The position numbers were made by a program, and so were the translations under genes. Positions 1 to 64,000 of a DNA stretch of 64,000 bases are shown here, piece by piece. Location of the stretch: sequence record NC_042116.1; one strand, given 5' to 3'. Each line of letters begins with the position of its first letter. Within the stretch, counting starts at the first letter, position 1. Below the pieces are notes generated by a model, which saw nothing but the letters and a program-made list of their open reading frames with translations, was not told the DNA's origin and did not search any database.

Positions 1-100
1 CTATAGATGGATAGACTTCTGGCAGTAAAGATGTTCAGATGGATAGACGTATAGACCTCCATACATCTAGATGGATATGTGTCTGGACGTTTAGACGGCT
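1..100. repeat. Short direct repeats at the probable genome end
   Basis: AGATGGATA at 5, 37 and 69 (exact 32-bp period); TAGAC/TGGAC at 12, 44, 52, 84, 92. Confidence 0.7.
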
Positions 101-282
101 AAACCGATTTTAGTCTCGATTTTCCATTAGTTCCCCTTCCGCGTCTAGAAAGTTCTAGGCAGAATCGAAAGTCGTCTTTTCGTGTTGACAGAGCTATATT
201 ATCAAATGGGGTTAATGATTGCAAGGACTTTTTTCAATAAAAATAAATTTGACATCTGATTATATAATGTAGTACTATAGTA

Positions 283-332
283 TCAATCCAGCGAAATGGA
301 CTAACCCTATAGGGTGCCGAGATCCGCCTATT
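283..332 (+). ncRNA. Two-hairpin element E1 (candidate small RNA)
   Basis: tcca-GCGAAA-tgga ctaa accc-tata-gggt; behind TTGACA(249)-18-TACTAT(273). Confidence 0.55.
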
Positions 333-364
333 AATATATAAAAGCGAATGAGAATCATTACTAA

Positions 365-413
365 TTATAGTTATATTCCCGCACCCTCTAGGGTATCCGA
401 TTTCTCTCGTCTG
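365..413 (-). ncRNA. Two-hairpin element E2
   Basis: Minus strand cga-GAGAAA-tcg, accc-taga-gggt; promoter TTGTAT(447-442)-17-TATTAT(424-419). Confidence 0.5.
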
Positions 414-658
414 AAATAATAATATCAAAGTACCGAATAGAATACAAGGATTATTTTTGATTTTTATGAAAATAGTTCAAATCGATTTATACGTATAAAG
501 GAAAGGATTTAAAAGGCGTACAAAAAAGCGGGGTGAATGTATAGCAGTACTATAGAAACGCCGTGTAATGGTTCCTATGCATTGTGGTGGTATGAATACG
601 CATATAAAGGAAAGAAACTTATATAAGGAAAGTATTTGCAATGAATGAAAGAAAGTAC

Positions 659-686
659 TTGCAAAGGTTTAAGGTTATGATACTAT
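659..686 (+). promoter_or_regulatory. sigma70 promoter with extended -10
   Basis: TTGCAA-16-TGn-TACTAT, A-rich upstream, AGTACT overlapping the -35. Confidence 0.7.
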
Positions 687-706
687 CTATTTCGCCAACA
701 AGGAAA

Positions 707-718
707 CGCTCTTTAACA
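707..718 (+). promoter_or_regulatory. boxA antitermination element
   Basis: CGCTCTTTAACA matches the rrn/lambdoid boxA consensus; about 15 nt after the predicted start site. Confidence 0.65.
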
Positions 719-788
719 ACTTACCGGATGATTACTTGATAGTGATTCTTTACTTTAGAAATAAAGAAAAAGAAAAACGATAAAGTAC

Positions 789-816
789 TTGACGGCAAGA
801 AAGGAAAGTGTAGAAT
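789..816 (+). promoter_or_regulatory. sigma70 promoter
   Basis: TTGACG-16-TAGAAT, AGTACT overlapping the -35. Confidence 0.7.
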
Positions 817-820
817 GTTG

Positions 821-969
821 GTTATCGAAAGGCGGTCAGGTTCGCCGTATGATAGGTAAGGGTAACAGGGCAGAATACAGTACTGTTACAGAGTAGCCAG
901 AAGTGCTACTACAGCCTTATAAAAAGCTAACTAACAGTTAGTGACCTATTTACCGCCTAACGATATAAC
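821..969 (+). ncRNA. Candidate ~150-nt multibranch structured RNA
   Basis: Nested helices 821-827/961-969, 830-836/952-958, 852-857/944-949, 858-861/915-918, 862-868/883-889, 893-897/905-909, 927-932/936-941; starts at the predicted start site; no ORF. Confidence 0.55.
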
Positions 970-1001
970 GAAAAAAGTTTCTAAGAAGTTGAAAAAAGTA
1001 C

Positions 1002-1031
1002 TTGACTGATAGAAGCAAAACATAGTACGAT
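1002..1031 (+). promoter_or_regulatory. sigma70 promoter for the first gene
   Basis: TTGACT-18-TACGAT, AGTACT overlapping the -35. Confidence 0.6.
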
Positions 1032-1082
1032 GTATCCAAGCCAAACGGCTAATATAACCTAAACTTTTAAGAGGAATTACAA

Positions 1083-1736
1083 ATGACTACTACTAACACT
1101 GCAAAAGTATCTCGTGTAACTTTGAACTCAATCATTTTCGCCACTGCTCCAGTACTGGCAGCACCAGCCGAAGGTGAGACTCACAGTAAAGAAGTAATTG
1201 CACAACACAAATCGTCAATTGCTGAATTTGTATCAAATCAGGGTAAAGAGTTGGCTGGTTTTATTTTGGGTAAAGTTGAAACGCCTGATTTGATTATCGC
1301 GATTATCAAAGAAGCGGCGAAACAAATTCCAGCAGTACAAAAGCAACTGGCAGATGAAGCGGCAGTAATTGCACTTCAAGCAGAAGAACAGCGTGTTAAA
1401 GATGCTGAAGCGGCTGAATTGAAGCGGAAACAGGATGAAGCAGCATTGCAAGCTGAAAAAGACAAAATGCTTAAATTGTTAACTGACGGCGGTTTAGATT
1501 TGGCAATCGCTCAAACAATGGTAGCGGCTGGCCTTAAAGCAAAAGCTCCAGCTAATTCACCAAAAAACAGTTATGAGCGTGTCGCGGTAACCGTTGACGG
1601 TAAAGGCTACGATGTTCCAGTGCGGGGCAACATGAGCGAAGAATTGAAAGCTCTGGTAGCTAAAGATGGCGGGGATCGTGATGCATTTATCGCAAAATAC
1701 CGCAACGAACCAGCCGCACAAGAAGTTACTGAATAA
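1083..1736 (+). CDS. H-NS-like protein (divergent)
   Basis: RBS GAGGA; coiled coil then LLTDGGLD..AAGLKAK..PKNSY..G.....LK..V...G..RDAFIAK, paralleling the H-NS linker and C-terminal domain by eye. Confidence 0.55.
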   Translation: MTTTNTAKVSRVTLNSIIFATAPVLAAPAEGETHSKEVIAQHKSSIAEFVSNQGKELAGFILGKVETPDLIIAIIKEAAKQIPAVQKQLADEAAVIALQAEEQRVKDAEAAELKRKQDEAALQAEKDKMLKLLTDGGLDLAIAQTMVAAGLKAKAPANSPKNSYERVAVTVDGKGYDVPVRGNMSEELKALVAKDGGDRDAFIAKYRNEPAAQEVTE

Positions 1737-1884
1737 TATCTCAGTACTGTAATAATAGGGGGCAAACCAGCCCCCTAAGCCGTTCTAATAGTATTTTAAT
1801 ACTAACGTGTTATAGTACTATTAGAAACGCTTAAAAGTCTTTATAGAGCGTTTTATCTTATATCTTAAGTAAGGATAAACGCTT

Positions 1885-2154
1885 ATGCAATTAACCCCAA
1901 TATCTAATTTAATTGATAAAAATACTCGCATCGCTAAAACGATGACAGCCATTAGCAGAACAACATCGGTTTTTAATGGTTATCTTGCTTTTGTTGTTAA
2001 TGGTGAATTAGTACAACGTAGGATCTATGACATGGCATATAATAGTTTATATGATTCGTGTATGTATATAGTTCACAAGAAAGTTAATTATGCCGTTAAT
2101 CTTCCCTGTAAGCCTATTAGCGGAGCGTTTAACGCTGAATCACTAAAGGCATAA
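1885..2154 (+). CDS. Hypothetical early protein
   Basis: RBS AAGGA, followed by a terminator. Confidence 0.6.
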   Translation: MQLTPISNLIDKNTRIAKTMTAISRTTSVFNGYLAFVVNGELVQRRIYDMAYNSLYDSCMYIVHKKVNYAVNLPCKPISGAFNAESLKA

Positions 2155-2164
2155 GGTAACATAA

Positions 2165-2200
2165 AAAGCCCGTTAGAATAGCTCTGACGGGCTTTTTTTA
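2165..2200 (+). terminator. Rho-independent terminator
   Basis: gcccgttag/ctgacgggc stem followed by a T-tract. Confidence 0.8.
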
Positions 2201-2209
2201 TTTGTTGAA

Positions 2210-2242
2210 AGTACTTGTATTATAATCTCAGTACTGTATAGT
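2210..2242 (+). promoter_or_regulatory. Repeated early promoter cassette
   Basis: TTGTATTATAATCTCAGTACTGTA at 2215, 3477 and 4603; near-identical inverted copy at 3404-3432. Confidence 0.75.
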
Positions 2243-2276
2243 AACCGTTATCGAAACAACTGACGGACACAACAAA

Positions 2277-2939
2277 ATGAATGCATTTAAGTTAGAGCAG
2301 TATAGAATGACTTTGGAAGTACTGGAACAAATGAAAGATTGTTTAGACCGTGGCGAGACTTATACCACTGTTAAAGGCAAGCCGTTCAACGTTACAAGGC
2401 AATTCGGTATTTGCTGGCACGTGTACGCTCATACGCCTAACCAGAACGTGACAGGGATCGGCACTGACTTTATGTGTCCTGCTTTTGCTGATATGGGCTT
2501 AGATATAGCGTATCCGGTGGAGTGTCAAACAACTGGCAGCCGCGATCAAATGCGTCAGGCATTCAGTGTACAGCGTAACATGTATGACGACAACACGATC
2601 CACGGTGCAAACCGGATCAAGCTGGTGGATTCACTGATCCAGTACTACCGCGAAAAGATGGAAACGCCGATCACTGTTACCATGTATGAACATTATTACA
2701 ATCAAGCCTTGACAGAAATGAAAAGGCGTGATTCAGCTAATGAAGCCGTATGGGATGTTTTGGATTTTGAGAACAATCAGATCTGGCGTGAACTGGCGTT
2801 AAAGATTGTTGACGAAGATCCTACACTGTCAGAAGTGGATCACGCTGCTGGTATTAACTACCCTGATGATCTAACGTTGGAAAATGTAGTTACTACTAAC
2901 TTACAGGAACGAATCCGCGAAGCATTAGAAAAGTTATAA
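2277..2939 (+). CDS. Hypothetical early protein
   Basis: 220-aa ORF with its own promoter and RBS. Confidence 0.8.
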   Translation: MNAFKLEQYRMTLEVLEQMKDCLDRGETYTTVKGKPFNVTRQFGICWHVYAHTPNQNVTGIGTDFMCPAFADMGLDIAYPVECQTTGSRDQMRQAFSVQRNMYDDNTIHGANRIKLVDSLIQYYREKMETPITVTMYEHYYNQALTEMKRRDSANEAVWDVLDFENNQIWRELALKIVDEDPTLSEVDHAAGINYPDDLTLENVVTTNLQERIREALEKL

Positions 2940-2950
2940 TCTTTACAAAT

Positions 2951-2986
2951 AAGGGGTTGACGGTTCAATCCCTTTTATAGTACTAT
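2951..2986 (+). promoter_or_regulatory. Fused terminator-promoter cassette (also ~3246, 4481, 9137, 9751, 11188, 11595, 12111)
   Basis: GGGTTGAC-loop-GTTAACCC-TTTT type hairpin carries the -35; the -10 follows the T-tract. Confidence 0.8.
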
Positions 2987-3017
2987 GTAATCACACCAAA
3001 CGAAAGGGGTTACATAA

Positions 3018-3233
3018 ATGAGATTAAGTGAGATTAGAAAAGTACTGAAGGAACTTAACAAGCTGGCGAAAGAATCGGGGAACCTCGATCCAGATATTAA
3101 GTTTTGGAGTGATGATATGGACACTGATTTACTATTAGAACTTTGTCCTGCTGATGATCTCAGTGATTCAGTACTGAAAAGCGGTAATATTCAAATAAGA
3201 TTGAATGAAGTACTTAACCCAAAAGTTAGATAA
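3018..3233 (+). CDS. Hypothetical early protein
   Basis: Own promoter and RBS. Confidence 0.7.
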   Translation: MRLSEIRKVLKELNKLAKESGNLDPDIKFWSDDMDTDLLLELCPADDLSDSVLKSGNIQIRLNEVLNPKVR

Positions 3234-3285
3234 TCTTTACAATTGCGGGGGTTGACAGCCTCCGCTTTTTTATGGTACTATAATA

Positions 3286-3336
3286 TCAATCCAGAGAAAT
3301 GGACTAACCCTAGAGGGTGCCGAGATCCATCTATAG
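3286..3336 (+). ncRNA. Two-hairpin element E3
   Basis: tcca-GAGAAA-tgga, accc-taga-gggt; promoter TTGACA(3252)-18-TACTAT. Confidence 0.55.
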
Positions 3337-3349
3337 AAAATTTAGTCCT

Positions 3350-3398
3350 TAATAGATATAGTTCCGCACCCTCTAGGGTATCCAATTTCTCTTGTATA
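3350..3398 (-). ncRNA. Two-hairpin element E4
   Basis: caa-GAGAAA-ttg, accc-taga-gggt; promoter TTGTAA(3432-3427)-17-TACAAT(3409-3404). Confidence 0.5.
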
Positions 3399-3532
3399 TA
3401 AGTATTGTACAGTACTGAGATTATAATTACAAGGGGTAAACAGAAATAAAAATTAAAATTAAAACGAAAAAAGAACTTGTATTATAATCTCAGTACTGTA
3501 CAATTCTCTATATCGAAAACGGGAGAAATGAT

Positions 3533-3988
3533 ATGAATTCAAAACAGTTCCAAGATGCAACAAGAGAAACATTTTTAAAGTACTTTCCTCATGGTCACAT
3601 AAGCATTTCTATGTTGGCAATAGGTGGTGGTTGTAATATCTTTTGTGGCTTGATTGGAGACATTAATGATGTAGGTGGTAAGATCCGCATGAATGATCCT
3701 GTAACGGTACGGGCTTATATTCATGATAACTTTTCATTTAATGATGAAAGTACTGAATTGGAAAACGTTGTTATTGAGTTCGATGGTTCGTGGATCTCAG
3801 TACTGCCAGACAATCCGCATCATTATTGTCAATCCCACAAGGTGCCAAGTCGCAAGATTAACGCAGAACCTAAAAAGGCATTAAGTAATTTGGATAAGTA
3901 CTTTAAACGATTAAAGGACTGTGTAACAGAGCAAGCAGGATTAAATCGCATTATTCAGCAGGATAAGATCCCAGCGAAATATCTATAA
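3533..3988 (+). CDS. Hypothetical early protein
   Basis: Promoter and RBS GGGAG. Confidence 0.8.
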   Translation: MNSKQFQDATRETFLKYFPHGHISISMLAIGGGCNIFCGLIGDINDVGGKIRMNDPVTVRAYIHDNFSFNDESTELENVVIEFDGSWISVLPDNPHHYCQSHKVPSRKINAEPKKALSNLDKYFKRLKDCVTEQAGLNRIIQQDKIPAKYL

Positions 3989-4063
3989 TATATTGTCAAA
4001 AGTACTTGCATTGTATAAGCGAGTACTTTACAATAAGTTATCGTTAATTGAGAGGATTCGAAT

Positions 4064-4474
4064 ATGTTACATGTTAAAGGTTTTTCTGAGGGTGGTTATT
4101 GCTTTATGATTGGTGATAAGCCTGTTTCTGTTGTTGAAGCATTGCAGAAAAATGGTAAGAAATTTAACAAGAATACATTAAACGCTTTAAATAGAAATAA
4201 TCTTGCTAATGAAAGCGATCTTGTGTCATTTGAGTTACAAGTACAATCATTACATAAAGGATTAACACCTGAATATGTAATTCAAATTTTACGCAATGAA
4301 TATAATATTGATTTTAATAATGATTTTCATGAGTTAAGTTCTGCCAGCGTACTGGATTTATTAACAGTATATCATATTGCACAATATCGAGCACCCTCAC
4401 CATGTAATCGTGATGGTTCGCCAATGCGTTATTTTTACCAGTACTTACAACGCTTCATAGAAAAGAAAAAATAA
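4064..4474 (+). CDS. Hypothetical early protein
   Basis: Promoter and RBS GAGG. Confidence 0.75.
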   Translation: MLHVKGFSEGGYCFMIGDKPVSVVEALQKNGKKFNKNTLNALNRNNLANESDLVSFELQVQSLHKGLTPEYVIQILRNEYNIDFNNDFHELSSASVLDLLTVYHIAQYRAPSPCNRDGSPMRYFYQYLQRFIEKKK

Positions 4475-4520
4475 TCAAATAAGGGGTTGACTTCGGTTAA
4501 CCCTTTTTGCTATACTAATA

Positions 4521-4570
4521 TTACTCCAGAGAAATGGACTAACCTTATAAGGTGTATAAGTGTACCTATA
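4521..4570 (+). ncRNA. Two-hairpin element E5
   Basis: tcca-GAGAAA-tgga, acct-tata-aggt (compensatory change); promoter TTGACT(4487)-18-TATACT. Confidence 0.55.
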
Positions 4571-4662
4571 ATAAAATAATTAAAATTCATACAAAAAAGT
4601 ACTTGTATTATAATCTCAGTACTGTATAATTCTTTATATCGAAAACAAACGAGGGTTTTTAA

Positions 4663-5085
4663 ATGAGAACATGTAAAGAGTGTGGGAACAATTGCAACGT
4701 ATTATCTAATGGTGTTGTCCATCATTACAACGAGGATGATAAAATTGATTATGATCTAGATGGGGATCATGTTGCAATACCTGAATTATCTGATTCTGAA
4801 AACAACATGTTAAATCCAATTCTTCAAAGTACTTTTAATTTTAATGGTGATGTTCCTTGTATTAACTACGCCGCGAATGGTGGAGGTTATGAAACTTACC
4901 AGTACTTCATTTGTGCTGATGGTGGATGTTTAGGAATTGGAACAGTAATTAATGAGTTTCATAAAGTAAACTTTAATGATCCTGATGATAAACAATGGCA
5001 CATTGTAGGGGTTGACGTGAATTATGAAAATACTAATCTGATAGATGATCACACAGGGGATTATATACCAGTAGCATATAGTTAA
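4663..5085 (+). CDS. Hypothetical early protein with N-terminal CxxC
   Basis: Promoter and RBS. Confidence 0.75.
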   Translation: MRTCKECGNNCNVLSNGVVHHYNEDDKIDYDLDGDHVAIPELSDSENNMLNPILQSTFNFNGDVPCINYAANGGGYETYQYFICADGGCLGIGTVINEFHKVNFNDPDDKQWHIVGVDVNYENTNLIDDHTGDYIPVAYS

Positions 5086-5123
5086 CACTACAACGGGGAT
5101 CATTGATCCCCTTTTGAGGTTAT

Positions 5124-5384
5124 ATGAATTTGTTTTATAGTACTAGAAAATTAGTAGTTTCATTTGATTGTAATTCTGATAAAATACATTGTGTAATATA
5201 CAGAAAAGGAATTCCCCGTTCTGATAACTGGAAAGTACTACAATCCTATACAATCAAACGTAAAGGGTTTAAACAGTTAGATGACCGTACACAAAAGGCA
5301 TGTTTACGGCAAGTACTTAAAGCCATGCGTAACCGTATAACGCAAGCCTTACATGTTGCATTAACTACAAAAGATATTTTATAA
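5124..5384 (+). CDS. Hypothetical early protein
   Basis: RBS GAGG. Confidence 0.65.
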   Translation: MNLFYSTRKLVVSFDCNSDKIHCVIYRKGIPRSDNWKVLQSYTIKRKGFKQLDDRTQKACLRQVLKAMRNRITQALHVALTTKDIL

Positions 5385-5433
5385 TATAATGAAAAAGTAC
5401 TGGACAATGCTCCGGTACTTTGTTATAGTACTT

Positions 5434-5483
5434 ACATCGAAGAGAAATTCGAATAGCCCATAGGGTTCAGGGGTATATCTATT
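5434..5483 (+). ncRNA. Two-hairpin element E6
   Basis: tcgaa-GAGAAA-ttcga, gccc-ata-gggt (G-U pair); promoter TGGACA(5401)-17-TATAGT. Confidence 0.5.
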
Positions 5484-5570
5484 AAAAATAATTAAAATTA
5501 AAATGAAAAAGAACTTGCATTATATTATGGTTATGGTAATATATGTATATCGAAACGGGAGGTTAAAGAA

Positions 5571-5639
5571 ATGAAACTACGTTATCAATGGCTGTTGTTT
5601 GCTTTGTTTATCCTTATTACCTGCGTAAACTTTGATTAG
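5571..5639 (+). CDS. 22-aa hydrophobic peptide MKLRYQWLLFALFILITCVNFD
   Basis: First ORF after a promoter, RBS GGGAGG; below the ORF-track cutoff. Confidence 0.55.
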   Translation: MKLRYQWLLFALFILITCVNFD

Positions 5640-5649
5640 GGGTTATATT

Positions 5650-5991
5650 ATGATGATTGTTAATTTTGGTGATGATATCAATTTCAATAGTATTAAGCAT
5701 ATTATTGAAAATAGTCAATCTGTATCTATTACTTTATGTTCTGGCGATGGTGATGATTTTACGGTGATAGAGCGTGAAAGAAGTAAATTTGCTGGTTTTC
5801 ATGAGGCTGATCTTATTGTTATTAGTACTGTACGGAATGCTAATGGTGATGGTATCTATGTATATCCTGAATACTTCACTATTGAACAGGCAGACACTGC
5901 TATTGAAGCCTTAAAAATAAGGGCGAGTGATACTAACATTAAATCATCTGAATTATCGGATTCATTAACTGATTTATTAGAATCGGAATAA
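5650..5991 (+). CDS. Hypothetical early protein
   Basis: ORF track, start trimmed to the RBS. Confidence 0.7.
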   Translation: MMIVNFGDDINFNSIKHIIENSQSVSITLCSGDGDDFTVIERERSKFAGFHEADLIVISTVRNANGDGIYVYPEYFTIEQADTAIEALKIRASDTNIKSSELSDSLTDLLESE

Positions 5992-6056
5992 CATATTAAA
6001 AGTACTTGCATTATATTAGCGAGTACTTTATAATAAGTTATCAAGTGAGGTACACA

Positions 6057-6104
6057 ATGAAATGGTTAATTATAGCAGTACTGATTTACATTATCTTTTT
6101 TTAA
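6057..6104 (+). CDS. 15-aa hydrophobic peptide MKWLIIAVLIYIIFF
   Basis: First ORF after a promoter, RBS GAGG. Confidence 0.45.
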   Translation: MKWLIIAVLIYIIFF

Positions 6105-6123
6105 TCAAGAGGAAGTATTAAAA

Positions 6124-6333
6124 ATGGCACATAAAGATCGTCGTTACAATGTTAACCCTGAATTTACCGGACACGAATCAGGCAAGAAACAATTTGTTAT
6201 TCGTTTTTGTGGTGATTTTGTTTCTTCGCATTCAAAGCGTGATGAAGCAGAAAAAGAGATCGCCCGATGGAAAAGTACTGGAACCGTTCCACATATCGGA
6301 AAGCAATGGGATAATCTAGTTGAACCTGTTTAA
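6124..6333 (+). CDS. Hypothetical early protein
   Basis: RBS GAGG, terminator downstream. Confidence 0.7.
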   Translation: MAHKDRRYNVNPEFTGHESGKKQFVIRFCGDFVSSHSKRDEAEKEIARWKSTGTVPHIGKQWDNLVEPV

Positions 6334-6395
6334 TTAATCAATATTAATAGTACTGGATATTTCACCAGTACTGTTTTTTTATACAGCATAATATA

Positions 6396-6446
6396 TAATA
6401 GATACATTTTCGCACCCTGTGGGTCAAAGACATTTCGCTGTCTATG
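6396..6446 (-). ncRNA. Two-hairpin element E7
   Basis: gaca-GCGAAA-tgtc, accc-aca-gggt; promoter TTGACA(6480-6475)-17-TATTAT(6457-6452). Confidence 0.55.
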
Positions 6447-6568
6447 AAGTAATAATACAGTATTTTGATATACGTGTCAAGGATTAAATTAAAATTAAAA
6501 CAAAAGAAAGTACTTGCATTAAGTATGAAGTACTGTATAATCTTTTATATCGAAACGGGAGAATTAAA

Positions 6569-6835
6569 ATGAGTAACGCATTGAAAGCCATGATTTCGTT
6601 GGTAATTTCAGTACTGATAACCTTTATAATATTAACTGCGGCGAGAGATGATGTTCTGTGGCGGTTAACCATGTTAGGATATGAAATTGAAGATACATGG
6701 TATTCTTTTTTGACATATGGCCTTAATGGGATATATGCTATATTAATGGTAGGTTGTTTTTATATTTTGTTTTGTTTAATGTTTTATATTACAGGGGGCA
6801 GTAATGAGAGTACAACCAATCCAGCCAATCATTAA
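6569..6835 (+). CDS. Small membrane protein (2 TM)
   Basis: Two hydrophobic segments; promoter and RBS. Confidence 0.7.
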   Translation: MSNALKAMISLVISVLITFIILTAARDDVLWRLTMLGYEIEDTWYSFLTYGLNGIYAILMVGCFYILFCLMFYITGGSNESTTNPANH

Positions 6836-6974
6836 GTTAGCGAATAGTACGGTCAAGAATGAATATTCAAAAATTGTTGTTGACATTCCGTGTAGTACTG
6901 TGGTATCATTAGGTTCTTACAAATCGTGTGATTTGTATAATTCAATTTATAAACAATAAAAGGTAAATTTAAAT

Positions 6975-7832
6975 ATGGGTAAGTTCATTAGTTATGGTAT
7001 TCTTGCGATTATTGTATTCGTTGGCTTGGGTGCATTGTTTGGTTCGTGGTACACGGTTGATCAGCAAGATCGTGGGGTAGTACTAACGAATGGTAAAATT
7101 ACCAGTATTGCAGAACCTGGTTTGAACTGGAAAATGCCATTTATGGATTCTGTTGTACAAATTCCAGTCACTGGACAAAATAAAAGTTATTCGAATCTAA
7201 AAGCATATAGCCGAGATCAACAACCGGCAGATATGACTATTTCTGTATCATTCTCAGTCCCAGCGGCTAAGGTAGGGGAATTATATAGTACTTTTGGTGA
7301 TATTGACAATCTAACTACTCGTGTTATTGATCGTCAAGTACCACAAGCTGTTGAAAATGTTTTTGGTCAGTTTAATGCGATTTCAGCAGTACAAGATCGT
7401 AATAAGTTAGTTACTAACTTAAACATTGCAATTAAAAAGGCAATGGAAAACTACCCAGTAGTAATTGAGAGTGTACAGGTTGAAAACCTATCATTCAGTC
7501 CAGCATATGAAAAATCAATTGAAGAACGTATGCAAGCAGAGATCGCAGTTACAAAGCGTGAACAGGACTATGCACAGGCTAAAATTTCAGCATCTATCAC
7601 AGTTGCGAATGCACAAGCTGACGCTGATAGCCAGTTAGCAAAGGCAACGGCAGCAGCTAAAGCAACACGCCTACAGGGTGAAGCTGATGCAGCAGCAATT
7701 AAGGCGAAGTCCGAAGCACTAAACAATAATCCACAACTTGTACAGTTGGCGGCGGTGGATAAATGGGATGGTGTACTACCTACTCAAATGGTTCCATCTG
7801 CTACAGTGCCGTTTGTGAATCTAAACAAATAA
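6975..7832 (+). CDS. SPFH/band-7 (prohibitin-like) membrane protein
   Basis: N-terminal TM, YTVDQQDRGVV..GK, EPGLNWKMPF, coiled-coil tail, KWDGVLP. Confidence 0.9.
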   Translation: MGKFISYGILAIIVFVGLGALFGSWYTVDQQDRGVVLTNGKITSIAEPGLNWKMPFMDSVVQIPVTGQNKSYSNLKAYSRDQQPADMTISVSFSVPAAKVGELYSTFGDIDNLTTRVIDRQVPQAVENVFGQFNAISAVQDRNKLVTNLNIAIKKAMENYPVVIESVQVENLSFSPAYEKSIEERMQAEIAVTKREQDYAQAKISASITVANAQADADSQLAKATAAAKATRLQGEADAAAIKAKSEALNNNPQLVQLAAVDKWDGVLPTQMVPSATVPFVNLNK

Positions 7833-7842
7833 GTACTATCAC

Positions 7843-7871
7843 AAAAAGCCTCGCATTGTCGAGGCTTTTTA
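7843..7871 (+). terminator. Rho-independent terminator
   Basis: gcctcg/cgaggc stem flanked by A- and T-tracts. Confidence 0.75.
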
Positions 7872-7964
7872 TTATCTGAATAATTAAAATTAAAACGTAA
7901 AAAGTACTTGCATTGCATGAGCGAGTACTTTATAATACTTACATCAACCACAAGAGGCAACAAC

Positions 7965-8321
7965 ATGAAAACTGAATTTTTCGCGACAAGAACACTGGCA
8001 CGTAACGCGGTAGAAGCTCTTAATGGTAAGTTTAAAGATTTTGGTAAAGATGCTCCTACTGGTGAACGTTGGGGGGTGCTGGTGGATGAAGTACTACCAG
8101 TACAAAAGGAACAACCTGTACTTGCAGAAGAAAAAAGTAATCTTGACGTACACCTTGATTTTCTTAGTACTGTAGCAGAAGATGCAGCAAAAGCATTGAA
8201 TCAGCCAACTGGCATTCGTGGGGAACAAACGTTAACAACACCAAATAAGAAGCCTGTACGGGTTATGTGGCGTCGTTCAATTGTGGCGGTACGTTTGTCG
8301 GCACTACTGGCAAAATCGTAA
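7965..8321 (+). CDS. Hypothetical early protein
   Basis: RBS GAGG at the trimmed start. Confidence 0.75.
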   Translation: MKTEFFATRTLARNAVEALNGKFKDFGKDAPTGERWGVLVDEVLPVQKEQPVLAEEKSNLDVHLDFLSTVAEDAAKALNQPTGIRGEQTLTTPNKKPVRVMWRRSIVAVRLSALLAKS

Positions 8322-8370
8322 CACAAACCAGTGGGGGCGGTATAATGCCCCCTTTATTAATCGAGATCAT

Positions 8371-8613
8371 ATGAAAAAAGTTAAAGTTGATAATACACAA
8401 TTACGCATACATTTCAAGGCACAAACAAAAGTACTTGATAAGGCTATTCGTATTGTGAAAGATTATAATAATGGAAGTGTTAGAGCTAGACGGTTAGGGT
8501 GTGGTTTATTTTCAGTAATAGATGTATCACATAACGAACGGATCGTTATTAAAAATAAAACACTTAATTTAATGACTCATGAACAATATAATAAATTCGT
8601 CGAACGACGTTGA
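8371..8613 (+). CDS. ParE/RelE-like small protein
   Basis: Basic 80 aa; pattern RR......S.DV....RIV.....LMTHEQYN recalls the plasmid/ICE ParE-like family. Confidence 0.4.
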   Translation: MKKVKVDNTQLRIHFKAQTKVLDKAIRIVKDYNNGSVRARRLGCGLFSVIDVSHNERIVIKNKTLNLMTHEQYNKFVERR

Positions 8614-8669
8614 CATAATCCCCTAAATATGTATAATAATAATTATACACGATTAGGGGATTTTTTATT

Positions 8670-9131
8670 ATGCCTGATAAATTTAAACATAAGAATGGTG
8701 CTACTATAGCAGGTCATGCCGATAAGTGGAGTGATGAAAATCGTTCAAGTACTAGCCATGATGCAGGTCAAGGCAGTAAAGGAAGTAGAAATCAAGGTAC
8801 AGGAATTAAAGGTAAACAAAACGCAATGCCATCACAAGGTATTGATACATCCAAAATGGATAAGTCCGAAAAATTAAAGTACTTTAATTCATTGGGTTTA
8901 CTTCAACCAAAACAAGAATTATCTATTAAAACATGGCCTGAAACATTACGCAAAGTGTTTAAAGATGAACCTGTATACATTAAAGATATTACTACAGCGA
9001 TAAAATCTATTGAACCAGCAAGATATCAACAAGCCATTCAATCAGCATTCAATGCTTATAACGAAATTACAAAACAATCAGATGATGTTTATGATATATA
9101 TGCCGCAATTATGCAAGCATTACAAGGTTAA
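8670..9131 (+). CDS. Hypothetical protein
   Basis: TTGACA-17-TATAAT promoter upstream. Confidence 0.65.
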   Translation: MPDKFKHKNGATIAGHADKWSDENRSSTSHDAGQGSKGSRNQGTGIKGKQNAMPSQGIDTSKMDKSEKLKYFNSLGLLQPKQELSIKTWPETLRKVFKDEPVYIKDITTAIKSIEPARYQQAIQSAFNAYNEITKQSDDVYDIYAAIMQALQG

Positions 9132-9197
9132 AAATAAGGGTTGACTTAGGTTAACCCTTTTGCTATTGTATCAGTACACAAACATAAGGAATATATT

Positions 9198-9548
9198 ATG
9201 AAAAAGTTATTATTACTCGCTGCATTGTTTAGTACTACAGTTTCAGCTCAAACATTTACATGTGATAACTTTACTCTGTATCAAGGTATCGGGAATAATC
9301 AATACAGACAAGTAGATGATGCAGGTGTACAATCATCTTTGATTATTACTATTGAAAGTACTGAACCATTGATTACCGTTTCTGTACAAGGTGATAAAGA
9401 AGTAGTGCAATTCTGGAAAGATTATAATGTATACAGAAATGTAACTGGTGAAATTTCACAAGATGGTAATAATTTTATAATGAAAACAGCTATACAAGAT
9501 AGTACTGGATTTTATATACCTGTTAAAATTGAGTACCATTGTAAATGA
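9198..9548 (+). CDS. Exported protein with signal peptide
   Basis: MKKLLLLAALFSTTVSA signal sequence. Confidence 0.75.
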   Translation: MKKLLLLAALFSTTVSAQTFTCDNFTLYQGIGNNQYRQVDDAGVQSSLIITIESTEPLITVSVQGDKEVVQFWKDYNVYRNVTGEISQDGNNFIMKTAIQDSTGFYIPVKIEYHCK

Positions 9549-9742
9549 AATTATCATTTCAATTTATGCAAAAACGTGTACAGTACTTAAGTACTAAACT
9601 TAAAGCATCATTTGAATTACAATATACTATTAACCAGAATTATCATTTAATGAAGAATGGAAGATTCATTGTTATGGATCAACCGCTTGAAGTACTGGAA
9701 ATAGTAGTAAGTGCATTATTAAGTAATAACATTAAAAAATAA
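9545..9742 (+). CDS. Hypothetical protein
   Basis: 4-nt overlap with the upstream gene. Confidence 0.55.
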   Translation: MKLSFQFMQKRVQYLSTKLKASFELQYTINQNYHLMKNGRFIVMDQPLEVLEIVVSALLSNNIKK

Positions 9743-9787
9743 TTAAATCAAGGGTTGACAGATGTTAACCCTTTTTGCTATACTACT

Positions 9788-9838
9788 ATCAATCCAGCGA
9801 AATGGACTAACCCTATAGGGTGTATAGTTATGTCAGTA
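9788..9838 (+). ncRNA. Two-hairpin element E8
   Basis: tcca-GCGAAA-tgga, accc-tata-gggt; promoter TTGACA(9755)-18-TATACT. Confidence 0.55.
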
Positions 9839-9947
9839 CTTTTATTATATGCATAGAAAAAAGAATTTAAAATTAAAATGAAAAAGTACTTGTGTTAGAT
9901 GCTGGAACTGATAGAATGTAGTTATTGAAACAACGGGAGTAAATGAA

Positions 9948-10187
9948 ATGGCTAATAAAGAAGTGGAATTTAAAATTAGAAAATGGTCAGATACTAACGG
10001 TCGTCCATTTGATGTAGTGCTGGTGGATCATTTAAAGAACAATCAGCATTTTCAGCCTAATGTTGAATTTAGTACTATCGAACATGCTGAAAAGCATATG
10101 GAAACTTTGAATACTTTAATTCAAAATCATCCTGACCGTATCAACTTTATTCGTGACCATTGGCCTGTTGATGCTGGTATAGAATAA
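9948..10187 (+). CDS. Hypothetical early protein
   Basis: Promoter and RBS GGGAG. Confidence 0.7.
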   Translation: MANKEVEFKIRKWSDTNGRPFDVVLVDHLKNNQHFQPNVEFSTIEHAEKHMETLNTLIQNHPDRINFIRDHWPVDAGIE

Positions 10188-10270
10188 AAATTAAAACGTA
10201 AAAAGTACTTGACTATATCAGTTGAGTACTTTAAAATAGAATCTTAATTAACGCAATAGGAAACTAAATC

Positions 10271-11164
10271 ATGAAAATGTACAAAGGCATCGCAGGTAAA
10301 GCAATCAAAGAAAACCGTCCACTGCTAAGATCAGAACTGGAATTAGTTGTTCCATCTATCTTTTCAAGTACTGGTCACGAATCACGTTCAGCCCGTTTTG
10401 CACCTGTTGCAACCATCGACGTTGTAGACCGTTTAGCAAAAGAAGGTTATCAACCATTCTTTGCTATTCAGTCCAATGTACGTGACGAATCTAAACGCGA
10501 ATTCACTAAGCATATGCTGCGTTTCCGTCAACATGATGGCAAAACATCCGGCGAATCTAATGAGATCATTCTCGTTAACGCAAATGATGGAACAAGTGCA
10601 TACCAATTAATGGCTGGTCAATTCCGTTTCGTTTGTGCTAATGGTCTGGTTATGGGTAACATGCAACATAACACAAAAATCTATCACAAAGGTAACAATA
10701 TCATGGATGACGTGATCGAAGGCGTCTATTCAGTAGTGAAAGATTTTGATAACATTGAACGTTATAAAGATGAAATGCAACTAATACAACTCAATGATAT
10801 CGAACGTAAAACGTTTGCAACTGCTGGTTATCTCATGAAAGAGGGTATGCCGGAATCAGGTTCAATGGATGACTTTGTATATAATCCATTACAACTATTA
10901 TCACGTTCAGGTCTAAACAGTCAAGACCAGTACGATAATAGTTTGTATAGTACTTTTAATACTGTACAACAACACTTAATCAACGGTGGTCAACGCTCAT
11001 TCATGGAAGATCGTAATGGTCGTACTCGCCGCCGGTCAAGCCGTAGCGTTACTAATATCAATAAGAACATTGATATCAATAGTAACTTATGGCAACTCGC
11101 TACCGCTCTGGTAGAGAAGAATACTAAGGTAGTGCATGATATCGTTGATGCACAATTAGCATAA
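10271..11164 (+). CDS. DUF932-family protein (plasmid leading-region / cryptic-prophage type)
   Basis: PSIFS...HESRSARF....T..V...L..EGYQPFFAIQS..RD..KREFTKHMLRFR; IILVNANDGTSAYQLMAGQFRFVCANGLV. Confidence 0.85.
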   Translation: MKMYKGIAGKAIKENRPLLRSELELVVPSIFSSTGHESRSARFAPVATIDVVDRLAKEGYQPFFAIQSNVRDESKREFTKHMLRFRQHDGKTSGESNEIILVNANDGTSAYQLMAGQFRFVCANGLVMGNMQHNTKIYHKGNNIMDDVIEGVYSVVKDFDNIERYKDEMQLIQLNDIERKTFATAGYLMKEGMPESGSMDDFVYNPLQLLSRSGLNSQDQYDNSLYSTFNTVQQHLINGGQRSFMEDRNGRTRRRSSRSVTNINKNIDINSNLWQLATALVEKNTKVVHDIVDAQLA

Positions 11165-11252
11165 AAAATAAGTACTAAAATCATATAAGGGGTTGACTTA
11201 GGTTAACCCCTTTTGCTATACTTATTTTATCGAAACAAACGAGGGTTAGTAA

Positions 11253-11588
11253 ATGTTAGATGTATATGTAAGTTCTGATTTAGTTTCAAATGGTAGAAAT
11301 GAATTCGGTACTGAACAAGAAAAAACAGAGTACTACATCATTGCAGAATCTCTAAATGGTCAACGTATTAGATTAGATAGTGTGTCAGTTGTTAATAGAG
11401 AATACACTGATACACAATGTACTGAGTACTTAGAACGTGTAGTTACAAAGATTAAAAATCATTTAGCTGGTGGCGGTAAGTTGAATCAAGATTGTTGGTA
11501 CGAAATAGATCCTTGCTATGGTTCACAACGTTATATCGATTTGGATAGTACTGGTTACTTTTATCAACGTGAGAAACTCGAAGATTAA
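11253..11588 (+). CDS. Hypothetical early protein
   Basis: Promoter and RBS. Confidence 0.75.
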   Translation: MLDVYVSSDLVSNGRNEFGTEQEKTEYYIIAESLNGQRIRLDSVSVVNREYTDTQCTEYLERVVTKIKNHLAGGGKLNQDCWYEIDPCYGSQRYIDLDSTGYFYQREKLED

Positions 11589-11659
11589 TAATAATGGGGT
11601 TGACTATAGTTAGCCCCTTTTGTTATAATTCTTATACACCATCACGAAAGGAAAGAAAC

Positions 11660-11857
11660 ATGACCAGAGAAGAAAGAATTGAAGCCGCTCATAAAGTACT
11701 GTCATACAAACATCTTGAAATGATGGAAGCTATGGAAAGAGTACTAGGCACGTTTGGCGAAGAAAATAAAGATAAATTCGCCGCCGTATATGATGAAGTT
11801 GAAAACATTCTTTATCCGCATGGTGCGGGTGAAGATGCAGTATACTGCGAAAATTAA
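11660..11857 (+). CDS. Hypothetical early protein
   Basis: RBS AAGGA at the trimmed start. Confidence 0.65.
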   Translation: MTREERIEAAHKVLSYKHLEMMEAMERVLGTFGEENKDKFAAVYDEVENILYPHGAGEDAVYCEN

Positions 11858-11918
11858 TAATTGACAAACTCTGTCAGTACTGATATACTGGCAGAATATT
11901 AAATCAGAGGATACAATC

Positions 11919-12101
11919 ATGGTTCAAGTAGATATGACTGAATTGCGGAAACGTTGGTATGATCTGGCACGTTCAGGTACTGCTATCACTGGTGATAATA
12001 GAACGCTTTTCAATACACTTGATGGCTGGCAACGTCAAGAATTAAAAAATGCATATCTTAAAGGTATGACAGATGAAGTGCAAGCATGGGATGAAGCATA
12101 A
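11919..12101 (+). CDS. Hypothetical early protein
   Basis: Promoter and RBS GAGGA. Confidence 0.65.
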   Translation: MVQVDMTELRKRWYDLARSGTAITGDNRTLFNTLDGWQRQELKNAYLKGMTDEVQAWDEA

Positions 12102-12147
12102 TTAAAAATAAAGGCTTGACTTAGGTTAAGCCTTTTGCTATAGTACT

Positions 12148-12198
12148 ATCAATGCAGCGAAATGCACTAACCCTATAGGGTGCGGAGCTATGTCTGTA
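12148..12198 (+). ncRNA. Two-hairpin element E9
   Basis: tgca-GCGAAA-tgca (compensatory change), accc-tata-gggt; promoter TTGACT(12116)-17-TATAGT. Confidence 0.55.
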
Positions 12199-12288
12199 AA
12201 AGATATTAAAATTCAAATGAAAAGTACTTGACCTATATAGCTGGTGGATGATATATTATTAGTACTGGATGCAACCGAGGGCAATACT

Positions 12289-12561
12289 ATGAAAGTTACT
12301 ACACTGATTAAAAAGTTGTTTGGTCAAGACGCAATCGCTGATTATATGGAAGTACTGGAAGAAGATGAAAAACAATCAGTACTCCAGTACTATACAATTC
12401 AATCAGATGAAGATGCAAGTGAACCAGATTACTTTGTTAAGTTATGGCAGGATGGATTGTATACTGTCAAAAACATTAACGGTGAAGTTATCGTGAATAC
12501 ATATAATGTAAGATTACTAAAAGAAAAGTTAAAAGTACTTGCAAACAATCATAAGGTTTAG
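12289..12561 (+). CDS. Hypothetical early protein
   Basis: RBS GAGG at the trimmed start. Confidence 0.65.
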   Translation: MKVTTLIKKLFGQDAIADYMEVLEEDEKQSVLQYYTIQSDEDASEPDYFVKLWQDGLYTVKNINGEVIVNTYNVRLLKEKLKVLANNHKV

Positions 12562-12626
12562 TATTATATATACATCGAACGGGGACAGGGAACATAATGT
12601 TACCGCCTGATTCGGGAGATTCAATC

Positions 12627-13076
12627 ATGAGCGACTTAACTACTTCCCTGCTTTCACTGGCTAAAAACAACGGCGGCAACTTCAAATCAGAAAAGCAATC
12701 TGCTATGTTTAATAGTCTGGCAAGTAATGGTGTGTTAGTTCTCGCTGGTGGATCTGTATATGGTAACACATGGTCATATGAGTTTATCATTGATAGTACT
12801 GGTGTTGTATCAGTCAATAAACTATCTTATAGCAAAGCTGGTGTTGCCAGTACTGAAGCTATGTTCTCACGCGATGGTACTGTTCAGGCTGACCGTAAAG
12901 TTGCACAGGATGATAAGAATACTAAACGTATCAAGCGTGAGATTAAAGGGCTTGAGAAACGTATCAAGCAACGTCAAGCAGAGTATGATGCTGGTCAGTA
13001 TCCCGATGCTGAAATGTTTAATAAAGCTCAGAGAGAAGATAGAGATAATTTGGAAGAGTACCAAGCAATGTTATAA
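12627..13076 (+). CDS. Hypothetical early protein with C-terminal coiled coil
   Basis: RBS GGAG at the trimmed start. Confidence 0.75.
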   Translation: MSDLTTSLLSLAKNNGGNFKSEKQSAMFNSLASNGVLVLAGGSVYGNTWSYEFIIDSTGVVSVNKLSYSKAGVASTEAMFSRDGTVQADRKVAQDDKNTKRIKREIKGLEKRIKQRQAEYDAGQYPDAEMFNKAQREDRDNLEEYQAML

Positions 13077-13141
13077 AGTACTTGACATTTATTAAAGCCA
13101 CTGTCATAATGTCGGTGGCTTAGTCTATTGAGGAATAGCAT

Positions 13142-13342
13142 ATGTTTAATGTAGTAGGTTGTTTAGGGTGTACCATTGGTAGTGCAGCGTCAGTCGATGA
13201 AGCTATCACACTGGTACGTTCACAGGTGCCAGTAGGTAAGAAGAAGCAGAGCACCATGCGTAACGCTCTCTCTACGCTACGCCAAGGCCAGCAGTACCAT
13301 GTAGACTATGGTCATTCAGGGGTAACCGTAGAGCGGCTATAG
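13142..13342 (+). CDS. Hypothetical early protein
   Basis: TTGACA promoter and RBS GAGGA. Confidence 0.65.
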   Translation: MFNVVGCLGCTIGSAASVDEAITLVRSQVPVGKKKQSTMRNALSTLRQGQQYHVDYGHSGVTVERL

Positions 13343-13554
13343 GTAAGCTGTACGCTGTTATATGGCATTTTTAATTTAATTCAAAAAATATTTTATACAG
13401 AATAAAAGTACTTGACTTTTGAAATGAGTAAGGGATACCTTAACTTTTCTGTATAAAATATGTTTGGACTATGCAAAATTTTTTTGCTTACTAAAGGCCA
13501 GTAACGCTTAGCACCCCTATAATCGGGGTATATGTATTACAATAGGAGTAAACT

Positions 13555-14211
13555 GTGGAAGAACCACACACATTACATTTGATCTGGAATAGGCGTAGAA
13601 ATGAAGCTATGCGAAAATATCACGGTGATGGTATAGACAAACCCGTACTTAAACATATCTTCCATGATGTACACCAATCTGATTACTATACTGAATTATT
13701 ACACTACGGGTCACAATTAATTAATTTAAGTACTATTATTATGCCACAGGTATCAATAGTAACAAGTTGGTTCGGAACGATAGGACAGATGGAAATTCCA
13801 TTAGAAAATGAAGTTACTTTTAGCATATACACTGATGGAAATGATGATGCATTAATACTTTCAAAAAAAAGCAATAGAATTTTTCAGTTATTCTTGAGGT
13901 CTAAGAATGCTCATCAGCATGAAATAATGTACGGTAACAACTTCATTGGTAATGACCTAATAGTACTACAAGGTGAACATGTCAATTACGCAGTGAATGT
14001 TAATATAGATACCGAGTTATCAAAAGCAGTTAAAATGGAAACCAAGAAACTCCCAATACAATACAGTACTTCTATAATATATGGTATAACGAATGAACTA
14101 TTATTTTTATATCATATGGATCATATGGATGATACAAATGTGTATTTTAATTTTATACATAGTGCATTATCATCATTAACAATAGAATGCACAAGAAGAG
14201 GTTATATGTAA
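13555..14211 (+). CDS. Hypothetical protein, weak member of the FQxxT paralog array
   Basis: GTG start with AGGAG; LPIQYST variant of the motif. Confidence 0.7.
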   Translation: MEEPHTLHLIWNRRRNEAMRKYHGDGIDKPVLKHIFHDVHQSDYYTELLHYGSQLINLSTIIMPQVSIVTSWFGTIGQMEIPLENEVTFSIYTDGNDDALILSKKSNRIFQLFLRSKNAHQHEIMYGNNFIGNDLIVLQGEHVNYAVNVNIDTELSKAVKMETKKLPIQYSTSIIYGITNELLFLYHMDHMDDTNVYFNFIHSALSSLTIECTRRGYM

Positions 14212-14795
14212 TGGATTATAAAAAGATGAAAGATATGTTTTTAAAAACATGGCCTATACTAATACCACGAATGAAAACCACACGTTCATTTTATAAAAGG
14301 ATTAATGATGCATATTATATAGAATATAGAAACAGCAGTCCATATGATTCTAACTATATACTCAGAATATATGGAAATGGAGGAACACGTAATTCAGATA
14401 TATTATATGAACTTAGTTATAATACTATGTTGAAGTACTTTAGTACTTTTACTGATGACTCTATACGTATTGCACACTGGAAGAAAGAATTACCAAGATA
14501 CTATGCATTGAGAGATCCTGATAATGCGAAAGAGAGTGGTGATGGATATACATTCATTCAGTTCCCATGTGATTCTGATTATTTTTTCCAACGTATGACG
14601 GTACAGAATACATTAGACTATGAAGATTATGAATTATGGGATACAGAAGTACTGGTAATGCAAGAAGTACTTAAAGATCATCCAGCATTAAGTATAGGTT
14701 TAGTACTACGAGATGAGTACTTAACACCTGAAGATGTTATTGATATGTGTATAACATTCTTTGATAATTTGGAGAATGAAGATGGCAGTAATTGA
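14211..14795 (+). CDS. FQxxT paralog
   Basis: SDYFFQRMTVQN. Confidence 0.75.
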   Translation: MDYKKMKDMFLKTWPILIPRMKTTRSFYKRINDAYYIEYRNSSPYDSNYILRIYGNGGTRNSDILYELSYNTMLKYFSTFTDDSIRIAHWKKELPRYYALRDPDNAKESGDGYTFIQFPCDSDYFFQRMTVQNTLDYEDYELWDTEVLVMQEVLKDHPALSIGLVLRDEYLTPEDVIDMCITFFDNLENEDGSN

Positions 14796-15405
14796 TAATG
14801 TATCATTTTTTACTACTATGTTATATGAATTGTCTTACAATTTTAGCAAAGTACATGGTAAATTACTTAAACAGTATTATTCAGGATATGACAGTTCATT
14901 TGTATACACAGGGGCTAAGTACAGTGATGTTTTTAATAATTACCTACGCTGCATGATAAAATGTACAGAATCGTTTAGTACTATAGAATTCACTATAGGG
15001 TCTAAGGTACATCCGTTATGTATTATCAGGCACAATAAAAGTATGTCTCTTGAATATTCATATACGAATGGTATTAAATTAAATCGTTCAAAAGGTACAG
15101 ATAATGATACAGTACTAAAGTTAATGAGTGCTGGTACTTCTGAATTGATACAATTACCTGGTTCATTAGATAATGATATATTAGAGCCTTGGGAATTTCA
15201 GATGCTTACTAAGTATGACATAGGAACATTTAATATATTTTTGTTAGATGCATGGATAGTTAATGAGTTACCTTTTTACACTGATATAGAAGTTAATTTT
15301 CTTCCTTTTGGAAGTGATACAACATCTGCTCAAAGGGCATGTTTAATAGAAATGTTTACCAGTACAGTACAAGGGTTGATACATGAAGCTTCTAAAGTTT
15401 ATTGA
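14782..15405 (+). CDS. FQxxT paralog
   Basis: EPWEFQMLTKYD. Confidence 0.75.
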   Translation: MAVIDNVSFFTTMLYELSYNFSKVHGKLLKQYYSGYDSSFVYTGAKYSDVFNNYLRCMIKCTESFSTIEFTIGSKVHPLCIIRHNKSMSLEYSYTNGIKLNRSKGTDNDTVLKLMSAGTSELIQLPGSLDNDILEPWEFQMLTKYDIGTFNIFLLDAWIVNELPFYTDIEVNFLPFGSDTTSAQRACLIEMFTSTVQGLIHEASKVY

Positions 15406-16009
15406 TGTATGTAAATCCTTGTTAGAATTGCATAGTTTACGTACTTCTAACACATCAATTGTTATGAATTATGATAGAATACAATTAAGTACTGGTAATG
15501 AGTATCGTGTATTGTCAGGTGGAGCTATGGCAACAAGGTTAGAATTTTATCTATCAGAATATAGATCAGATGCTACATTAGTACAAGTATCTCGGCAGAT
15601 GGATTTACACATAAAATTAAGAGATGATCATTATTTCTTAATGAATGAAGATAATCTTTTACAATTTGGTATATTAAAAGAAACTACTGGTGTATTGAAT
15701 ATGATGGCAGTGTATCTTCCGTTCATCGATAATAATGTACCGCATGACCAAGATACATTAGAAGCATTAGAGTTTCAGTACTTAACGAAGTACAGTATAA
15801 ATGAAGTACAAGCGATGATAGTATATCATATACTTAACGGGTACAGAAAAGATTATCCAGCTCATACATTAACTTCAAAGTACAATCCATCATTAGTAAT
15901 TAATTTTAAAGTACTGGATGAATGTACAGAAGAAGAGTTAGATGAAATAAACAATAAAATACGGGAACAGATAAATGGGATTCAACTTTCAGTACTATCA
16001 AAAATTTAA
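15383..16009 (+). CDS. FQxxT paralog
   Basis: EALEFQYLTKYS. Confidence 0.75.
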   Translation: MKLLKFIDVCKSLLELHSLRTSNTSIVMNYDRIQLSTGNEYRVLSGGAMATRLEFYLSEYRSDATLVQVSRQMDLHIKLRDDHYFLMNEDNLLQFGILKETTGVLNMMAVYLPFIDNNVPHDQDTLEALEFQYLTKYSINEVQAMIVYHILNGYRKDYPAHTLTSKYNPSLVINFKVLDECTEEELDEINNKIREQINGIQLSVLSKI

Positions 16010-16025
16010 AGAAATATTTAAAGTT

Positions 16026-16571
16026 ATGTCAAAGTTTGATGCTGTTATTACAGATGACATTGAGTTCAGGGATGATATATTATCAGTAAGATTAGTACGA
16101 GTACGTTCTTGTATGACATTTAATATATTTGCAGTTGGTTTTGATTTTGATTATCCAGTACTTAGTATGTCGTGGTGTTACAAGAACAGCACCGCTAATT
16201 TTTCTGGATTTATCTTCAGTAAAGATACCTTTATAAGTGCAATTTATAGTACTAATGATATAAGTAATTTTAATTATGCAGTTTATGAAAATATTAATGA
16301 AAAGAATGTATGTAAGTTGGATTATCCTTTACGGGAAGAACAAGTATTTCAGGAGTTGACGAGATTTAATATTCCACATGAAGAAGATATAAATGTATTC
16401 ATGGAGACTTCTTATGAAGTACTAAATGGTAGTACTAAGTTTAGTTCTTTCTCTTTTCATCCACAAAATTTTGATTCGAAAAATGAAACAGAAATGGATA
16501 ATATGGTACAATCGATATTGGAACGTTTAGAGCTTTTGTATCTTCAAAATGACTCAATTTTAAAAGAATAA
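16026..16571 (+). CDS. FQxxT paralog
   Basis: EEQVFQELTRFN. Confidence 0.75.
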   Translation: MSKFDAVITDDIEFRDDILSVRLVRVRSCMTFNIFAVGFDFDYPVLSMSWCYKNSTANFSGFIFSKDTFISAIYSTNDISNFNYAVYENINEKNVCKLDYPLREEQVFQELTRFNIPHEEDINVFMETSYEVLNGSTKFSSFSFHPQNFDSKNETEMDNMVQSILERLELLYLQNDSILKE

Positions 16572-16677
16572 ATAAATGTTCTCTAAAAAATAGTTGTATA
16601 AAAAATGGTCAAAAAAAATTCCGCTTCTAATATTTAATATCAAGATAAAATGGCGGGGCGAGGGGAGCGGCGGGGTG

Positions 16678-17274
16678 ATGGAATCGATGTTAGTACTAAA
16701 AGAGTTTTACGAAAAGTTTTCTTCATTAATAAATGAGATTGGTATATTAAGTACACAGATGAATGATACGGCGGTAGAATGGGGAGGACAAGAACGGGGT
16801 TTACGATATACATTTACAAAAGACGAAGGATTCTATTCTATTAAATTAATAGATGATATTCATTATACATTTGAATTAGAAGCCATATGTTATAATTTTC
16901 AACATATTAATATTAATTCTACATGTACATTTTTTACAAGTCCTCAATGTAATGAAATATATACTGGTAAAGGATTTAGTACTACAAAGTTCAATATAGT
17001 TCACCGAGATGAAAGTGAGTTTAGAAGGGACATGAATTATCCTATAGTAGAAGAAGAATATTTTCAAAATAGTACACGAATGAAATTAGAAGATGAAGAA
17101 TTTTATCAGTACTTTATGGAATTAGAACCATTATCCCTAGAGCTTGGTTTAAAATTTTCTCACGTTGAAGATGGTGAAAAATTAGCTCTTTCATTACTTA
17201 AAGATACTGCACTAATTAATAGTATTATTAATAAATTGAATATTCTTTTAATGACATGCCAGAGAATACCATGA
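16678..17274 (+). CDS. FQxxT paralog
   Basis: EEEYFQNSTRMK. Confidence 0.75.
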   Translation: MESMLVLKEFYEKFSSLINEIGILSTQMNDTAVEWGGQERGLRYTFTKDEGFYSIKLIDDIHYTFELEAICYNFQHININSTCTFFTSPQCNEIYTGKGFSTTKFNIVHRDESEFRRDMNYPIVEEEYFQNSTRMKLEDEEFYQYFMELEPLSLELGLKFSHVEDGEKLALSLLKDTALINSIINKLNILLMTCQRIP

Positions 17275-17795
17275 GTGATATTTACAAACAAGCAAGAAAG
17301 TACTGTGATAGATTTTTAAAGTTAGATAAAGTGATGGTAAATTCTGAATCTACGATCATGAAAGGAACGTGGACGAGTCCATATAATGTTACTAATCGAT
17401 ATCAAGCTTCATTAGATTCTAATAAGAAAGGATTTAAAATGAAAATGGCTAGAGGTCGATTTTCGTCATATGAAGTATATTATTACAGACATAGTTATGA
17501 CGTTAGAACACACTCACATAGAGATAAAAATTTTTATATTATAAATGATAAAATATTTTCACATTATAGTACTAAAACAGTTCAAGAATTACGTGATGTA
17601 TCAATATATGATGAAGGGTTAGAATTTCAATTAAGCACTGTATATAATGACAGTGAATTATTTGACTATTATTGTTGTTCTATGTTATACTATGATGGTT
17701 TTCGTGGGGCATGTAGGACAAGTGTACATCACAGTACTTGGAAAGCGTTATATGAAAACGCATTAAAAATAAACTCTAAAACTTACGGTAGATAA
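17271..17795 (+). CDS. FQxxT paralog
   Basis: EGLEFQLSTVYN. Confidence 0.75.
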   Translation: MSDIYKQARKYCDRFLKLDKVMVNSESTIMKGTWTSPYNVTNRYQASLDSNKKGFKMKMARGRFSSYEVYYYRHSYDVRTHSHRDKNFYIINDKIFSHYSTKTVQELRDVSIYDEGLEFQLSTVYNDSELFDYYCCSMLYYDGFRGACRTSVHHSTWKALYENALKINSKTYGR

Positions 17796-17796
17796 A

Positions 17797-18351
17797 ATGT
17801 CTAGAAATGAGTTAATACAATTAAGTACTATATATAAGTTGTTAGGTGCGTATAAAATTTTCAAAGATAGTAGGACTAATACTTTATACAACAAGACTAT
17901 TTTTAATTATAAAGATTCTGGATATGATTTAGAAATATCCAATTCTGGTTTATACATTTGGCCTACTGACAAAGAGCGTGATGGTAATCAATTATTTTGT
18001 ATAGAAGAAATTCTATCAACTGATTGGTGGGTTAAGTCTGTAATAAATGATGATGAATTTTCGTTATGTCCAAAAGAGTTTATCGAAATAGAAGTTGGAG
18101 ATCACGAAGATTATGAAAAAAAATATATCTATATTAGCAAATACAGTGAAAGTATCTTTAACACTTATTCAGAGGAATGGTTTTTTCAACAAATGACCGT
18201 TCAGAACATTATACCATTTGAACAATTCAAAGACGAGGTTAAGTTTTGTGAAAAAATATTATCTATGAATATAGATGAAAATGATCTAATTTACATATAT
18301 GATTTAAGAGACTTTGACATAAAACTGTTAGAAGGGTTTAGAGAAATATGA
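17797..18351 (+). CDS. FQxxT paralog
   Basis: EEWFFQQMTVQN. Confidence 0.75.
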   Translation: MSRNELIQLSTIYKLLGAYKIFKDSRTNTLYNKTIFNYKDSGYDLEISNSGLYIWPTDKERDGNQLFCIEEILSTDWWVKSVINDDEFSLCPKEFIEIEVGDHEDYEKKYIYISKYSESIFNTYSEEWFFQQMTVQNIIPFEQFKDEVKFCEKILSMNIDENDLIYIYDLRDFDIKLLEGFREI

Positions 18352-18776
18352 TAGTATTTCATGCTAGTACTGTTAACATTACAAACTTTTACATTCCATA
18401 TGGTGGATTACATGTTGGTGGTATTCACAGTGCTATAGAATGTGCATTAAGGAAGGTCTATGCGGGTCGTGACGAGGGATTTGATGTAGATACCATCTAC
18501 ATACATCGTTGTTTTCTGAACGTACAGAAGCCTTTTGAGGCTGATGATATGGGTAGTGATGTTTCATGGAAACGATTAAACAAGACTTTAATAGCTACTG
18601 AAACAGACTTCGACTGTATTAAATATATCAACAAGTATGAACCTGATATTGTTTCATCGTATTGTTTATTTGATACCAATTTAATAGAGATCCTTGATTG
18701 TAATAGTATGCACATGGATATGGCAGAAAATATTTTAAATGGGGTTTACAATGACGAATACCGTTATAGTTGGTGA
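18348..18776 (+). CDS. ADP-ribosyltransferase-fold-like protein
   Basis: VFHAST...F.....GLHVG....A then .FLNVQKPF, resembling the HGT..F..F..G.YF..A..L.I.NP pattern of ART-PolyVal-type domains. Confidence 0.4.
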   Translation: MIVFHASTVNITNFYIPYGGLHVGGIHSAIECALRKVYAGRDEGFDVDTIYIHRCFLNVQKPFEADDMGSDVSWKRLNKTLIATETDFDCIKYINKYEPDIVSSYCLFDTNLIEILDCNSMHMDMAENILNGVYNDEYRYSW

Positions 18777-19356
18777 TACCTATATAAAAGAGAATAAATT
18801 AGTTGAAACTTTAATATTTTCATTAAGAATAATTCCTTTATTAAAACGTTCAGATGAATTGTTTATGAGTATTAACAAAGACTTAGAATATAGTTTTGAC
18901 AGTACTTTTCACGGTAATGAAGAAACGTACACTGTTATTATAAAAGAAGATAGATATATTAACATTTCTGCATCATACGTAGGGGATAATGGATATACAT
19001 TCAATCGTCCTATTATAAGAATTCAATATCAAGATATAGACAGTAGTACTAATATTGGAATTACTTATTTTACATATTCCCCTCTACATAAAAGTTTCAC
19101 TATTGATGGTAATAATAATTATGTAGTTCCTAGACCATTTGTACATGATGAAGCATGGTACTTTCAAAAGTTAACACAACATGATTTATATCCAGAGAGT
19201 TGGTATATTCATGGTTCTAATCTAATGAATAAGTTAATGGATTTGGATGGTAATTTTGTATATATGCGGGTACAAACTGGATTTGATGAAGAAGAACTTC
19301 AGAACATATCAAATATTTTAGATTTAATGGAAATAAAAAATGCTAAACATAATTGA
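18751..19356 (+). CDS. FQxxT paralog
   Basis: EAWYFQKLTQHD. Confidence 0.75.
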   Translation: MTNTVIVGDTYIKENKLVETLIFSLRIIPLLKRSDELFMSINKDLEYSFDSTFHGNEETYTVIIKEDRYINISASYVGDNGYTFNRPIIRIQYQDIDSSTNIGITYFTYSPLHKSFTIDGNNNYVVPRPFVHDEAWYFQKLTQHDLYPESWYIHGSNLMNKLMDLDGNFVYMRVQTGFDEEELQNISNILDLMEIKNAKHN

Positions 19357-19786
19357 AAACATTGATCCTATCAATTACATTGTACAAGATGTTTTAAATA
19401 ACATCGATGGATTGGAGTTAACTCCACGTAATAATTTTTATATTGGTGATGGTTACTCACTTGACGTACAAGAAGTACGTAAGAATTCATATAAATTAAA
19501 AGTACGAACAAATAATTTACAAGATTTATGTAATATTGCATTTGATAAGAAGAATCTTATCATACGTTACAGTCCTGAATTTTTCTTTATACAAGAAGGT
19601 ACTGAGTTGAGTACTAACTTGTTTGATGAAATGTTTCGGTTAGAAGAATTACCTAATGCATTTAGGAATAACAGTACTGTATTTGGATTAAGTGTGGAGT
19701 TTGATCATACAACGATGATGCAAACTATTGAACTTTGCCGTAGAATTCGAGATGATTTCTTGCGGAGAATTGCGTTACAAAAATAA
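19340..19786 (+). CDS. Hypothetical protein, weak FQxxT member
   Basis: EFFFIQEGTELS. Confidence 0.65.
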   Translation: MLNIIENIDPINYIVQDVLNNIDGLELTPRNNFYIGDGYSLDVQEVRKNSYKLKVRTNNLQDLCNIAFDKKNLIIRYSPEFFFIQEGTELSTNLFDEMFRLEELPNAFRNNSTVFGLSVEFDHTTMMQTIELCRRIRDDFLRRIALQK

Positions 19787-19806
19787 AAGTACTATCAAGG
19801 ATGATA

Positions 19807-19814
19807 TATAAATA
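19807..19814 (+). promoter_or_regulatory. T4-type late promoter
   Basis: TATAAATA about 50 nt upstream of the 19866 start. Confidence 0.45.
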
Positions 19815-19865
19815 CTTTTAGAGCACAAGATTGTGCTAATAATACAAGTTCAAGGGAGTGAACAC

Positions 19866-20345
19866 ATGAATAATCTTATTCAAAAAGATAATGGGCCAAT
19901 TGACGATGTGATCACGCAAGACGCTTTTGAAGTACATGGGACAATGTTTAATATTAAAGATATAGTACAATGTTTATTTTTATGCAGTTCAACGATGCAT
20001 GAATTTTTCAATAACCCAATGTGTAATTGTTTTGCAGTAACTATCAATAGTACTGATAAGTGGGTTATGGCTACACCGATGACGATGAATACTGAATTTA
20101 ATGAATGTGTTATGCGTAATAATAAAGAAAAAACACCACAATCTGAAGTACAGAAATTACGTAATACATACTCTAGACCAGATGAAAAACACGTATTGAT
20201 GTTTTTATCTAAAGGGTATGTGATGGATAATTTTACAGTACAAGAGAGTTATCATGATTTTCTCTTTACAGAAGGAGAACCACATGTTATGATAACTGCG
20301 GAAGATATAGAAAGTTTAACCTTAAAGAATCCGTACTTGGAGTAA
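19866..20345 (+). CDS. Hypothetical protein
   Basis: RBS AGGGAG at the trimmed start. Confidence 0.7.
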   Translation: MNNLIQKDNGPIDDVITQDAFEVHGTMFNIKDIVQCLFLCSSTMHEFFNNPMCNCFAVTINSTDKWVMATPMTMNTEFNECVMRNNKEKTPQSEVQKLRNTYSRPDEKHVLMFLSKGYVMDNFTVQESYHDFLFTEGEPHVMITAEDIESLTLKNPYLE

Positions 20346-20347
20346 TA

Positions 20348-20509
20348 ATGGCGAAGTCAAAAAATAAAAATATTCCAGTTGTTAACAATTTTGTTGCAAA
20401 GCACATGGAAACATTTAACAAACCAAAAACGTTTGTAGATCAAAAGAAAGAATTTAAAAATGGTAAGACAAAACACAAAGGACGCTATGATGCGTCCTTT
20501 GACGTTTAA
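20348..20509 (+). CDS. 53-aa basic protein (NNFVAKH..FNK..F.D.KK...KHK type small phage protein)
   Basis: Translated by hand; GGAG upstream; below the ORF-track cutoff. Confidence 0.65.
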   Translation: MAKSKNKNIPVVNNFVAKHMETFNKPKTFVDQKKEFKNGKTKHKGRYDASFDV

Positions 20510-20520
20510 ATGGTGAATAT

Positions 20521-21384
20521 ATGTTAGATTATAAAAAGTATTCAGTAAAAGAATTTATTGAATATGCTAGAGAACAAAATAAAACAAAAAATAATAACAG
20601 TTTTGTTCTTGGGTATGATAATGAATGTGATGTATACTTAATATCAAAATATCAAAATATGGGGAATTACAGAGCCTGTGTTTATTCTAAATATTTTTCT
20701 GTAGCTAATATTGAAACTGGAAAATATATATTCTATTATTGTAATTTTAAAAATACAGTAACGCATGAGTTTGAAAATGTTTCATTCAGTACTAAGTATA
20801 ATAATAAAACAAAAACTTATGAAATTAAATCTAAAACGTATAAATTGAATAACAAATCAATTGATATAGAAACAAATAGTCAAATTTTCACAACTATCTA
20901 TGATGATTTACGTATAAAAGAAAGACTATACAGAAATGGATGTAAATTTATTGAAGTTAGTTTTCCTATTGTAACTTACGTAGATGGAAAAGTTCATAAT
21001 AGAACGTATGGCGAAACCTATATACATGAAACATATAATAGTAAAGGTGTTTGTACTTTTTGTAATTTTAGTTTTAGTTATAAAGGGAACCGTGCTACTA
21101 TTCAGATGTATTATAAGAAAGGTGCTAGTTTTTGGATGAGTTCAGGTACAGGTAACACTGATTTATATTTACGTGATAATATAAAAATTCCTGAATTAAA
21201 AGAAGTAGGAATTGAGTACTTATATAATGATTTTAACATGTGGAACATAGATTTGCGTATGGTTGGTTCAGAAAATTTTGAATGTTTTGAATATGCAAAA
21301 TCTCATCTTATTAAGTTACTTACTAAAAATATCAAGTATTTAAGTACTGCATTAGATAAAATAAAGGTTCACAATGAAGCGTAA
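20521..21384 (+). CDS. Hypothetical protein
   Basis: 287-aa ORF. Confidence 0.7.
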   Translation: MLDYKKYSVKEFIEYAREQNKTKNNNSFVLGYDNECDVYLISKYQNMGNYRACVYSKYFSVANIETGKYIFYYCNFKNTVTHEFENVSFSTKYNNKTKTYEIKSKTYKLNNKSIDIETNSQIFTTIYDDLRIKERLYRNGCKFIEVSFPIVTYVDGKVHNRTYGETYIHETYNSKGVCTFCNFSFSYKGNRATIQMYYKKGASFWMSSGTGNTDLYLRDNIKIPELKEVGIEYLYNDFNMWNIDLRMVGSENFECFEYAKSHLIKLLTKNIKYLSTALDKIKVHNEA

Positions 21385-21697
21385 AATTAAATTTAAAGAT
21401 GATATTCCAAAATATGTATGGTTAGGAAATCGAGGGTTTCCTAATCAGCATACTATTATTACGTACCATGATAATTCAATTATTAGGGTTAGTGATGCCC
21501 CGAATTATCGGTCGGCGTTAGAGAGAATTTACACTTTTAGTAAGCAATGTAGGAATAACGATGAAATATTGAAGTATGAGTTTGCATTATGTCATTACGT
21601 GGATGATGAGGATGAAGATACATTTTATCTTCTATTGTTACCATTTAACGAGTGGTATAAACATATTGATATGGATCACAAATATGGAACAGAATAA
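21374..21697 (+). CDS. Hypothetical protein
   Basis: Overlaps the upstream stop. Confidence 0.6.
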   Translation: MKRKIKFKDDIPKYVWLGNRGFPNQHTIITYHDNSIIRVSDAPNYRSALERIYTFSKQCRNNDEILKYEFALCHYVDDEDEDTFYLLLLPFNEWYKHIDMDHKYGTE

Positions 21698-21713
21698 TTT
21701 TTTATGGTATAAT
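21698..21713 (+). promoter_or_regulatory. Extended -10 promoter without a -35 (also ~24471-24490, 49951-49966, 59771-59788)
   Basis: Recurring (A/T-tract)TTATGNTATAAT ahead of gene blocks. Confidence 0.55.
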
Positions 21714-21742
21714 ATACGCACCTAAACGAGAGGTTATCAACT

Positions 21743-22138
21743 ATGAACAAAACACATTCTACATATCTAAAGGCAATAACTGGTGTCATTTTAGTGAATA
21801 AAGATGGCGAAGAATATATGTACTGTATTGAAGATATGCAATACTCTAAGTACTTTACTATTGGTCAAATTTTCAATGCAATTAGAGTACTATACGGTAA
21901 AGACGTTGGTGATTACGGTAAGTTATGGCCTCGTTATAAGATCAATGAAACTATCTCAAATGATTGGTTAACATTACAATCAGCAATGGATAATTGTGAT
22001 ACTGATTATGATTTTTTGGTGGAAGCATGTAAACAATTAAATGAAGAAGTTCCTGAAATTGTTGAACGTGAAAAAGTACTACAACGATTAGAACTAGTTA
22101 AAGAAACAATCATGAAGATTGCGACTACAGTACAATAA
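21743..22138 (+). CDS. Hypothetical protein
   Basis: RBS GAGG. Confidence 0.7.
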   Translation: MNKTHSTYLKAITGVILVNKDGEEYMYCIEDMQYSKYFTIGQIFNAIRVLYGKDVGDYGKLWPRYKINETISNDWLTLQSAMDNCDTDYDFLVEACKQLNEEVPEIVEREKVLQRLELVKETIMKIATTVQ

Positions 22139-22159
22139 ATTATTTAAAAGGAATATAAT

Positions 22160-22507
22160 ATGTCAAACGGAAGTGACAACAAATTCAATATGTTCGAAGG
22201 TCTAGATGTAGAAAAAACTCGCAAAGTACTTCATGATGATTCAGAAGTTCAATTCGAAAATACAGAAGATGAAGATGTTGAAATTGTAAGTATTACAATG
22301 AAAACAGATACTCGTAAGAAATATGCAGCATCAGTTATTGCAAGATCACAAGAAGAATATGAAACATATATCATTGGTTCGTATTTTGAAACATTAATCC
22401 ATCCAGAAACTAAGGAAGAGTATCAAGTGAAAATCACAGTACTTAAACCTGAAGTTAATCCAATGGAAACAATGAAACCTGCATATGCTTACAGTACTAA
22501 CCACTAA
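22160..22507 (+). CDS. Hypothetical acidic protein
   Basis: RBS AAGGA. Confidence 0.7.
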   Translation: MSNGSDNKFNMFEGLDVEKTRKVLHDDSEVQFENTEDEDVEIVSITMKTDTRKKYAASVIARSQEEYETYIIGSYFETLIHPETKEEYQVKITVLKPEVNPMETMKPAYAYSTNH

Positions 22508-22550
22508 TTAATTATAAGGGGCTTAATGCCCCTTTTTAAATAGGATATAT

Positions 22551-22886
22551 ATGAACGGTTTTGATATTTTGATTTTATGTTATATTTTTATAGGAATAAG
22601 TATAAGTGGGTATATTATATATTCATATATTCATGGAGTTTATGTTTATTTTAAACAATTATATACAGCAAAAGTAGTACGTCCATCTAGGATTAAAATT
22701 CAATTCGGTTATTCATTATTCGATTCAAATTATGACCATTGGGGTATAGTTATTGGTATATCATTTTTGTTTACATTAATGCATGTCGTGTGTGCATTAT
22801 TAATTTGGCCTGTATTTTCCATATGGTTAATAAGTTACACAATTAAAGTAGCACGTATTAAAAACTTTGGTGATGGGGACTACTAA
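22551..22886 (+). CDS. Membrane protein
   Basis: Hydrophobic segments; RBS AGGA. Confidence 0.7.
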   Translation: MNGFDILILCYIFIGISISGYIIYSYIHGVYVYFKQLYTAKVVRPSRIKIQFGYSLFDSNYDHWGIVIGISFLFTLMHVVCALLIWPVFSIWLISYTIKVARIKNFGDGDY

Positions 22887-23656
22887 TGTTATCAATAAAA
22901 GATGTATTAAATTGTCAACAACGTTGGAATTCACAAATTACAAGTGTTGCAAACGGTATTGATTCAAAACTAATATCAGTACTTTCATATGAAGATATGT
23001 TTAGTGAAAAATATAATGATAATAAATTTAAAGAATTATATGAAGCATTAATTGAACCTATGGTAAAACAATATAATCAAGAATTAAACAGTTTAAGATC
23101 ACAGTACTTAATTGAATATCTTAATGATATGGCAATTGTCCTTGATACTGTTGGTGTTAATACTACAACAGGTGAAGAAATTAGTGCTCCGATAACAAAT
23201 ATACCTTCTAGTTTTATTCCATGTGCTGAAGTTGAATGTGTATATAATTTTATCAATGAATTAAAATATTCTATATATGAGTATCGTCCATTTTGGAGTA
23301 GAGGTGGTTATCACATATGTGGTAATAATGAATATATAACCACTGAAGGTTCAGATTCACCATGTAATTTTATTTTAAATAACAGAAATAAATTTATTAA
23401 AAGTTATGGTGAACATAAAATTGAGGTATTCAAACGTTCAGTACTACAAGCTAGTGATTTATTTGACTATGATATACATGTACAACCTATGTCTAGATAT
23501 GATGAAGATAGGATTCCAAATAACTACAATTTAGCAGTTAGACGGCATTTAATATTAAAACATGCATTAGAAAATGAAAAATTGATAGAAGAACACTCAC
23601 GATTTATATCGAAGATATCAATAGATGGTGATGTTCTATTCACAGAGATAGGATAA
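22886..23656 (+). CDS. Hypothetical protein
   Basis: 256-aa ORF, coupled to the upstream gene. Confidence 0.7.
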   Translation: MLSIKDVLNCQQRWNSQITSVANGIDSKLISVLSYEDMFSEKYNDNKFKELYEALIEPMVKQYNQELNSLRSQYLIEYLNDMAIVLDTVGVNTTTGEEISAPITNIPSSFIPCAEVECVYNFINELKYSIYEYRPFWSRGGYHICGNNEYITTEGSDSPCNFILNNRNKFIKSYGEHKIEVFKRSVLQASDLFDYDIHVQPMSRYDEDRIPNNYNLAVRRHLILKHALENEKLIEEHSRFISKISIDGDVLFTEIG

Positions 23657-23659
23657 TTA

Positions 23660-24472
23660 TTGATGTTTTTAAAATTCTTTTTAACACATGAAGATTCAAA
23701 TACTTCAAAAGGTTGGTCTATAGGAAATACTTTATTAGTTAGTACTCATAATGATCATAAGAAAGAACTATATGAAACTACTAATTTTCATAATGTATTA
23801 AGTAACTTAGCATTTCATATGAAATCAACAAATGTACATACTGTTGATAAAGATTATAGAGTATTTTTAATAAATGTTTCAGATGAAGCCATGTTCCAGT
23901 TAGAAATGTTATATATTCCAGAAAATAGTTTTTGTACATATAATATATTAACAGGTAAAATTGGTTTTGGTGATTCAGAAAGGAATGCGATTTTAGCAAG
24001 TTTAGATGAAAAAAATGGTATGAGTTTATCAGGTTGGGTTAAAAATGACAATAAGAATTCATTATTTTTCGATTTTAATGTAACCTCAACCAAGTTAATA
24101 GATATGGACGAATACCAACTTACTGTTCCAGATACATTTTATGATCAAGTACTTAATGAATTAAGACCTTACATATGTCAAGAAAAAATACATTTATTAA
24201 AAGTTTTTGGTCAATATGTTTTATATAATAAAACTGCTTTAAATAATTATTTAGATTTATATTTTGAAAATTTAAATTCTTCTGGTTCAGAAAAGAAAGA
24301 AATTGAAATACAATATTGTCAATTAACTAGAATACAAATGGTTTTAGCTATCAAACTATTCATGGAAGATGATAAAGATTTCATTTTATATAAAGATGAA
24401 TTTCCTGATGAATACTATTCAATAGGTGAATTGTGTAGAAAAATAATGAACGTTTCAGGTGAAACGTTTTAA
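23660..24472 (+). CDS. Hypothetical protein, weak FQ-motif relative
   Basis: SDEAMFQLEMLY. Confidence 0.7.
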   Translation: MMFLKFFLTHEDSNTSKGWSIGNTLLVSTHNDHKKELYETTNFHNVLSNLAFHMKSTNVHTVDKDYRVFLINVSDEAMFQLEMLYIPENSFCTYNILTGKIGFGDSERNAILASLDEKNGMSLSGWVKNDNKNSLFFDFNVTSTKLIDMDEYQLTVPDTFYDQVLNELRPYICQEKIHLLKVFGQYVLYNKTALNNYLDLYFENLNSSGSEKKEIEIQYCQLTRIQMVLAIKLFMEDDKDFILYKDEFPDEYYSIGELCRKIMNVSGETF

Positions 24473-24494
24473 AAAATTATGCTATAATATACAA

Positions 24495-25190
24495 GACAGC
24501 ACATCGCTGTCTTTTTTTAATTGAGAAAAACTCTGGATGGCTTTGTTAAGCAAAGATGTTTAAAACCTGATCCTATCGAAAAGTAGATGGCAGATGAGTA
24601 TTCCATTCAGTACGAACAGCAAAAGAAACCCGTTAGAAGTACGTGCAGTCATACAAAGAGACATAAGACACTGAGATCACGGCAATGCGGCTGTATAAAG
24701 CATGACAGTACTACATAAGTTCATGCCTAGATAGACATATAGGATCGCACCTACCTAATGTATAAGGGAGTCAAAAAATGCGATTGATTTATTACAATAT
24801 AGATCCGTCCAGATTTTGACAAGTACTTAAGCTGTTCATGTAGCTTGAGTATTCAGTGTGGCAATGTATAAAACCACGACCGTTGTATAGAACCGCGATA
24901 GAAAGAAACAGGACAACCCGCTTTCACTCTTTTATAGAAATTCGTGACATGAAATTACTACGACTATCATCGTCAGTTTTTCTCCCCACCCGATGGGGGG
25001 ATGAAAATACATTAACAAATCTCGTCAGTATTATAAACAGAAGTACTATTCAGTACTATATTAATTAAGAAATTTAAATCACAAATGAACGTAGTGCAAA
25101 CGAAGTTCATAAGTGATTTACTGGAACATCGTAGATGTTCCTTGTATAAATGAGAATCGGCAAAGTACTGATTCTGTAACAGTGAGATAT
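24495..25190 (+). ncRNA. ~700-bp structured non-coding region (large RNA and/or replication origin)
   Basis: No credible ORF; long-range helices with G-U pairs; 3' cluster of hairpins. Confidence 0.5.
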
Positions 25191-25192
25191 AA

Positions 25193-25720
25193 ATGAAGAT
25201 TGTATATAAATGCAAAGATACGGATCAAGTATTAACATCCGTAGATATGAGTACGTTTAATGGTTATATGATTCAAGTAGAAAACGGAAACAAAATTAGT
25301 AATATAACTGAATTAAGTAATAATTTTGTTCTTTCTAAAATTGAGTTAAGACCTACTAAAAAGCCACTCATACATAAAGTTGAATACAATGGTCATATAG
25401 AATACCGATACAACAATAATAATGTTAGTAGTGTTTATTATGAATTTAACAATAAAAAATACGGAGAGTATCAGAAGTATGATTTAAATGGAGTACTGTT
25501 GGATAGAATTTTTTATTTTGATGGTTTGGACATTACTACAGAAATTATGCAATTTATTGGTTATAAAAACGGGTTAACATCATTTAAAGATTATAAATTT
25601 AAAGAAGATGAACTGTTTAATATAATGATGAAGTACGGTTTTTATTTTAGATTTTGTAATGACTCGGAACGGGAAAGTTCTGATTTTGATCGTATTAATG
25701 AGTACTGTCAATACATATAA
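25193..25720 (+). CDS. Hypothetical protein with a MORN-like segment
   Basis: KYGEYQKYDLNGVL; C-terminal EDELFNIMMKYG. Confidence 0.65.
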   Translation: MKIVYKCKDTDQVLTSVDMSTFNGYMIQVENGNKISNITELSNNFVLSKIELRPTKKPLIHKVEYNGHIEYRYNNNNVSSVYYEFNNKKYGEYQKYDLNGVLLDRIFYFDGLDITTEIMQFIGYKNGLTSFKDYKFKEDELFNIMMKYGFYFRFCNDSERESSDFDRINEYCQYI

Positions 25721-25728
25721 GGAAATAT

Positions 25729-26268
25729 ATGGAAGATAATGAAAAAGCTGCATCTGTTCATTTCAGTTCAGCTAGTAATACATGGGATACTCCTGATGAA
25801 TTTTATCAGAAGTTAAATGCTGCTTGGAATTTTACATTAGATCCAGCCGCAATGGATGAAACTGCAAAATGTAACAAGTACTACACTCCTGAAACTGATG
25901 GATTATCACATTCATGGAATGGTGAAACTGTATGGTGTAATCCTCCATATGGTAGAGAAATTAAAAATTGGTATAAGAAATTTGATGAAGAATTTAAGCA
26001 AAATGGTACTACTATTGTAGCACTACCACCAGCAAGAACTGACACTATCTATTTTCATAAGTATGTTAAAGATTCAGCTACTGCTATTTGTTTTGTTAAA
26101 GGTCGTTTGAAATTTGATAACAGAAATCTTCCATTATGGACAGAGGAAGGTTCTCATAAAAAGAATGGTGCACCTTTTCCTAGTATGATTGTAATATATG
26201 ATAATGATTTAACAAATGAAAAAATTAAAGTACTACAAGAACTAGGTTTAGTAGTACGTCCTTGGTAA
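25729..26268 (+). CDS. Phage DNA N6-adenine methyltransferase (short Dam-like family)
   Basis: WDTP..FY..L...FTLDPAA; DGL..SW; VWCNPPY; V.L.PARTDT..F; GRLKF. Confidence 0.9.
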   Translation: MEDNEKAASVHFSSASNTWDTPDEFYQKLNAAWNFTLDPAAMDETAKCNKYYTPETDGLSHSWNGETVWCNPPYGREIKNWYKKFDEEFKQNGTTIVALPPARTDTIYFHKYVKDSATAICFVKGRLKFDNRNLPLWTEEGSHKKNGAPFPSMIVIYDNDLTNEKIKVLQELGLVVRPW

Positions 26269-26276
26269 ATTTATAT

Positions 26277-26828
26277 ATGAAAAATACTTGTATAATGATG
26301 TACGGTAGAATGAATCCTGTACACTTAGGTCATAAAAACTTATTTGATCGCGGTAAGTACCTTATGGATTCAATACCTGATTCTGAATTTAGAATATACA
26401 TGAGTACTACACACGATAAAGATAAAAATCCAATTCCATATTATATTAAACGAAATATGTTAAATGATTATTTTCCTACTGTATTTCCATTTTTACAGGA
26501 TTCACAAGAAAGTACTTTATTTGGTACTTTAGAAAAGATTAATAAGGAATTTGATAATTTAATATTTTTATGTGGTAGTGATAGAGTTGAAAATTTTGAA
26601 AATATTATTTTCAAGTACAATCATTTACTATATGATTTTAATGTTATTAATATTGAATCGGTAGGTTGTGATAGAGAATATTGTAGGTATAGTTCTACTA
26701 ATATGAGACAAGCAATACGTGATAATAATTATGAAGATTTTTGTTCATTTCTTCCCAATCGTGGTGATGCATTGAATGAAAAATATTTTGAATATATTTC
26801 ACATTTTATAGGAGTAAACAACTATTGA
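26277..26828 (+). CDS. Cytidylyltransferase-like (HIGH-class) nucleotidyltransferase
   Basis: GRMNPVHLGH; KNP; GSDRV; SST.MR. Confidence 0.8.
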   Translation: MKNTCIMMYGRMNPVHLGHKNLFDRGKYLMDSIPDSEFRIYMSTTHDKDKNPIPYYIKRNMLNDYFPTVFPFLQDSQESTLFGTLEKINKEFDNLIFLCGSDRVENFENIIFKYNHLLYDFNVINIESVGCDREYCRYSSTNMRQAIRDNNYEDFCSFLPNRGDALNEKYFEYISHFIGVNNY

Positions 26829-27139
26829 TGATTTATAAATTAAACCAATTATTTTGGAATACTAATGAAAGTACTGGATATCGTCATGTAAGTATAGAAT
26901 ATAATAATCGTACATTAATGGCTGTAACGGCTCATAACGTGTCTGGAACGTGGACATCACGAGTGATACCTATGGGATTTTCTTTTGAACTGGATGAGGT
27001 ACAAGCGGTATCACGTGTGTTTGAATCACTACCATCATTGATGACATTTATGTGTTCAACCAATTTATCAGTTGAAGATATTCAAAATTTTCTGTTGACA
27101 ATACAACAAAACTACGATACACTCAGTAAACATATATAA
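26825..27139 (+). CDS. Hypothetical protein
   Basis: Overlapping start. Confidence 0.6.
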   Translation: MMIYKLNQLFWNTNESTGYRHVSIEYNNRTLMAVTAHNVSGTWTSRVIPMGFSFELDEVQAVSRVFESLPSLMTFMCSTNLSVEDIQNFLLTIQQNYDTLSKHI

Positions 27140-27153
27140 AAAAAGAAGGTAAG

Positions 27154-27732
27154 TTGATGAGCAGTTTGATGACTAAAACATTTGCCAAGTACTTACGTTT
27201 AGGAATTACTCCTAGACCAGTGCGTGGTAATTGGAAAGATGGTGATTACATGTACAGTATCTATCATGATGAAGTACAGTACGCTATTGATGATATGGGC
27301 GATTACGAAATTGATTTAGATATTGAACATATATTAGAATGTTTAAATGCACGTGAAACCATAATTGATCGTAATCATGTAATTGTCAGAGAACTATATG
27401 AGCATTTTATGAGTGTATTTGACACTGATATTTGGGTTCGTGTCGGTATTGGGATGCAATTAAGTGTTGTGTTTGGTTCAGTACATGGTGAATTTGCAAC
27501 GTTCATGATGGATTTTGTTGATATGGATAAGTTCAATCAAATTGTTGCAGAAATAAGAGAAAAGATATTATCAGAAACTGATAAAGAACCTGAAATATTA
27601 CCATCTGAGTACTACACTTTAATTTTACACAATCGAGAAGACATTAAACTACTTGATGGGTATTTTAATTCTAAAGTACATGTGTACTTTATGGATGAAT
27701 TTGAAGATGATGATGATGATGATGACCAATAA
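27154..27732 (+). CDS. Hypothetical protein with an acidic tail
   Basis: ORF track. Confidence 0.7.
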   Translation: MMSSLMTKTFAKYLRLGITPRPVRGNWKDGDYMYSIYHDEVQYAIDDMGDYEIDLDIEHILECLNARETIIDRNHVIVRELYEHFMSVFDTDIWVRVGIGMQLSVVFGSVHGEFATFMMDFVDMDKFNQIVAEIREKILSETDKEPEILPSEYYTLILHNREDIKLLDGYFNSKVHVYFMDEFEDDDDDDDQ

Positions 27733-27749
27733 AAACTAAGGCAAATAAA

Positions 27750-28454
27750 ATGCAAAAAACTGATTATTCCAAATTACGTACTAAAATTTTAGGAATTATT
27801 GAAGGTTTAACAATGACAGATTCAAAGTACTTTGATTTACGAAAAGTACTTATTTATGCTGAAGGAATTCATCACTATACTCGTCGTGATGGTTCTCCTG
27901 AATTCTCTCATCAACTTGAGATGTTAAGCTTAGCACTTAGTTTACACAATTCATTGATTAAACCATTTGAAGTTTATATGGCAATTATTGTGCATGATAC
28001 TATTGAAGATTATCCTGAAAAATCTGAAGAACTTCATTCAATGTTTCCTGATATTGCTCAATATAGTCGTAAATTATCTAAGTTTGTTGATAGTGATAAT
28101 AATGAAGATGAAAAAACATATTATAGATATTTTGATAATATTAGTAAATGTGAAGTATGTTCAGTTGTAAAATTAATTGACCGTATTCATAATTTAAGTA
28201 CTGCACCTGGTGTATTCAGTAATACTAAGATTAGTGAATATTGTGATGAAGTTGATACTTATTTTCTTTGTATGATGCATATAGCAAAAAGTAATTTCAA
28301 TCAACGTGAAGTATATGAAGTACTTAAATTTATTCTTCAAAATGAAGTACGTACAATTCGTACATTTTTACGAATAGCAACAAATATAGAACAACAAAAA
28401 ACTATTTCTGCAAGTGAACTAGTTAATCGTTTAAAAGGAAATTCGAGTAAATGA
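27750..28454 (+). CDS. SpoT/Mesh1-type HD hydrolase (small alarmone hydrolase-like)
   Basis: H..TRRDGSPEFSH, HDTIED, VKLIDRIHNL. Confidence 0.85.
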   Translation: MQKTDYSKLRTKILGIIEGLTMTDSKYFDLRKVLIYAEGIHHYTRRDGSPEFSHQLEMLSLALSLHNSLIKPFEVYMAIIVHDTIEDYPEKSEELHSMFPDIAQYSRKLSKFVDSDNNEDEKTYYRYFDNISKCEVCSVVKLIDRIHNLSTAPGVFSNTKISEYCDEVDTYFLCMMHIAKSNFNQREVYEVLKFILQNEVRTIRTFLRIATNIEQQKTISASELVNRLKGNSSK

Positions 28455-29515
28455 GTTTTGAAAAACAACGTAATATAATTACCCGCACACTTGGTGAAGA
28501 CAATATTCGTCTATTAAAAATGACCAATGCTATTCTTGCTGGTGGAGCAATTACTTCTATTTTTAGTGGTAAAGAAATTAATGATTTTGACATTTACTTT
28601 CGTAAAGTAGAAGATTTGCTTGCTTTTGTTCGCAATGCTTATTGTGATGAAGAACATTTAACAGATGAATTATTTGCTGAATTAGCACCCTTCTCATTAA
28701 TATGCACGAGTTATACTACTCGTAGTATTACATTTAATAATGATAATAACTTAAAAATTCAATTAATTCATTTTGATTATTTTGACACCATTCAACAAAT
28801 TTTTGACAGTTATGATTTCCACCACAACATGGGTGCATATGATTTTAGTACTGATGAATTTGTACTAGATGACCATTTCTTAACTGATATTGCTCAACGT
28901 AGACTTACTTTTAATGATGGTACTAAGTATCCAATTATGAGTACTTTGAGAGTTTCAAAATATATTGATCGTGGTTATGTAATTTCAAAGAAAGAAATGT
29001 TTAAAATTGCATTATCTGTTTCTAGATTAGATATACAAACATGGGATGAACTTGAAGATCAGTTAAGTGGTTTTTATGGTGTTGATATTTCAAAAATGTT
29101 TGATAGAACTGAAGAGTTTAGTTTAGAAAGTGCTATTGGTATGTTAGATAAAGTGGAAGAAATTCCCGAACAAGAAAATAATATACATCCTACGTTAAAC
29201 GATCTATTGTTTAATATTATTGGATCACCTTATACTACACAACGTATTTTCTTTAAGACTGTCATTTTAGATGGTATTAATTATGTTTCTACTACTTCAA
29301 ACGACATATTTACATTAGATACAGTACTACAATGTAATAACATGTGTGTTAGTGGGACAATTAATGAAACTCGTAACAACAGATATTTGTTTGGAGCAAA
29401 TAGCCAAATTGCAATATTACAATTACTTGATGGTAATGTTTCAATGAGAGCTAATGATTTAGTACTAAATGGTACAGTTAAATTATTAGCTATAAAAGAT
29501 ATGAATGAGGTTTAA
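28451..29515 (+). CDS. Nucleotidyltransferase (polyA polymerase/CCA-enzyme-like head)
   Basis: AGGAITS....INDFDIYF; IQLI; FD....MGAYD; RV.KY..RGY. Confidence 0.75.
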   Translation: MSFEKQRNIITRTLGEDNIRLLKMTNAILAGGAITSIFSGKEINDFDIYFRKVEDLLAFVRNAYCDEEHLTDELFAELAPFSLICTSYTTRSITFNNDNNLKIQLIHFDYFDTIQQIFDSYDFHHNMGAYDFSTDEFVLDDHFLTDIAQRRLTFNDGTKYPIMSTLRVSKYIDRGYVISKKEMFKIALSVSRLDIQTWDELEDQLSGFYGVDISKMFDRTEEFSLESAIGMLDKVEEIPEQENNIHPTLNDLLFNIIGSPYTTQRIFFKTVILDGINYVSTTSNDIFTLDTVLQCNNMCVSGTINETRNNRYLFGANSQIAILQLLDGNVSMRANDLVLNGTVKLLAIKDMNEV

Positions 29516-29725
29516 TAATGTGGTATTTGGAAATAAGTATAGATAATTCTGAAACATCTTACGAAGTGGTGTTTACTGGATTATATCATACAGAACAGGA
29601 AGCAAAGAAAGAAAGTAGTGAATGGTTTAGGGGTTTAAAGATTATTAAATTCGTACCAATTTATACTAAAGAATGACAATTTAAGGGAGTAGTGTAGCAA
29701 GTTTATTCACAAGGAGTGTGGAGCG

Positions 29726-30457
29726 ATGGTAGATCGTATTAAATTTGCAACTGAAATGGCGAACGAATTGAACATGGCTAATTTTCAGTCTTTAACATCC
29801 GTAATGGCAGAATACGCAACTGCTGGTGCGGTCGATGGTGTTCAATGTGGTCAAGCTAATATGTTAGCTGATGTATACAGTACTTTAAATAGTACTCAAT
29901 ATTCAGTAAAAACATATAAAGATGATTTTGTTTCGTTATATATGAACGGTGTAGTTAAAGATGAACGTAGATATACTGATCCAATTATTGAACGTAGAGT
30001 AGCAGGTGTATCAGATCCTAACGGTGATCCGGTTATTGTACTTCAAGAAGTACTTCAAGATATTCGTGATAATGAAAATAAAAGTAAAAGTCATTATGGT
30101 GTTAATAACACTGAAACGATTTTACTAGGATATAGTGAAGATGAACAGTTTTATTACTTTAGATTATCTGAAATGCCTTATGTGTATGAACAACCTGTTA
30201 TAGTAGATGTGAAGTATTTCACGGATCGTAGCAAGAACTTTAATAAACATGATGGTAACCGTACATCAATTGTTGGTTTTAATGAGGATGGTATTCAAAT
30301 TTATGAATGGGTACATCCTAATAATCAAACATACACGAGATGTTTGAAGAAGCGTTATTGTTTAGAAGATGCTGATTCATTCTATTTCAAAATAGAAAAA
30401 CAATCATATTCACGTCCTGATAATTCAGTACTCATGGGTATGGTTCATATTTGTTAA
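29726..30457 (+). CDS. Hypothetical protein
   Basis: 243-aa ORF with RBS. Confidence 0.7.
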   Translation: MVDRIKFATEMANELNMANFQSLTSVMAEYATAGAVDGVQCGQANMLADVYSTLNSTQYSVKTYKDDFVSLYMNGVVKDERRYTDPIIERRVAGVSDPNGDPVIVLQEVLQDIRDNENKSKSHYGVNNTETILLGYSEDEQFYYFRLSEMPYVYEQPVIVDVKYFTDRSKNFNKHDGNRTSIVGFNEDGIQIYEWVHPNNQTYTRCLKKRYCLEDADSFYFKIEKQSYSRPDNSVLMGMVHIC

Positions 30458-30502
30458 CTAAATTGCCCTGATTTTATCGGGGCATTATTTTAAGGAAAGT
30501 TA

Positions 30503-30796
30503 ATGATAGATTTAAACAACACCGATTACGTTACGATATTAATAGAAGCTTCAAAAATTTTAGATGGAACTTTAGTACAGAAACCTACGGGTGAGGTAAT
30601 TTATACCTTAGAAACTAGAAAACCAAATAAAAATTACATTTACAATGATTGGGGAAGATATGATAAAGATAATGGTATGGTTTACTTGAAACATGACAAT
30701 GGGGTATACTATTCATATCCAAAGAATAGGATGTTAAAAGTGACGATTTACAAGTACGATTTACAAAAATATATTGATGAAACGTGTGAATATTGA
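30503..30796 (+). CDS. Hypothetical protein
   Basis: RBS AAGGA. Confidence 0.65.
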   Translation: MIDLNNTDYVTILIEASKILDGTLVQKPTGEVIYTLETRKPNKNYIYNDWGRYDKDNGMVYLKHDNGVYYSYPKNRMLKVTIYKYDLQKYIDETCEY

Positions 30797-30855
30797 TTGA
30801 CATTATTAAAATCTTAAAGTACACTATCAATCTGATTAATTATGAGGTTAACTTT

Positions 30856-31122
30856 ATGTATGCAATATATAGCTTTGAAGATTTGACTTATCATCATGAT
30901 TTTAGCTTGATCAAAAAGGGATTTAGTGATATGGAAACGGCAGAATCATTCAAAGCTGAACTTGAGTCTGGACGTTTTTCATCTGAATATCTAGCTGAAT
31001 TAGTTGTATGCAAAGAACTAAAAACTCATGATAACGAAGAATCTAACATCGGATTTGATAAAGAAGATATGATGGAAGATTATATTGAATTGGTTCACAA
31101 ATATTTTGGAGATGTAAAATGA
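30856..31122 (+). CDS. Hypothetical protein
   Basis: RBS GAGG at the trimmed start. Confidence 0.65.
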   Translation: MYAIYSFEDLTYHHDFSLIKKGFSDMETAESFKAELESGRFSSEYLAELVVCKELKTHDNEESNIGFDKEDMMEDYIELVHKYFGDVK

Positions 31123-32279
31123 ATACTGAAGTTATTTTTAATGATCTAATGAACTTAACGGCAACAAATGATGCCTTTATGTGGAAGGATTTTAAATCTG
31201 TTGGTGGTGGAAACTTCCGTATTTTTACATACCGCCTTGCAAGTTATACTGATTTTTTATCACCAAGTGCATTAGAATGTCGTGGTACAATGTTTGAGAT
31301 TTCTAAACATGATCATGATACTGGTTCATATCTTCGTGTAGCATCAAGAACTCCACAAAAGTTCTTTAATGCTTATGAAAACCCATTTACTATGTATGAT
31401 AAAACTACATTGAGTTCAGAAATTTCGGTTGTAATGGATAAACTTGATGGTTCTATTATTAGTACTTTTATGGATGTTGATTTTGTAGTACGTACTAAAT
31501 CACATGGATCGTTAGATTCTGAACATGCATATAATAGTACTGCACTGTTACATAAAGATAAAGAATTCTATGAAGAAGTATTTCAAGCAGAAATGTTCGG
31601 ATATACAGTAAACATGGAATATACTTCACCGGAATTTCGTATTGTTCTTCCTTATCAAGAAGATGATTTAACGGTATTGAATTTACGGCATCGTGCTAAT
31701 GGATCTTTGTTGATTGGTAAAGAATTAGAGGCTCAATTCCCATTACTTTATGCACGTTCTGTATTTGCAAAGTACGGTGAAATTGATAGTACTTTTCCAA
31801 TGCATGAAACATTATATGATAGTATTGAAGCTGTTCGTACTATGACTGATATTGAGGGTTATGTATTGATCCTTAATGATGGTCGTATGTGTAAGATTAA
31901 GACTGACTGGTATAGTGCATTACATTTTACAAAAGATAGTATTAATGTTGATTCACGTTTATATGAAGCAGTTATTGCTGGTGGTTCAGATGATTTAAAA
32001 CAATTATTTGGTACTGATCCTTATAGTCTTAAAAAGATCGAAAAAATGGAACAGCTTGTTTTTTCTTGCTATAATAAGTTAGTACATGATGTTGAAACGT
32101 TCGTAGAAGCGAACAAACACATGGAACGAAAAGACTATGCGTTAAAAGTTCAGGCTGAATTGCCTAATGAACTTGGTAAACCAGGTCTAGCATTTAATCT
32201 TTATAATTCTAAGCCCGTAGATTATAAAAACACTATGCTAAAATATATGAAGGATGTTCTTAAAGAATTCGAAGTTTAA
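31119..32279 (+). CDS. rnlA: T4-like RNA ligase 1
   Basis: YRLASY.DF..P.ALECRG.MFE; KFFN; KLDGSII; EY.SP..RIV; IEGYV; KIKT.WY..LH..KDSI. Confidence 0.93.
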   Translation: MNTEVIFNDLMNLTATNDAFMWKDFKSVGGGNFRIFTYRLASYTDFLSPSALECRGTMFEISKHDHDTGSYLRVASRTPQKFFNAYENPFTMYDKTTLSSEISVVMDKLDGSIISTFMDVDFVVRTKSHGSLDSEHAYNSTALLHKDKEFYEEVFQAEMFGYTVNMEYTSPEFRIVLPYQEDDLTVLNLRHRANGSLLIGKELEAQFPLLYARSVFAKYGEIDSTFPMHETLYDSIEAVRTMTDIEGYVLILNDGRMCKIKTDWYSALHFTKDSINVDSRLYEAVIAGGSDDLKQLFGTDPYSLKKIEKMEQLVFSCYNKLVHDVETFVEANKHMERKDYALKVQAELPNELGKPGLAFNLYNSKPVDYKNTMLKYMKDVLKEFEV

Positions 32280-32305
32280 GGACATTTATAGCCTAACAAG
32301 GAGTA

Positions 32306-32545
32306 GTGATGGCTAAACCGAAATATAATTCAAAAAAGGGCGATGTACGAACACCTGAAGAACATAGAAAAATACTACAAGAAATAGACGCTGTGCAAAG
32401 TGAACGCTCAAGGAAAGGGGTTGCTAAAAGTGCAAAGCGTCTAAAAAATACTTTAGGTATTAGCAGTACTATGTATAAAAAGGAACGTAAGCCTAAAAAT
32501 ACCAAACCAAAGATTTATGATTTAGGAAGATACGCACGTGAGTAA
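32306..32545 (+). CDS. Small basic protein
   Basis: RBS AGGAG. Confidence 0.6.
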   Translation: MMAKPKYNSKKGDVRTPEEHRKILQEIDAVQSERSRKGVAKSAKRLKNTLGISSTMYKKERKPKNTKPKIYDLGRYARE

Positions 32546-32765
32546 TATCCAAACAATAGAACTAGTTAAAGTTGTATATAAAGATCGTGAGTTTTTTCTT
32601 ATACCTGCATCAGCACCGCTTTCCTATTCAGAAAAAAATGAAATGGTAAGTTATGTTAGAGATATTGGTGATGTTGCATTTATTGTTGATGATGAAGTGT
32701 ACTTCGATGAAGGAGCTAACTTCAACTTAACAATGAAGTACTGTAACAAATACGTTTTCATTTAA
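32538..32765 (+). CDS. Hypothetical protein
   Basis: Overlapping start. Confidence 0.55.
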   Translation: MSNIQTIELVKVVYKDREFFLIPASAPLSYSEKNEMVSYVRDIGDVAFIVDDEVYFDEGANFNLTMKYCNKYVFI

Positions 32766-32777
32766 AAGGAGATTTCC

Positions 32778-33002
32778 ATGAAAGTAGAAGTTCAACACAG
32801 TATTGTACAAGACATGTCGGTAGTTAAGTTTTTATCTTTAAAAGATTATCACCGAGCACTTGACTTTTTAGACAAGAATGGGTTATCATGGACACCTCTT
32901 AAATATAGTTCTCGATTAGACACGGCGAGTATTCGTGTATCAGAGCATGTATTAACAATAATCACTGATAAATTTGGAATAGGAAAATCATGCCAACATT
33001 AA
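32778..33002 (+). CDS. Hypothetical protein
   Basis: RBS AGGAG. Confidence 0.6.
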   Translation: MKVEVQHSIVQDMSVVKFLSLKDYHRALDFLDKNGLSWTPLKYSSRLDTASIRVSEHVLTIITDKFGIGKSCQH

Positions 33003-33916
33003 CATTAACAGTTGGATTACCAGGATGTGGTAAAACCACATGGGCGAATGAGCAAGTTCGAACATCACGGTCTAAAACCGTGAATGTAAACCTTGATGAT
33101 GTTCGCCAAACAATGGCAGGTTCACATAGTAATTACAAGTTCCGCAAAGACAACGAACAGTACGTGCAAAACGCTCAGTACAGTGCAGCAGAACATGCAG
33201 CAGTTAATGGTTGGAATATCATTGTATCAGATACAAATTTAAACCCAACTGTTCGCAATAAGTGGAAAGAATTTGCTAAAAAATATAATTACACTTACAA
33301 AGAACATAGCTTCTTAGAAGAATATAAAAAAGATAAAACTTTCGAACATAATTTCTTTGCAGTGAAAGGGTTTGTTAAACAATGTAAAGAACGTAACCTT
33401 TTGCGTGAAAAATCAGTACCAGAAGATGTAATTGATGGAATGGCTGAAAAGTACTTCTATAATACAATGAAAGTTGAAACTTCAACGGTATTTGATTTGG
33501 AAGACGTAATCATTGTTGATATCGATGGTACTCTTGCACATATGGATGGTAAACGTGGTCCATATGAAGAAAACAAAGTACTATTAGATACTCCAGATTC
33601 TGAAGTAATTCTTTCAGTACTGGCTGAAAAGAACTATCTAGGTCGTAAAGTAATCGTCATGAGTGGTCGTCATGTAACTTGCCAAGAAGATACAGAAGCA
33701 TGGTTACAGAAGTACGGAGTACCATATGATCATATCTTCATGCGTAAAGCTGATGACAATCGTTCTGATGATATTGTGAAGTACGAGCTTTACATGGAAC
33801 ACGTACACAACAAATACAACGTTGCGAAAATCTATGATGATCGTGATCAAGTATGTTTCATGTGGCGGCATCTATTAGGTCTTAAAGTATTACAAGTTGC
33901 TGAAGGTAACTTTTAA
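32990..33916 (+). CDS. pseT: Polynucleotide 5'-kinase/3'-phosphatase
   Basis: P-loop GLPGCGKTT; HAD motif DIDGTLA; SGR; DDR.QV..MWR..GL. Confidence 0.95.
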   Translation: MPTLTLTVGLPGCGKTTWANEQVRTSRSKTVNVNLDDVRQTMAGSHSNYKFRKDNEQYVQNAQYSAAEHAAVNGWNIIVSDTNLNPTVRNKWKEFAKKYNYTYKEHSFLEEYKKDKTFEHNFFAVKGFVKQCKERNLLREKSVPEDVIDGMAEKYFYNTMKVETSTVFDLEDVIIVDIDGTLAHMDGKRGPYEENKVLLDTPDSEVILSVLAEKNYLGRKVIVMSGRHVTCQEDTEAWLQKYGVPYDHIFMRKADDNRSDDIVKYELYMEHVHNKYNVAKIYDDRDQVCFMWRHLLGLKVLQVAEGNF

Positions 33917-33976
33917 TAATCAGTAGGGGATATAAAAATATCCCCTATTTTTAATTAATAAAATAAGGAGTTTAAC

Positions 33977-34159
33977 ATGGCTTGTGTTGTATATAAAATT
34001 ATTAAAAAAGGTCAAACATCAATATATGATATTATTATTCATGATGATGAATATTGGTTTGGAACAGCTTTAATTCATGGTGGTGGAATTAGAGAAACGT
34101 TAGAAAAGAGATATCCAGATGATGAGTACAGAATAGACGTACACTTTAGGGTTGATTAA
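33977..34159 (+). CDS. Hypothetical protein
   Basis: RBS AGGAG. Confidence 0.6.
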   Translation: MACVVYKIIKKGQTSIYDIIIHDDEYWFGTALIHGGGIRETLEKRYPDDEYRIDVHFRVD

Positions 34160-34425
34160 TGTATACTATACACGATAAAATGCTTATTAGAAATATTGCT
34201 GACTTGATTATTGAAGATCCTTCAATGTTTAAAACTATTGGTATTGGTGAAAATGTAACTATAATATTTCCACCAATGAAAGATTTGGTAGAGTACTTAT
34301 ATAGTACTGATTATGTTGATTTAAGTACTATTAAAAGTTTAGTTGCTGATATTTCTGATATATCTGTTCGTAATATATTCCAATCAGCTATAGGACAATG
34401 GAATAATTTAAGAACTTATGAATAA
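34159..34425 (+). CDS. Hypothetical protein
   Basis: Coupled start. Confidence 0.6.
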   Translation: MYTIHDKMLIRNIADLIIEDPSMFKTIGIGENVTIIFPPMKDLVEYLYSTDYVDLSTIKSLVADISDISVRNIFQSAIGQWNNLRTYE

Positions 34426-34434
34426 AAAATTCGA

Positions 34435-34641
34435 TTGGGGTTAATAATGGAAAAAACAATATATCTATTTTACTATACAAGTAATGAAATTGTAGACCAT
34501 GATCATGAATACAATTCTGTATATGAAGATGTACATTATAATTTAGGTTCATTTTCAGATTTACAAAACGGATTAGAGTACTATCAAAGTAAGTACCCTG
34601 ATAAAGAAATAAAATATCAAACTGTTCGTCTTAATGATTGA
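34435..34641 (+). CDS. Hypothetical protein
   Basis: ORF track. Confidence 0.55.
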   Translation: MGLIMEKTIYLFYYTSNEIVDHDHEYNSVYEDVHYNLGSFSDLQNGLEYYQSKYPDKEIKYQTVRLND

Positions 34642-34655
34642 ATTGAGGATTAAAC

Positions 34656-34823
34656 ATGAGCTTTGTTGCTTTTCTTATTTGGCTTTTCTTGATGGTAATT
34701 ACCTTCATTAAAGCACGTGACTATGGTCGTTCTAAACTATTATGGGTTGTTATTGGTTTAGTACTATCACCTATTCTTTCACTTATTGGCTTACTAATTT
34801 TGGGGAAATCTTATGACCGTTGA
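34656..34823 (+). CDS. 55-aa two-helix membrane protein
   Basis: Translated by hand (MSFVAFLIWLFL...GRSKLLWVVIGLVLSPILSL); RBS GAGGA. Confidence 0.6.
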   Translation: MSFVAFLIWLFLMVITFIKARDYGRSKLLWVVIGLVLSPILSLIGLLILGKSYDR

Positions 34824-35238
34824 AATTAAATTAAATGGTAAAACTTATGAATTACCAGATGATATTGATATCATGGATAATCCTAGTGATGACCGTGTTA
34901 TTAAATTAAACTTATCTCGCTCTGATCTGAGTGAAGGTATTTGGATTGTGATTCATGAAAAAGATTTAGAAGATTATAAAAATGGTGTTTTTGATGAAGA
35001 ATACACTCGTGTATGTTCTTTATCAAATCATGCAGTTTGTGGTATTCCGTGGGGTGCATATGTACCATATAAATTACAAGGTACAGAACGTCCAATCTCC
35101 GTATTTGAAGATGTTATTAATACTGAAACCGATGAAGTATATTTTCCGTTTAAAGTACGAGTAGCATACGAAGAAGCTAATTTTGTCGAAGAAGAATTCT
35201 TAGATGAAGAAGCTGACGATCAAGATCTTAAAGATTAA
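34813..35238 (+). CDS. Hypothetical acidic protein
   Basis: ORF track. Confidence 0.7.
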   Translation: MTVEIKLNGKTYELPDDIDIMDNPSDDRVIKLNLSRSDLSEGIWIVIHEKDLEDYKNGVFDEEYTRVCSLSNHAVCGIPWGAYVPYKLQGTERPISVFEDVINTETDEVYFPFKVRVAYEEANFVEEEFLDEEADDQDLKD

Positions 35239-35284
35239 ATTTAATCAATAGCCGAAGAGATTCGGCTTTTTAATAGGTAATATT

Positions 35285-35638
35285 ATGAGTGAAAGACAAT
35301 TTGGTGAATACCAGCATGAGTTAGAACTGAATGGTAGAATTGATGATATTGATTCACGTCAATCATTTTACAGCAACTTAATTATAATTTATAATCTTGT
35401 AGTAGCTTTCGATGATGATTATTGGTCTGATGATGAAGATGTAGACCCTAACGAACTTTTTAGAAATTATACAACATTAACTCTTGAAGTACTACAAAAT
35501 ATTAAAGATGGTATTAGTATTGATGGTGGTAGTGCTAGTTATGAAATTAATTTTATGTTTGATGTTCTTGAAGGTGGTGATATGAATGATTCATTTGGCA
35601 CTGAAGGTTGGCGTCATAATTTAGGATGGGGAGAATGA
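35285..35638 (+). CDS. Hypothetical acidic protein
   Basis: ORF track. Confidence 0.7.
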   Translation: MSERQFGEYQHELELNGRIDDIDSRQSFYSNLIIIYNLVVAFDDDYWSDDEDVDPNELFRNYTTLTLEVLQNIKDGISIDGGSASYEINFMFDVLEGGDMNDSFGTEGWRHNLGWGE

Positions 35639-35838
35639 TGGCTATTTTTGGATTAGTTTGTATTATCTATTTTTCAATAGCATTTATTGTATTTTTGCAT
35701 TTTGTATTAACTGAAACATCAGGTAATATATTTGATGGAATTGTATTAATTATTGCGGTAGGTATTGCATGTTTATGGCCTGTATTTTCTGTATATTATA
35801 TATTAGAATGGTATAACAATAAAAAGAGAAAAAAATGA
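35626..35838 (+). CDS. Membrane protein (2 TM)
   Basis: Hydrophobic segments. Confidence 0.6.
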   Translation: MGRMMAIFGLVCIIYFSIAFIVFLHFVLTETSGNIFDGIVLIIAVGIACLWPVFSVYYILEWYNNKKRKK

Positions 35839-36074
35839 AAAAAATATTGACAGTATTGTTGATTTCTTTTATACTTTCTGGATGTGATGGTAAATCCGAG
35901 AATCGTACTGAAAAATATGATTTACCAACTGAATTAAAAGATTGTCAGATATATAAACTCACTTCTAATAGTACAAGTAAGACGTTGTATGTAGTACGCT
36001 GCCCTAATTCATCTACACAAACAACATTTAATTCTGGCAAAAATAACAGTACTTCAACTTCTTATAATGAGTGA
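35835..36074 (+). CDS. Lipoprotein
   Basis: Signal peptide with lipobox LSGC. Confidence 0.75.
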   Translation: MKKILTVLLISFILSGCDGKSENRTEKYDLPTELKDCQIYKLTSNSTSKTLYVVRCPNSSTQTTFNSGKNNSTSTSYNE

Positions 36075-36441
36075 TAAAAATATGGAAAAAGTATATGTAT
36101 CGGTAGATGGAATTGAATTTAGTTCTAAAGAAGATTTATTAGAATATCAAAAGTTAGCAGAGTTAGCAGGTAATGACTTTGCTGAAAAACGTAGACAGTA
36201 CTTAATACTTAAAGAAATTTCTAATAATGCGTTAAATGAACTATTGAAATTTCAAGAAGAATGTACGCATGAATATGTTCAAATACGAGCACGTTCAAAC
36301 ACTGGTAACTATGACCCTTCACAAAATTCATATTGGTATGAAATAAAATGTAAGTGTTGTAATAAACGGTGGGACGAAGATCAATCTGATTCTCAATACA
36401 GAGGAAAATTAGATGATAAAAAAGTTGAAAGGATACGATAA
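36067..36441 (+). CDS. Hypothetical protein, possible Zn ribbon
   Basis: CTH...CKCC. Confidence 0.65.
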   Translation: MSDKNMEKVYVSVDGIEFSSKEDLLEYQKLAELAGNDFAEKRRQYLILKEISNNALNELLKFQEECTHEYVQIRARSNTGNYDPSQNSYWYEIKCKCCNKRWDEDQSDSQYRGKLDDKKVERIR

Positions 36442-36671
36442 TGATAGTAGCAATGAGTATTACTAGTGAATCAAGTGATCACTATTTGGAATTATTTGTT
36501 GATAAAACAGTAGAACAAATCAAAGAAGAATTATATGACAATATGGAAATGTATGAACCAGTTAGTGATTATGCAGTAACCTTTGATGATAATACTACAC
36601 CATCTGAAAAAACGCAAGTTGAAACCATGTTATCAGATTGGTATAACCACTCGTGGGGGAATGATGAATAA
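36441..36671 (+). CDS. Hypothetical protein
   Basis: Coupled start. Confidence 0.6.
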   Translation: MIVAMSITSESSDHYLELFVDKTVEQIKEELYDNMEMYEPVSDYAVTFDDNTTPSEKTQVETMLSDWYNHSWGNDE

Positions 36672-36918
36672 CGAAAAATCAGGAATTGAATACACTTTAC
36701 TTGAAAGTTGGGAAGGGTGGGACGAATATGGTATATCAGATTTATATTTTTATAATGTAAAGCTTAACGTTGAAATATTTGGTGAAGATTTCATTAAACA
36801 ATATGTAGGACGTACATTAAATTTAGGTATGTATCTTTCAACTAGTACTATTGAAGTTTATGTTTCTGGTGAAGATGATCCAGTATTGATTAAAAATGTG
36901 AAATTATGTTTAGTCTGA
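36661..36918 (+). CDS. Hypothetical protein
   Basis: RBS at the trimmed start. Confidence 0.6.
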   Translation: MMNNEKSGIEYTLLESWEGWDEYGISDLYFYNVKLNVEIFGEDFIKQYVGRTLNLGMYLSTSTIEVYVSGEDDPVLIKNVKLCLV

Positions 36919-36951
36919 GTCTTTGACTCAGTTTTAATTAAGGAAACTTAT

Positions 36952-37203
36952 ATGGCAATTTTTATTGTATTATATTTGGTTGGATTTATTTCAACTATTA
37001 TGTATTATATTATGTATAAAATTAAATGTGTTGAAAATGGTTCAGTTTCATTTGGTGATATTATTTTTTGTTTTATATTATCATCATTTGGGTGGATGTT
37101 AGTACCACTAATTGTATGTGCTGAAATTATTGAGAACAATTATGGTTCAAGAATTAATAAATTTTTTAGTACTCCATTATTTAAAGCTAAAGGTGATTTG
37201 TGA
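36952..37203 (+). CDS. Membrane protein
   Basis: Two hydrophobic segments. Confidence 0.65.
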   Translation: MAIFIVLYLVGFISTIMYYIMYKIKCVENGSVSFGDIIFCFILSSFGWMLVPLIVCAEIIENNYGSRINKFFSTPLFKAKGDL

Positions 37204-37979
37204 AATATGTAAAAGTACTGGATATTCCAGATGAAAAAAATGTTTATATAATTGGTGATATTCATGGTAATTTTGAACTATTTCAAAAGACGTTACATGA
37301 ATTAGGAATTACTGATGATGATGTATTAATTAGTGTAGGTGATTTAGTTGATCGTGGTAGAAATAATTCTAAAATGTTATTTGAATTTTTGAATAAAGAA
37401 AACCGATATATGGTATTAGGTAATCACGAAGATATGATGATGCGTGGTCGTACTAGCCGTGAATGGTATTTCAACTGGTTACAAAATGGTGGACAAACTA
37501 CATTAGATGAAATAGGTTCACCTGGAATTAACCATTTTTGTACTTTACTTGAAGATGTACCTCATATTATTGAAGTTAATCATCGTGGGTATAAATTGGG
37601 AATTGCACATGCTGGGATTCCAAATTATCCAAACGTAAGTGATTGGGAAACTATAAAGAAATGGACAGAAGAACATGGTGATTATAGACATCAACTTCTT
37701 TGGGATAGAGATGCTATTCAAATGGCTCGATATGACTTTGAATTACCAGATAATGAAAAATTAGAAAGAATTATTTCTGGTGTTGACTATGTTATTCATG
37801 GACATACAGGTGTTCCTCATAAGTTTGCATTTGGTAATAGAGTATGGATTGATACCCAATTCCGTAGTGGTCAATTTACTATTGCAACAATTGATGATGA
37901 CCATTTAATGAAGTACTACACGGTTGTACCCGATGAATGGGGTGCAGAAGTTGGTTATGAAATAAAGGAAACAAAATAA
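37200..37979 (+). CDS. Ser/Thr protein phosphatase (NinI/PphA-like)
   Basis: GDIHG, GDLVDRG, GNHE, W..NGG, HGHT. Confidence 0.92.
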   Translation: MKYVKVLDIPDEKNVYIIGDIHGNFELFQKTLHELGITDDDVLISVGDLVDRGRNNSKMLFEFLNKENRYMVLGNHEDMMMRGRTSREWYFNWLQNGGQTTLDEIGSPGINHFCTLLEDVPHIIEVNHRGYKLGIAHAGIPNYPNVSDWETIKKWTEEHGDYRHQLLWDRDAIQMARYDFELPDNEKLERIISGVDYVIHGHTGVPHKFAFGNRVWIDTQFRSGQFTIATIDDDHLMKYYTVVPDEWGAEVGYEIKETK

Positions 37980-38461
37980 TGCGTTTATATAGTATTACAA
38001 ATATGTACACTGATGGTATTCATGCAGGTATACAAACACAACATAGTACTGTTCGTTTATTCGTGAAGTATGATAAATCTCGTGGGGATTCTTTTCCACA
38101 AGAAGATATGTTATATGAATGGGCATACAATCATGAAACCACTGTAGTACTTAATGGTGGTATGCATGATTCACTTAAATCAGTACTTACAATTTTGGAA
38201 GAATGGGAACGACATAATGTAAATGAAGTACTTCCATTTGCACAGTTTTGGGAACCAGGTATTAACAATGCATTGACTAGTATTTGTATTATTATGCCAC
38301 AAGATGCTATTGATTTTATGTCTGAAATTCGTGCAAAGAAACCACGTAATGATATTATGACTCCTGAATATACAGAGTTATATCATAATATTCGAGTAGC
38401 ATATGGAAATCATGCTTTCAAATTATTTGAAACAGTTGCATTCTTACCACTAGCAAAATAA
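37979..38461 (+). CDS. Peptidyl-tRNA hydrolase 2-like protein
   Basis: GIHAGIQTQH; W...HETTVVLNGG; F.EPG.N..LTSI. Confidence 0.6.
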   Translation: MRLYSITNMYTDGIHAGIQTQHSTVRLFVKYDKSRGDSFPQEDMLYEWAYNHETTVVLNGGMHDSLKSVLTILEEWERHNVNEVLPFAQFWEPGINNALTSICIIMPQDAIDFMSEIRAKKPRNDIMTPEYTELYHNIRVAYGNHAFKLFETVAFLPLAK

Positions 38462-38470
38462 GGTAAATTT

Positions 38471-39700
38471 ATGAGTACTAAAATCCCTGAGAAGTTTTAT
38501 GTTTCACGTGTATACCGTAGTACAGAAGAAATTCTAGGTTTCATGGTAGTTGCTGATAATGAAAGTACTAAGACATTTCAAAAAGCCAAAGAACGTGCTG
38601 ATAGTTGGACACATAATTCTTCTAATCCATTGTCCCCACTTTATGTTGATAACACTCCACGTTCTGGTTTCCGTTTAGTTACAAATGTAAGTCGTTATAG
38701 TACTTCCAATGTGGTATGGCGTATTATGCACCCTGAAGGTTTTGAATTTGAAATCACTTCTGATAACATGTGTGACCTTTTAGAAACTAATACTATTGTT
38801 GAAGGTGAATTCCAAGATGAATTATTCTTCACACACAATCGTAAATTAGTTAATCAGAAGACTAAACTCTTTGCTGAAATGATTCGTCAAGAAGAAAAGA
38901 AAAAAGAAACTATTGAAAAAGTTAAAGAATTAGAACCTGGATGTATTATTGCTGTACCTAATCAGTACAGTTATCGTAATCCACCACCTCCACCTGATAA
39001 GTATGTGTACTGTGGTAAGTTCCATTCTATTAATGTTAATAGTAATAACCCGATGGTTCTTGGAGCAAAGAGTTCTTTGCGTTATGTAGTTCGTGAAGTA
39101 AGTACTGGTAACTATTATTGCCTATCTAAAATTTCTAGTGAATTTACTGCGTTGAATATACATGAAGATATTGACCGTGAAAAGGTTATACGAGAATTCA
39201 ATGAGCAGATTCGTAGTGATAAGGTACATGTTGTACGTTATTATCAAACTGGATATGTGAAAAATGCAGTTGACCCAGTTCTTATTAATGAAAAACCATT
39301 TACTAAAGATAAATTAAAAATGGAATTCATTAAACAACCTATGAAAGATATTTCAGTAATTGATGATACAAAAATCTATGTTTATAATGAACAACGAGTT
39401 TTTGGATTCGGACTTATGAATAATGGTGGTCATTTGTATGTTAACACAGATAAAAATGCGTACAGTAATCATAGCATGGTAGCTTCTAAACTATTAGTAT
39501 ATCCAATTTCATCTATTGATGAATGTAATGTTCCTCAAATTAATGTTGATTTGTCTAAACATAAAGGAATTGATAATTATAATTCTAGTAGTTCTGCATT
39601 CGGAACACGAGATCGATATGGTCGTGTTGGTAATAATAAACCAGAATTGCGTTATGTAGATATTCCAGAAAACATTGAAGTAGGATATTACACTTTATAA
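38471..39700 (+). CDS. Hypothetical protein
   Basis: 409-aa ORF. Confidence 0.8.
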   Translation: MSTKIPEKFYVSRVYRSTEEILGFMVVADNESTKTFQKAKERADSWTHNSSNPLSPLYVDNTPRSGFRLVTNVSRYSTSNVVWRIMHPEGFEFEITSDNMCDLLETNTIVEGEFQDELFFTHNRKLVNQKTKLFAEMIRQEEKKKETIEKVKELEPGCIIAVPNQYSYRNPPPPPDKYVYCGKFHSINVNSNNPMVLGAKSSLRYVVREVSTGNYYCLSKISSEFTALNIHEDIDREKVIREFNEQIRSDKVHVVRYYQTGYVKNAVDPVLINEKPFTKDKLKMEFIKQPMKDISVIDDTKIYVYNEQRVFGFGLMNNGGHLYVNTDKNAYSNHSMVASKLLVYPISSIDECNVPQINVDLSKHKGIDNYNSSSSAFGTRDRYGRVGNNKPELRYVDIPENIEVGYYTL

Positions 39701-39745
39701 AATAAATGACGTATTAAATATAGCATTGGGATAGGGAGATCTAAA

Positions 39746-40591
39746 ATGCCAAGGAAACAAATTATAAAAAAAGAACTCAATGATAAATTTTATACAAATC
39801 CAAAAATAGCAGAATATTATTTTAATGAATTGAAAAATATTTTACAACAATTTAATATTAATGTTGACTATTTCGTCGAGCCTAGTGCGGGTTCGGGGTC
39901 TTTTTCATCATTATTATCAGAAAATGATTTTGCATTTGATCTAATTCCTGAGCAACTATATGATGGAATTTTAATAAAAGAGCAAGATTGGTTTACTGTA
40001 ACTGAAAATGATTTAAAAGATGGTAAAATGTGTATTATTGGAAATCCACCATTTGGAAATAGAAATGATTTATCAAAAGGTTTTATTAAACATGCTTGTA
40101 AATTAAGTACTTGCAAAGTTATCGCATTTGTGCTACCATCTGTTTTTGATAAATTAACTATGCAAAAAGTATTTAATGATGAATGGAAATTAATCTATAA
40201 TAATTCGTTACCAGAAAATTCTTTCATTTTAGATAGTGATCCTTATCATGTACCGTGTGTATTTCATGTATGGGTGAGAGATACCGAAGATGAAATTTCA
40301 ACAAATTTGCGTGAAAAAGAAATTCCATTAGAAAATGGCATCATTGAATTTTGTTCAAAAGATGAAGCTACACATTTTGTTTTTGGGGCTGCACCACATA
40401 AAGTCATTGACAAAGATGCAGTACTAAGTAATAATAGAGGGTATTATTTCAAGTGTATAATGAATGAAGATAATGTAGTTGATTTATTTCGTACTATTTC
40501 TTGGAAAGACTACGGAAAAAGTTCAGTAAACGGTGGCGTATTTTGGGTCACTAAACAACAAATCGTAAAAATTATAACCAATATAGGATAA
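39746..40591 (+). CDS. DNA N6-adenine methyltransferase (gamma-type motif order)
   Basis: DKFYT; FVEPSAGSGSF; IGNPPFG; IAFVLP. Confidence 0.85.
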   Translation: MPRKQIIKKELNDKFYTNPKIAEYYFNELKNILQQFNINVDYFVEPSAGSGSFSSLLSENDFAFDLIPEQLYDGILIKEQDWFTVTENDLKDGKMCIIGNPPFGNRNDLSKGFIKHACKLSTCKVIAFVLPSVFDKLTMQKVFNDEWKLIYNNSLPENSFILDSDPYHVPCVFHVWVRDTEDEISTNLREKEIPLENGIIEFCSKDEATHFVFGAAPHKVIDKDAVLSNNRGYYFKCIMNEDNVVDLFRTISWKDYGKSSVNGGVFWVTKQQIVKIITNIG

Positions 40592-40596
40592 AATAT

Positions 40597-41031
40597 ATGT
40601 TTCATAATTTCGCAGAAATTCAGACAGCACAACTAAATGGTTTAGGAATGAATAACGTAAGTCGGAGTATTTTTCCACAATTTAAATCATTAAACAATCT
40701 ATCTCAAGATACATCACGTGGTTCTAATATCATTCAAGCAGTTGAATTTGGTAATAAAGTATATGGATTTTCTGTTATTAATAATTTATCCGATATTAAA
40801 ACCATTTCAATTCGTCAAAATTACAAATATGATGGTATGTTTATTGCAGAATTAAAAACTGGTAATGTTTATTCTGTAACTAATAATAACTTTATTATGG
40901 GAAGCATCACCCGCAAAACCGCTAAAAGTGGTGTGAATGCTTTGAATACAATTATTAATACTGATAGTTTACTTAAGGTTAATCTAAATCTATATCCAGC
41001 GGTTTCTGATAAACTTCTTGAGGAAATTTAA
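40597..41031 (+). CDS. Hypothetical protein
   Basis: RBS AGGA. Confidence 0.7.
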   Translation: MFHNFAEIQTAQLNGLGMNNVSRSIFPQFKSLNNLSQDTSRGSNIIQAVEFGNKVYGFSVINNLSDIKTISIRQNYKYDGMFIAELKTGNVYSVTNNNFIMGSITRKTAKSGVNALNTIINTDSLLKVNLNLYPAVSDKLLEEI

Positions 41032-42446
41032 TGAATATTTTAGATATTCTTTTAAAAATTAAAGAAACTGCAAGTACTAATTCAAAGAAAGATATTCTTA
41101 AAGAACACATTGATAATGAAGATTTGCGTCGGGTAATTAAACTTGCACTTGAACCTTCTATTGTTAGTGGTATTAAGAAAATACCTGAACCAATTAGTAC
41201 TGACAAAAGTCTTACATTATCAGAAGCACTAACATCATTAGACGCACTTTATACTCGTACTGTAACGGGTAACGCTGCTCGGACATATCTTGGAGAATTA
41301 TTAGGTTCAGTTAATGAGTTTGATGCAGATATTATCCGTCGTGTAGTACTAAAGAACTTAGATTGTGGTATTCAAGAAAAAAATGCTAATGATGTATTTG
41401 GTAAGCAATTTATCAAAGATGAACCGTATATGCGTTGTTCATTGGTAGATGAAAAAACAGTTAAAAATATTACATCTTTTAAAACTCATGGTTATGCAGT
41501 TGTTGAAACCAAGATGGATGGACAATATCTTAACAGTACTGTAGTAAATGATTCACTACTTTGTACATCACGTAATGGTAAGATTTATGATTTTCTTGGT
41601 ATGAAAGATGCTGATATGCTTCGTTTAGCTAAGAATGTTCAAGAATTAGATTCACGATTTAGTTCTGGTGTAGTATTCAATGGTGAATGCTTAGTCATGG
41701 GTGATGATGGTAACGTAGTTAATCGTGAAACTGGTAATGGTATTATTCAAAAAGCTGGTAAAGATACTATGTCTGATTCAGAAGCAATGCGTGTAGTATT
41801 TGTATTGTGGGATATTATACCGTATGATGCATTCTGTGATGGTATATGGGAAGTTGAAAGAAAAGAACGTCGTGAAATATTAGAACAAGCAATTAGTACT
41901 TTAGAATCTGAATTTGTTCGTCTAGTACAATATCGTAAAGTAAAAGATATTGGAGAAGCATTTGATTTCAATACTGAAATGATTGATTCTGGTGAAGAAG
42001 GTTCAGTACTTAAATGTGAAAGTGGTATTTGGAAATCTCATACATCACCAAAGCAATTGAAAATGAAATTGAAGATGCAATTTGATTTGCGTATTGTTGG
42101 TTTCACTGAAGGTGAAGGTAAGCGTAAGGGGATGGTAGGTGCTATTTTGCTTGAATCTGAAGATGGCATTATCACTGTAGGTTGTGGTACTGGTATTAAG
42201 GAAAAAGATCATGAATGGACATTCCAAACAATTTGGGATAAACGGGATGAACTTATTGGTAAAATTGTTATGGTTGAAAGTAATTCATTGACCAAAGAAA
42301 AACGTACTGGTAAAATGAGTATCTTCTTACCATCATTCCAAGAATTCCGTTTTGATAAAGATGTAGCTGATACATATGAACGTATTCTTGAAATTCGGGA
42401 ATCCGCAGTTCATGTTCTTCGTGAAAAGTTGGCACGGTTAGAATGA
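41031..42446 (+). CDS. lig: ATP-dependent DNA ligase
   Basis: PYMRCS; ETKMDG; FNGE; EEG.VLK; KMK; OB-fold FLPSF..FRFDK. Confidence 0.95.
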   Translation: MNILDILLKIKETASTNSKKDILKEHIDNEDLRRVIKLALEPSIVSGIKKIPEPISTDKSLTLSEALTSLDALYTRTVTGNAARTYLGELLGSVNEFDADIIRRVVLKNLDCGIQEKNANDVFGKQFIKDEPYMRCSLVDEKTVKNITSFKTHGYAVVETKMDGQYLNSTVVNDSLLCTSRNGKIYDFLGMKDADMLRLAKNVQELDSRFSSGVVFNGECLVMGDDGNVVNRETGNGIIQKAGKDTMSDSEAMRVVFVLWDIIPYDAFCDGIWEVERKERREILEQAISTLESEFVRLVQYRKVKDIGEAFDFNTEMIDSGEEGSVLKCESGIWKSHTSPKQLKMKLKMQFDLRIVGFTEGEGKRKGMVGAILLESEDGIITVGCGTGIKEKDHEWTFQTIWDKRDELIGKIVMVESNSLTKEKRTGKMSIFLPSFQEFRFDKDVADTYERILEIRESAVHVLREKLARLE

Positions 42447-42820
42447 TAATTTATACTAAAAGTTCTTTTATGGAGCCTAAACAGGTTCTATATTTTGTAC
42501 CATATTTGGACAAACATAGTTCATGGAACGGAATTATTGATTTTAAATTAATTCTCCAAAGCGAATTTATTTCAATTATTGATGTGGATACAAATGAAAA
42601 TTATATTATAAAAAATCGATACGAACGTATTGACAATACTTGGAATTCTGGTACACTATTATCATTAATGCGAGATGAGATTCAAATTGGTTCTGAAACT
42701 GAAGGGACTCGACATTCCTACAGTACTAAATTTAGATACAGTCCAAAATTGAATATTTCATCTTGTGAAAACTTTGAAGAATATATAAAGGCTCTATATG
42801 AAATTCACAGAAATTTCTGA
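42443..42820 (+). CDS. Hypothetical protein
   Basis: Overlapping start. Confidence 0.6.
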   Translation: MIIYTKSSFMEPKQVLYFVPYLDKHSSWNGIIDFKLILQSEFISIIDVDTNENYIIKNRYERIDNTWNSGTLLSLMRDEIQIGSETEGTRHSYSTKFRYSPKLNISSCENFEEYIKALYEIHRNF

Positions 42821-43601
42821 TATTCATGGTGAAATTGATTTCATAAAAGATATACCAGATCAAAAAGATACAATTCTTCTTATCCCTGGTGATATACATG
42901 AAGTAAAAACATTTTCAGCTTATAGAACAATAATTGAAATACTTGTTAACAAGTATAAAGAAGTTGTTATGGTTCCTGGAAATCATGAATATTATAAAAG
43001 TAATGTAACAAAAGTACATCGCAAATTAAAAGAACTTGATGATGAGTTCAGTACTTTTCATTTCTTGCAAGATGATTTTAGAATTTTCGAAGAAGGTGAT
43101 GAAAAGGTTCTAGTACTTGGTGGAACATTATGGACTGACTTTGAAAATGGAAATCCCTTGACAAAGTTGATGGCAAAGAGTATGATGAATGATTACCGAT
43201 ACATTAGGCATGGAACACCAGAATATTATTGGGGTCGTAAATTGATTCCTGATGATGTTGAATTTTTTCATTACAAAACTAAAAATTTTATTAAAAAATG
43301 TATTGACGAACATCGTGTTTTGTGCGATAATATAAAAACAATTGTAATGACGCATCATGCTCCATCATATCAAAGCGTTTCTGCACAATATCAAGATAGT
43401 AGTGCAAATGCATTTTATTGTTCAAATATGGATTATTATATTGGAGATATAAATCCAAATATATGGATTCATGGACATACTCATACTTCCCATGATTATA
43501 TGATTGGGAATACTCGTATTATTTGTAATCCAAGAGGATATGGTACTGGAAATGCTTATGAGAATAAAAAATTTAACAGTACTCTAACGTTTGAGGTATA
43601 A
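42798..43601 (+). CDS. Calcineurin-like metallophosphoesterase
   Basis: SDIH, PGDI, PGNHEYY, THHAP, HGHTH, NPRGY. Confidence 0.9.
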   Translation: MKFTEISDIHGEIDFIKDIPDQKDTILLIPGDIHEVKTFSAYRTIIEILVNKYKEVVMVPGNHEYYKSNVTKVHRKLKELDDEFSTFHFLQDDFRIFEEGDEKVLVLGGTLWTDFENGNPLTKLMAKSMMNDYRYIRHGTPEYYWGRKLIPDDVEFFHYKTKNFIKKCIDEHRVLCDNIKTIVMTHHAPSYQSVSAQYQDSSANAFYCSNMDYYIGDINPNIWIHGHTHTSHDYMIGNTRIICNPRGYGTGNAYENKKFNSTLTFEV

Positions 43602-43603
43602 TC

Positions 43604-44029
43604 ATGGGTAGTTCAGACTCATTAATCAAATTAATGTCAATGGTTACTAATAATGCAAAAGTAACTATCAATAACCAAACAATGTCATTTAGCGAAATGA
43701 TTGTGAAAAAAACTTCTGATGGTGGAACCGTGGTAATGATTGACGGTGTACCTGCTGTTGGTGATGATGTAATTATCAACATTGAAGTTAACGGTGATGT
43801 TCAATCTATAACATTAGGTTCTGGTACTGTAAAATGTGCTAATGTTACAAATGGTATTAAAACAGTCTCAGGTGATATATTCTGTGAAAATGTTTATGGA
43901 AATATTACCAGTACATCAGGTGATGTACAATGTGATGACGTAGCTGGAAATATAAGTACAGTTTCGGGAGATATAAATTGTGATGATATTGGCGGGAACG
44001 CAAGTACAATATCTGGAAACATTTACTAA
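43604..44029 (+). CDS. Beta-strand repeat protein (DUF4097-like)
   Basis: Tandem V.G.I.T.SGD(I/V).C repeats. Confidence 0.7.
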   Translation: MGSSDSLIKLMSMVTNNAKVTINNQTMSFSEMIVKKTSDGGTVVMIDGVPAVGDDVIINIEVNGDVQSITLGSGTVKCANVTNGIKTVSGDIFCENVYGNITSTSGDVQCDDVAGNISTVSGDINCDDIGGNASTISGNIY

Positions 44030-44041
44030 TAAGGATAAATT

Positions 44042-44701
44042 ATGACTACTAATACTATTTCTATTCCATATGTTCTAGAACGTTCTAGTGAAGGTGAACG
44101 TTCTTATGATCTAGCATCGCGTATGATGCAAGACCGCATTATCATGATTGATCATCAATTTGATGAAGCGATGGCACACGTTGTTAAAATGCAGTTAATG
44201 TATCTTGATGCACGTAGTAATAACCCTATCTCTATCTATATCTCAAGTCCTGGTGGTTCCGTACATGATGGATTGGGTATTCGTGATGTAATTGGTAACT
44301 GTCGTTCACCTATTAAAACAATTGTAATGGGTTATGCTGCAAGTATGGGTTGCTATCTACAATCAGTTTGCGGTACATCCGGTCAACGTCTAGCTGGACA
44401 AAATGCTTATATTATGGCACACCAAGTTTCCAGTGGGACTAAGGGATTAGTAACTGACCAAGAAATTGCATTAAATCATACTAAGTCTTTGAATAAATTA
44501 TTAACATCACAAATTGCTGCCGCAGTTGGTGTTACGCATGAACAATTCTTATTTGATTGTGACCGTGACCTATGGTTAAACGCCGAAGAAGCTCTTAACT
44601 ATGGTGAATTAGGATTCATTGATGGTATTCTTGTTGGCGAACGTAATGACAAAGGTCAATACAAAGTTAAACGCCGTGGTGGTTCGTTCGATTGGGTATA
44701 A
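44042..44701 (+). CDS. clpP: ClpP-like protease
   Basis: YDLASRMMQDRII; YISSPGGSV; GYAASMG; HQ; DRDLWL.AEEA..YG. Confidence 0.93.
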   Translation: MTTNTISIPYVLERSSEGERSYDLASRMMQDRIIMIDHQFDEAMAHVVKMQLMYLDARSNNPISIYISSPGGSVHDGLGIRDVIGNCRSPIKTIVMGYAASMGCYLQSVCGTSGQRLAGQNAYIMAHQVSSGTKGLVTDQEIALNHTKSLNKLLTSQIAAAVGVTHEQFLFDCDRDLWLNAEEALNYGELGFIDGILVGERNDKGQYKVKRRGGSFDWV

Positions 44702-44707
44702 TGAACA

Positions 44708-44995
44708 ATGACTAAACAACTAATTCGGGGGAGTGAACTTCCCCTTAATTCAGAAGTACTTAGTACTTCTGAGTTTATTACTGTAGCACTTGAACAGATT
44801 TCAAGTACTGCATTGGCAGTAAAGGGTTCCGATGAAGCTGAGCCAGTTCTTACAGCTATGTCAGATATTTTAGAATTAATGTGCAGTTTGTTAAAAGCAA
44901 AAAATATTGCACCAGAATTTTTATTTGAACATGCAGAAGTACTACGAAATACAGAAGGAACTTTCGAACCGAAAGTAGCAGTAACTAAGGAGTAA
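44708..44995 (+). CDS. Hypothetical protein
   Basis: ORF track. Confidence 0.6.
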   Translation: MTKQLIRGSELPLNSEVLSTSEFITVALEQISSTALAVKGSDEAEPVLTAMSDILELMCSLLKAKNIAPEFLFEHAEVLRNTEGTFEPKVAVTKE

Positions 44996-44999
44996 TACA

Positions 45000-45446
45000 A
45001 TGGCTAATAATGATCAATACAAACTAGGGTATAGTTACTTTCAAGAAAGTACTGAGTTACTATCTCCTGAGCAATTAAAACAAATGCATCCACTATATCG
45101 TCGTGGATATAGAACTGCACAAGAAGATTTGATGAAAAAAACTCATAAAAACTTCCCAACAGTTCTAAGTGATATACCTCGTATTCCAGTTGCATTTGTT
45201 CCTGAATATTCTGATATTTTAGCGGCAACTCGTCGCCCTCGTATGAATAAGTTACATCTTCCACAAATGGAGCCAGTACTTAATTTACTAATTACCTCTG
45301 TTGAAAAGAAAAAAGATCAAATTAAGCGTTATGCTGATGTTGTTCGATTGGTTGATGAAGGATTTGATGTAATTCTACAGTACGGTTATAATTGTGGGAT
45401 TTTAACTGAATACGATTTATCACAATATAATTACGAACCAAAATAA
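45000..45446 (+). CDS. Hypothetical protein
   Basis: RBS AGGAG. Confidence 0.7.
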   Translation: MANNDQYKLGYSYFQESTELLSPEQLKQMHPLYRRGYRTAQEDLMKKTHKNFPTVLSDIPRIPVAFVPEYSDILAATRRPRMNKLHLPQMEPVLNLLITSVEKKKDQIKRYADVVRLVDEGFDVILQYGYNCGILTEYDLSQYNYEPK

Positions 45447-45493
45447 CTAATCTAGGCCACTTAATTGTGGCCTTATACATTTTAGGATTCATC

Positions 45494-46057
45494 ATGAGAT
45501 TAAAGGCATTCACTTCAGAAGAAACTGATAAACTATTAGAAGATATTGAATTCATTGCAACTAATGCATATACTATTAATAAAAAAGCAGTAATTATATT
45601 AGAACTAAAACATATCCAGTACTTGGAACATTTTAAATGGACTTTTTTTCAATGGAATCCATATACTCAATCAGAGTTTATTAAATCGTTGTACACATAT
45701 AATTCTTATATTATAGAAAATATTCCAGATGACGGATTTAGTAGAAGTGTTTTTGAAGAGCATTTTATGAGTGAATACGGTAAATTTTACCGTGGAGAAA
45801 CTTTCCATTTTCGTTTATATCAACATCAATTGGAAAAATATGGAGTCCCACTAATTACTGATGAAGAATTGGAAACTATTAAGATTGCATCGACACTAAC
45901 TAGTTTTATGTACAATTATGAATTCAGAAAAACATACACCATATTAGTAAATTATGCACATAGACCATTTGAATTTGATGAAAAAGATATTGTGTGGATA
46001 GAATTGATTAATAGATATAAAAATATAGTGGAGAAACATTTATGCAATATAAATTAA
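45494..46057 (+). CDS. Paralog trio, member 1
   Basis: C-terminal YAHRPFEFDEKDI. Confidence 0.7.
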   Translation: MRLKAFTSEETDKLLEDIEFIATNAYTINKKAVIILELKHIQYLEHFKWTFFQWNPYTQSEFIKSLYTYNSYIIENIPDDGFSRSVFEEHFMSEYGKFYRGETFHFRLYQHQLEKYGVPLITDEELETIKIASTLTSFMYNYEFRKTYTILVNYAHRPFEFDEKDIVWIELINRYKNIVEKHLCNIN

Positions 46058-46566
46058 CCGAAGAACAAAGTGCAGATTTATTACTTCAATTAGAAAATTA
46101 TATTCCTATCATTTATAAAATTAATGAAGTAGCATATGAATTTATGATGAAGTACTATAAAACTTATATATCTAATGGACAATATTTTTTTATTCCTATG
46201 AATGAAAAAAAATTCTTTAGAAAGATGGGTTCTGGTTCTGAAATATTTGGTGTATATAATGATGAAATACCTTTAGTACGTGCAAGTACTAACTATATGG
46301 GATTCAATACAAAATTTCTACGAAAGCATGGAATAATTATCGAACCAATTAATGGGGAATTAATTTTTGAAGCAACTGGATGTCCAAGTATAGAGTATTC
46401 AAAAACAGTTTATGATGTTACTCAACTATTACAGTTTTTAACTGAATATAGTAATGTACCATTTACATTAGGAACTGAAGAATTGAAATTATACGAACGT
46501 GTTAAAAATGTAAATAATAAACGAATTCAAACTTTGATTAATGTGGGGATTACATATGATATATAA
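46042..46566 (+). CDS. Paralog trio, member 2
   Basis: YSNVPFTLGTEEL. Confidence 0.7.
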   Translation: MQYKLTEEQSADLLLQLENYIPIIYKINEVAYEFMMKYYKTYISNGQYFFIPMNEKKFFRKMGSGSEIFGVYNDEIPLVRASTNYMGFNTKFLRKHGIIIEPINGELIFEATGCPSIEYSKTVYDVTQLLQFLTEYSNVPFTLGTEELKLYERVKNVNNKRIQTLINVGITYDI

Positions 46567-47044
46567 GGAATTAACACAAAATCAAACTAATATTTGGATA
46601 AAGAATATCAATAAAAGTATAGAACTAAATGAATTTTTATTGGAAAAAATTAGAAATCGTTATAACTTTATGAATGATGAATATAACGAAAAATATTTAA
46701 CTGGTTGGACTAGATTTTTTTTTGAAAAAACCTGTTATGCATCACCATATAATGGATATATATATGAATATGGTCATGGTATTTTTAAATTAAGAAATAT
46801 GACGCCATTTACAAATGAAGAATTGTTGTTAGATTATCATTCCACCTTATATTTTGAAAAATGGAAAAGAAAATTAGCTTTAACACAAGAACGCTGGCTT
46901 AAATATGCTGACCAGCCATTTAAAATAGATGAAAATGATGTTATCTTTTATCAAGAATTGATAGAATTTCATTATAAGTCAATTGTAATTATAAAAAACT
47001 TAGGAATAGATAATGAAAAATTCAACTTGGATGAAGATTGCTAA
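46556..47044 (+). CDS. Paralog trio, member 3
   Basis: YADQPFKIDENDV. Confidence 0.7.
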   Translation: MIYKELTQNQTNIWIKNINKSIELNEFLLEKIRNRYNFMNDEYNEKYLTGWTRFFFEKTCYASPYNGYIYEYGHGIFKLRNMTPFTNEELLLDYHSTLYFEKWKRKLALTQERWLKYADQPFKIDENDVIFYQELIEFHYKSIVIIKNLGIDNEKFNLDEDC

Positions 47045-47489
47045 AATTGTAGCAGAAGAAAGTAAATGTATTTCACAACATGTTGGTGCCGTTATTGTAA
47101 AAAATGACCGTATTGTCAGTACTGGATATAATGGTACTCCATCTAAACAACAAAATTGTTGTGATGCAAATTCACATTTAGTTAATAATGGTTATCAGGA
47201 TTGGATTTCGGATGAAGCACGTCATGAACATCATTTATGGAGTCAACTACATGAGTTACATGCAGAGCATAATGCACTCTTATTTGCAAATCCTCTTGAC
47301 AGAGAAGGAGCAACATTGTATTGTACCTTACAGCCATGTTTCGTGTGTTCATTGTTAATTGCTGGTTCTGGCATTAAGAGAGTGATTTATGAAACTGAAT
47401 ATCATAGAACACCAAAAGAAGCTCTTGACGTTTTGAAAAATGCTGGTATAATTGTTGAAAGACTATCGGACATTGAGGAAGAAAAATGA
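47013..47489 (+). CDS. cd: dCMP deaminase
   Basis: VGAVIV...RIVSTGYNG; HAEHNAL; PCFVC. Confidence 0.9.
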   Translation: MKNSTWMKIAKIVAEESKCISQHVGAVIVKNDRIVSTGYNGTPSKQQNCCDANSHLVNNGYQDWISDEARHEHHLWSQLHELHAEHNALLFANPLDREGATLYCTLQPCFVCSLLIAGSGIKRVIYETEYHRTPKEALDVLKNAGIIVERLSDIEEEK

Positions 47490-47758
47490 AAATGCTAGTT
47501 GTTATTGTACTTGCTATTATTTTATTGGTTGCGTTAATTGCAATTTTCAAATCATTACTTGATATAAAAACTAATGAAACTAATAGTAAAAAGAACACTC
47601 GTAACTATAAAGTACGCTTTGATGCCGCAGCAGAAAAGTACTATATTGTTAATGAATTACAAACACATGATGAGCCAGTAGTTAATTGGACTGGTCGACG
47701 AGTTATGTATAAAGAAAAGCCTAAAGCAGAATTTGTAACTGAAAAATTAAATTCGTAA
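47486..47758 (+). CDS. Membrane-anchored protein
   Basis: N-terminal TM segment. Confidence 0.65.
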   Translation: MKMLVVIVLAIILLVALIAIFKSLLDIKTNETNSKKNTRNYKVRFDAAAEKYYIVNELQTHDEPVVNWTGRRVMYKEKPKAEFVTEKLNS

Positions 47759-47764
47759 AATCAT

Positions 47765-47792
47765 AAAAAAGGAGCCAATTGGCTCCTTTTTT
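47765..47792. terminator. Bidirectional terminator between convergent genes
   Basis: aaaaaaggagcc-aatt-ggctcctttttt. Confidence 0.85.
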
Positions 47793-47805
47793 GTTATATA
47801 AAATA

Positions 47806-48711
47806 TTAAGCAGTAACAGTAACTTGAACAGTTCTAGACCATGCAGAACCTTCAGAAATAGTTAAAGTTGCATTACCGGCGGCAACACCAGTGATGACAG
47901 CAGACGTACCACTACCAGAAACGGTGAATATTAATGGATCTGAACTAACGAATGAAGCTTCCATTGGATACCCTTCACCATTTTTTGAACCAGAAACTGA
48001 TATATTTGCTGTTCCAGAAACTGCAACTGTTGCAGGATTTGGAGTAATATCAATTACATATACATCACTTACAGTTATAACACTCGTATCGGTATGTGAA
48101 CCATCTACAGTACTTGCAGTTATTGTCGCAGAACCACGTAGTAATGCAGAAACTAATCCGCTATCACTTACTGATGCAATAGTAGGTGCAGATGATGTCC
48201 ATCCTACTGATTTATTAGTAGCATTTACTGGATCAATAACAGCCGATAGCTGTTGAGTTTGTCCTACATTTAGTGCAGCAGTTGCAGGAGTAACACTAAC
48301 ACCAATAACTGATACTGGATCTTCACCTTGTCCTTGATAATTATTCAAGAATAAAGTACTACCATCTTGTAAAATAACTTTATTTAGAAGTAAGCGGATT
48401 GCAAATCCAACTACTACATCTGACGTATTTTTAATACTAATGCAGAAAGTTCCATTAGCTAATTTATCTGCGATTTCCGCACCTGTATCAGCAACATCTA
48501 GATCTGCTCCGGTTTTATCTACACCGGTAATTTGTACGAAAGGATAAACGGTTGCACCGTCAGCAGAAAGCAAATCAAACATATTGATTGAACGTTGCTT
48601 ACTGATTCGTATATTTGTTAACTTAGTACCATCTTCAAGCACAGCAGCATCAATATTGATACCATCTACACCGAATGGTGACTTGTTACGACCAGCAATT
48701 GGTTTTCCCAT
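47806..48711 (-). CDS. Virion-associated protein with two Ig-like (Big_2) domains
   Basis: VIGVSVTP....L.VGQT.QL...I.P.NATNK.V.WTSS.P.IASV...GLV; RBS AGGAG; near-late promoter AATAAATA upstream. Confidence 0.8.
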   Translation of the reverse strand: MGKPIAGRNKSPFGVDGINIDAAVLEDGTKLTNIRISKQRSINMFDLLSADGATVYPFVQITGVDKTGADLDVADTGAEIADKLANGTFCISIKNTSDVVVGFAIRLLLNKVILQDGSTLFLNNYQGQGEDPVSVIGVSVTPATAALNVGQTQQLSAVIDPVNATNKSVGWTSSAPTIASVSDSGLVSALLRGSATITASTVDGSHTDTSVITVSDVYVIDITPNPATVAVSGTANISVSGSKNGEGYPMEASFVSSDPLIFTVSGSGTSAVITGVAAGNATLTISEGSAWSRTVQVTVTA

Positions 48712-48752
48712 AATTAAAATCTCCTTAAAGGATTATACTTTATAACTATTTA

Positions 48753-49790
48753 TTACAAATATGTCGTATCAAGCATTACTTTAAGTTCTAAAACATCTCC
48801 AGTAATTAAATGTTTAGCGACAATTGTACCAACAAATAATCCAGTTGGTATTCTTCCTGGTGGTGGGTTTTGTTCTAAGAAATTATTTAGATAAAATTTA
48901 TAACGTTGAATATTTTGAGCTACTGTTAATCCTGGAGTAACTGCATTATCTTTAATATTACGACCAAAGCGATAATCAATAAATTCTAAAGTCCCATCAC
49001 GTACTTCCAAGTGCCAAGAAATATTATCTGCTGTCATTTGACCATCTGGATTTCCATAAAAAGTCATAGTAACATCATATAAATCTGTAATTCTACCAAT
49101 AAATTCACTTGAGAGAATACCAATACTAAAAGGAATAGTAAATTCTTGTCCTTTAGTTGCATCCAATTTAATAGTATAAGTACTATCAACTGGAACAACG
49201 ACTGAGTTGTATGATCCTGTTCCAGCAGGTTGCCATAAACGAGCAGCCATTGCTAATTGAATGATCCCATCAGTCGCAGTAACCATTGAAGCAGCCGAGT
49301 TTCCATTACCTATTAAAAGTGTATTTGGACTTGACGCTTTTACAAAAGCAGCCTTCTCACCATTCGGAACATAAACAGGTGCAGATGGTTCAGGTGAAGG
49401 TGCATAAAAAATATTATAATTTGGCACAAAGAACGTTTCAGAATTTGACATATGAACTAAATTATTGTATAATTTTGTACAATACCCAACAGTATCATCA
49501 TCTTCATTGAGAACTCGTATGAAAAATGAACCTGTTGGTATTGCAGCAAGTGCATCATCATCATCTAAAGTCGGGTCTAAAATAACACCAGTACTGGTAG
49601 TACCAGTAATTGATACTTTACGGTGAATAGCTAAATTACTTACATCAATTAAGTCGAAGCGTGTACTTGAACGTTGTTTAAGAATTCTTAAATTTTTAAT
49701 AAGTGTACCGTTCTGTAGCTTAGCTCCATGAACGATGATCCCCGTTGTGCCAAACGGTAATCTATATACACCAGCAATAGGTTTACCCAT
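48753..49790 (-). CDS. Probable virion protein, N-terminal paralog of 47806-48711
   Basis: Both start MGKPIAG....PFG..GI....A.L..GT...N.RI.KQRS...FDL. Confidence 0.7.
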   Translation of the reverse strand: MGKPIAGVYRLPFGTTGIIVHGAKLQNGTLIKNLRILKQRSSTRFDLIDVSNLAIHRKVSITGTTSTGVILDPTLDDDDALAAIPTGSFFIRVLNEDDDTVGYCTKLYNNLVHMSNSETFFVPNYNIFYAPSPEPSAPVYVPNGEKAAFVKASSPNTLLIGNGNSAASMVTATDGIIQLAMAARLWQPAGTGSYNSVVVPVDSTYTIKLDATKGQEFTIPFSIGILSSEFIGRITDLYDVTMTFYGNPDGQMTADNISWHLEVRDGTLEFIDYRFGRNIKDNAVTPGLTVAQNIQRYKFYLNNFLEQNPPPGRIPTGLFVGTIVAKHLITGDVLELKVMLDTTYL

Positions 49791-49842
49791 ATCAAATCTC
49801 CTATAAAAGTATGATATTTTTAATTATCATTCCAATTTTGTC

Positions 49843-49871
49843 TTGACACAGGAATGAACACGTGATACATT
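49843..49871 (+). promoter_or_regulatory. sigma70 promoter upstream of the NAD-salvage genes
   Basis: TTGACA-17-TGn-TACATT. Confidence 0.55.
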
Positions 49872-49973
49872 GTATCTTGTACTGAGTTATTTATTTTAGG
49901 GTGTTTCTAAATGCATAATTTATATTCATTAAAAAAATGGAACATCAAAAAAAATTATGTTATAATATAAGCA

Positions 49974-50027
49974 TCAAAGCGTTGTAGCTTTGAATAATAG
50001 ACTAAGGGAGTCTTAGATATGAAAAAT
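49974..50027 (+). promoter_or_regulatory. Structured leader shared with the NAMPT gene, copy 1
   Basis: tcaaagc-GTTGTA-gctttga, then ACTAAGGGAGTCTTAGATATGAAAAAT. Confidence 0.65.
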
Positions 50028-51092
50028 GAAAAAGTATATGTATATATTGGTCGTTTTCAAATGGCACATTCAGGCCATGAACAAACAATTAAACATGCGT
50101 TAGAAAATTCAGACCGTTTGGTAATTCTTGTTGGTTCATCTGACCTTGCACGTGATCCTAAAAATCCGTTCACGTTCGATGAACGCAATCAGGTACTGGA
50201 TGCTATGAGTACTCGTTTAGCACAAGAAGAATGGGCTAAAGGGCGTTCGGTTAAGATTAATATCTTACCAATCCACGATTACGTTTATAACAACAGCAAA
50301 TGGTTAATGGAAGTACATGAACAAGTCAAATCAGTAACATCAAGTACTGATATTACTATTACTGGCTGTCAGAAAGAAGCAGATGAAAGTACTTTCTATT
50401 TGAATTTCTTCCCACAGTGGAAACCAGATTTCATTCCAGAGCATAAAATTTCTGAAGGTAATTATACTGTAAACAGTACTGAAATTCGTAATCAATTCTT
50501 CAGTACTAAACAAGTTCCTACAAGTCTTCCAGAAGAAACAAAAGAATTTCTTGCGAAATTTATGCATACTAAACCAATGGTATTCGATAATTTAATTGGT
50601 GAATTCAATTTCATTAATCGTTATCGTTCAGAAATGATTGAAAAATTACCATTTAAAACTATACCATTTATTACTGGCGATGCATTGGTAATTTGTGCTG
50701 GTCATGTACTATTGGTTAAACGTAGGACTTTCCCAGGAAAAGGTCTATATGCACTTCCTGGTGGTTTCTTCGATTCTGAACAAGATGGAACTCAAATTGA
50801 TTCCGCTATTCGTGAATTAAAAGAAGAAACTAAGATTGATGTCCCATTAAAAGTACTTTATGGTTCTATTCGGGAAAGTATGGAATTCGGGGATAAACAC
50901 CGTTCTCTACGTTGGCGTATTATTACCAAATGTGCTTATATCCAATTACAAGACAGTACTTTACCAAAAGTAAAAGGTGCTGATGATGCGGAAAAAGCAT
51001 TTTGGATGCCTCTTGGTGAATTAGTTAATAATCGTGATAAATTCTTTGAAGACCATTTAAGTATTATTGATACTTTCTTAGGTATTTTATAA
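50019..51092 (+). CDS. nadM: Bifunctional NMN adenylyltransferase / ADP-ribose Nudix hydrolase (NadM-Nudix, NatV-like)
   Basis: IGRFQ..H.GH; KNPFTFDER; LLVKR...PGKGLYALPGGF; Nudix box AIRELKEET. Confidence 0.93.
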   Translation: MKNEKVYVYIGRFQMAHSGHEQTIKHALENSDRLVILVGSSDLARDPKNPFTFDERNQVLDAMSTRLAQEEWAKGRSVKINILPIHDYVYNNSKWLMEVHEQVKSVTSSTDITITGCQKEADESTFYLNFFPQWKPDFIPEHKISEGNYTVNSTEIRNQFFSTKQVPTSLPEETKEFLAKFMHTKPMVFDNLIGEFNFINRYRSEMIEKLPFKTIPFITGDALVICAGHVLLVKRRTFPGKGLYALPGGFFDSEQDGTQIDSAIRELKEETKIDVPLKVLYGSIRESMEFGDKHRSLRWRIITKCAYIQLQDSTLPKVKGADDAEKAFWMPLGELVNNRDKFFEDHLSIIDTFLGIL

Positions 51093-51140
51093 TAATATTG
51101 GAGTACACTATATAGTACTCCATTTTAAGCGAGTGAACAT

Positions 51141-51659
51141 ATGTTATATTGCCAACCAAATAGTTTTTATGATGAAATGCTATATATTTCTAAAGCTAAT
51201 GATAAATTTTTAAAGAAGTTATCATTGCCACAATATAATATTTCAAATTCTATATTAATGATAGAACCAATAAGTTATATTATTAAAATAGTACTCAATG
51301 AACCTAATTTTAGTGGTACTGGAAATATAATTGCATTACGAACTTTCGGAGTTAATAACTCATTAACAATGACTGCCGATTGCACTTATATGAGTGTATA
51401 TTACGCAATAGTTGTTAATGGAACATTATTGATTTCCAAAGGATCTATATCAGATGTTTATATGAATGATGATGGTGATACAATATATACCACATCAGAT
51501 GGATATGGTGATGAATATCATTATAGTATTCAAGATATAGCTAATGCTGGAAATGATTTATATGCGTTGTATGCATATGTATATTATAATGATAATATAT
51601 TTCGACCAGATAATTTATTAGCAAAAATTCCAGTAATTTTATTAAAGAATTTGGTATAA
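51141..51659 (+). CDS. Hypothetical protein
   Basis: ORF track. Confidence 0.6.
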   Translation: MLYCQPNSFYDEMLYISKANDKFLKKLSLPQYNISNSILMIEPISYIIKIVLNEPNFSGTGNIIALRTFGVNNSLTMTADCTYMSVYYAIVVNGTLLISKGSISDVYMNDDGDTIYTTSDGYGDEYHYSIQDIANAGNDLYALYAYVYYNDNIFRPDNLLAKIPVILLKNLV

Positions 51660-51671
51660 GCCAAAATAACC

Positions 51672-51724
51672 GAAAGCGTGTAGCTTTCACACCTATACTA
51701 AGGGAGTCTTAGATATGAAAAATT
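51672..51724 (+). promoter_or_regulatory. Structured leader, copy 2
   Basis: gaaagc-GTGTA-gctttc, then the identical 27-nt block. Confidence 0.65.
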
Positions 51725-53193
51725 TAAAAGTAAACTTTATTCTTAATGTTGATTCATACAAAACTGGTCACGGTTTTATGATGAAAGATGGCGTTGTAGC
51801 ACTCGAATCAAACATAATTGCCCGTAAACCATCCAAATTTGCTACTCATGTAGTGATGATGGGTATTCAGTACTATCTACAAGAGTATTTGGATATTAAT
51901 ATTACTGTAGATGATATCAACGAAGCAGAACATGAAACTAGTCAACGTGGTGATGACTTTGACCGCGAATTTTGGGAACATATTGTAGAAGTACATGGTG
52001 GTAAAATTCCATTACATATTCGTGCTATTCCTGAAGGTACGTTGGTTCCTGTTGGTTGTCCTTTGGTACGTACATTTAGTACTGATGAACGTGTGGCAGT
52101 AATTGAAAGTTACATTGAAACTCAGTTACAACGTGCAATTTGGTTCCCAACAACTGTGGCAAGTAATGCTCGTAGCATTAAAGAATTTTTAGCAGATACA
52201 ATGGAACGTCATGCAGGTCATCGTTTTGTAGATTATCATCTTCATAACTTTGGTGATCGTGGTGCATCAAGTTACGAATCAGCCATGATTGCTGGTATGG
52301 CACATGCAACTGTTTTTAATGGTTCTGACTGTTTATCTGCTAATCGGTTCATTAAATATTACTATAATACTGACAAAGCATATTTGACCAGTGTCACTGC
52401 TAGTGAACATAGTGCAACTTGTTCAAACTCAGACGCAGACAAACGCGACGACTTTAATATGGCGTTGAAGATGGTTCGTTTGTGGGAGAAAAAAGTTGAT
52501 CGGTTCATTGCAAATGGTTCTGTTGGTGTTCCACCAATTGTATCAATAGTTATTGATACTTATGATGCATATCGTTTTGTTCGTGAATTTATTGGTACAC
52601 GTTTAAAAGATATGATTATTGAAATTGCAAAACGTTGCCCTGGTGCTAAACTTGTTATGCGTCCAGATAGTGGTGATCCAACAACCATGCCAATTGAAAT
52701 CATTGAACTTCTGATGGAAAAATTTGGCAGTACTGTAAATGGTTATGGGTACAAAGTACTTCCACCATTTATTGGTGTAATTCAAGGTGATGGTATTAAT
52801 GAAACTAGTATTCGTCAAATTGTTTCTAATCTTGATGATAAAAAACTTTGCATTGAAAATATAGTTTTTGGTATGGGTGGTAAATTAGTTCATCCTGCTG
52901 ATGGTCGCGATACTTTTTCTTTTGCAATGAAAGGATCTGCACAAAAACTTGAAGATGCTACTTGGGAAGATTTATTCAAAGATCCAATTACTGATGTAGG
53001 TAAACGTTCTTTGCGTGGTCGTGTAACAACTTATGAATGCACTAATACTCATAAAATTATTGCAGAACGTATAGAATTACAAGAAATCAATCCATTCTTA
53101 CGAGATATGATGGTTGATATGTATATTGATGGTGTTATCATGAATCTCTGTTCTTTTGATGAAGTTCGTGAACGTGCCAACAAAGGGTTATAA
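51715..53193 (+). CDS. nadV: Nicotinamide phosphoribosyltransferase
   Basis: DSYKTGH; LHNFGDRG; SEHS; V.DTYD; RPDSGDP; IQGDGI; FGMGG; SFAMK. Confidence 0.95.
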   Translation: MKNLKVNFILNVDSYKTGHGFMMKDGVVALESNIIARKPSKFATHVVMMGIQYYLQEYLDINITVDDINEAEHETSQRGDDFDREFWEHIVEVHGGKIPLHIRAIPEGTLVPVGCPLVRTFSTDERVAVIESYIETQLQRAIWFPTTVASNARSIKEFLADTMERHAGHRFVDYHLHNFGDRGASSYESAMIAGMAHATVFNGSDCLSANRFIKYYYNTDKAYLTSVTASEHSATCSNSDADKRDDFNMALKMVRLWEKKVDRFIANGSVGVPPIVSIVIDTYDAYRFVREFIGTRLKDMIIEIAKRCPGAKLVMRPDSGDPTTMPIEIIELLMEKFGSTVNGYGYKVLPPFIGVIQGDGINETSIRQIVSNLDDKKLCIENIVFGMGGKLVHPADGRDTFSFAMKGSAQKLEDATWEDLFKDPITDVGKRSLRGRVTTYECTNTHKIIAERIELQEINPFLRDMMVDMYIDGVIMNLCSFDEVRERANKGL

Positions 53194-53235
53194 TATTTTA
53201 GGGGGCGTTTTGCCCCCTTATTTTTAAGGTTTAAT

Positions 53236-53469
53236 ATGATCGAAATTTTAAAAAATGTTGCATTATCAATTGCCGTAGTTGGCTTTGGATTATCCGTAAT
53301 GTTTCCATTTTTAGTACAAGCATATGCAATGACAGGGTTAGGTATGTTAGTAAGAACCACAACAATAAAAGAAAAAATAAGTAAAATGTTATTATTATTA
53401 ATGTCAGTGATTGCGACTATATTAGTTATTGCATATTTTATTATTACATTACATTATATTTGGAGATAG
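53236..53469 (+). CDS. Membrane protein
   Basis: Two TM segments. Confidence 0.6.
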   Translation: MIEILKNVALSIAVVGFGLSVMFPFLVQAYAMTGLGMLVRTTTIKEKISKMLLLLMSVIATILVIAYFIITLHYIWR

Positions 53470-53471
53470 TT

Positions 53472-54404
53472 ATGGGTTCGTTTAATACAACATGTTCAAT
53501 ATCAAGATTACCAATTGGTATAGGTGATGAAGTAAAGTTATTCTTTATTGTTAAAAATCCTTATAATGACAGTATTAATTGTTATACAAATAATAGTTGG
53601 AATATTTTTGGATTACCATTGGATGCTGTATATGATGATTATGGTCGATATAAATTAATTGAAACTGAACAAAATATTTCAATTTGGGAAGTATATAAAA
53701 GAAATTTTGAAGAACGAATTTTAGAAGTTTCTAAAGGTGAACGTTATCGTGAGTGTGGTGTTTCTAAAACTAATATTACTTTTGACAATCTTCAAGATGC
53801 AATTTGGGAAAATCATGCTAAATTGGTACATACATTCTTTGATGATCCAGAAAAACATTTAACTATACAAGTAATGGCAGTACATAAAACTGTATATGAA
53901 CATATGTCTACATCATATACGTACTGGAATGGTACTATTGATGCTAACGAAACAACAGAAAAAGTATTATCCCATGAATTGTGTGAATCCTTTTTAACGT
54001 ATAAAGATATAATTGAATCATATAATGAAGATAGTTTAGAAGTTGATGAAAATGGAGAATTAACTAAAGAATCTGAAAATATTTGTGATCTTTACTATAG
54101 AATTCTATGGATGGTTGATTTTTACGAAACACCAGAAATGTATGAAAAAAATGGTATTTCATTAAACTGTAATAAATCAATTTATCATTTGGTAAAATAT
54201 GAATTAAATGAATATATTACATTTTGTTCAGAGTTAATTAGAAAATATATTTTCGAGTGCAATATGCAACAATTAAATATACAAGTACAACCAATTATGA
54301 CATCTGGACAAGACTATCATTTTCAAACACATATACAGTTACATGAAATGATTGTCGAATTATCAAAAGAAAAACATAACGAACATGATAATTGGGATGA
54401 ATAA
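53472..54404 (+). CDS. Hypothetical protein
   Basis: RBS GGAG at the trimmed start. Confidence 0.75.
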   Translation: MGSFNTTCSISRLPIGIGDEVKLFFIVKNPYNDSINCYTNNSWNIFGLPLDAVYDDYGRYKLIETEQNISIWEVYKRNFEERILEVSKGERYRECGVSKTNITFDNLQDAIWENHAKLVHTFFDDPEKHLTIQVMAVHKTVYEHMSTSYTYWNGTIDANETTEKVLSHELCESFLTYKDIIESYNEDSLEVDENGELTKESENICDLYYRILWMVDFYETPEMYEKNGISLNCNKSIYHLVKYELNEYITFCSELIRKYIFECNMQQLNIQVQPIMTSGQDYHFQTHIQLHEMIVELSKEKHNEHDNWDE

Positions 54405-54407
54405 AAT

Positions 54408-54608
54408 ATGAATATTTTTATGGGAGTATTGACAGTAATAGTCTATTTGTTTATAGGGTATCTGGCATATCATGACCACAAACAAAAATTTAAAGAAGAA
54501 CCACAAAAGAAAGTAAAAAGTATAATTTATGCAATAACAGCGGTGGTATTATATGCCCTTATTGGTTTTTTCTTAGCAGTACTTTTATACTTGATTTTAA
54601 CAATGTAA
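54408..54608 (+). CDS. Membrane protein
   Basis: Two TM segments. Confidence 0.6.
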   Translation: MNIFMGVLTVIVYLFIGYLAYHDHKQKFKEEPQKKVKSIIYAITAVVLYALIGFFLAVLLYLILTM

Positions 54609-54617
54609 GGATATATA

Positions 54618-55064
54618 ATGGCTGGAAAGGGATTTGCATGTTTGACGTTGGATATTGAACAGGCTAAAGAAATACATAAAATTTTTAAGATTGCTGGAAT
54701 TGAATGCTTGACACCAACTAAATTTCATGTTACCGTTATGCAAGATGAAAGCAATCCTGATATTGATATTTTAGTAAATGATGCAACATACACAGCAACA
54801 ATAACTGGTGTAGAAAGATTAGGAAAACCTGGTGGTGAATGGGAAGCAATAGTACTGTTATTAAAATCACCAGAAATTGAAAATCGACATAAGGAATTAA
54901 AAAATGCAGGATTCAATCACAAATTTCCTGATTATACTTGTCATATGAGTATTGTTTATAAACCAAAAGATACAGATTTAGATTTAATTGAACTAGTTTT
55001 TAAACTTGGGGTTCTTCCAGAAGAATTAACTTTTGGTAATGAATATATGGAAACATCAACGTGA
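54618..55064 (+). CDS. acb1: Acb1-like 2H phosphoesterase (anti-CBASS nuclease family)
   Basis: HVT and HMS 2H motifs; 148 aa; L.SP....RHKEL..AG..H.FPDY..H.S pattern of T4 57B/Acb1. Confidence 0.75.
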   Translation: MAGKGFACLTLDIEQAKEIHKIFKIAGIECLTPTKFHVTVMQDESNPDIDILVNDATYTATITGVERLGKPGGEWEAIVLLLKSPEIENRHKELKNAGFNHKFPDYTCHMSIVYKPKDTDLDLIELVFKLGVLPEELTFGNEYMETST

Positions 55065-55074
55065 GATAACTGCC

Positions 55075-55293
55075 ATGAAAGCAGATCAGTACTTAAATGA
55101 ATATCAAAAAAGTTTATATAGTGGGGCGTGGGTTGATTCACATCCAGCCTCAGATAAAATGGTAACATGTATCAGATGTTTTAATTCATATAATTTGAAA
55201 TTAGCACCAAGAACTGTACCTAAGACTGATGGATATTATACTAAAGAACCAAAATGTCCAACATGTGGATGTCGATTATATTTTTCACAATAA
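55075..55293 (+). CDS. Zn-ribbon protein
   Basis: CIRC...CPTC. Confidence 0.65.
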   Translation: MKADQYLNEYQKSLYSGAWVDSHPASDKMVTCIRCFNSYNLKLAPRTVPKTDGYYTKEPKCPTCGCRLYFSQ

Positions 55294-55324
55294 CTATAAT
55301 TTATTATTTTAAGAAGTAATTGAA

Positions 55325-55735
55325 ATGCTAATTAATGATAAAAATCATTTATACCATCTTATAAAGTATGGTGTATATTTTGGATACAGCAATGACAGTA
55401 TTATAGAATTTATCCAAAATTTTGGAACTGCATATGAAGAAATTAACGGAAAGTTTTTTGATTATCGTATTAAAGGTGAAACTGCTGGAACTGGTCATAT
55501 GTGCTCATGGTATGAAGCTATAACACTTTCCTATAAAGAATTAACTAACCGGATTAATTCTAATAGATATTGTGATATTATTTTTCCGTGGGATAATGAT
55601 AAACCATTTAACAAAACACTAACAGATAGCTATGTAACCAATTTGTATAGTACTAATTTTATGTATAGATATAAAGTAGAACAATTATTTAATTACATAA
55701 CAACTAATTTTGATATAACATTTCAACAGGAATAA
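55325..55735 (+). CDS. Hypothetical protein
   Basis: GKYFGYS-like motif LIKYGVYFGYS. Confidence 0.65.
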   Translation: MLINDKNHLYHLIKYGVYFGYSNDSIIEFIQNFGTAYEEINGKFFDYRIKGETAGTGHMCSWYEAITLSYKELTNRINSNRYCDIIFPWDNDKPFNKTLTDSYVTNLYSTNFMYRYKVEQLFNYITTNFDITFQQE

Positions 55736-55737
55736 AA

Positions 55738-56529
55738 ATGAATCTCAATAACTTTATTGCAAATAAAGGTGTTCCACGGTTAGTATTTGCTACAGGTGCA
55801 GGATTATCACAAGAATCTGGAATTAGTACTTTTCGTGATGCTGATAATGAAGGTTTATGGGATCAGTACAATATTGATGAAATTTGTAATTTTGCAACTT
55901 TTCATATTAATTATCAAAAAGTACATAATTTTTACAACCAGCTACGAGAAAACTTAAAACATGTTGAACCAAATATTGGTCATCATATTATTGCTGAATT
56001 TCAAAAAATGTACGGGGATGATAGGGTAATACATATCACGGCTAATGTTGATGATTTATCAGAACGTGCAGGTGGAACAGCAATGCATGTTCATGGTAAA
56101 CTAACTGAAGTAGTAGAACCTTTTAGTATTAATTCTAACAATTATGAAGTAAAAGATATTGGATATGAAAGTTTCACACCAACTGATGGGGTAATTTCTA
56201 AACCAAATATTGTTATGTTTGGTGAAGGATTTTGGTTCACTGATGGTGTACGTAAACCAATTTACGATGATATGTATCTAGTACTAGATAGTTTAACTGA
56301 ACAAGATACTGTAATTGTTATTGGTTCATCTGATACAGTAATTCCTTGGTCAGTATATGCTGGGTTAGCAACTCCAGCCCAAACATTAAATGTGAATCCA
56401 GAATCACACGAAAAAGATGAATATTTTACATATAATATGTATCAACCAATCAGCAATGCAATATCTATGATTGACCAATATATTCACATGCGTATGGATA
56501 AACAAGATTTTAGCTCAGTAGAATATTAA
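55738..56529 (+). CDS. Sir2/CobB-family NAD-dependent deacylase
   Basis: TGAGLSQESGISTFRD; IT.NVDDL.ERAG; HVHG; KPNIVMFGE; IGSS. Confidence 0.9.
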   Translation: MNLNNFIANKGVPRLVFATGAGLSQESGISTFRDADNEGLWDQYNIDEICNFATFHINYQKVHNFYNQLRENLKHVEPNIGHHIIAEFQKMYGDDRVIHITANVDDLSERAGGTAMHVHGKLTEVVEPFSINSNNYEVKDIGYESFTPTDGVISKPNIVMFGEGFWFTDGVRKPIYDDMYLVLDSLTEQDTVIVIGSSDTVIPWSVYAGLATPAQTLNVNPESHEKDEYFTYNMYQPISNAISMIDQYIHMRMDKQDFSSVEY

Positions 56530-56538
56530 GGTTATATT

Positions 56539-57447
56539 ATGATAGGTTATGAAGAAATTGAATTCGGAACACGTTCAAATCGATTTGACTGTGTTTTTGT
56601 ATGGATATATGCACGTAACTGTACACCATATGCTGGTTATCCATATAATGATATTCCTAATGTAAGTTTAGTACTTACTGAATTACGATGGGATGGGTTA
56701 TTTGGTGCAGTTGGTGGTGCAGTAGAAGATGATGATTTAAATTTAGAAGTTGCTATCCATCGTGAATCAATGGAAGAAATTGCGTATGATTTACCGATTG
56801 AACGACTTGAACCGTTGGCAACATATAAAAATACGATAAGTGGTTCTCATATTCATAGTTATTCATTGGAAGTAACTTATGAAGAACTATTAGAAATTCG
56901 TAAGAATGCATATGATGGTGTACATTTTAATCCTGAAAATGCAGGTATTAACTTACTACATATTTGCCGATATTTAAAATCTGGTAAAATTGAATGTGGT
57001 TGGAATACAGTACTTGAACAAAATTTTGTCAGTACTTCTAAACTGGAATTAATGAAATTAGTTCGTACTAAAAATTTACTTATTGATTATGTAGATGATA
57101 GTGCTGGAACTAAAGGTTCATATAAGATGTTTATTGATGATATACGTGATGTTAATATGTATTATCCATATGATGAATTTGTGGTAGTACGTTCATATAA
57201 AGATGCAGTTCAATATGTAACTGAACATGGACTACCATCATTTGTATCATTTGATCATGATTTGGGCGATACTGAAAGTGAAAATGAAGAAACAGGATAT
57301 ACATTTGCTAAGTACTTAGTAGAGTATATGATGGATAATCAAATTGCAGTCCCTTTTGAATATCATGTTCATAGTGCTAATCCAGTAGGGGCAATGAATA
57401 TCATGTCCTACTTGGAAAATGCATTTAAATTTATTCGGAGTTTATAA
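56539..57447 (+). CDS. Fusion of a NUDT16/NudE-like Nudix domain and a cyclic-phosphate-processing receiver-like domain
   Basis: RWDGLFGAVGG.V.....RESMEE; then FIDDIR..VRSY..SFDHDLG..TGY..HSANPVG. Confidence 0.75.
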   Translation: MIGYEEIEFGTRSNRFDCVFVWIYARNCTPYAGYPYNDIPNVSLVLTELRWDGLFGAVGGAVEDDDLNLEVAIHRESMEEIAYDLPIERLEPLATYKNTISGSHIHSYSLEVTYEELLEIRKNAYDGVHFNPENAGINLLHICRYLKSGKIECGWNTVLEQNFVSTSKLELMKLVRTKNLLIDYVDDSAGTKGSYKMFIDDIRDVNMYYPYDEFVVVRSYKDAVQYVTEHGLPSFVSFDHDLGDTESENEETGYTFAKYLVEYMMDNQIAVPFEYHVHSANPVGAMNIMSYLENAFKFIRSL

Positions 57448-57749
57448 TGAAACGTTTTGTTTGGTCAATTATTTTATCTTTTCTTATTGTATATGCAATG
57501 TCATGGGCAGTAAGTTCATCTAAAGGTACTGAAAAACAGCGGATTTATTCTAATACCGGAGTTGTTGTTGCATTAGGTCAGTGTAAGAATGGTGAGTGTT
57601 CGTTTCAATACACTGATAAGAATAATTCATTACAGTATGCAACATCATCAACACCAGTTAGTATAGGACAACTGGTGTATCAACAATGTTGGTATGAAGA
57701 AGTGAAGGGAAATCTATGCTATACTGAATATCAACCTAGCAAAAACTAG
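57447..57749 (+). CDS. Membrane-anchored or exported protein
   Basis: N-terminal TM segment, Cys pairs. Confidence 0.65.
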   Translation: MKRFVWSIILSFLIVYAMSWAVSSSKGTEKQRIYSNTGVVVALGQCKNGECSFQYTDKNNSLQYATSSTPVSIGQLVYQQCWYEEVKGNLCYTEYQPSKN

Positions 57750-57821
57750 TTGTATTTTGTAATATTAAATACAATTAGTTAATAAAAAGTGTTACGCACA
57801 CAAACTAAAAAAAGGATGTTT

Positions 57822-59276
57822 ATGAAACGATATGTTCTTGACACAAACGTGATTCTTAGTGACCCAAATGCTATTCTTGCCTTTGAAGGTTCACATGTTA
57901 TTCTTCCATTCACAGTACTAGAAGAATTAGATTCCATTAAGAGTCGCAAAGTTGACATTAGTAGAGATGCACGTGTTGCAGTTCGCAATATTAGTGCAAT
58001 TCTTGAAGGTGCAACTCATGAAGAAATTGCAACTACAGGTGTTCCAATTTCACGTACTCACACCAATATTCACGAGGATACCCGTCTTTTTGTTCTAACC
58101 ATTGAAGAACTCGATGCAATTAAAGCATTATCTGGCTCTGCTACGTATGATGTGGACTATGCAAAGAATGAAACTCTACGTAATAGCACTGTACCAGATG
58201 ACAAAATTATTCTAGTTGCTAAGCTAAGTAATTCTGTACTAGTAACTCGTGATATTAATATGCGAATTAAAGCACTAGCATATGGTGTTGAAGTTCAAGA
58301 TTATCGTCACGATATAACAATTGAAGATTCTGATTTGATTCATACAGGTCATCATGCAATCGAAGGTTCAATTTGGGATCGCATTGGAACTGTTTATTCA
58401 GAACAACACGGAATCAAATTATTACACTTCGTACCAAAAGATCAAGTAGATTTCTTACCAGCAAATATTTGTGTTGGTGATTTTGTTTATGACGAAGCTG
58501 ATGTACTGTTCGTTTATGAAGGTGAAGGTGCACGTTTAGATGAAAATGATGAGCCAATTGATGATGAACAATATATTGCATTTATTGATGTTGGACAATC
58601 TTCTTCATTAAATCGTAAAGTATGGCATATCAAAGCTAAAAATATCCAACAGGCTATGGCAATTAATAGTATTATGGATAGTGATGTTCATATTACAGTA
58701 CTATTAGGATCAGCCGGTACTGGTAAAACACTAATTACTATGGCATGTGCTTTAGAATTAGTAATGGAATTGAAGCATAAAAACAAACGTTACGAGCGTA
58801 TTATTTTCTCTAAAACTCAGGATTCTCAATTTGAAGACATTGGTTTTTTACCAGGAACTGAGATGGAAAAAGTGATGCCATTCTGTGGTGCAGCAGTTGA
58901 TGCCTTGGAATATTTACATAAAGATGATGTGAATCCACAAGGTTCAATTGATGAAACTTTGAAACGTAATAAGTTCCAATTCAAAGCATTAAATTTTGTT
59001 CGTGGTCGTAGTTTCATTAATACAATTCTAATTGTGGATGAATTCCAAAATATTACACCAGCACAAGCAAAAACAATTTTGACTCGTGCAGGTGAGAACT
59101 GTAAAGTAATCATTATGGGTAACTTATCTCAGATTGATAATAAGTTTGTAAGTCCAACTAATAGTGGATTAACTTATGTTACTGAGAAATTTAAAGATTG
59201 GGAAGGTTGCCGAATTATTGAATTAGAAGGTGTAGTACGTTCACCACTAGCTGCTTTCGCAGAAGAAAATCTATAA
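57822..59276 (+). CDS. phoH: PIN domain + PhoH-family ATPase
   Basis: YVLDTNV, VLEELD, DD.I, VTRDINMRIKA; GSAGTGKT; RGRSF; DEFQN; RSPLA. Confidence 0.92.
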   Translation: MKRYVLDTNVILSDPNAILAFEGSHVILPFTVLEELDSIKSRKVDISRDARVAVRNISAILEGATHEEIATTGVPISRTHTNIHEDTRLFVLTIEELDAIKALSGSATYDVDYAKNETLRNSTVPDDKIILVAKLSNSVLVTRDINMRIKALAYGVEVQDYRHDITIEDSDLIHTGHHAIEGSIWDRIGTVYSEQHGIKLLHFVPKDQVDFLPANICVGDFVYDEADVLFVYEGEGARLDENDEPIDDEQYIAFIDVGQSSSLNRKVWHIKAKNIQQAMAINSIMDSDVHITVLLGSAGTGKTLITMACALELVMELKHKNKRYERIIFSKTQDSQFEDIGFLPGTEMEKVMPFCGAAVDALEYLHKDDVNPQGSIDETLKRNKFQFKALNFVRGRSFINTILIVDEFQNITPAQAKTILTRAGENCKVIIMGNLSQIDNKFVSPTNSGLTYVTEKFKDWEGCRIIELEGVVRSPLAAFAEENL

Positions 59277-59280
59277 TTAT

Positions 59281-59308
59281 AAAAGGGGATATTTCGGTAT
59301 CCCTTTTT
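59281..59308 (+). terminator. Rho-independent terminator
   Basis: gggata-TTTCGG-tatccc followed by a T-tract. Confidence 0.75.
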
Positions 59309-59323
59309 CCATAAGGCTAATAA

Positions 59324-59758
59324 ATGGAAATTTATTTAACAGGAATAGTACTGAAATTAGATGAAGCAAATTTAAACGGTAGAATTTATTCATTAAAAGA
59401 TGTAGAAAAATCTATATTAAATTTGCAAAATACTATTATACATGGTAACCTATTATCTGAAATTGACCCTTTGGAACGAACAGCAACGATTAATTTAGAT
59501 AATGTTGGTGCTATTGTTGAAAAATTAGAAATAGTTGATAACAATTTAGTTAGTACTGTTCGAGTACTACCTACGGTTAGGGGTCAACAATTAACTCGTG
59601 TATTAGAAAATAATGGAAATGTCTTTCTAAGCTCACGAGGATATGGTACAATTGATATTGATGGAAATATTGCCGATTTTAAATTAATTACGGTTGACAT
59701 ATTACCAGCACATGCATGTGATGATCCTGATAAAATTTGCAGGATTGATATAAAATAA
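59324..59758 (+). CDS. T4 gp21-like prohead protease homolog, apparently degenerate
   Basis: N.NGRIY, SSRG.G, F.LITVD present; the GEL.HP His motif reads SEIDP. Confidence 0.65.
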   Translation: MEIYLTGIVLKLDEANLNGRIYSLKDVEKSILNLQNTIIHGNLLSEIDPLERTATINLDNVGAIVEKLEIVDNNLVSTVRVLPTVRGQQLTRVLENNGNVFLSSRGYGTIDIDGNIADFKLITVDILPAHACDDPDKICRIDIK

Positions 59759-59818
59759 ATGAAACAGCTTTAAAAATTATGGTATAATCTAAACATAACT
59801 ACAATGAAGGAAATAAAA

Positions 59819-60076
59819 ATGGCTAAGCAAGATGATAAAGCACTAAAATCTACACGTAAAGATCGTCTATATAAAAATGAGCAGCTAGACGCTCTATTAG
59901 ACCTTCGTCGTAAAGGTGTTCTCACCCGTCAGCAGTTCCGTTTACAGACCTTTGATAAGGGTCTACAGGGCAGCACTAAGGGTTCTCCAATGTATAACGC
60001 ATTTGAACTAGAAAAAGTGAATGGTAGTAAAAAAGCGATTCTAGTTGAGAAAACTAAGCAGTGGGTACGTATCTAA
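59819..60076 (+). CDS. Small basic protein
   Basis: Own extended -10 promoter, RBS AAGGA. Confidence 0.7.
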   Translation: MAKQDDKALKSTRKDRLYKNEQLDALLDLRRKGVLTRQQFRLQTFDKGLQGSTKGSPMYNAFELEKVNGSKKAILVEKTKQWVRI

Positions 60077-60204
60077 TTTCTGGCCTGTTTTGATATAAAC
60101 AACATAAATAAGTTTACAATAATAAAAATATTTTTGACTCCATGTTGTTTATATTACATTCTTTAAGGCCAACGTAAGTTGGCCTTTTTTATTGGAAAAA
60201 TAAA

Positions 60205-60924
60205 ATGATTAATGAAAACAACGAACAAATAGATGTTGAATTAGAGAATCATAATATGATAGAAGAAATTTATACATATTTCTCTAATATCGGAACTCCT
60301 GATGTAATAATCTATGGTTCATTTATTGAAAAAACATGTGGGTTTGATGTTATTCCAAATGATATTGATATATCAGTAATTATTAAAGATGAATTGCCTG
60401 AAAATCATTATAGTACTTTTTTCTTAAATTCTTCTAAATTACCAATAAATGTTGAATACTTAAGTATGGAATCATTTAAACAAGAACTTAATTCATTCCA
60501 GCCAAAGTATTTTTTATGTACAGCAACTCCAGAATTAAGTGAACTGATAGATTCAGTTTGGAAAAATAAAGAATTGCATGAGATTCGTGCTGGTATCAGT
60601 TCTATAACTTCTAAAGCATTTGATAAAGGCCGAAAAAAACTGTTAGTTCATGAAGATTATGATGAAGTACTAGGTCTTAAAAATTTATATCATGCATTTA
60701 AATTTCCGTTATATGCAAAATGGTATTACTATCCTGAACTTGCATGTGAATGCTACTTAGATGATATCGAGTATTTGAATGATATTCATAAAAACATTTA
60801 TGAAATTTATAAAAATAGCAATGGAACACTTGATGAGCGGTGTGATATTGTAGTATCATATGCTAAACCACTTTATAATAAGTTGTTAACAGACTTCCGT
60901 AAATTATTTCCTAAAAAGGTATAG
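60205..60924 (+). CDS. Pol-beta-superfamily nucleotidyltransferase-like protein
   Basis: IYGS...DIDI; helical C-terminal domain KKL....DY....GLKNLYHA. Confidence 0.6.
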   Translation: MINENNEQIDVELENHNMIEEIYTYFSNIGTPDVIIYGSFIEKTCGFDVIPNDIDISVIIKDELPENHYSTFFLNSSKLPINVEYLSMESFKQELNSFQPKYFLCTATPELSELIDSVWKNKELHEIRAGISSITSKAFDKGRKKLLVHEDYDEVLGLKNLYHAFKFPLYAKWYYYPELACECYLDDIEYLNDIHKNIYEIYKNSNGTLDERCDIVVSYAKPLYNKLLTDFRKLFPKKV

Positions 60925-60928
60925 CATA

Positions 60929-61144
60929 ATGACAATATTTGTAATTCTTGGAATGTTATTGCTGTTTTTATTTGGTTTGGCAGCGACTGTTGGAAGTATA
61001 GTTTTGATATTCTTCTCATCAATGTTTGGTGGTAAAGTTAGTACTGGTGAATTATTATTTGGTATATTTTGGATCTGCGTTGGTTCATATTGTTTGTACT
61101 ATGTATTTTCAAATATAAATTTTAGTATTAATATAACGGGATGA
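60929..61144 (+). CDS. Membrane protein
   Basis: Hydrophobic. Confidence 0.6.
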   Translation: MTIFVILGMLLLFLFGLAATVGSIVLIFFSSMFGGKVSTGELLFGIFWICVGSYCLYYVFSNINFSINITG

Positions 61145-61360
61145 TAAAATGGGCGAATTGATTTTTGCATTAGTAGAATGCTTAATTGAAATATTGTGTA
61201 TGGGTGCCTCAGTTCGTTGGTTTTTTGGATTACTATTATTATCTATAGCTATTTGTGTTGGTTATTATACCTATATTATGTAAGGATTAAAAATGAAACT
61301 ATTTACAAAAGGACGTATGTCATTTCGATTATGAATTTTAAATCATAATAAGGAGGACAT

Positions 61361-61903
61361 ATGTTCTTTAATCAGAAATTTAAAATCTTCTATGATAACG
61401 GAAATGTAGTTGAAGTAGATGATTTGTTAGAATACATTGGTAATGCATATGGTGCTGCTGAAACATTCTACTTACGTATGAAGTTTACTATAAAAGTTGA
61501 TAAATCAAGTTTTTGGAGTTCTTTATGCTTTAACGAAAATTGGCATGTAAAAGATTTGTTCTTATACACTGAAAACAATATCATGATTTCTCCTGAGTTG
61601 TTTAAAGGTGAATATTTAAAACATCGTACCGATTATATGAATATATGGTACAGAAATCGTAAGTATTCCATGATGCAATGGAGGCATTTTCATTTCAAAC
61701 GTGGTCATACATCAACGTATGAACGTAAAATGGAAACGATAGCTGAACGTAGGGCAATTGCTGGTGTAGTAAAAGAAGAAGGTGAACCAGAGTTTCGTGG
61801 TCGCCGCCGTTGTATCCCACATCCGTGGGATGACATAATGGCTCGTCGCAGTCTTTCTTGGAAAGATTGTACTAAAAGAAAACGTCAACATAAAGGAAGC
61901 TAA
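61361..61903 (+). CDS. Hypothetical protein with a basic C-terminus
   Basis: RBS AGGAGG; PWDD...SWK...KRKRQ tail. Confidence 0.75.
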   Translation: MFFNQKFKIFYDNGNVVEVDDLLEYIGNAYGAAETFYLRMKFTIKVDKSSFWSSLCFNENWHVKDLFLYTENNIMISPELFKGEYLKHRTDYMNIWYRNRKYSMMQWRHFHFKRGHTSTYERKMETIAERRAIAGVVKEEGEPEFRGRRRCIPHPWDDIMARRSLSWKDCTKRKRQHKGS

Positions 61904-61931
61904 TGCTTCCTTTTTTCATAGAAGATATATA

Positions 61932-62756
61932 ATGAATTCAGATGAACTACTACTAGCTCGTAAACTTTTAAACAATTTAACTATTGAAAATAGAAATTTT
62001 ATTGTAACTCGTGACCTATCACGCGATATCCCTTCTTATGAAGATTGTAGATATCCATCACATTTAATTAGTTGGCTACATTTAAATAATTTATTAGTAC
62101 TGTTAAGTAGCTACCCAATTGATGATGATGAACGTTATTTTATTGAAATTTTTAAAATTACTGATTTGGGTAGTACTATTACATGGTTTACTGAATTACT
62201 TGAACAATACAATAAAGGAATGGATGGGGAACACGAATTTAGATATACAGGAAAATTATTGTATACTATATTACATAACTTCAATGAACTAGAAGTAGAC
62301 CCTGTTATTCAATTAATAACTGATGAAGAAAAAGAAGCATATCAACATTTTTACCGTACCCAAGTTTGGGATTCGACCGTTAAAGAAACAAAGACTTATA
62401 CACGTGAAGAAGCATTACAAACAATTGAATTTAATAAAGGTTTACTTTCTATGTTTGAAATGTCAGTACTTTTAGGTGCACGTGGTACAGATCCTACCCG
62501 TACAAATAATTATGTTTTCAAAAAATGTATGGAAGAATTGGGTGAAATGGCAGTAGAAGATCAAATTGAAAATGGTCTTTCATATAAAGATGCTGGCAGT
62601 GATGGTGTTGCTGGTGAAGCTGTAGATCTTGCAATTTGTGCAATGGATATGTTTGCCTTGCAGTATGGACATTTAAATCCAGAAGAAATTCAAGAGAAGT
62701 TTATCATTTATATGAATAAAAAATTAAACAAATGGAAAAATACTTTAGGAAAATAA
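61932..62756 (+). CDS. Protein with a C-terminal MazG-like NTP pyrophosphohydrolase domain
   Basis: KCMEELGEMA...GEAVDLAICAMD. Confidence 0.7.
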   Translation: MNSDELLLARKLLNNLTIENRNFIVTRDLSRDIPSYEDCRYPSHLISWLHLNNLLVLLSSYPIDDDERYFIEIFKITDLGSTITWFTELLEQYNKGMDGEHEFRYTGKLLYTILHNFNELEVDPVIQLITDEEKEAYQHFYRTQVWDSTVKETKTYTREEALQTIEFNKGLLSMFEMSVLLGARGTDPTRTNNYVFKKCMEELGEMAVEDQIENGLSYKDAGSDGVAGEAVDLAICAMDMFALQYGHLNPEEIQEKFIIYMNKKLNKWKNTLGK

Positions 62757-62757
62757 T

Positions 62758-63033
62758 ATGACGGATCATACAACAACAAAAGCATTAACTGATGTTTTAG
62801 CAGAAATGAATTCCCAAGATGAAAAATGGGGGGCTGACAGAAATCAACATCCATTTTTATGGCACGTAATTCTAAGTGAAGAAGTAGGGGAAGTTGCTCA
62901 AGCGATTTTACATGATGAATTTGGTGGTGACCATGCTGGTACTGCACGAGAAGAACTTGTTCAAGTCGCTGCTGTGGCCTTGCAAATCATTGAACAGTAT
63001 GATAGACTACAAAAAGAAAATGAGGAAAAATAA
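62758..63033 (+). CDS. MazG-like NTP pyrophosphohydrolase
   Basis: ILSEEVGEVAQA...REELVQVAAVA. Confidence 0.8.
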   Translation: MTDHTTTKALTDVLAEMNSQDEKWGADRNQHPFLWHVILSEEVGEVAQAILHDEFGGDHAGTAREELVQVAAVALQIIEQYDRLQKENEEK

Positions 63034-63302
63034 TGATAATTCGTCCAGTACATAATCATATAATTGCAAAAAAACATATAAATGAACCTAAAAGTGCTGG
63101 CGGGATTTTATTAACTGCAAGTGGTGAAGATGAATCAACCCATGCTGAAGTGTTAGCAATTGGTTCTGCATTTAAAGGTAATGTAAAAGTTGGTGATATT
63201 ATCACATATAGTGATGATAAACGTGTTCATACTGAAAAAATTGAGAATGAATATCTATTAATTATGCCAGAAGATTGTGTACTGGCAGTTATTGAAAAAT
63301 AA
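63033..63302 (+). CDS. groES: GroES-like co-chaperonin
   Basis: IRPVHNHII; KSAGGILL; AEVLAIG; VKVGD.I; YLLIMPED.VLAV. Confidence 0.9.
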   Translation: MIIRPVHNHIIAKKHINEPKSAGGILLTASGEDESTHAEVLAIGSAFKGNVKVGDIITYSDDKRVHTEKIENEYLLIMPEDCVLAVIEK

Positions 63303-63311
63303 GGTTATACA

Positions 63312-64000
63312 ATGCATCCAGTACTAGTAGAATTACAAAATCGTGGTCTAATTAATCAAAGTACTGATATTTCAGTACTATCTTCTTTACTTGACAATGG
63401 CTCATCAGTGTATTGTGGATTCGACCCAACTGCTGATTCATTGCATATTGGCAGTCTATTACCACTAATGACTATGAAAGTACTAAAAGAATATGGTGTT
63501 AATGTTATTGCACTAGTTGGTGGAGCAACAGGTCGTATTGGCGATCCAAGTTTTAAAGCTCAAGAAAGAAAATTGCTTGATGAAGCTATGGTAGAACATA
63601 ATATTGCAGGTATTACAACACTAATTCGAAGTTTTCTTGGTTCTGATACAGTTATTGTTAATAATTTTGATTGGACTAAAGATCTTTCAGTACTTGACTT
63701 TTTACGTATCTATGGTAAATGTTTTTCTGTTAATACTATGATTTCAAAAGAATCAGTTCGTTCTCGTATCGAACGACCAGATCAAGGTATTTCTTTTACC
63801 GAATTTACTTATCCAATTTTACAAGGTATGGATTTTGAACATCTATATAATGGTGGATGTGCCATTCAGATTGGTGGGTCAGATCAGTGGGGTAATATGA
63901 TTGCCGGAACAGATCTTATTCACAAAATGCATGGAAATGACAAGCAATGTGGTGTTATAACACTTCCATTATTACTAAAATCTGATGGTACTAAATTTGG
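63312..64000 (+). CDS. tyrS: Tyrosyl-tRNA synthetase (5' part; runs off the window)
   Basis: Hand translation: YCGFDPTADSLHIGS, GGATGRIGDPS, QIGGSDQWGN, KSDGTKFG. Confidence 0.95.
   Translation, partial: MHPVLVELQNRGLINQSTDISVLSSLLDNGSSVYCGFDPTADSLHIGSLLPLMTMKVLKEYGVNVIALVGGATGRIGDPSFKAQERKLLDEAMVEHNIAGITTLIRSFLGSDTVIVNNFDWTKDLSVLDFLRIYGKCFSVNTMISKESVRSRIERPDQGISFTEFTYPILQGMDFEHLYNGGCAIQIGGSDQWGNMIAGTDLIHKMHGNDKQCGVITLPLLLKSDGTKF

Follow-up and report, generated by a model that had tools for sequence, protein, structure and literature searches.

Jumbo phages of the RaK2/GAP32/121Q/Eneladusvirus clade keep the palindrome AGTACT at about 3 copies per kb throughout their genomes. The abundance of this word, and the way in which it flanks promoters, suggest that some phage factor reads it as a mark of phage DNA. 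The window referred to here comprises bases 1–64,000 of the Yersinia jumbo phage fHe-Yen9-04 (NC_042116.1), and contains 254 copies, or ~4 per kb, with an effective word of HAGTACTD. No prior report of an AGTACT signature was found in the literature.

Dinucleotide-preserving shuffles of the window produced 16.7±4.2 copies with a maximum of 28, and 0 of 100 reached the observed number. Against a first-order Markov expectation of 16.5, the excess is 15.4-fold, in agreement with the roughly 10–20-fold that had been estimated in an earlier, sequence-only reading, and the same model ranks AGTACT first among all 4,096 hexamers. The hand counts given in that reading were exact: a recount returned each of the 30 positions listed for 1–5,000, the 13 copies in 50.0–53.2 kb and the 4 copies in a pair of minus-strand genes. 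The genome is 354 kb long, and its first 350 kb contain 972 copies where 84 are expected. Across the clade, genomes of 350 kb carry approximately 1,000 copies, about 12–15 times chance.

The excess survives the codon-preserving shuffles that had been proposed as a check. Coding sequences in the window hold 210 copies, compared with 46.3±6.1 when protein and codon usage are preserved by shuffling within genes, 36.1±5.2 when the shuffle is pooled, and 73.2±7.1 when dinucleotides are preserved in addition. Inside these sequences, which carry 82% of the copies, the density is 3.6 per kb, versus 7.0 per kb in non-coding DNA. All three reading frames are used, as claimed (96, 36 and 77 copies in frames 0, 1 and 2), and the codon examples that had been quoted are in frame (AAG-TAC-TTT at 3578, CAG-TAC-TTA at 4439 and GTA-CTG at 2319).

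Enrichment is also specific to the word. When similar hexamers were checked for equal enrichment, AGTACT alone was enriched among the xGTACx palindromes, with CGTACG and GGTACC each at 0 in the window and TGTACA at 34 versus 31 expected. The statement that one-mismatch GTAC variants are common holds for the outer positions, where AGTACG (3.2-fold), CGTACT (2.7-fold), GGTACT (2.3-fold) and AGTACA (2.0-fold) are raised in the window, and fails for the inner positions, where variants range from about 0.5- to 1.6-fold. Immediately outside the hexamer, G occupies position −1 in 5.6% of copies and C in 29%; a three-fold depletion affects G at −1 and, on the other side, C at +1, and no flanking information was found beyond ±1.

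AGTACT acts at the level of DNA, because it is strand-symmetric though nearly all genes lie on one strand (half-site counts of 342 vs 315 and 95 vs 94), is denser in non-coding DNA, and shows symmetric depletion of G at −1 and C at +1. Similarly, g094c and g095c (47,806–49,790, minus strand) are the genes that hold the 4 copies mentioned above, so the word is kept regardless of the coding strand. Its distribution is even, genome-wide and independent of gene class, with a spacing slightly more regular than Poisson (CV 0.88 vs 1.00±0.035). The longest gap, 2.7 kb, agrees with Poisson expectation and thus no maximum spacing is enforced. Density rises to 5.5–6.4 sites per kb in the early region of small ORFan genes (1–20,000), where almost all proteins are without Pfam matches, and falls to half that of the genome in mobile and accessory genes.

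Comparison with relatives shows that the density of AGTACT is maintained and its exact position is not. Of 165 sites, Serratia phage BF shares 110 (67%), versus 32% for other hexamers, and identity at third codon positions is 0.888 inside the sites versus 0.711 outside. Positional conservation is 2–2.5 times background at every divergence level. At the same time, counts per aligned region are equal between relatives (63/61, 58/60 and 27/28), gains recur in parallel, and the accompanying amino-acid changes are conservative. The pressure is strong enough to bend the phage's own proteins: the Ser-Thr dipeptide occurs 140 times versus 78 expected and is encoded by AGTACT in 96 of these versus 23 expected, while Val-Leu occurs 149 times versus 103 expected.

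The excess is present in every sampled relative of RaK2, GAP32, 121Q and Eneladusvirus. Here, 17 of 17 IMG/VR loci, together with BF, Kaldavass and Hallingskeid, are enriched 6–17-fold, the last two having about 100 copies per 40 kb each. Outgroups show no excess (PA5oct, 1 vs 11 expected; Atu_ph07, 2 vs 5), and neither does the T4-like Yersinia phage phiR1-RT (7 vs 7). An E. coli sample contains 0.06 copies per kb, which places the phage-to-host density ratio at ~46. The absence from outgroups and host sample, along with the codon-preserving nulls, the strand symmetry, the synonymous-site footprint, the constant density despite turnover and the inflated dipeptides, lends good support to the original proposal of a selected genome-wide mark akin to HIP1 or uptake sequences.

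The predicted sigma70-type early promoters of the clade are defined by a pair of AGTACT boxes in fixed register with the −35 and −10 hexamers. One box is fused to the −35 and the other lies a base upstream of the −10. Seven such predicted double-box promoters lie in the window, all on the plus strand: at 2210–2242 (AGTACTTGTAT-N-AGTACTGTATAGT, upstream of g003), 4001–4034 (g006), 4598–4630 (g007), 6001–6034 (g010), 6509–6541 (g011), 7903–7936 (g013) and 10,204–10,237 (g019). There are 11 in BF, and an IMG/VR-wide scan returned 94 distinct instances in 45 stretches, most of them on ~350-kb contigs. The boxes are spaced 20 or 21 bp apart, tracking a spacer of 16 or 17 bp, so that each is locked to its own hexamer. 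The −35 reads TTGCAT, TTGACT or TTGTAT and is followed after 16–17 bp by a −10 of TATAAT, TACAAT or TAAAAT, 40–80 bp upstream of an ATG; this is the sigma70-type arrangement of TTGACA-like and TATAAT-like hexamers separated by 16–18 bp and positioned upstream of genes. Within the non-coding leader, which is 1 kb long, three further predicted promoters of sigma70-like type (654–1030, plus strand) have the upstream box only, fused to the −35 (AGTACTTGCAA at 654, AGTACTTGACG at 784 and AGTACTTGACT at 997).

Several known systems resemble AGTACT in part. HIP1 of cyanobacteria (GCGATCGC) is likewise a short palindrome found about once per 0.3–1 kb, inside genes as well as between them and in every frame, and both words combine an excess of at least ~10-fold with lineage-wide occurrence and conservation above background. 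However, HIP1 belongs to cyanobacterial chromosomes and overlaps methylation motifs, whereas AGTACT is another 6-bp word in a lytic phage clade, is built into promoters, and had no modification reported in two clade members (PMC11780129). With word and replicon both different, it is an analogue only. The uptake sequences of Neisseria (DUS) and Pasteurellaceae (USS) also reach a density of about 1 per kb, keep it while positions turn over, and measurably alter peptide composition, as AGTACT does in Ser-Thr and Val-Leu. In contrast, these are asymmetric 9–12-mers, often in inverted pairs at terminators, which are read during competence and owe their spread to uptake bias; AGTACT is symmetric, six letters long and without signal past ±1. 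To our knowledge, a virion has no uptake step and none exists for a lytic phage.

Chi is similarly a short word, far more frequent in 'self' DNA, by which a nuclease or motor protein could be instructed to spare that DNA or act on it. However, it is an asymmetric word whose effect depends on orientation and which RecBCD reads in single-stranded form, while the palindromic AGTACT has balanced half-sites and no orientation bias. The stoperators of cluster A mycobacteriophages spread many copies of a regulator's word across a phage genome in addition to promoter operators, the regulator of AGTACT being a proposed one. They differ in being asymmetric 13–14-mers, present in ~20–35 copies that are mostly intergenic and oriented with transcription, compared with ~1,000 symmetric, mostly genic copies of AGTACT. 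The word WACTRTGAC of tf-like Pseudomonas phages is also clade-conserved and enriched in phage genomes, but amounts to about 9–13 strand-specific, nick-associated copies, whereas no nicks are reported for AGTACT (PMC11780129). Finally, AGTACT is identical to the ScaI-type restriction-modification target (AGT^ACT). Phages normally avoid restriction targets, and fHe-Yen9-04 completely avoids 22 other 6-bp palindromes across its genome, yet keeps this one. A search for a cognate ScaI-type enzyme pair in the phage yielded no assignable methyltransferase, and its endonuclease candidates had no informative matches.

The reading that we favour, while holding it tentatively, is that AGTACT, as HAGTACTD, is a positively selected, density-maintained recognition word for a phage-encoded and possibly RNA-polymerase-associated DNA-binding factor, in keeping with the DNA-binding or self-recognition function suggested at the outset. 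A clade-specific protein with two-fold symmetry would read the word non-covalently, whether on its own or carried by RNA polymerase. At ~46 times the host-sample density, AGTACT would concentrate this reader on phage DNA and so provide a sequence-encoded 'self' mark, operating in a phage whose bases show no sign of wholesale replacement. The copies in early promoters would allow the reader to set or time early transcription as well. The clade-restricted sigma70-family factor g498 speaks for such a model. When a reader was sought among early-region, small virion and replication-module proteins, which are ORFans, none was identified, and the conserved unknown protein g079 gave no fold match. Counting against the model, a regulator present in few copies would be diluted over ~1,000 sites. 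Alternatively, the polymerase holoenzyme may itself recognise the promoter boxes, although the sites in coding regions would then lack an explanation.

GCGC, too, is absent from the whole genome, and occurs at ~7 copies per kb in the E. coli sample. This purge of GCGC and of the 22 palindromes, the promoter-built pairs and the clade-wide trait were not visible to the sequence-only reading. A two-word self code used instead of base modification is a plausible if unlikely elaboration: AGTACT-dense, GCGC-free phage DNA would be told apart from host DNA, the former would be licensed or shielded by a phage factor that reads AGTACT, and a GCGC-directed activity would attack the latter. Shielding may proceed through polymerase recruitment, anti-termination or nuclease immunity. 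Such a code, if true, would be a sequence-encoded equivalent of the hydroxymethylcytosine system of T4.

It is rather unlikely that AGTACT is the work site of a transient phage DNA enzyme (a primase start, nickase or endonuclease, or topoisomerase) that is needed regularly on both strands, where a nickase or endonuclease may feed recombination-dependent replication or late transcription. The even spread irrespective of gene class, the conservation of density rather than position, and the identical site that a palindrome presents on both strands all suit an enzyme of this kind, as does the T4-type set of replication and recombination genes in the phage, among them a gp61-like primase, gp46/47 and topoisomerase II. 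However, the primases known to us read trinucleotides and need no enrichment, and the locking of boxes to −35 and −10 in 94 promoter instances would go unexplained. In addition, a study that detected nicks in another phage reported none for the two jumbo phages (PMC11780129).

Covalent modification of AGTACT by the phage, methyl or bulkier, so that additional sites increase protection or strengthen an epigenetic self mark, is quite unlikely. HIP1 in cyanobacteria is associated with methyltransferases, and a genome that purges 22 palindromes and yet bears ~1,000 ScaI sites would gain from protecting them. Six annotated methyltransferases are encoded by fHe-Yen9-04; only g050 (25,729–26,268, plus strand), which matches the phage Dam-family N6-adenine methyltransferases (PF05869), has homologues across the clade. 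RaK2 DNA has been reported to be methylated (PMC3622015). Against this, nanopore comparison of native and amplified DNA from Kaldavass and Hallingskeid, both AGTACT-rich, returned only GATC, CCWGG and TGCAT motifs and did not report AGTACT, a result that concerns other clade members, manual inspection and virion DNA only (PMC11780129). The motifs found already suffice in number for the methyltransferases of these two phages, and for g050, which was weighed as a possible AGTACT reader, the same motifs make GATC the likelier target. The g080, g147 and g241 methyltransferases are not common to the clade, and comparison of annotated methyltransferases across relatives left no clade-shared one unaccounted for. 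Furthermore, g080 (an annotated methyltransferase without a Pfam match) and g081 form an insertion (39,746–41,031, plus strand) found only in fHe-Yen9-04; fHe-Yen9-03 and BF lack it and are equally enriched, so it is not responsible for the excess. A modification system at AGTACT, one of the functions suggested at the outset, is thus disfavoured.

An improbable explanation is that AGTACT has no function and accumulated by biased mutation or repair or by transmission drive, as in VSP repair (CCWGG) or uptake bias (USS). Newly acquired genes are indeed poorer in the word, and drive can mimic selection to the point of proteome bending and apparent conservation, as USS exemplify. However, none of the 18 words one mismatch away is depleted to the extent that ~890 extra sites would require, and where a site is not shared, its counterpart may differ at any position, often at two or three bases. 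The 11–15-fold excess lies far above known repair-driven biases, and the fixed placement in promoters points to function. For a lytic phage there is no plausible drive mechanism, because a site-cutting endonuclease would drive site loss. A site-directed mutational process, which the first description had offered as an alternative, is disfavoured on the same evidence, as depletion is seen for no neighbour and the differences at lost or gained sites are spread over many positions.

Service to a host protein such as SlmA, in which phage DNA activates nucleoid occlusion to block cell division, is very improbable. The SlmA consensus, GTGAGTACTCAC, contains AGTACT, and all hosts are Enterobacterales or close relatives. 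The flanks are nonetheless opposite to the GTG...CAC of SlmA sites, given the three-fold depletion of G at −1 and C at +1; sites within 3 flank mismatches number 57 versus 115 expected, and the T4-like phage of the same Yersinia host is without enrichment. An artefact of composition, codon usage or repeated protein motifs has practically no probability: AGT, ACT and GTA are common codons in this phage and Ser-Thr is a frequent dipeptide, but the nulls that preserve these features yield 36–73 copies instead of 210, non-coding density is twice that of coding DNA, three frames and both strands are used, and the whole window has a single paralogous gene pair.

HIP1, uptake sequences and Chi are signature words of cellular chromosomes, and AGTACT is no less extreme, in this instance in a clade of lytic phages. 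Since these phages grow on laboratory E. coli and have a 350-kb genome, the reading of an iterated palindrome becomes experimentally approachable, the more so as this one has a measurable effect on protein sequences and forms part of predicted early promoters. The combination of abundant AGTACT and absent GCGC would also be a simple sequence signature by which the clade could be recognised in metagenomes. If a phage-encoded reader of AGTACT does mark phage DNA as self, it would show how T4 relatives that lack hydroxymethylcytosine redirect the host machinery and spare their own DNA.

The first 8 kb of the window are 100% identical to Yersinia phage fHe-Yen9-04 (NC_042116.1; 354,378 bp), starting at base 1. 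This phage, of the genus Eneladusvirus, is one of the T4-related 'group 2.2' jumbo phages and falls in their RaK2/GAP32/121Q group. Its annotated CDS coordinates translate on the window without internal stops, and over bases 1–50,000 record and window have the same AGTACT counts. The palindrome AGTACT occurs 254 times in the window, where dinucleotide shuffles give 16.7±4.2 copies (maximum 28) and a first-order Markov model expects 16.5; it tops the over-representation ranking of all hexamers. An exact recount found every position listed in the sequence-only reading to be correct. The first 350 kb of the genome hold 972 copies against 84 expected; density is 2–3 per kb everywhere and reaches 5.5–6.4 per kb over the first 20 kb. 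Enrichment in the window is nested, rising from 2.8-fold for GTAC to about 6-fold for AGTAC and GTACT and 15-fold for AGTACT. The effective word is HAGTACTD: position −1 is G in 5.6% and C in 29% of copies, and the bias is symmetric. Beyond ±1 no information was found in the flanks, no extended composite motif or partner element was found within ±45 bp, and the only periodicity detected, helical or other, was the codon-phase period of 3 together with promoter pairs 20–21 bp apart. Spacing is a little more regular than random (CV 0.88 vs 1.00±0.035) and the longest gap is that predicted by Poisson. Within genes, four tandem pairs are spaced by just 7–8 bp (9582–9595, 12378–12391, 14434–14447 and 44755–44767 (AGTACTnnAGTACT)).

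A codon or composition artefact is ruled out by three protein-preserving nulls. The 210 copies observed in CDS compare with 46.3±6.1 when synonymous codons are permuted within genes, 36.1±5.2 when codons are pooled across genes, and 73.2±7.1 when protein, codons and dinucleotides are all preserved. A general enrichment of GTAC or xGTACx is likewise ruled out, as CGTACG and GGTACC are absent and TGTACA is neutral. One-mismatch variants, which had been described as common, are mildly raised (2–3-fold) only at the outer positions. As the excess survives the codon-preserving shuffle and the other xGTACx palindromes do not share it, the proposal that AGTACT is a selected, genome-wide mark is supported. 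Copies lying fully within CDS number 209 in the window (96, 36 and 77 in frames 0, 1 and 2), and density is twofold higher in non-coding than in coding DNA (7.0 vs 3.6 per kb). Although nearly all genes of the window lie on one strand, both strands are equal for AGTAC and GTACT (342 vs 315) and for CAGTAC and GTACTG (95 vs 94), which points to selection on double-stranded DNA rather than on RNA or codons.

When the codons of 87 genes are aligned with those of Serratia phage BF (78% nucleotide identity), 110 of 165 AGTACT sites are common to both phages (67%), compared with 32% for other hexamers. Identity jumps over exactly the six bases of the motif and, where the amino acid is the same, third-codon-position identity is 0.888 within sites and 0.711 outside. 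Over eleven relatives, positional conservation drops with divergence from 67% to about 22%, yet it is always 2–2.5 times background, and site counts per aligned region stay equal (63/61, 58/60, 52/49, 27/28 and 29/27). The ligase gene carries 4–7 copies in each of 12 phages; a single position is common to nearly all, and several positions have been gained in parallel via conservative amino-acid changes. AGTACT bends protein sequences. There are 140 Ser-Thr pairs where 78 would be expected, and 80 Thr-Ser against 78; 96 of the 140 Ser-Thr pairs are encoded as AGTACT, where codon usage predicts 23. Val-Leu (149 vs 103 expected) and Gln-Tyr (58 vs 32) are also raised, and AGTACT draws on TAC, AAG, CAG and CTN, which are disfavoured codons. 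Homing-endonuclease genes and a strain-specific insertion have half the genome density, still about 5 times chance, which fits a slow build-up of sites after acquisition. Between fHe-Yen9-03 and fHe-Yen9-04, substitutions affect 3 of 948 motif bases and 376 of 48,562 bases elsewhere, the expected direction in an underpowered comparison (p=0.065).

The excess is shared by relatives. BF has 246 copies in 50 kb where 15 are expected, and enrichment is 6–17-fold in BF, fHe-Yen9-03, Kaldavass, Hallingskeid (about 100 copies per 40 kb in each of the last two) and 17 IMG/VR loci, including GAP32 and CBB, that were taken around homologues of the ligase with as little as 63% identity. It is absent from two more distantly related jumbo phages, PA5oct (1 vs 11 expected) and Atu_ph07 (2 vs 5), and from phiR1-RT, which is T4-like and infects the same Yersinia host (7 vs 7). 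A 50-kb sample of E. coli K-12 has 0.06 AGTACT and 6.8 GCGC per kb. In the searchable literature, no prior description was found and nothing connects these phages with an enrichment of AGTACT or GTAC.

GCGC, expected 144 times in 350 kb, is absent from fHe-Yen9-04 and from every clade locus, while its counts are normal in PA5oct, Atu_ph07 and phiR1-RT. This purge is far stronger than that of GGCC, CCGG or CGCG and suggests a clade-specific pressure, such as a nuclease that targets GCGC and belongs to the phage or its hosts. Restriction-site avoidance in fHe-Yen9-04 is unusually thorough: 22 of the 64 six-base palindromes have no copy in 350 kb, among them CCATGG (42 expected), TGGCCA (39), GCATGC (35), CAGCTG and CTGCAG (27 each), GGATCC (26), and GGTACC and TGCGCA (25 each). 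Against such heavy, genome-wide avoidance, AGTACT is the lone and extreme exception. Another word in excess is the E. coli Chi octamer, GCTGGTGG: about 1.9 copies are expected in 350 kb, and the plus strand has 13 and the minus strand 5. In the window it lies at 2621, 8078, 10019, 11466, 12240, 12744, 28538 and 31977 (plus) and 26026 (minus), six copies falling within the first 13 kb; this may stem from codons (GCT-GGT-GG) or be connected with RecBCD.

Intergenic AGTACT pairs 20–21 bp apart sit within sigma70-like promoters, 40–80 bp 5' of early ORFs, in the form AAA-AGTAC|TTGCAT-N-AGTACT-N-TATAAT. The window has seven of these double-box promoters (2.2–10.2 kb) plus single-box versions, and BF has eleven. 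When 2.9 million IMG/VR contigs were searched for the exact pattern, 45 stretches matched, mostly on contigs of about 350 kb. Of 94 distinct promoter instances, 54 have boxes 20 bp apart and 39 have them 21 bp apart; this distance tracks the 16- or 17-bp spacer, so that each box goes with its own hexamer. RpoD-like early promoters have been described for CBB, and the main text of that paper does not mention AGTACT boxes (PMC5259590). The only strong early-region promoter without a box is the near-consensus TTGACA-17-TATAAT at 8596–8643, 5' of the virion protein gene g015. In many double-box promoters the −35 element is TTGCAT (e.g., 4001, 6001, 6509 and 7903); TGCAT is reported to carry an unidentified modification in Kaldavass (PMC11780129), where it is also under-represented (28 vs 50 per 40 kb). 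The phage encodes a sigma70-family factor with regions 2 and 3, g498 (genome 332070–333062; L026:32070-33062), whose homologues in some 75–99 phage records (29–87% identity) roughly coincide with the AGTACT-rich clade, a spread that many other genes would match.

Among the mechanisms proposed, a non-covalent, phage-encoded reader that uses site density fits best, and it is put forward tentatively. A host factor as reader is less likely. The SlmA site has an AGTACT core; the flanks of the phage sites are biased away from it, and SlmA was rejected on this disagreement. Also less likely is a site for a transient enzyme; a nanopore study reported no nicks for Kaldavass and Hallingskeid (PMC11780129). 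A drive process, or an origin in repair or in mutation, the latter allowed for by the sequence-only reading, is less likely too, because no neighbour word is depleted, which also excludes derivation from any one such word, and because lost and gained sites differ at all positions. Covalent modification of AGTACT is unlikely: native-versus-amplified comparison in the same study gave GATC and CCWGG as modified motifs, with TGCAT in Kaldavass only (PMC11780129), and AGTACT is missing from this set even though both phages are rich in it. Six methyltransferases are annotated in fHe-Yen9-04. Homologues of g050, a phage Dam-family enzyme, occur throughout the clade; g147 and g241 are not common to it and were rejected as AGTACT methyltransferases. 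So was g080, an annotated type II methyltransferase with no Pfam match, which together with g081 forms a strain-specific insertion (39746–41031) that separates g079 from the gene for DNA ligase and is missing from fHe-Yen9-03 and BF. Decay of methylated GCGC or AGCGCT to GTAC or AGTACT is ruled out, as the expected precursors (144 GCGC, 13 AGCGCT) are far too few.

Scanning about 48 proteins (early, virion, replication-module and regulatory) against Pfam yielded next to no domains and no candidate DNA reader, and PDB sequence searches with g240c and g050 gave no matches. The 409-residue g079 (38471–39700) is conserved beside the ligase gene in 12 of 12 clade members examined; Pfam gave no match for it, and a fold search of the PDB with its AlphaFold model (pLDDT 73) gave none that was significant. 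The 80-residue g014 (8371–8613), in the early region, matches a ParE-like toxin domain (PF24732, E=9e-12). A suspected paralogue array, g027–g037, gained no support from BLASTP.

The observation is thus confirmed and strengthened, and a selected mark spanning the genome is supported. Its closest analogues are HIP1 and the DNA uptake sequences, although AGTACT belongs to neither family. In the non-covalent reading, a phage-encoded and possibly polymerase-associated factor would recognise AGTACT, and the density of sites would serve that factor as a signature of phage DNA.

Follow-up and report, generated by a model that had tools for sequence, protein, structure and literature searches.

A family of promoter-fused two-hairpin elements in the left-end region of Yersinia jumbo phage fHe-Yen9-04 and its relatives

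Nine elements, each behind its own promoter

The first 64,000 bases of the genome of Yersinia jumbo phage fHe-Yen9-04 (NC_042116.1, bases 1-64000; hereafter, the window) contain nine two-hairpin elements of ~55 bases, each right behind its own bacterial-type promoter. The pattern GAAA-N6-8-RCCY-N3-4-RGGTK-N6-T occurs nine times in the 64 kb, where 0.04 ± 0.20 would be expected from 100 dinucleotide shuffles, confirming the nine copies listed in an earlier note on this DNA. The G(A/C)GAAA loop of the first hairpin starts at 291, 3294, 4529, 5442, 9797, and 12157 on the + strand and at 406, 3391, and 6438 on the − strand, and two covariance models run over the window, with a threshold as lenient as E ≤ 1, revealed no further element.

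The layout can be read from copy 1, where the promoter (249-278, +; TTGACA-18-TACTAT) is followed, directly after the −10, by the element (279-332, +; 69.1 bits in the covariance model), with hairpin 1 at 287-300 (TCCA-GCGAAA-TGGA), hairpin 2 at 304-315 (ACCC-TATA-GGGT), a G at 316, an invariant T at 323, and the box CGCCT at 325-329. Copy 2 (366-418, −; 58 bits) converges with copy 1 across a 33-bp gap and has a promoter, read from the sequence, at 419-447 (−; TTGTAT-17-TATTAT). Copies 3 (3282-3335, +; 73 bits) and 4 (3351-3403, −) form a second convergent pair, with a 15-bp gap; the promoter of copy 3 (3252-3281, +; TTGACA-18-TACTAT) has its −35 within the terminator hairpin of the upstream gene (3245-3265), and that of copy 4 (3404-3432, −; TTGTAA-17-TACAAT) stands back to back with the one serving the gene at 3533. 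Copy 5 (4517-4570, +; promoter 4487-4516, +, TTGACT-18-TATACT) carries the compensatory hairpin-2 variant ACCT/AGGT, and copy 6 (5430-5483, +; promoter 5401-5429, +, TGGACA-17-TATAGT) combines a 5-bp hairpin 1 (TCGAA/TTCGA) with a hairpin 2, GCCC-ATA-GGGT, that has a G·U pair and a 3-nt loop. Copy 7 (6397-6450, −), the promoter of which (6452-6480, −; TTGACA-17-TATTAT) is divergent from that of the gene at 6569, heads toward a bidirectional terminator at 6346-6375. The last two are copy 8 (9785-9838, +), a covariance-model match with its promoter at 9755-9784 (+; TTGACA-18-TATACT), and copy 9 (12145-12198, +; 74 bits), with hairpin 1 TGCA/TGCA and its promoter at 12116-12144 (+; TTGACT-17-TATAGT). 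As in copy 3, the −35 of copy 8 is embedded in a terminator-like hairpin (9750-9773), both being found by the terminator scan, and the same arrangement was read from the sequence for the copies at 4517 and 12145. The − strand copies have no upstream terminator.

The conserved unit comprises ~54 nt. Stem 1 is 3 to 5 bp long and closes a purine-rich loop of 6 to 7 nt (G(A/C)GAAA, AGAACAA, or AGAUAAA); it is followed by hairpin 2, (A/G)CCC-N3-4-GGGT, then by a G, a spacer with a constant length of 8 nt, and the box Y-R-Y-C-Y-A. The overall layout proposed in the earlier note thus stands, with the corrections that the linker between the hairpins measures 2 to 4 rather than 4 to 5 nt and that its "CTAT" corresponds to the box. 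In 49 non-redundant copies, the position after hairpin 2 is G in 47, +8 is T and +10 a pyrimidine in all 49, and +11 is always a purine (A in 29, G in 20). The stretch from hairpin 2 to the box is essentially indel-free, in contrast to the variable linker and loops. Conservation ends at about +17 past hairpin 2, and the tails past the box are mixed A/U. A few copies, such as those at 8450 in CBB and 17200 in Muenster, lack hairpin 1.

The coupling to promoters extends to the relatives described below. All 89 distinct copies have a sigma70-type promoter with the −10 ending 0 to 2 nt before the element: in 75, this is TTGnnn-16..19-TAnnnT, ending 0 to 2 nt before the model start, and the remaining 14 have TTGnnn-17-(C/G)ATAAT, mostly with a TGn extended −10. 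The promoter that the earlier note had assigned to every copy is present at a fixed distance, and the 1:1 fusion has been kept in four genera. The predicted transcription start lies 1 to 3 nt upstream of hairpin 1. In 54 of the 89 copies, the 51 nt upstream of the element fold at ≤ −8 kcal/mol. As the earlier note had also observed, no ORF follows the element at any of the nine copies, and the next gene has its own promoter. Behind every + copy outside the convergent pairs, another promoter comes ~30-50 nt on.

Covariation and folding

Among 86 distinct copies, hairpin 1 is paired at 96.5%, exclusively by Watson-Crick pairs, with double-sided changes at all four pairs. Hairpin 2 is near-invariant, with two compensatory variants and some G·U pairs. 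Over both hairpins, 105 double-sided cells were counted, a number reached by none of 500 shuffles, and slid controls were only 13% to 45% paired; the compensatory changes reported for the nine copies are therefore genuine and hold in the relatives. The YRYCY box can also pair with GGGUG in an alternative, G·U-rich helix 3, which is 96% to 97% paired and changes only by wobble-compatible transitions; RNAalifold predicted this helix independently on a MAFFT alignment. The element hairpins are thermodynamically weak (z-scores 0 to −1.3), so that the case for the fold rests on covariation. Compensatory changes in both hairpins point to selection on the fold itself, as does the conservation of the core in four genera while the flanks have diverged to 72%-80% identity. 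A dimeric operator in double-stranded DNA was considered as well and is ruled out by the hairpin-2 loops of either 3 or 4 nt. The family is thus promoter-coupled, one-strand-specific, and structurally constrained, as the earlier note had held. Very probably, each copy supplies the initial ~50-55 nt of an RNA that host sigma70 RNA polymerase starts at the fused promoter, and it functions as the folded sense strand, most simply as RNA.

Distribution, convergent pairs, and the terminal repeat

Relatives belonging to four genera bring the family to 99 copies, 86 of them distinct, at 16 loci, and coliphage fEgEco12 contributed 11 further copies. Confirmed matches in IMG/VR were confined to jumbo-phage contigs, and a coliphage copy used as query had no match in 5,426 complete Escherichia coli genomes. 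A search of the 64 kb against Rfam 15 yielded nothing at the gathering score, and the 17 weak matches obtained on 1-13000 at E ≤ 10 all lie outside the elements; consistent with the earlier note's failure to recognize a named family, we regard the elements as a real, undescribed motif family. Wherever a long direct terminal repeat has been annotated or measured, in Muenster, CBB, and fEgEco12, all copies lie inside it, and every copy found so far belongs to the terminal-repeat region, with 8 to 12 copies in repeat-spanning loci and 5 in a partial locus. The family probably belongs to an early left-end module, dense in promoters, of RaK2-like jumbo phages; this module equals the long direct terminal repeat wherever that has been mapped. 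The copies of the window probably lie in such a repeat, and this copy-bearing end region probably enters the cell first. Given this location and the density of sigma70-type promoters in the module, the early expression envisaged in the earlier note is plausible.

Convergent pairs, two of which are present in the window, are conserved at syntenic places near the left end of the repeat, and CBB and one metagenomic relative carry further pairs close to its right end. Of 18 pairs, 13 have their members 15 bp apart; each pair forms an imperfect palindrome of ~120 bp. REP/BIME (REPIN) sequences are likewise short extragenic palindromic units, often in inverted pairs with fixed spacing, but they are not fused to promoters and are present in hundreds on host chromosomes; we know of no RAYT-type transposase for the elements. 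The pairs, their fixed gap, and the restriction of all copies to the terminal-repeat region would suit a signal acting at the DNA level, in which transcription or an R-loop exposes hairpins of the non-template strand or cruciform-capable pairs for replication priming, recombination between the repeats, duplication or packaging of the repeat, or site-specific nicking. The strictly Watson-Crick hairpin 1, the AT-rich DNA behind + copies, and the hairpin-2/box region, which we take to resemble loosely a relaxase nic region, are compatible with this reading. The promoters phiOL and phiOR of T7 are ORF-less, and T4 origins consist of a promoter plus an unwinding element; these precedents (including T4 oriF and oriG) share with the elements gene-less promoters, adjoining AT-rich DNA, and a position in or near terminal repeats. 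Unlike the elements, however, they depend on phage-specific or middle-mode promoters, number only a few per genome, and lack conserved covarying hairpins. Moreover, the G·U-rich helix 3 would be meaningful in RNA alone, it would be strange for one repeat to hold nine to twelve origins or processing sites, converging promoters do not fit bidirectional origins, for which divergent ones are expected, no similarity to the element was detected in 72,556 plasmids, and no nuclease or Rep partner was identified. We consider a DNA-level role unlikely.

Read-through RNA across copies 3 and 4 has a folding energy of −47.5 kcal/mol (z −7.8) for the + strand and −52.6 kcal/mol (z −7.2) for the − strand; 4 of the 5 pair read-through RNAs tested reach −47 to −53 kcal/mol (z −5.5 to −7.8), and that of the pair at the left end of the window reaches −34 kcal/mol (z −2.8). 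Such RNAs could serve as RNase III sites if a longer, alternative mRNA of the downstream gene began with the element, with hairpin 1, only 1 to 3 nt from the predicted 5' end, guarding against 5'-end-dependent decay; the lack of a terminator ahead of the next gene would permit this. A stabilizer, however, would account for neither the invariance of hairpin 2 nor the fixed spacer or the box, each gene already has its own promoter, and − copies have no downstream gene, which makes an mRNA-level module distinctly improbable.

A comparison of fHe-Yen9-04 with its sister phage fHe-Yen9-03 places indel breakpoints at promoters and elements, including a 3.1-kb indel in fHe-Yen9-03 bracketed by two promoter-plus-element copies of the copy 8 type. 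This recalls PeSLs (PMC2839356, PMC4122927), composite cassettes of T4-type phages that join a terminator to an early promoter: here, too, a terminator stem-loop and a sigma70 early promoter are fused, and the units lie between small accessory genes and coincide with indel boundaries of sister phages. In a PeSL, the Shine-Dalgarno sequence and start codon come last; here, a conserved, ORF-less two-hairpin element follows the promoter, and − strand elements occur without a terminator. The breakpoints, the terminator-embedded promoters, and the variable copy number could be taken to mean that the whole unit is a recombination-prone regulatory cassette of this kind, spread by duplication with the hairpins as functionless passengers; the compensatory changes in hairpins 1 and 2 and the conservation of the core amid diverged flanks render this highly improbable.

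Possible roles as leader RNA or separate small RNA

The earlier note had put forward a decoy, a put/boxB-like modifier, and single-stranded DNA exposed by transcription as candidate functions, and it had regarded the copies as stand-alone transcripts of 50-100 nt. The sequence does not by itself establish such transcripts: no element was called in the scan for intrinsic terminators, a terminator-like hairpin is found ~75 nt past the end of the element at copy 7 only, + copies continue into the next promoter and gene, and convergent partners run into each other. In one reading, each copy would yield an abundant RNA of ~50-100 nt, its 3' end set by a nearby terminator, colliding polymerases, or processing. 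The conserved hairpin-2/box core and the purine-rich loop of this RNA would bind and titrate a protein, which could be a host defense or regulatory factor or a phage factor. Such a trans-acting product would be indifferent to copy orientation, and it fits the lack of an ORF, the 9 to 12 copies per repeat, the end of conservation at about +17, the terminator-like hairpin beyond copy 7, and a 5'-terminal hairpin, which would stabilize a small RNA. Toxin/antitoxin-like and other accessory genes are present as well: of the 26 small ORFs at 1083-13342, 20 were compared with Pfam, the sole matches being a ParE-like domain and DUF932, and the copy region of Muenster includes YeeU-like and YafQ-like genes and a kinase. 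Nevertheless, most copies lack a terminator or defined 3' end, folding is weak, no candidate partner emerged, GGA/GGAG loop motifs are not universal, and one promoter per ~55-nt unit is a costly design for a sponge. Nor did any Rfam model match; for an RNA anti-CRISPR in particular, the CRISPR-DR models gave nothing on 1-13000 at E ≤ 10, and the variable stem 1 argues against CRISPR-repeat mimicry. On balance, we regard early trans-acting RNAs as rather unlikely.

We tentatively favor, with a probability of roughly 0.3, a cis-acting 5' leader through which the transcribing host RNA polymerase would be paused or modified; transcription of the elements, the pause, and effects on termination or neighboring promoters are what we infer from sequence. 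Hairpin 1 would cap the 5' end and display its purine-rich loop. The pyrimidine/purine step met ten nucleotides past hairpin 2, with G at −10, would have the geometry of a hairpin-stabilized pause, suggesting that polymerase could be held ~45 nt downstream of each element promoter, at the junction of gene cassettes, which may provide a window to modify or load the elongation complex. The emerging YRYCY box might then pair with GGGUG as helix 3, melting hairpin 2 and freeing the pause. The strict promoter fusion, the sense-strand folding (covariation of hairpin 1, G·U pairs in hairpin 2), the fixed geometry past hairpin 2, and the pairing of helix 3 all argue for such a leader. So does the module itself, which is rich in intrinsic terminators and has some genes behind a terminator without a promoter of their own (e.g., at 5124), and the canonical boxA region at 707-719 fits terminator read-through there. 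However, this single exact boxA (707-715) is tied to another promoter, and none occurs within or beside any element with 1 mismatch allowed. Processive antitermination is a poor fit, since 3 of the 9 copies aim away from genes and two pairs converge, and the second promoter after every tandem + copy leaves no gene obviously dependent on the element. The weakly stable 3-5-bp stems and the copies without hairpin 1 also speak against a leader.

Known RNA signals resemble the element in part. Pause signals are multipartite (PMC6336406), and the element shares with the his-type hairpin-stabilized pause the hairpin, the 10-nt spacer, the G at −10, and the pyrimidine/purine step; it differs in a purine past the step that is more often A than the consensus G, U at −11, a 4-bp stem, and the lack of a coupled translated leader. 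Lambdoid nut sites, too, have a small hairpin with a purine-rich loop just past an early promoter in a terminator-rich region, and the loops differ among phages and copies, as in boxB. Unlike in nut sites, there is no adjacent boxA, the loops have 6 to 7 nt in place of a GNRA-like pentaloop on a ~5-bp stem, the element goes on with a second, invariant hairpin and a box, and antisense or convergent copies make up one third of the total; no N-like protein is known for the elements. The put sites of HK022 have much longer, bulged stems in an element of ~65-75 nt, compared with 3-5-bp stems and ~54 nt here, and number two per phage, all gene-directed, rather than 9 to 12. They nonetheless share with the elements two adjacent stem-loops immediately past early promoters and, like them, could act in cis on the polymerase without an ORF; two stem-loops at a fixed distance from the −10 are present in 89 of the 89 distinct copies.

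Two-hairpin elements behind predicted early promoters

The first 13 kb of the window are 100% identical to bases 1-13000 of Yersinia phage fHe-Yen9-04 (NC_042116.1, 354,378 bp, Eneladusvirus) and, in parts, 81-97% identical to fHe-Yen9-03, the Erwinia pEa_SNUABM phages and Serratia phage BF, the matching phages being RaK2-like jumbo myoviruses. A regular expression derived from the description in an earlier note, which had reported nine copies of a two-hairpin unit in this region, returned exactly those nine in 64 kb, with left-hand coordinates of 279(+), 366(-), 3282(+), 3351(-), 4517(+), 5430(+), 6397(-), 9785(+) and 12145(+). A looser pattern gave 9 matches, compared with 0.04 expected from dinucleotide shuffles of the 64 kb. 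The nine copies can be aligned over about 54 nt, comprising approximately 8 nt, hairpin 1, 2-4 nt, hairpin 2, a G and a fixed-length segment, the end of which is the CTAT described in the earlier note. In the window copies, hairpin 1 has a 3-5 bp stem and a G(A/C)GAAA loop, and hairpin 2 consists of (A/G)CCC, a 3-4 nt loop and GGGT. The public annotation of 1-14000 contains only small hypothetical genes and ribosome-binding sites, with no entry for the elements, and Rfam has no family for them, in agreement with the initial impression that they match no named family.

Each copy had also been described as following its own sigma70-type promoter and preceding no open reading frame (ORF), with a separate promoter serving the next gene, and the sequence bears this out. 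A promoter scan called TTGACA/TTGACT-17/18-TATACT-like sequences ending directly before the element in 7 of the 9 copies; the other two are preceded by TTGTAT-17-TATTAT and TTGTAA-17-TACAAT. With promoters assigned by consensus match only, 75 of 89 distinct copies have TTGnnn-16..19-TAnnnT ending 0-2 nt ahead of the model start, and the remaining 14, mainly the minus partner of convergent pairs (a plus copy facing a minus copy), have TTGnnn-17-(C/G)ATAAT, in most cases preceded by TGn. Given the usual 7 nt from the -10, the RNA would start 1-3 nt upstream of hairpin 1. For at least four plus copies (3282, 4517, 9785 and 12145), the -35 hexamer lies within the terminator hairpin of the upstream gene. 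Neither an ORF nor an intrinsic terminator was found after any element. The four tandem plus copies of the window are followed, 29-50 nt on, by an A/T-rich UP-like stretch and a second promoter of the AAAGTACTTG class, from which the next gene is driven, and the same order of element, UP-like stretch and second promoter recurs in relatives. The minus copies 3351 and 6397 stand back to back with a AAAGTACTTG-class promoter.

The first gene is preceded by a non-coding 660-bp leader (420-1083) with AAAGTACTTG-type promoters at approximately 654, 784 and 997, two of which have no ORF. At 663-719(+), the promoter TTGCAA-17-TACTAT is followed, approximately 7 nt after its -10, by CGCTCTTTAACAA, a near-perfect rrn/lambda-type boxA; this unit carries the only exact boxA in the 64 kb and is conserved in BF, CBB, XbC2, Kaldavass and metagenomic relatives at the orthologous position, which suggests that the leftmost rightward transcript is under Nus-factor antitermination. 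No boxA is present inside the elements. The leader of gene 3018 (2957-3017(+), GTAATCACACCAAACGAAAGGGG) resembles, by eye, a degenerate hairpin-1 region, and in XbC2 and Kaldavass a near-identical promoter with a GTAATCAC/GTATTCAC leader is found upstream of a full element. A perfect-consensus promoter (TTGACA-16-TATAAT) at 8610-8670(+) is located inside the hairpin CCCCTAA...TTAGGGG, followed by a T run, just upstream of gene 8670, an attenuator-like layout. Downstream of a promoter, and ahead of the annotated genes 5650 and 6124, there are two unannotated ORFs for tiny hydrophobic peptides, 5571-5639(+) (22 aa) and 6057-6104(+) (15 aa).

Covariation and the downstream box

The compensatory changes noted in the nine copies extend to a much larger set: in 86 distinct copies, hairpin 1 is paired at 96.5% and all 4 of its pairs show double-sided changes, with the outer pair occurring, for instance, as UA, GC, CG or AU. 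Over the two-hairpin structure, 105 double-sided cells were counted, compared with 26 +/- 4 in shuffles (reached by 0 of 500), and slid controls paired at 13-45%; the picture was alike on 47 copies, with the proviso that model-derived alignments are biased toward the structure that was modelled. Hairpin 2 is near-invariant (CCC/GGG); ACCT/AGGT and ACTC/GAGT are compensatory variants of it that are independent of each other, its closing pair can be G.U, and its loop has either 3 or 4 nt. Collectively, the covariation, the compensatory variants, the G.U pairs and the variable loop argue for a single strand folded in the sense orientation as the functional form, rather than a protein site on duplex DNA. 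In particular, a dimeric double-stranded-DNA operator at ACCC..GGGT was rejected on account of the 3- or 4-nt centre, the G.U variants and the covariation of hairpin 1. The compensatory changes show, at the level of sequence, that selection acts on the fold itself; a passenger repeat, which explains less, is highly improbable. Folding energies are ordinary (z 0 to -1.3), and the hairpins therefore probably need a partner or a special context.

Downstream of GGGT, the 49 non-redundant copies continue with G (47/49), S, N, R, A (41/49), R, N and T (49/49), followed by N, Y, R, Y, C (45/49), Y and A. The YRYCY box within this segment is wobble-complementary to GGGUG, i.e., the 3' arm of hairpin 2 plus the following G, and the resulting alternative pairing (helix 3; 5 bp, 8-nt loop) is maintained at 96-97%, with pairing-compatible transitions throughout. 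RNAalifold predicts helix 3 unaided from a MAFFT alignment, yet at only -1.64 kcal/mol; double-sided changes are absent and the ACTC/GAGT variant has an A.C mismatch, so that helix 3 is more weakly supported than hairpin 1. Since helix 3 and hairpin 2 are mutually exclusive, a two-state switch between them is possible. Other readings of the element were discarded. Against a leader mini-ORF, with GGGUG as an SD-like sequence, NUN at +7..+9 and, in some copies, 'MYL-stop', G occupies +9 in just 23 of 49 copies and conservation is unlike that of codons. For a sigma70-dependent pause via a -10-like hexamer in the transcribed region, the aligned copies, judged by eye, showed no consistent TAnnnT. 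Covariation gave no sign of pseudoknots formed by the loops with the box, no third consistent hairpin other than helix 3 was found in +1..+17, CsrA (GGA) and RegB (GGAG) loop motifs are confined to some lineages, and ARAGORN and Rfam were negative for tRNA-like or ribozyme motifs.

Location in the probable terminal repeat and convergent pairs

R1, a covariance model trained on the nine copies, gave 57 matches when run on the window plus left-end sequence from five relatives, with still only nine in the window; a second model (R2) gave 99 matches in 16 loci (E<=0.01), and 11 in coliphage fEgEco12 (E<=1). The element is thus found in Eneladusvirus, Mimasvirus (CBB, XbC2), Alcyoneusvirus (Muenster) and Asteriusvirus (fEgEco12), as well as in metagenomic contigs of 355-371 kb. 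Scanning IMG/VR with the exact pattern yielded 37 stretches, of which only those in jumbo contigs of this kind or their fragments passed the model; approximately 20 singletons in other contigs failed it and are chance matches. By blastn, the element had no match in 5,426 E. coli genomes, on which ground a host origin was rejected, and none in 72,556 plasmids (PLSDB), on which ground a likeness to plasmid oriT/nic regions was dropped. In the literature, we found neither a description of the element nor a transcriptome of any RaK2-like member, the CBB paper giving promoters and terminators and nothing beyond those.

Every copy found belongs to the left-end module, which in the window means 279-12198, and the next 52 kb of the window contain none. 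One scan with the exact major-type pattern, covering the full 354-kb contig, returned only the four window sites that fit it, and in the final 50 kb of Serratia phage BF the covariance model found no element despite many TTGAC-type promoter-like sites. Copies fall within the PhageTerm-annotated repeat in Muenster (copies 2449-18812, repeat 1-20030), and within the repeats of CBB (982-20935, repeat 1-22456) and fEgEco12 (1084-19593, 20,993-bp repeat, reportedly confirmed by restriction digestion). By extension from these relatives, fHe-Yen9-04 itself would carry a direct terminal repeat, with a suggested right boundary near 13.4-14 kb, because 16 of the 17 AAAGTACTTG promoters are within the first 13.4 kb, after which they stop, and G+C drops at about 13400-14000 from 0.33-0.40 to 0.28-0.30. 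At the left end of the record, AGATGGATA forms three direct repeats at 5, 37 and 69 (5-77(+), 32-bp period); its reverse complement, ATCCATCTA, is identical to the box of copy 3282. The repeats could be a signal for the terminus or for packaging; the match to the box may equally be coincidental.

Convergent pairs number 18, in 9 of 10 genomes (279/366 and 3282/3351 in the window). The gap measures 15 bp in 13 of the 18 pairs; single pairs have gaps of 14 and 19 bp, and at the left-end locus of Eneladusvirus it is 33 bp. Pair positions are syntenic, in the leftmost approximately 1.4 kb of each record and again at 2-4 kb; CBB and one metagenomic relative have a further pair close to the repeat's right end. 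The predicted fold of a read-through transcript across the pair is -47 to -53 kcal/mol (z -5.5 to -7.8) in 4 of 5 tested and -34 kcal/mol (z -2.8) for the left-end pair of the window. A DNA-level role in replication, recombination or processing of the repeat would account for both the confinement and the fixed-gap palindromic pairs; it leaves helix 3 and the copy number unexplained, and we consider it improbable. The copy number and the orientation independence would instead be accounted for by a trans-acting decoy RNA, a possibility that we regard as doubtful since defined 3' ends are lacking and there is no candidate partner. Neighbouring ORFs did not yield one, Pfam being uninformative and the DUF932 protein having no solved relative. 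More broadly, the elements could tentatively be viewed as a new multi-copy early RNA class restricted to the terminal-repeat region, acting either as trans protein decoys or as transcription-exposed single-strand signals that organise the ~13-22-kb repeat. The decoy form would mean RNA-based anti-defence or host takeover and the single-strand form repeat replication or processing; on both readings, the pairs that converge across 15 bp would form a functional unit of their own.

Possible mode of action, known systems and cassette exchange

We consider, with fair confidence, that the elements are non-coding units of the early terminal-repeat module, each fused to a promoter and folded in the sense strand. 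As to how they act, we tentatively favour, with a probability of roughly 0.3, a cis-acting leader that would engage the transcribing host polymerase, because of the pause-like layout, helix 3, the terminator-dense module and the textbook boxA elsewhere in it. The invariant part is laid out like a hairpin-stabilised pause, i.e., a hairpin, a 10-nt spacer starting with G and a Y/R step, with no indels allowed, and helix 3 could provide a route to pause release. Pause signals are multipartite in this manner (PMC6336406). Several features speak against the cis-acting leader: some copies are antisense or convergent, every plus copy is followed by a second promoter, the stems are short, and the pause consensus is matched imperfectly. 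A role as a 5' stabiliser or RNase III module explains less and is quite improbable.

The element fails the defining features of intrinsic terminators, REP elements and every Rfam family. It lacks boxA, the defining feature of nut; its stem size does not fit put; and it is missing the Shine-Dalgarno sequence and start codon of PeSL, the composite terminator/early-promoter cassette of T4-type phages, of which the terminator-embedded -35 of the element promoters is nevertheless reminiscent. The likening to put, the his pause and relaxase nic sites draws in part on general background on those systems. Since the element shares position and, possibly, logic with nut and put, we rate it as a structured leader close to a promoter or as an early non-coding RNA; that it belongs to a categorically new kind is a possibility we entertain with reserve. 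Given that about 10 promoters per repeat bear one conserved, covarying structure, the family is likely to be central to the very first stage of infection. Hosts of the RaK2-like jumbo phages (345-380 kb) are Klebsiella, E. coli, Yersinia, Serratia, Erwinia and Pectobacterium; use in therapy or biocontrol is under consideration for several of these phages. If the element pauses or reprograms host RNA polymerase, it would represent a new type of cis-acting elongation signal; a decoy function would make it a new RNA-based device for takeover or anti-defence. The covariance model is ready for annotating RaK2-like genomes and finding their terminal-repeat module.

The element also appears to serve as a substrate for the shuffling of cassettes by which the module's accessory genes diversify. 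When fHe-Yen9-04 is compared with fHe-Yen9-03, breakpoints lie at promoters and elements, and the repeated units thus behave like PeSL-type recombination substrates. In fHe-Yen9-03, a 3.1-kb indel lies between two promoter-plus-element copies, where the window has one. Across 1-16000, gene cassettes have been swapped, inserted or deleted relative to fHe-Yen9-03, with breakpoints in repeated promoters and 5' leaders, as the PeSL model would have it. A Pfam scan left 18 of 20 module ORFs without a match; it identified a ParE-like toxin-domain protein (8371-8613(+)) and a DUF932 protein (10271-11164(+)), and the record annotates an SPFH/Band 7 protein (6975-7832(+)). Genes in the Muenster repeat include YeeU-like, YafQ-like and kinase genes. 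Over the whole window, the palindrome AGTACT occurs 254 times, compared with about 21 expected, and CAGTACTG 21 times, compared with 0.5 expected, and the motif is present in promoters, hairpins and coding sequence alike.

Follow-up and report, generated by a model that had tools for sequence, protein, structure and literature searches.

Dam/GATC/SeqA sequestration acts at oriC and at the dnaA promoter; pairs of sites on the same helical face are read cooperatively, and site clusters at a promoter silence it after replication. SPO1 TF1 and phi29 p6 are abundant DNA-binding proteins of phages that cover the phage genome from nucleation points close to its ends, with repression of the early promoters, and they read base modification or DNA bendability rather than an exact hexamer. 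HIP1 (GCGATCGC) is the highly iterated palindrome of cyanobacteria (PMC5861425, PMC4390886). Researchers have also found that the binding site of SlmA, GTGAGTACTCAC, has an AGTACT core and that its G1, T2, A4 and G5 are required (PMC3020112), and that the early promoters of CBB are RpoD-like, with a TTGACA-type -35, a TATAAT -10 and an A-rich UP-like element (PMC5259590).

The window, that is, the whole stretch of DNA analysed here, comprises bases 1-64000 of the Yersinia jumbo phage fHe-Yen9-04 (genome 354 kb). Across this genome AGTACT is the hexamer with the highest over-representation, with 1008 copies against 121 expected (8.3-fold over composition), and the 64-kb window holds 254 against 16.7 expected, in genes and spacers alike. 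The first-pass annotation had treated AGTACT as a word of the early promoters; it is found genome-wide instead, and most copies lie inside ORFs (about 883-884 of the 1008, against 206 ± 12 after synonymous shuffling). Ser-Thr dipeptides are encoded by AGT-ACT in 60% of cases against 15.5% expected, the enrichment is present in all three reading frames, and 71% of AGTACT sites are kept in position in phage BF, where other hexamers reach 34%. AGTACT is a word maintained by selection, and this selection acts at the DNA level. Genome-wide, its one-mismatch variants stay near 1-fold, and the flanks obey a single rule, G being avoided before the word and C after it, with no further preference; a sharp word with a weak flank rule is typical of symmetric recognition of restriction-enzyme grade. 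The density of AGTACT in the phage is about 40 times that in E. coli K-12.

This many-fold excess, both over composition and over codon-aware expectation, makes AGTACT a highly iterated palindrome, and like HIP1 it is a short palindrome far above chance that selection keeps inside genes. However, two cognate orphan methyltransferases are known for HIP1, a cellular 8-mer, whereas AGTACT is a viral 6-mer, and no co-occurring methyltransferase tracks AGTACT-richness. Unlike HIP1, AGTACT further occupies fixed registers in promoters and forms arrays with a 20-bp period. The excess is common to the whole enterobacterial crown clade of these jumbo phages, and the published accounts consulted for CBB, RaK2 and PA5oct, as well as a jumbo-phage overview, do not mention the word.

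Between 1 and 14 kb of the window, 14 sigma-70-type promoters are predicted in which AGTACT is fused to the -35. At this first site (site 1) AGTACT and a TTGNNN -35 share one T, the final base of the word and the initial base of the -35, and a TAnnnT -10 follows 16-18 bp on; AGTACTTGAC occurs seven times in the window against 0.22 expected. At the level of sequence these are sigma-70 (RpoD) promoters, which lie upstream of genes and combine a TTGACA-like -35 with a TATAAT-like -10 across a spacer of 16-18 bp, and a separate consensus scan for sigma-70 promoters recovers those at 789, 1002, 10209, 12228 and 13082. They are the same promoters, in the same early/terminal region, as the RpoD-like promoters of CBB, but the account of the latter (PMC5259590) mentions neither AGTACT, nor the two registers, nor a genome-wide excess. 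The local AGTACT density around the early promoters is 5-10 sites per kb, and late-type TATAAATA promoters have AGTACT at no fixed position. The predicted features are as follows, where d is the distance between paired sites.

1..64000, no strand: AGTACT word, preferred form H-AGTACT-D, 254 copies against 16.7
654..686, + strand: site 1 only, AGTACT 654-659, -35 TTGCAA at 659, -10 TACTAT at 681; orthologous in BF, CBB and GAP32
784..816, + strand: site 1 only, AGTACT 784-789, -35 TTGACG, -10 TAGAAT; orthologous in BF, CBB and GAP32
997..1031, + strand: site 1 only, AGTACT 997-1002, -35 TTGACT, -10 TACGAT; g001 starts 52 bp downstream
2210..2242, + strand: pair 2210 and 2230, d = 20, spacer 16, -10 TATAGT
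3472..3510, + strand: degenerate site 1 (AGAACT), intact site 2 at 3492 adjoining -10 TACAAT
4001..4034, + strand: pair 4001 and 4022, d = 21, spacer 17, -10 TACAAT
4598..4630, + strand: pair 4598 and 4618, d = 20, spacer 16, -10 TATAAT
6001..6034, + strand: pair 6001 and 6022, d = 21, -10 TATAAT
6509..6541, + strand: pair 6509 and 6529, d = 20, -10 TATAAT; absent from the first-pass annotation
7903..7936, + strand: pair 7903 and 7924, d = 21, -10 TATAAT; absent from the first-pass annotation
9885..9917, + strand: site 1 only, AGTACT 9885, -35 TTGTGT, -10 TAGAAT
10204..10237, + strand: pair 10204 and 10225, d = 21, -10 TAAAAT; BF version nearly identical
12223..12257, + strand: site 1 only, AGTACT 12223, -35 TTGACC, -10 TATATT
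12534..12567, + strand: site 1 only, AGTACT 12534, -35 TTGCAA, -10 TATTAT
13077..13110, + strand: site 1 only, AGTACT 13077, -35 TTGACA, -10 CATAAT
13407..13416, + strand: AGTACTTGAC with no convincing -10 at 16-18 bp, extra to the 14 promoters

A second AGTACT (site 2) is present in seven of the predicted promoters, always 1 nt upstream of the -10, and in these window pairs d is 20 where the spacer is 16 bp long and 21 where it is 17 bp long. The positions from which the first-pass annotation had started (654, 784, 997, 2210/2230, 4001/4022, 4598/4618, 6001/6022 and 10204/10225) all carry AGTACT, and at each first site that it listed the palindrome does supply the first T of the -35; its five pairs are all real, but the total is seven, with 6509/6529 and 7903/7924 added. 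In the BF orthologues of the promoters at 4001 and 4598 both AGTACT sites are kept, and the intervening spacer has diverged.

The architecture was compared across 121 AGTACTTG-anchored predicted promoters from 7 related genomes. A second AGTACT occurs in 62 of the 121, and in 59 of these 62 it lies at d = 20 or 21, so that the second sites occupy 2 of about 12 possible registers, where about one per register would be expected at the local density; this two-register architecture is conserved across four genera. The spacing is thus constrained among relatives, which is the check that had been set for the supposed phasing, and the claim that the pair lies on the same face of the DNA, 20-21 bp apart, is borne out and holds in relatives.

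The gap between site 2 and the -10 is 1 nt in 51 of the 62 promoters, tighter than the link to site 1, and of the promoters with 17-bp spacers, 22 have d = 21 and 8 have d = 20. Because site 2 follows the -10 more than it follows site 1, part of the apparent phase is promoter geometry, and the pair spacing may be a by-product of two independent anchors. One explanation would accordingly be intrinsic to the promoters: genome-wide pressure for AGTACT would have filled free promoter positions, with copies that serve RNA polymerase or are neutral and have no operator role. An A-tract followed by AGTAC would approximate a proximal UP-element subsite, AGTAC-TG can give an extended -10, and the fixed registers would stem from promoter duplication. 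The tracking of the -10 by site 2 is in its favor, as are the 17-bp-spacer promoters of RaK2 and 121Q, in which the word closes with a TGn that abuts the -10, an extended -10. Site 2 is absent from about half of the promoters and has been gained and lost between genera with turnover among orthologous promoters, early promoters resemble paralogous modules with common upstream A-tracts, and the CBB paper calls these promoters RpoD-like with a UP-like element (PMC5259590). We nevertheless consider this explanation unlikely, as random placement in a 17-bp spacer would not put 59 of 62 second sites into 2 of 12 registers, and high-confidence orthologues retain both AGTACT copies even where the spacer separating them has diverged. 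Sister lineages also argue against it. There is no AGTACT excess in PA5oct or in the uncultured contigs L214 and L215, the promoters of all three are free of AGTACT, and those of PA5oct and L214 read TTGACA-17-TATAAT, with the same -35 and -10 and nothing at the AGTACT positions. These plain promoters in lineages without the excess indicate that the promoter sites and the genome-wide word arose together, and that RNA polymerase as such does not need the AGTACT sites.

A further argument against a purely promoter-bound origin comes from arrays with an exact 20-bp period outside promoters. An array of about 10 AGTACT sites is found in fHe-Yen9-04, one of 4 sites with diverged spacers in fHe-Yen9-03 and one of 3 sites in RaK2, which is consistent with a phased binder. 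When AGTACT pairs are counted by distance, the maximum lies at 20 in RaK2 (19 against about 2.5) and also in 121Q (9); against such a binder, within genes there is no enrichment of pairs 20-21 bp apart.

Our tentative proposal is that AGTACT may well be the operator-like recognition word of a putative sequence-specific DNA reader in the enterobacterial crown clade, probably a symmetric dimer, which these phages would use all along their DNA. The proposal starts from what is observed, namely, the word and the selection on it, the two conserved registers, the 20-bp arrays and the absence in sister lineages; from these we infer a protein that reads AGTACT, its joint binding of both promoter sites and the direction of its effect. 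Palindromic sites lie, as operators do, at fixed positions overlapping the core promoter: register 1, fused to the -35 of the host-type early promoters, would be centered at about -37.5, and register 2, 1 nt upstream of the -10, at about -16.5. With centers 20-21 bp apart, both sites lie on one helix face, which would be roughly opposite that contacted by sigma region 4 at the -35. The reader, once present, would bracket the -35 and the spacer through both sites, and the most likely effect is a joint switch-off of the whole early class; switching on is less likely because the hexamers are already near consensus and have A-rich upstream elements. The short 20-bp-period arrays just upstream of the early region could then act as cooperative loading sites.

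As for the reader, the proteins suggested by the first-pass annotation do not fit, since none is conserved clade-wide: g001 (1083-1736) is not conserved in RaK2 or 121Q, and of the two PF01555 methyltransferases, one is missing from RaK2 and 121Q and the other is found only in fHe-Yen9-04. Domain screens of about 55 conserved ORFs revealed no cognate DNA-binding protein, the screened conserved small basic proteins having no recognizable DNA-binding domain, which counts against the proposal, and no homologue of SPO1 TF1 or phi29 p6 was found in fHe-Yen9-04.

It has to be considered whether the word is methylated instead of bound. A phage methyltransferase would modify AGTACT, fully on injected DNA and by half or not at all on replicated DNA, and the methylation state would set early-promoter activity and mark phage DNA, as an orthogonal parallel to the Dam/GATC/SeqA system. 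Like GATC, AGTACT is a frequent palindrome of 4-6 bp spread through the genome, the density of GATC in E. coli is close to the one AGTACT per 350 bp of the phage, and methyltransferases and restriction enzymes typically target sharp 6-bp palindromes. RaK2 DNA was reported to be cut solely by methylation-insensitive enzymes (PMC3622015), and the Dam-like g050 (PF05869) is the one methyltransferase conserved in all five of the five relatives tested. However, g050 is a poor candidate for an AGTACT methyltransferase, as its homologues also occur in DNA without AGTACT excess, namely, in a T4-like contig (57% identity; AGTACT 5 against 4 expected) and in the syntenic sister contigs L214 and L215 (2 and 9 against 7 expected). 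The only clade-wide methyltransferase therefore does not track AGTACT-richness, the two PF01555 enzymes are not clade-wide, and no homologue of a C5 methyltransferase, D12 Dam, SeqA or MutH was found in the genome, which sets the phage apart from the Dam system and makes such a switch distinctly unlikely.

A host factor has also been considered, in which an Enterobacterales protein, either the nucleoid-occlusion factor SlmA or a nucleoid protein, reads AGTACT and is attracted or titrated by the phage. Only phages of Enterobacterales show the excess, which the Pseudomonas relative PA5oct lacks, and the SlmA site shares with the phage word its palindromic form and AGTACT core, its reader being a dimeric protein from hosts of that order (PMC3020112). 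Still, we see little chance for this explanation. The GT flanks that SlmA requires are avoided in the phage (SlmA-type flanks 10 and 17 times against 34 expected; GAGTACTC 4 times against about 26 expected from flank frequencies), which has no full SlmA site, so that SlmA is rejected as the reader, and in E. coli K-12 the H-AGTACT-D sites number only 280, with no two AGTACT copies about 20 bp apart that could serve as a native operator.

The phyletic pattern could also point to a topoisomerase, for which A^GTAC^T would be the preferred cleavage site with a 4-bp stagger, focusing decatenation and relaxation on the phage's own DNA. The dyad geometry of AGTACT is that of a type IIA cleavage site, and the AGTACT-rich clade conserves the two subunits of topoisomerase II (238613-240601 and 240656-242065), neither of which has a homologue in PA5oct, but 116 other genes show the same pattern. 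T4, with the same kind of enzyme, shows no such excess, with 29 AGTACT copies in its 169 kb, the fixed promoter registers are left unexplained, and type IIA enzymes are not known to read an exact hexamer; we regard this explanation as very improbable.

A second word has to be mentioned together with AGTACT. AGTACT-richness and the absence of GCGC are separable, and g057, the sole protein with a restriction-endonuclease fold, tracks the absence of GCGC rather than AGTACT-richness, and AGTACT thus does not qualify as a Type II restriction-modification target with a cognate endonuclease and a protecting methyltransferase; this separation and the link of g057 to GCGC-absence are new here. It is possible, though doubtful, that the two words form one system for telling self from host. 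AGTACT, about 40 times rarer in the host, would tag phage DNA for the putative reader, and the same reader would time early shut-off through the two same-face sites and the 20-bp loading arrays, whereas the phage nuclease with the restriction-enzyme fold would cut GCGC in host DNA, for which reason GCGC would be banned from the phage.

If the operator-like word does have a reader, the roughly 1,000 sites under selection in each genome of a whole clade of 350-kb phages would point to an undescribed DNA-recognition system, one that ties the timing of early transcription to the way phage DNA is handled globally. Such a system would also account for the ability of phages lacking modified bases to tell their own DNA from that of the host, and, if the reading with both AGTACT and GCGC is true, an unmodified phage genome would be told from its host by two words.

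In the first 14 kb of the window, we found 14 predicted promoters in which the final T of AGTACT is also the initial T of a TTGNNN -35 hexamer (site 1), with a TAnnnT -10 located 16-18 bp after the -35 and an A-tract upstream; one further AGTACTTGAC at 13407 has no clear -10. The window covers bases 1-64000 of the Yersinia phage fHe-Yen9-04 (Eneladusvirus; 354,378 bp, 31.6% G+C) and is 100% identical to LR596615.1; the phage's relatives are the jumbo myoviruses of the RaK2, 121Q, GAP32, CBB, and BF group. All AGTACT positions reported in the first-pass annotation were found, and its five AGTACT pairs are real, but the list was short, because 7 of the 14 promoters carry a second AGTACT just upstream of the -10 (site 2), which adds the pairs at 6509/6529 and 7903/7924. 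In all seven, a single nucleotide separates site 2 from the -10, and thus the distance between the sites (d) is 20 when the spacer is 16 bp and 21 when it is 17 bp. With the -10 placed at -12 to -7, site 1 spans about -40 to -35 and site 2 about -19 to -14. The TTGAC-type members were recovered independently by a generic consensus scan, and no fixed AGTACT accompanies the late-type TATAAATA promoters. These predicted promoters are termed early on the basis of their position and of the work on CBB (PMC5259590), whose early and terminal region was described as containing RpoD-like promoters with an UP-like element. A LexA box was rejected on reading the sequence, as half-sites are there with the wrong spacing. 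We tentatively favor, with somewhat less than even confidence, the reading that AGTACT in early promoters forms operator-like sites for a putative DNA-recognizing factor, the reader.

The observation was confirmed and extended from the 14 promoters and seven pairs to the relatives. Matches to AGTACTTG-N-AGTACT number 13 in BF, 20 in CBB (where the terminal repeat is present twice), 7 in GAP32, 17 in RaK2, and 5 in 121Q, and the reversed control pattern had 0 matches in these five genomes. When promoters in the early regions of seven genomes were anchored on AGTACTTG and the -10 only (n = 121), site 2 was present in 62, with d = 20 in 37, 21 in 22, 18 in 2, and 23 in 1; the gap from site 2 to the -10 was 1 nt in 51 of the 62 and 2 nt in 8. 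Among promoters with a 17-bp spacer, d was 21 in 22 and 20 in 8, indicating that site 2 tracks the -10 more than site 1. In RaK2 and 121Q, d keeps to 20 and the TG of the word yields an extended -10, and there are also variants in which site 1 is moved by 1-2 bp (d = 22) or is degenerate. Between close orthologues of fHe-Yen9-04 and BF, the inter-site spacer has diverged and both AGTACT are retained; across genera, site 2 has been gained and lost. The distribution of d and the orthologue comparison thus indicate that the 20-21 bp spacing proposed earlier is real and constrained in the relatives, although it is partly a by-product of the tie of each word to its own hexamer. Among the rival explanations, we consider a role intrinsic to the promoter unlikely.

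The first-pass annotation had treated AGTACT as specific to promoters, which did not hold, as the word is genome-wide and 883 of its 1008 copies lie inside ORFs. It is the top over-represented hexamer of fHe-Yen9-04 (121 expected), while its one-mismatch variants are near 1x and those keeping the GTAC core reach 1.5-2.4x. Ser-Thr and Val-Leu dipeptides are enriched in their own right, and AGT-ACT encodes 60% of Ser-Thr dipeptides vs 15.5% expected; nevertheless, codon or dipeptide bias was ruled out as the cause, because enrichment is seen in every reading frame and in the spacers, and because a synonymous codon shuffle within genes does not account for the excess (206 ± 12 vs 884 observed). 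Repair-driven drift to AGTACT was not supported, as transition neighbors are not depleted, and an even-spacing constraint was ruled out by near-exponential gaps (coefficient of variation 0.87-0.94). The flanks carry little information, with G before and C after avoided and C/G favored. Between fHe-Yen9-04 and BF (80% identity overall), AGTACT is kept in place in 71% of cases vs 34% for other hexamers, and the excess, at 903-1235 copies each, is shared by fHe-Yen9-03, BF, CBB, XbC2, Kaldavass, GAP32, RaK2, and 121Q. E. coli K-12 has 280 copies of the preferred flanked form H-AGTACT-D in its 4.64 Mb, a density about 40-fold below that of the phage. As an explanation of the word, a topoisomerase site is regarded as highly improbable. 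The + strand of the genome also has 13 copies of the Chi sequence GCTGGTGG vs 0.9 expected, and the - strand has 5; GGTACC and CGTACG are wholly absent.

The 20-bp phase is also found outside promoters. At the right end of the genome (353537-353712; locus L017, 1538-1703), a stretch that in a concatemer falls about 700 bp to the left of the window start, about 10 AGTACT follow an exact 20-bp period, in a 20-bp tandem unit that begins with AGTACT (8.3 copies by TRF). fHe-Yen9-03 has four AGTACT at this period with three different spacers, and in RaK2 three lie just before the early region. With one site every 350 bp, such a triple would be expected about 0.008 times in a genome. The distribution of pair distances has its peak at 20 in RaK2 (19 vs about 2.5) and in 121Q (9), and the genes of fHe-Yen9-04 show no enrichment of pairs 20-21 bp apart. 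A search of genome contigs for three AGTACT at a 20-bp period was uninformative, as its 106 matches were mostly ordinary tandem repeats from unrelated taxa. High-GC Gemmatimonadaceae MAG contigs (L104, L129, L154, L172, and others) have 8-10 AGTACT per 8 kb vs about 1 expected, so some bacteria may also have AGTACT as an iterated word.

The suggestion that a phased binder or methylation switches the early class is partly supported, in that it fits the geometry and the conservation; what failed, besides the promoter-specific framing, were its named candidates, the ORF at 1083-1736 (g001), for which RaK2 and 121Q have no conserved counterpart, and the two methyltransferases listed here.

PF01555 methyltransferases of fHe-Yen9-04 (genome coordinates)
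86906-87766: SPPY-type PF01555 methyltransferase, missing in RaK2 and 121Q
174935-175741: DPPY-type PF01555 methyltransferase, only in fHe-Yen9-04

The third methyltransferase of this phage, the Dam-like g050, is clade-wide, yet it is also present in two AGTACT-poor contigs, L214 and L215, and a T4-like contig in which AGTACT is at a normal level encodes a homologue with 57% identity. All four proteins were rejected or disfavored as readers by phyletic distribution, and SeqA, MutH, a C5 methyltransferase, and a D12 Dam are all absent from fHe-Yen9-04. A methylation switch at AGTACT is therefore quite unlikely, given that the named methyltransferases are not clade-wide and g050 also accompanies AGTACT-poor DNA. 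Reading by a host factor is very unlikely; the SlmA site does have an AGTACT core, with GT flanks required (PMC3020112), but SlmA was rejected because the full site occurs 0 times in the phage and its flanks are avoided, and E. coli K-12 has no AGTACT pair fit to be a native operator. As for a putative phage-encoded reader of operator-like sites, a TetR-like match proved to be an HTH-HNH endonuclease. fHe-Yen9-04, RaK2, and 121Q have 197 ORFs in common, and subtraction of those with a PA5oct homologue left 117 clade-specific core ORFs, too many to pick out the reader; domain screens of about 55 of these 117 gave no classical DNA-binding domain. The phage also encodes an IF3 homologue (genome 232434-232940), a DksA/TraR-type zinc finger (333795-334055), a TnsA-like nuclease (118637-119095), and both type II topoisomerase subunits (238613-242065).

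Other features of the window were observed as well. In a second promoter class (2957, 3252, 4487, 9140, 9755, 11193, and 12116), a TTGAC -35 lies within a terminator-like hairpin stem, in the layout GGGGTTGAC...GTTAACCCC followed by a T-run and TATACT; in some of them AGTACTAT serves as the -10 (TACTAT). Judged by this layout, they are predicted to be combined terminator-promoter modules. Directly after them, about 45 nt of conserved leader sequence (ATCAATCCAGCGAAATGGACTAACCCTATAGGGTG...; about 281-330, 3283-3330, 4520-4560, 9790-9830, and 12150-12190) form a candidate small-RNA family with 0 Rfam matches; the Rfam scan and the tRNA scan of the window were both empty. About 8 nt after the -10 of the AGTACT promoters, the predicted 5' leaders of many early transcripts share a conserved TATCGAAAC box (e.g., 4640 and 6550), which is present in BF, CBB, GAP32, and 121Q too. 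At 6346-6375, both stem arms of a terminator-like hairpin are CAGTACTG, so the AGTACT palindrome also forms RNA and DNA hairpins. The extreme left end of the record (1-100) has AGATGGATAGAC-like units in four direct repeats, which may be the sign of a physical end or of a packaging signal. The genes g013 and g014 (7965-8613) follow a paired AGTACT promoter and are conserved in RaK2 and 121Q; g014 has a ParE-like toxin domain and g013, upstream of it, encodes a basic protein, and the two look like a toxin-antitoxin-like pair.

A further protein, g057 (29726-30457; 243 aa, clade-restricted, no Pfam match), was predicted with high confidence (pLDDT 90.7) to have a type II restriction-endonuclease fold. 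Type II restriction endonucleases make up all eight of its best VIA-align matches (3ndh, Z 8.3; NhoI, HinP1I, MspI, SwaI, DpnI, NaeI, and SfiI), and Foldseek alone gave 0 matches. Every genome or contig carrying g057 has zero GCGC vs 10-295 expected, GCGC is normal in relatives without it, and the gene lies 1-5 kb downstream of g050 in all lineages. Since it tracks GCGC absence, g057 was rejected as the AGTACT reader. It is a reasonable hypothesis that g057 would be a GCGC-cutting nuclease against host DNA, to which the phage would be immune by lacking the site.

Sister lineages bear on the origin of the trait. The Pseudomonas relative PA5oct has 15 AGTACT vs 97 expected and normal GCGC, and its TTGACA-17-TATAAT promoters have nothing at either AGTACT register; T4 has 29 AGTACT in 169 kb. 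An AGTACT-poor, GCGC-free sister lineage is known here from the uncultured contigs L214 and L215, syntenic with 20-41 kb of the window, which have 2 and 9 AGTACT vs 7 expected and plain promoters; in L214, GTAC is even avoided. The syntenic contigs L020, L216, and L217 have 54-102 AGTACT, and AGT-ACT encodes 58-75% of Ser-Thr in AGTACT-rich contigs vs 1 of 23 in L214. This comparison indicates that the promoter sites and the genome-wide word arose together, in a clade already GCGC-free. As L214 and L215 are GCGC-free yet not AGTACT-rich, the two signatures are separable, and their lineage is the ideal comparator to find the AGTACT reader.

Follow-up and report, generated by a model that had tools for sequence, protein, structure and literature searches.

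Early leader regions are usually read as promoter clusters, and the question raised by the left end of the genome studied here is whether the stretch between two such promoters is itself under selection and, if so, as what kind of molecule. The DNA analyzed, called the window throughout, is a stretch of 64,000 nucleotides identical to bases 1–64000 of Yersinia phage fHe-Yen9-04; this jumbo myovirus belongs to the genus Eneladusvirus and has a genome of 354 kb. Positions 1–1082 of the window carry no gene, and the first annotated gene is g001, whose protein belongs to PHROG 20181, a family of unknown function, and has no Pfam match and no sequence match in the PDB. Each early gene unit of the window has its own promoter, and the terminator scan places a strong terminator 3′ of g002, at 2163–2204. 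A preliminary description, made from the sequence alone, had proposed a structured RNA of seven helices at 821–969 and had regarded it as a dedicated noncoding RNA or a conformational switch that is expressed first on infection. In the literature on fHe-Yen9-04, fENko-Kae01, and fEgEco12, we found no treatment of promoters or transcripts.

Early promoters and the predicted ends of the transcripts

The features that frame the element are as follows.

783–816, + strand: early promoter P1 with the AAGTACTTGAC motif; −35 TTGACG at 789–794, 16-nt spacer, −10 TAGAAT at 811–816
824, + strand: predicted transcription start, the A of ATCGAA, 7 nt 3′ of the −10
966–1001, + strand: A-rich linker without a terminator, its sequence kept in the homologs (alignment)
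1002–1031, + strand: second early promoter P2, TTGACT-18-TACGAT (promoter scan)
1039–1050, + strand: small hairpin AGCC-AAAC-GGCU at the predicted 5′ end of the promoter-P2 transcript (alignment and fold of 824–1090)
1083–1736, + strand: g001, the first protein gene, 217 aa, 3′ of promoters P1 and P2 (list of open reading frames)

Both promoters point rightward and are of the sigma-70 type; promoter P1 scored 10/12 in the promoter scan. The AAGTACTTGAC motif, present in both promoters, occurs 15 times in the window against 1.6 expected. The AAAGTACTTGAC and GTGTAGAATGT segments of promoter P1 are invariant in 10/10 aligned phages, and AAAAAGT(A/C)CTTGAC of promoter P2 is invariant across all homologs. 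The promoters that had been placed on both sides of the structure (789–816 and 1002–1031) are kept together in all ten aligned phages, and that part of the preliminary description holds. Its statement that the RNA is expressed first on infection is less secure: further rightward promoter-like sites lie 5′ of promoter P1, one at 249–278 and a weaker one of the AGTACTTG type near 654.

Five early promoters in the window show the arrangement of a −10 hexamer, 7 nt, and ATCGAA (6 matches to the pattern against 1.3 expected), and T7 A1 has an equal 7-nt distance between the −10 and its annotated start, the A of ATCGAGAGGG. The +1 position was placed at A824 because of this recurrence and the T7 annotation. 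Promoter P1 resembles T7 A1, and the likeness extends to the ATCGA start at a 7-nt distance from the −10. The 7-nt spacing also puts the likely start of the promoter-P2 transcript at A1039, which is the first base of the small hairpin; in the Erwinia/Serratia, GAP32, and CBB phages, the AGCC/GGCU stem of this hairpin is retained while its loop differs. The other early transcripts of the window predicted to start with ATCGAA have short leaders without structure.

The scan of the window found no stem followed by a T-run between 965 and promoter P2, and no homolog has an intrinsic terminator there. Unless processing occurs, the RNA domain should therefore be regarded as the 5′ portion of a longer transcript that runs into g001, and a dedicated noncoding RNA, as proposed earlier, is a possibility rather than a result. 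On the same grounds, a free-standing small RNA gene with its own terminator was rejected: the promoter is present, and the terminator is missing from every homolog. The linker at 966–1001 is probably an UP-type upstream region of promoter P2.

Architecture of the RNA domain

The segment 821–969 folds into a closed multibranch structure with a minimum free energy (MFE) of −46.2 kcal/mol, compared with a mean of −32.1 for shuffled sequences (z = −4.13; 0/200 shuffles as good), and the seven nested helices described earlier are present in it, together with a 2-bp UUCG mini-hairpin. For 824–965, the MFE is −44.8 kcal/mol and z is −3.65. The elevated GC content that had been noted is also found, at 0.43 over 775–924 against 0.29–0.37 in the adjacent noncoding windows. 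The proposed closing helix stands only in its inner part: 823–836 and 952–965 form an inverted repeat of 14 nt that is 86% complementary, whereas the outermost GTT/AAC pairs (821–823 with 967–969) are not conserved and fall 5′ of the predicted A824, outside the RNA. For these two reasons, the bounds of the domain were set at 824–965. Its parts are listed below.

824–965, + strand: structured RNA domain of about 142 nt with its own 5′ and 3′ ends paired (fold, covariance model, covariation)
823–827 / 961–965, + strand: helix P1; 823:965 is U-A, U·G, or C-G among the phages, and 824–826/962–964 are invariant
830–836 / 952–958, + strand: helix P2; 836:952 changes from U-A to C-G in GAP32, and 834:954 is G·U in CBB
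837–850, + strand: 14-nt bulge between helices P2 and P3, which holds the mini-hairpin; 12 of the 14 positions are invariant in the nine distinct sequences
839–840 / 845–846, + strand: mini-hairpin GG-UUCG-CC, spanning 839–846, without variation that would test its pairing
851–857 / 944–950, + strand: helix P3; 857:944 is U-A here and A-U in five sequences, and 852:949 and 851:950 vary to G·U
858–861 / 915–918, + strand: helix P4; 860:916 is G-C in four sequences and C-G in five
862–871 / 880–889, + strand: hairpin P5; 865:886 changes from A-U to G-C (GAP32, CBB) and 863:888 from U-A to A-U (XbC2)
about 891–897 / 905–912, + strand: hairpin P6; double changes at 892:911, 894:909, and 895:907
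919–924, + strand: single-stranded junction J4/7 (invariance track, alignment)
925–931 / 937–942, + strand: hairpin P7; 925:942 is A-U or G-C, and 929:939 changes from A-U to U-A in the Erwinia/Serratia phages

Helix P1, a 2 × 2 purine-rich internal loop, helix P2, and helix P3 make up a long irregular stem, a rod of 19 bp interrupted by the 14-nt bulge. Helix P3 closes a three-way junction with P4 and P7, and helix P4 closes a second junction with P5 and P6. When the window sequence is folded alone, the thermodynamic MFE replaces helix P3 by a rival 5-bp pairing, but helix P3 is 6–7 bp long in every homolog and covaries at 857:944, and the comparison of the homologous sequences would favor it over the rival. 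The loop of hairpin P5 is variable and its upper part, GGGC/AGUACUG, is invariant; the loop of hairpin P6 is GNRA-like in several homologs. Also invariant are UUAUAAA (917–923), which overlaps the 3′ arm of helix P4, and the UAAC loop of hairpin P7. In seven representatives, 48% of the unpaired columns are invariant, a set that comprises the bulge, the UUAUAAA junction, the UAAC loop, and the upper part of P5. Such a number of invariant unpaired bases exceeds what a generic stabilizing hairpin needs and points to a specific partner or a tertiary fold; because about half of the unpaired bases are invariant, the domain very probably binds a specific protein.

Conservation and covariation

Homologs were identified by BLAST in fHe-Yen9-03, six Erwinia pEa_SNUABM phages, Serratia BF, Erwinia Kaldavass, Xanthomonas XbC2, Cronobacter GAP32, and Pectobacterium CBB, always 5′ of a g001 homolog. 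They represent a narrow clade of Eneladusvirus and Mimasvirus-type phages and provide nine distinct element sequences. The element is 77–87% identical where the g001 protein is only 39–45% identical and the flanks are unalignable; for the distant phages taken by themselves, the range is 77–80%.

The proposed pairings are retained in these phages. In the model-fitted alignment of the nine distinct sequences, from which the pair counts are taken, 95.5% of the cells pair and 11 pairs show double changes, while controls in which the partners were slid by 1–3 columns gave 0–2 double-change pairs and 0/500 shuffles reached the observed values. An independent MAFFT alignment, folded with RNAalifold, returned 47 pairs, among them the same 11 compensatory ones. 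Read clade by clade, the changes amount to at least 11 separate double substitutions, with at least one in each of the seven helices. Across the alignment there are 31 G·U cells against a single A·C cell, so the + strand RNA is the selected molecule, in agreement with the orientation of the promoters. The sequence at 824–965, which follows a strong early promoter, is confirmed as a real RNA structure that is conserved and selected.

A covariance model built from the MAFFT alignment recovered every homolog (12 loci, 140–179 bits), added one IMG/VR phage contig and one metagenome contig, and found exactly one copy in the fHe-Yen9-04 genome, with no second. In CBB, the element lies within the annotated 22-kb terminal repeat and is present in two copies. 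A pattern scan of IMG/VR gave five loci, just one of them a new phage, and an IMG/VR locus search by way of g001 returned Serratia phage BF only. The corresponding pattern scan of metagenomes gave 87 loci, of which one is real; the other 86 are chance matches in GC-rich bacterial DNA with unrelated flanks. Bacterial and archaeal genomes contained no copy of the element.

Known identities examined

The element in the window has no match in Rfam 15 at E ≤ 10, a search that included 6S, Y RNA/YrlA, self-cleaving ribozymes, riboswitches, and pRNA, and nothing was found over the element in four homologs at E ≤ 5. ARAGORN found no tRNA or tmRNA in 1–5000, and hairpin P7 and the mini-hairpin lack T-loop or anticodon-loop geometry, so the earlier opinion that the RNA is not a tRNA and matches no recognized family is shared here. 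A small protein-coding ORF was also dismissed, as had been expected: every frame contains stops, and the homologs differ by frame-shifting indels of 1, 2, and 5 nt. The short CDSs annotated over the element in GAP32, CBB, and Kaldavass, which disagree in frame and strand, are not credible for the same reasons.

The lack of a terminator, the promoter lying in between, and the lack of conserved pairing to the ribosome site argue against a riboswitch or cis-regulatory leader of g001. In the window, junction J4/7 shows partial complementarity to the ribosome site of g001, but the best duplex differs in every homolog, and an anti-Shine-Dalgarno role was rejected. The complementarity of the P5 3′ strand with the P7 loop (882–888/932–938) is absent from GAP32 and CBB and is considered a coincidence. 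A hammerhead-like identity for the junction of helix P2, the mini-hairpin, and helix P3 was rejected, because its lengths and sequences do not fit.

A competing hairpin at the 5′ end

822–855, + strand: alternative local hairpin that competes with helices P1, P2, and P3; −11.6 kcal/mol, z −2.7

The hairpin at 831–846 that had been said to compete with the closing helix is real and constitutes the upper half of this larger structure, in which a 3 × 3 internal loop separates a lower stem of 6 bp from an upper stem of 5 bp. All prefixes of the RNA are predicted to fold into this larger hairpin until about 125–130 nt have been made, when the emerging 3′ strand would have to displace it. The best full-length fold that retains the hairpin is 8.1 kcal/mol worse than the closed fold, and the ensemble pairing probability of helix P2 at equilibrium is >0.99. 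The 35 bases that would have to serve both folds are almost invariant, so that the alternative fold shows no covariation; the promoter-linked ATCGAA motif is responsible for part of the invariance of the first 7–10 bases. A kinetic switch between the 5′ hairpin and the closed fold is possible according to these folding predictions, and the conformational switch proposed earlier has the standing of a possibility; at equilibrium the closed fold wins by about 8 kcal/mol, and the relevant bases are without variation.

Possible roles of the domain

The explanation that we consider best, and hold only tentatively because it falls somewhat short of an even chance, is that 824–965 folds independently and acts in cis as the closed 5′ leader domain of the early mRNA from promoter P1. 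In this model, in which we infer the start site, expression, stabilization, protein binding, and processing of the domain, host RNA polymerase would transcribe from promoter P1, and the domain would form the very 5′ end of the transcript. Its first bases, AUCG, would pair with CGAU about 135 nt 3′, and together with helices P2 and P3 this long stem would close a five-hairpin multibranch core. With no terminator behind it, the domain would be made as the leader of the g001(-g002) early mRNA. Its paired 5′ end would be hidden from 5′-end-dependent decay (RppH, RNase E), and the 260-nt untranslated leader would stay self-folded, leaving the downstream promoter and ribosome site undisturbed and offering no landing site for Rho. 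In addition to probably binding a specific protein, the domain might be freed by cleavage within the A-rich linker and then survive as a stable RNA of about 145 nt. A 5′-terminal stem-loop is known to stabilize E. coli mRNA against 5′-end-dependent decay, as reported by Emory, Bouvet, and Belasco in 1992 and by Mackie in 1998, and pairing that begins 0–2 nt from the 5′ end, as in leaders of the ompA type, is present here if transcription starts at A824, since 824–827 pair with 961–964. That the promoter-P2 transcript likewise begins with a small conserved hairpin supports the leader explanation, as does the similar layout predicted for the first stems of the T7 and IME15 A1 leaders; the abundant noncoding RNAs of PA5oct offer a precedent. 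On the other hand, a simple hairpin would be enough for 5′-end protection, and the elaborate core and invariant loops point to something more specific; the short, unstructured leaders of the other ATCGAA-starting early transcripts also speak against it. In addition, because promoter P2 makes g001 mRNA without the domain, any effect in cis touches only part of the mRNA pool.

The main rival is a function in trans. A free small RNA, released by RNase E, RNase III, or unseen termination, might accumulate early and titrate a protein, for example, a defense sensor, a ribonuclease, RNA polymerase, or the g001 protein, and we regard this as a possible but less probable account of the element. In its favor, the 5′ and 3′ ends are closed into a stem, which is typical of stable processed RNAs, about half of the unpaired bases are invariant, the element is far better conserved than the adjacent protein gene, and it has a strong promoter of its own, with a second one serving the gene. 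The A-rich single-stranded linker directly 3′ could be an entry site for RNase E, and the terminal repeat of PA5oct yields abundant noncoding RNAs. Moreover, phages with full-length g001 homologs are those that carry the long form of the RNA, and phages with only the C-terminal half of g001 have a different, shorter element. Against it stand the absence of a terminator and of a known partner; conserved complementarity to the g001 ribosome site was not found, and the element is a single-copy one restricted to a narrow clade. A bolder version, which we think rather unlikely, is that the domain cut from the first early transcript is an RNA-only decoy for host takeover or anti-defense that sequesters a specific host protein in trans. 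If that were true, the decoy would be made in the first minute of infection, and its host target could be RNA polymerase, a ribonuclease, or a defense sensor. Munch/RaK2-type and T7-group phages would then have functional counterparts in the shorter elements that they carry at this position, and early leader decoy RNAs would be a general, overlooked phage strategy.

An effect on transcription itself is less probable still. The domain might be a cotranscriptional device, either a kinetic switch between 822–855 and the closed fold or an RNA similar to put that stays bound to its own polymerase and changes how it pauses or terminates further downstream. In all prefixes up to about 125 nt, the 5′ hairpin is the predicted fold and needs displacing before closure, the 35 bases that satisfy both folds are almost invariant, the position behind an early promoter is like that of HK022 put, and the terminator after g002 (2163–2204) is a strong one. 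Against this stand the stability of the closed fold (8 kcal/mol better, with a P2 ensemble probability of >0.99) and the lack of covariation able to test the alternative fold, and the ATCGAA link to the promoter accounts for part of the invariance at the first 7–10 bases; nor is a need for antitermination obvious where early units each have their own promoter. An element acting at the level of DNA, such as a protein site, a replication or packaging signal, or an activating region of promoter P2, with an incidental RNA structure, seems very improbable. Several segments are indeed invariant, the element is inside the terminal-repeat region in CBB, and AGTACT, which lies within helix P5, is hugely over-represented across the genome; a duplex DNA site, however, would not need the compensatory changes found in all seven helices or the excess of G·U over A·C cells, which shows that one transcribed strand is selected. 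The least credible notion is that a chance fold without function is seen in a conserved promoter region. The sample consists of just nine distinct sequences from closely related lineages, but the z-score of −4.1, the 11 double-change pairs against 0–2 in the slid controls, and the higher conservation of the element relative to the neighboring coding sequence all contradict it.

Whatever the role of the domain, the inter-promoter stretch is under stronger selection than the first gene, and the selection is on RNA pairing. With its roughly 142 nt and seven covarying helices, the element constitutes a new RNA family that could find a place in the RNA family catalogs. It also offers a concrete target for studying how a jumbo phage reliant on the host RNA polymerase protects its first transcripts or turns them to use.

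Comparison with known systems

Several phage systems share some part of this design. The phi29 pRNA, likewise noncoding, measures about 150 nt, follows an early promoter at the left end of its genome, and has paired 5′ and 3′ ends and a multihelix core. The present element, in contrast, has no visible complementary loop pair from which a ring could be formed, since the P5 loop varies and the UAAC loop of P7 is without a partner, and it has no Rfam match; pRNA is known from phi29-like podoviruses only. The antiterminator put of HK022, which binds RNA polymerase in cis and suppresses terminators, is made up of two adjacent stem-loops that together measure about 70 nt. The two elements are alike in being structured RNAs just 3′ of an early promoter that could act on their own polymerase, and they differ in that each early unit has its own promoter here.

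The RNase III signals of T7, such as R0.3, are also structured elements between the early promoters and the first gene. Hairpin 822–855 has the same succession of lower stem, internal loop, and upper stem, and UAUGAUA on its 3′ side is shared with the R0.3 region of T7 and IME15. Classical RNase III substrates span about two helical turns, with about 20 bp of coaxial duplex and a central asymmetric internal loop. The local hairpin, by comparison, has just 11 bp and a 3 × 3 loop, and the P1-P2-P3 stem is broken by the 14-nt bulge.

PA5oct is a distant member of the same jumbo-phage clade, and its terminal repeat encodes ncRNA001 and ncRNA002 (236 and 451 nt), which RNA-seq showed to be highly transcribed from early infection (PMC7318152). 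These RNAs are larger than the element, no structure has been described for them, and the best score of the covariance model on them, 16.8 bits, is to short hairpins. With its filters off, the model gave no convincing match in the PA5oct terminal repeat, RaK2, Kae01, Hallingskeid, T7, or IME15; the best match on a true candidate was the inter-promoter element of Hallingskeid, at 11.4 bits and E 0.07. Of g001, Munch, fENko-Kae01, Hallingskeid, and RaK2-type phages share only the C-terminal half, preceded by two tandem promoters, and between these promoters they carry a shorter, different element, which in Kae01 folds into a closed three-way junction (z = −3.6). BLAST matches a hairpin block of this shorter element also to T7-group podoviruses, in the leader between A1 and A2, where the stem changes from CCUG/CAGG to CCAG/CUGG; the block has no match in Rfam.

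T7 itself has a tandem A1/A2/A3 promoter cluster upstream of gene 0.3. As in fHe-Yen9-04, a strong host-type promoter lies at the left genome end, with a second one in tandem between it and the first gene, and AUCGA, at a 7-nt distance from the −10, begins the A1 transcript. The A1 leaders of T7 and IME15 are predicted to form a terminal stem on this AUCGA, followed by a 2 × 2 purine loop and a second stem, as helices P1 and P2 do. The T7 leader differs in being a 36-nt hairpin with two more, rather than a 142-nt core of seven helices with invariant loops, and there is no detectable sequence homology past the first 10 bases. We know of no established function of the T7 A1 leader hairpin. Because the covariance model detects neither T7 nor IME15 as a homolog, the likeness is a resemblance of design and not membership in a family. 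By analogy, the likeness to T7 A1 and the hairpin shared by T7-group and jumbo phages suggest that 5′-closed leader domains may be a design common to unrelated phages, for which T7 could serve as a tractable model.

Conservation of g001 and of the DNA around the RNA

Full-length homologs of g001, the first protein gene (window 1083-1736), were found only in phages that carry the 142-nt RNA. The matches in Munch, SE_PL, 7t3, PHA46, Kae01, and Hallingskeid are restricted to residues 106-206 or to a shorter C-terminal part, and these phages have a shorter leader element. Comparison of the g001 protein with Pfam and PDB sequences gave no match, so these searches lend no support to reading it as an H-NS-like protein. 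P2, the promoter between the RNA and g001, gives a transcript that is inferred to begin with a 12-nt small hairpin, AGCC-AAAC-GGCU (window 1039-1050). The stem of this hairpin is kept and its loop is variable among homologs, and it looks like a second 5′-terminal hairpin ahead of the gene.

Short hypothetical CDSs are annotated over the RNA in the following genomes.

Short CDSs over the 142-nt RNA (coordinates of each phage's locus)
Kaldavass, 796-885 and 951-1088
GAP32, 881-1054
CBB, 760-948

Their frame and strand differ among the three phages and the CDSs are not conserved; they are probably annotation artefacts. A second conserved non-coding block, at window 86-342, shows 77-78% identity in GAP32, CBB, and Kaldavass and contains promoter-like sites and a CCCTATAGGGTG-type element, while the DNA separating it from the 142-nt RNA is not conserved in these phages. 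Directly 3′ of the RNA domain, GAP32 and CBB have a 22-nt insertion (within 984-1013 of the locus in each phage) forming an extra hairpin, CUUUC-GUAC ... GUAC-GAAAG. Because A's instead of U's come after this hairpin, it is no terminator on the RNA strand.

Signals of the early region and their counterparts in other phages

A strong intrinsic terminator with a 15-bp stem and a T-run lies 3′ of g002, the gene following g001 (window 2163-2204), and a AGTACTTG-type promoter comes immediately after it; such a terminator-promoter cassette is a typical layout for the early region of the window. An AGTACT-type sequence is part of both the early-promoter -35 flank and hairpin P5 of the 142-nt RNA, and CAGTACTGT occurs 14 times in the whole window against 0.46 expected. 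Across the 64 kb of the window, AGTACT itself has hundreds of copies, whether the DNA is coding or non-coding.

A hairpin block of ~40 nt, with a AAGUAGACAGCC stem and the loop UAAGUCAUACGAAA, is common to T7-group podoviruses and several jumbo myoviruses.

Positions of the hairpin block (coordinates of each phage's locus)
T7, 165-212
IME15, 479-526
fENko-Kae01, 2108-2160
Hallingskeid, 2040-2090
RaK2, 762-812

In every listed phage the block occupies the leader position between tandem early promoters 1 and 2, and its stem shows a compensatory change from CCUG/CAGG to CCAG/CUGG. A search of Rfam with the block returned no match.

At five early promoters of the window, ATCGAA stands exactly 7 nt 3′ of the -10 hexamer, a pattern with 6 matches in the window against 1.3 expected.

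Early promoters with -10, 7 nt, and ATCGAA
811-829
2237-2255
3499-3517
4625-4643
6536-6554

The start sequence and the 7-nt spacing are identical to those of the T7 A1 promoter, so the ATCGAA that follows the -10 appears to be an initial transcribed motif linked to the promoter.
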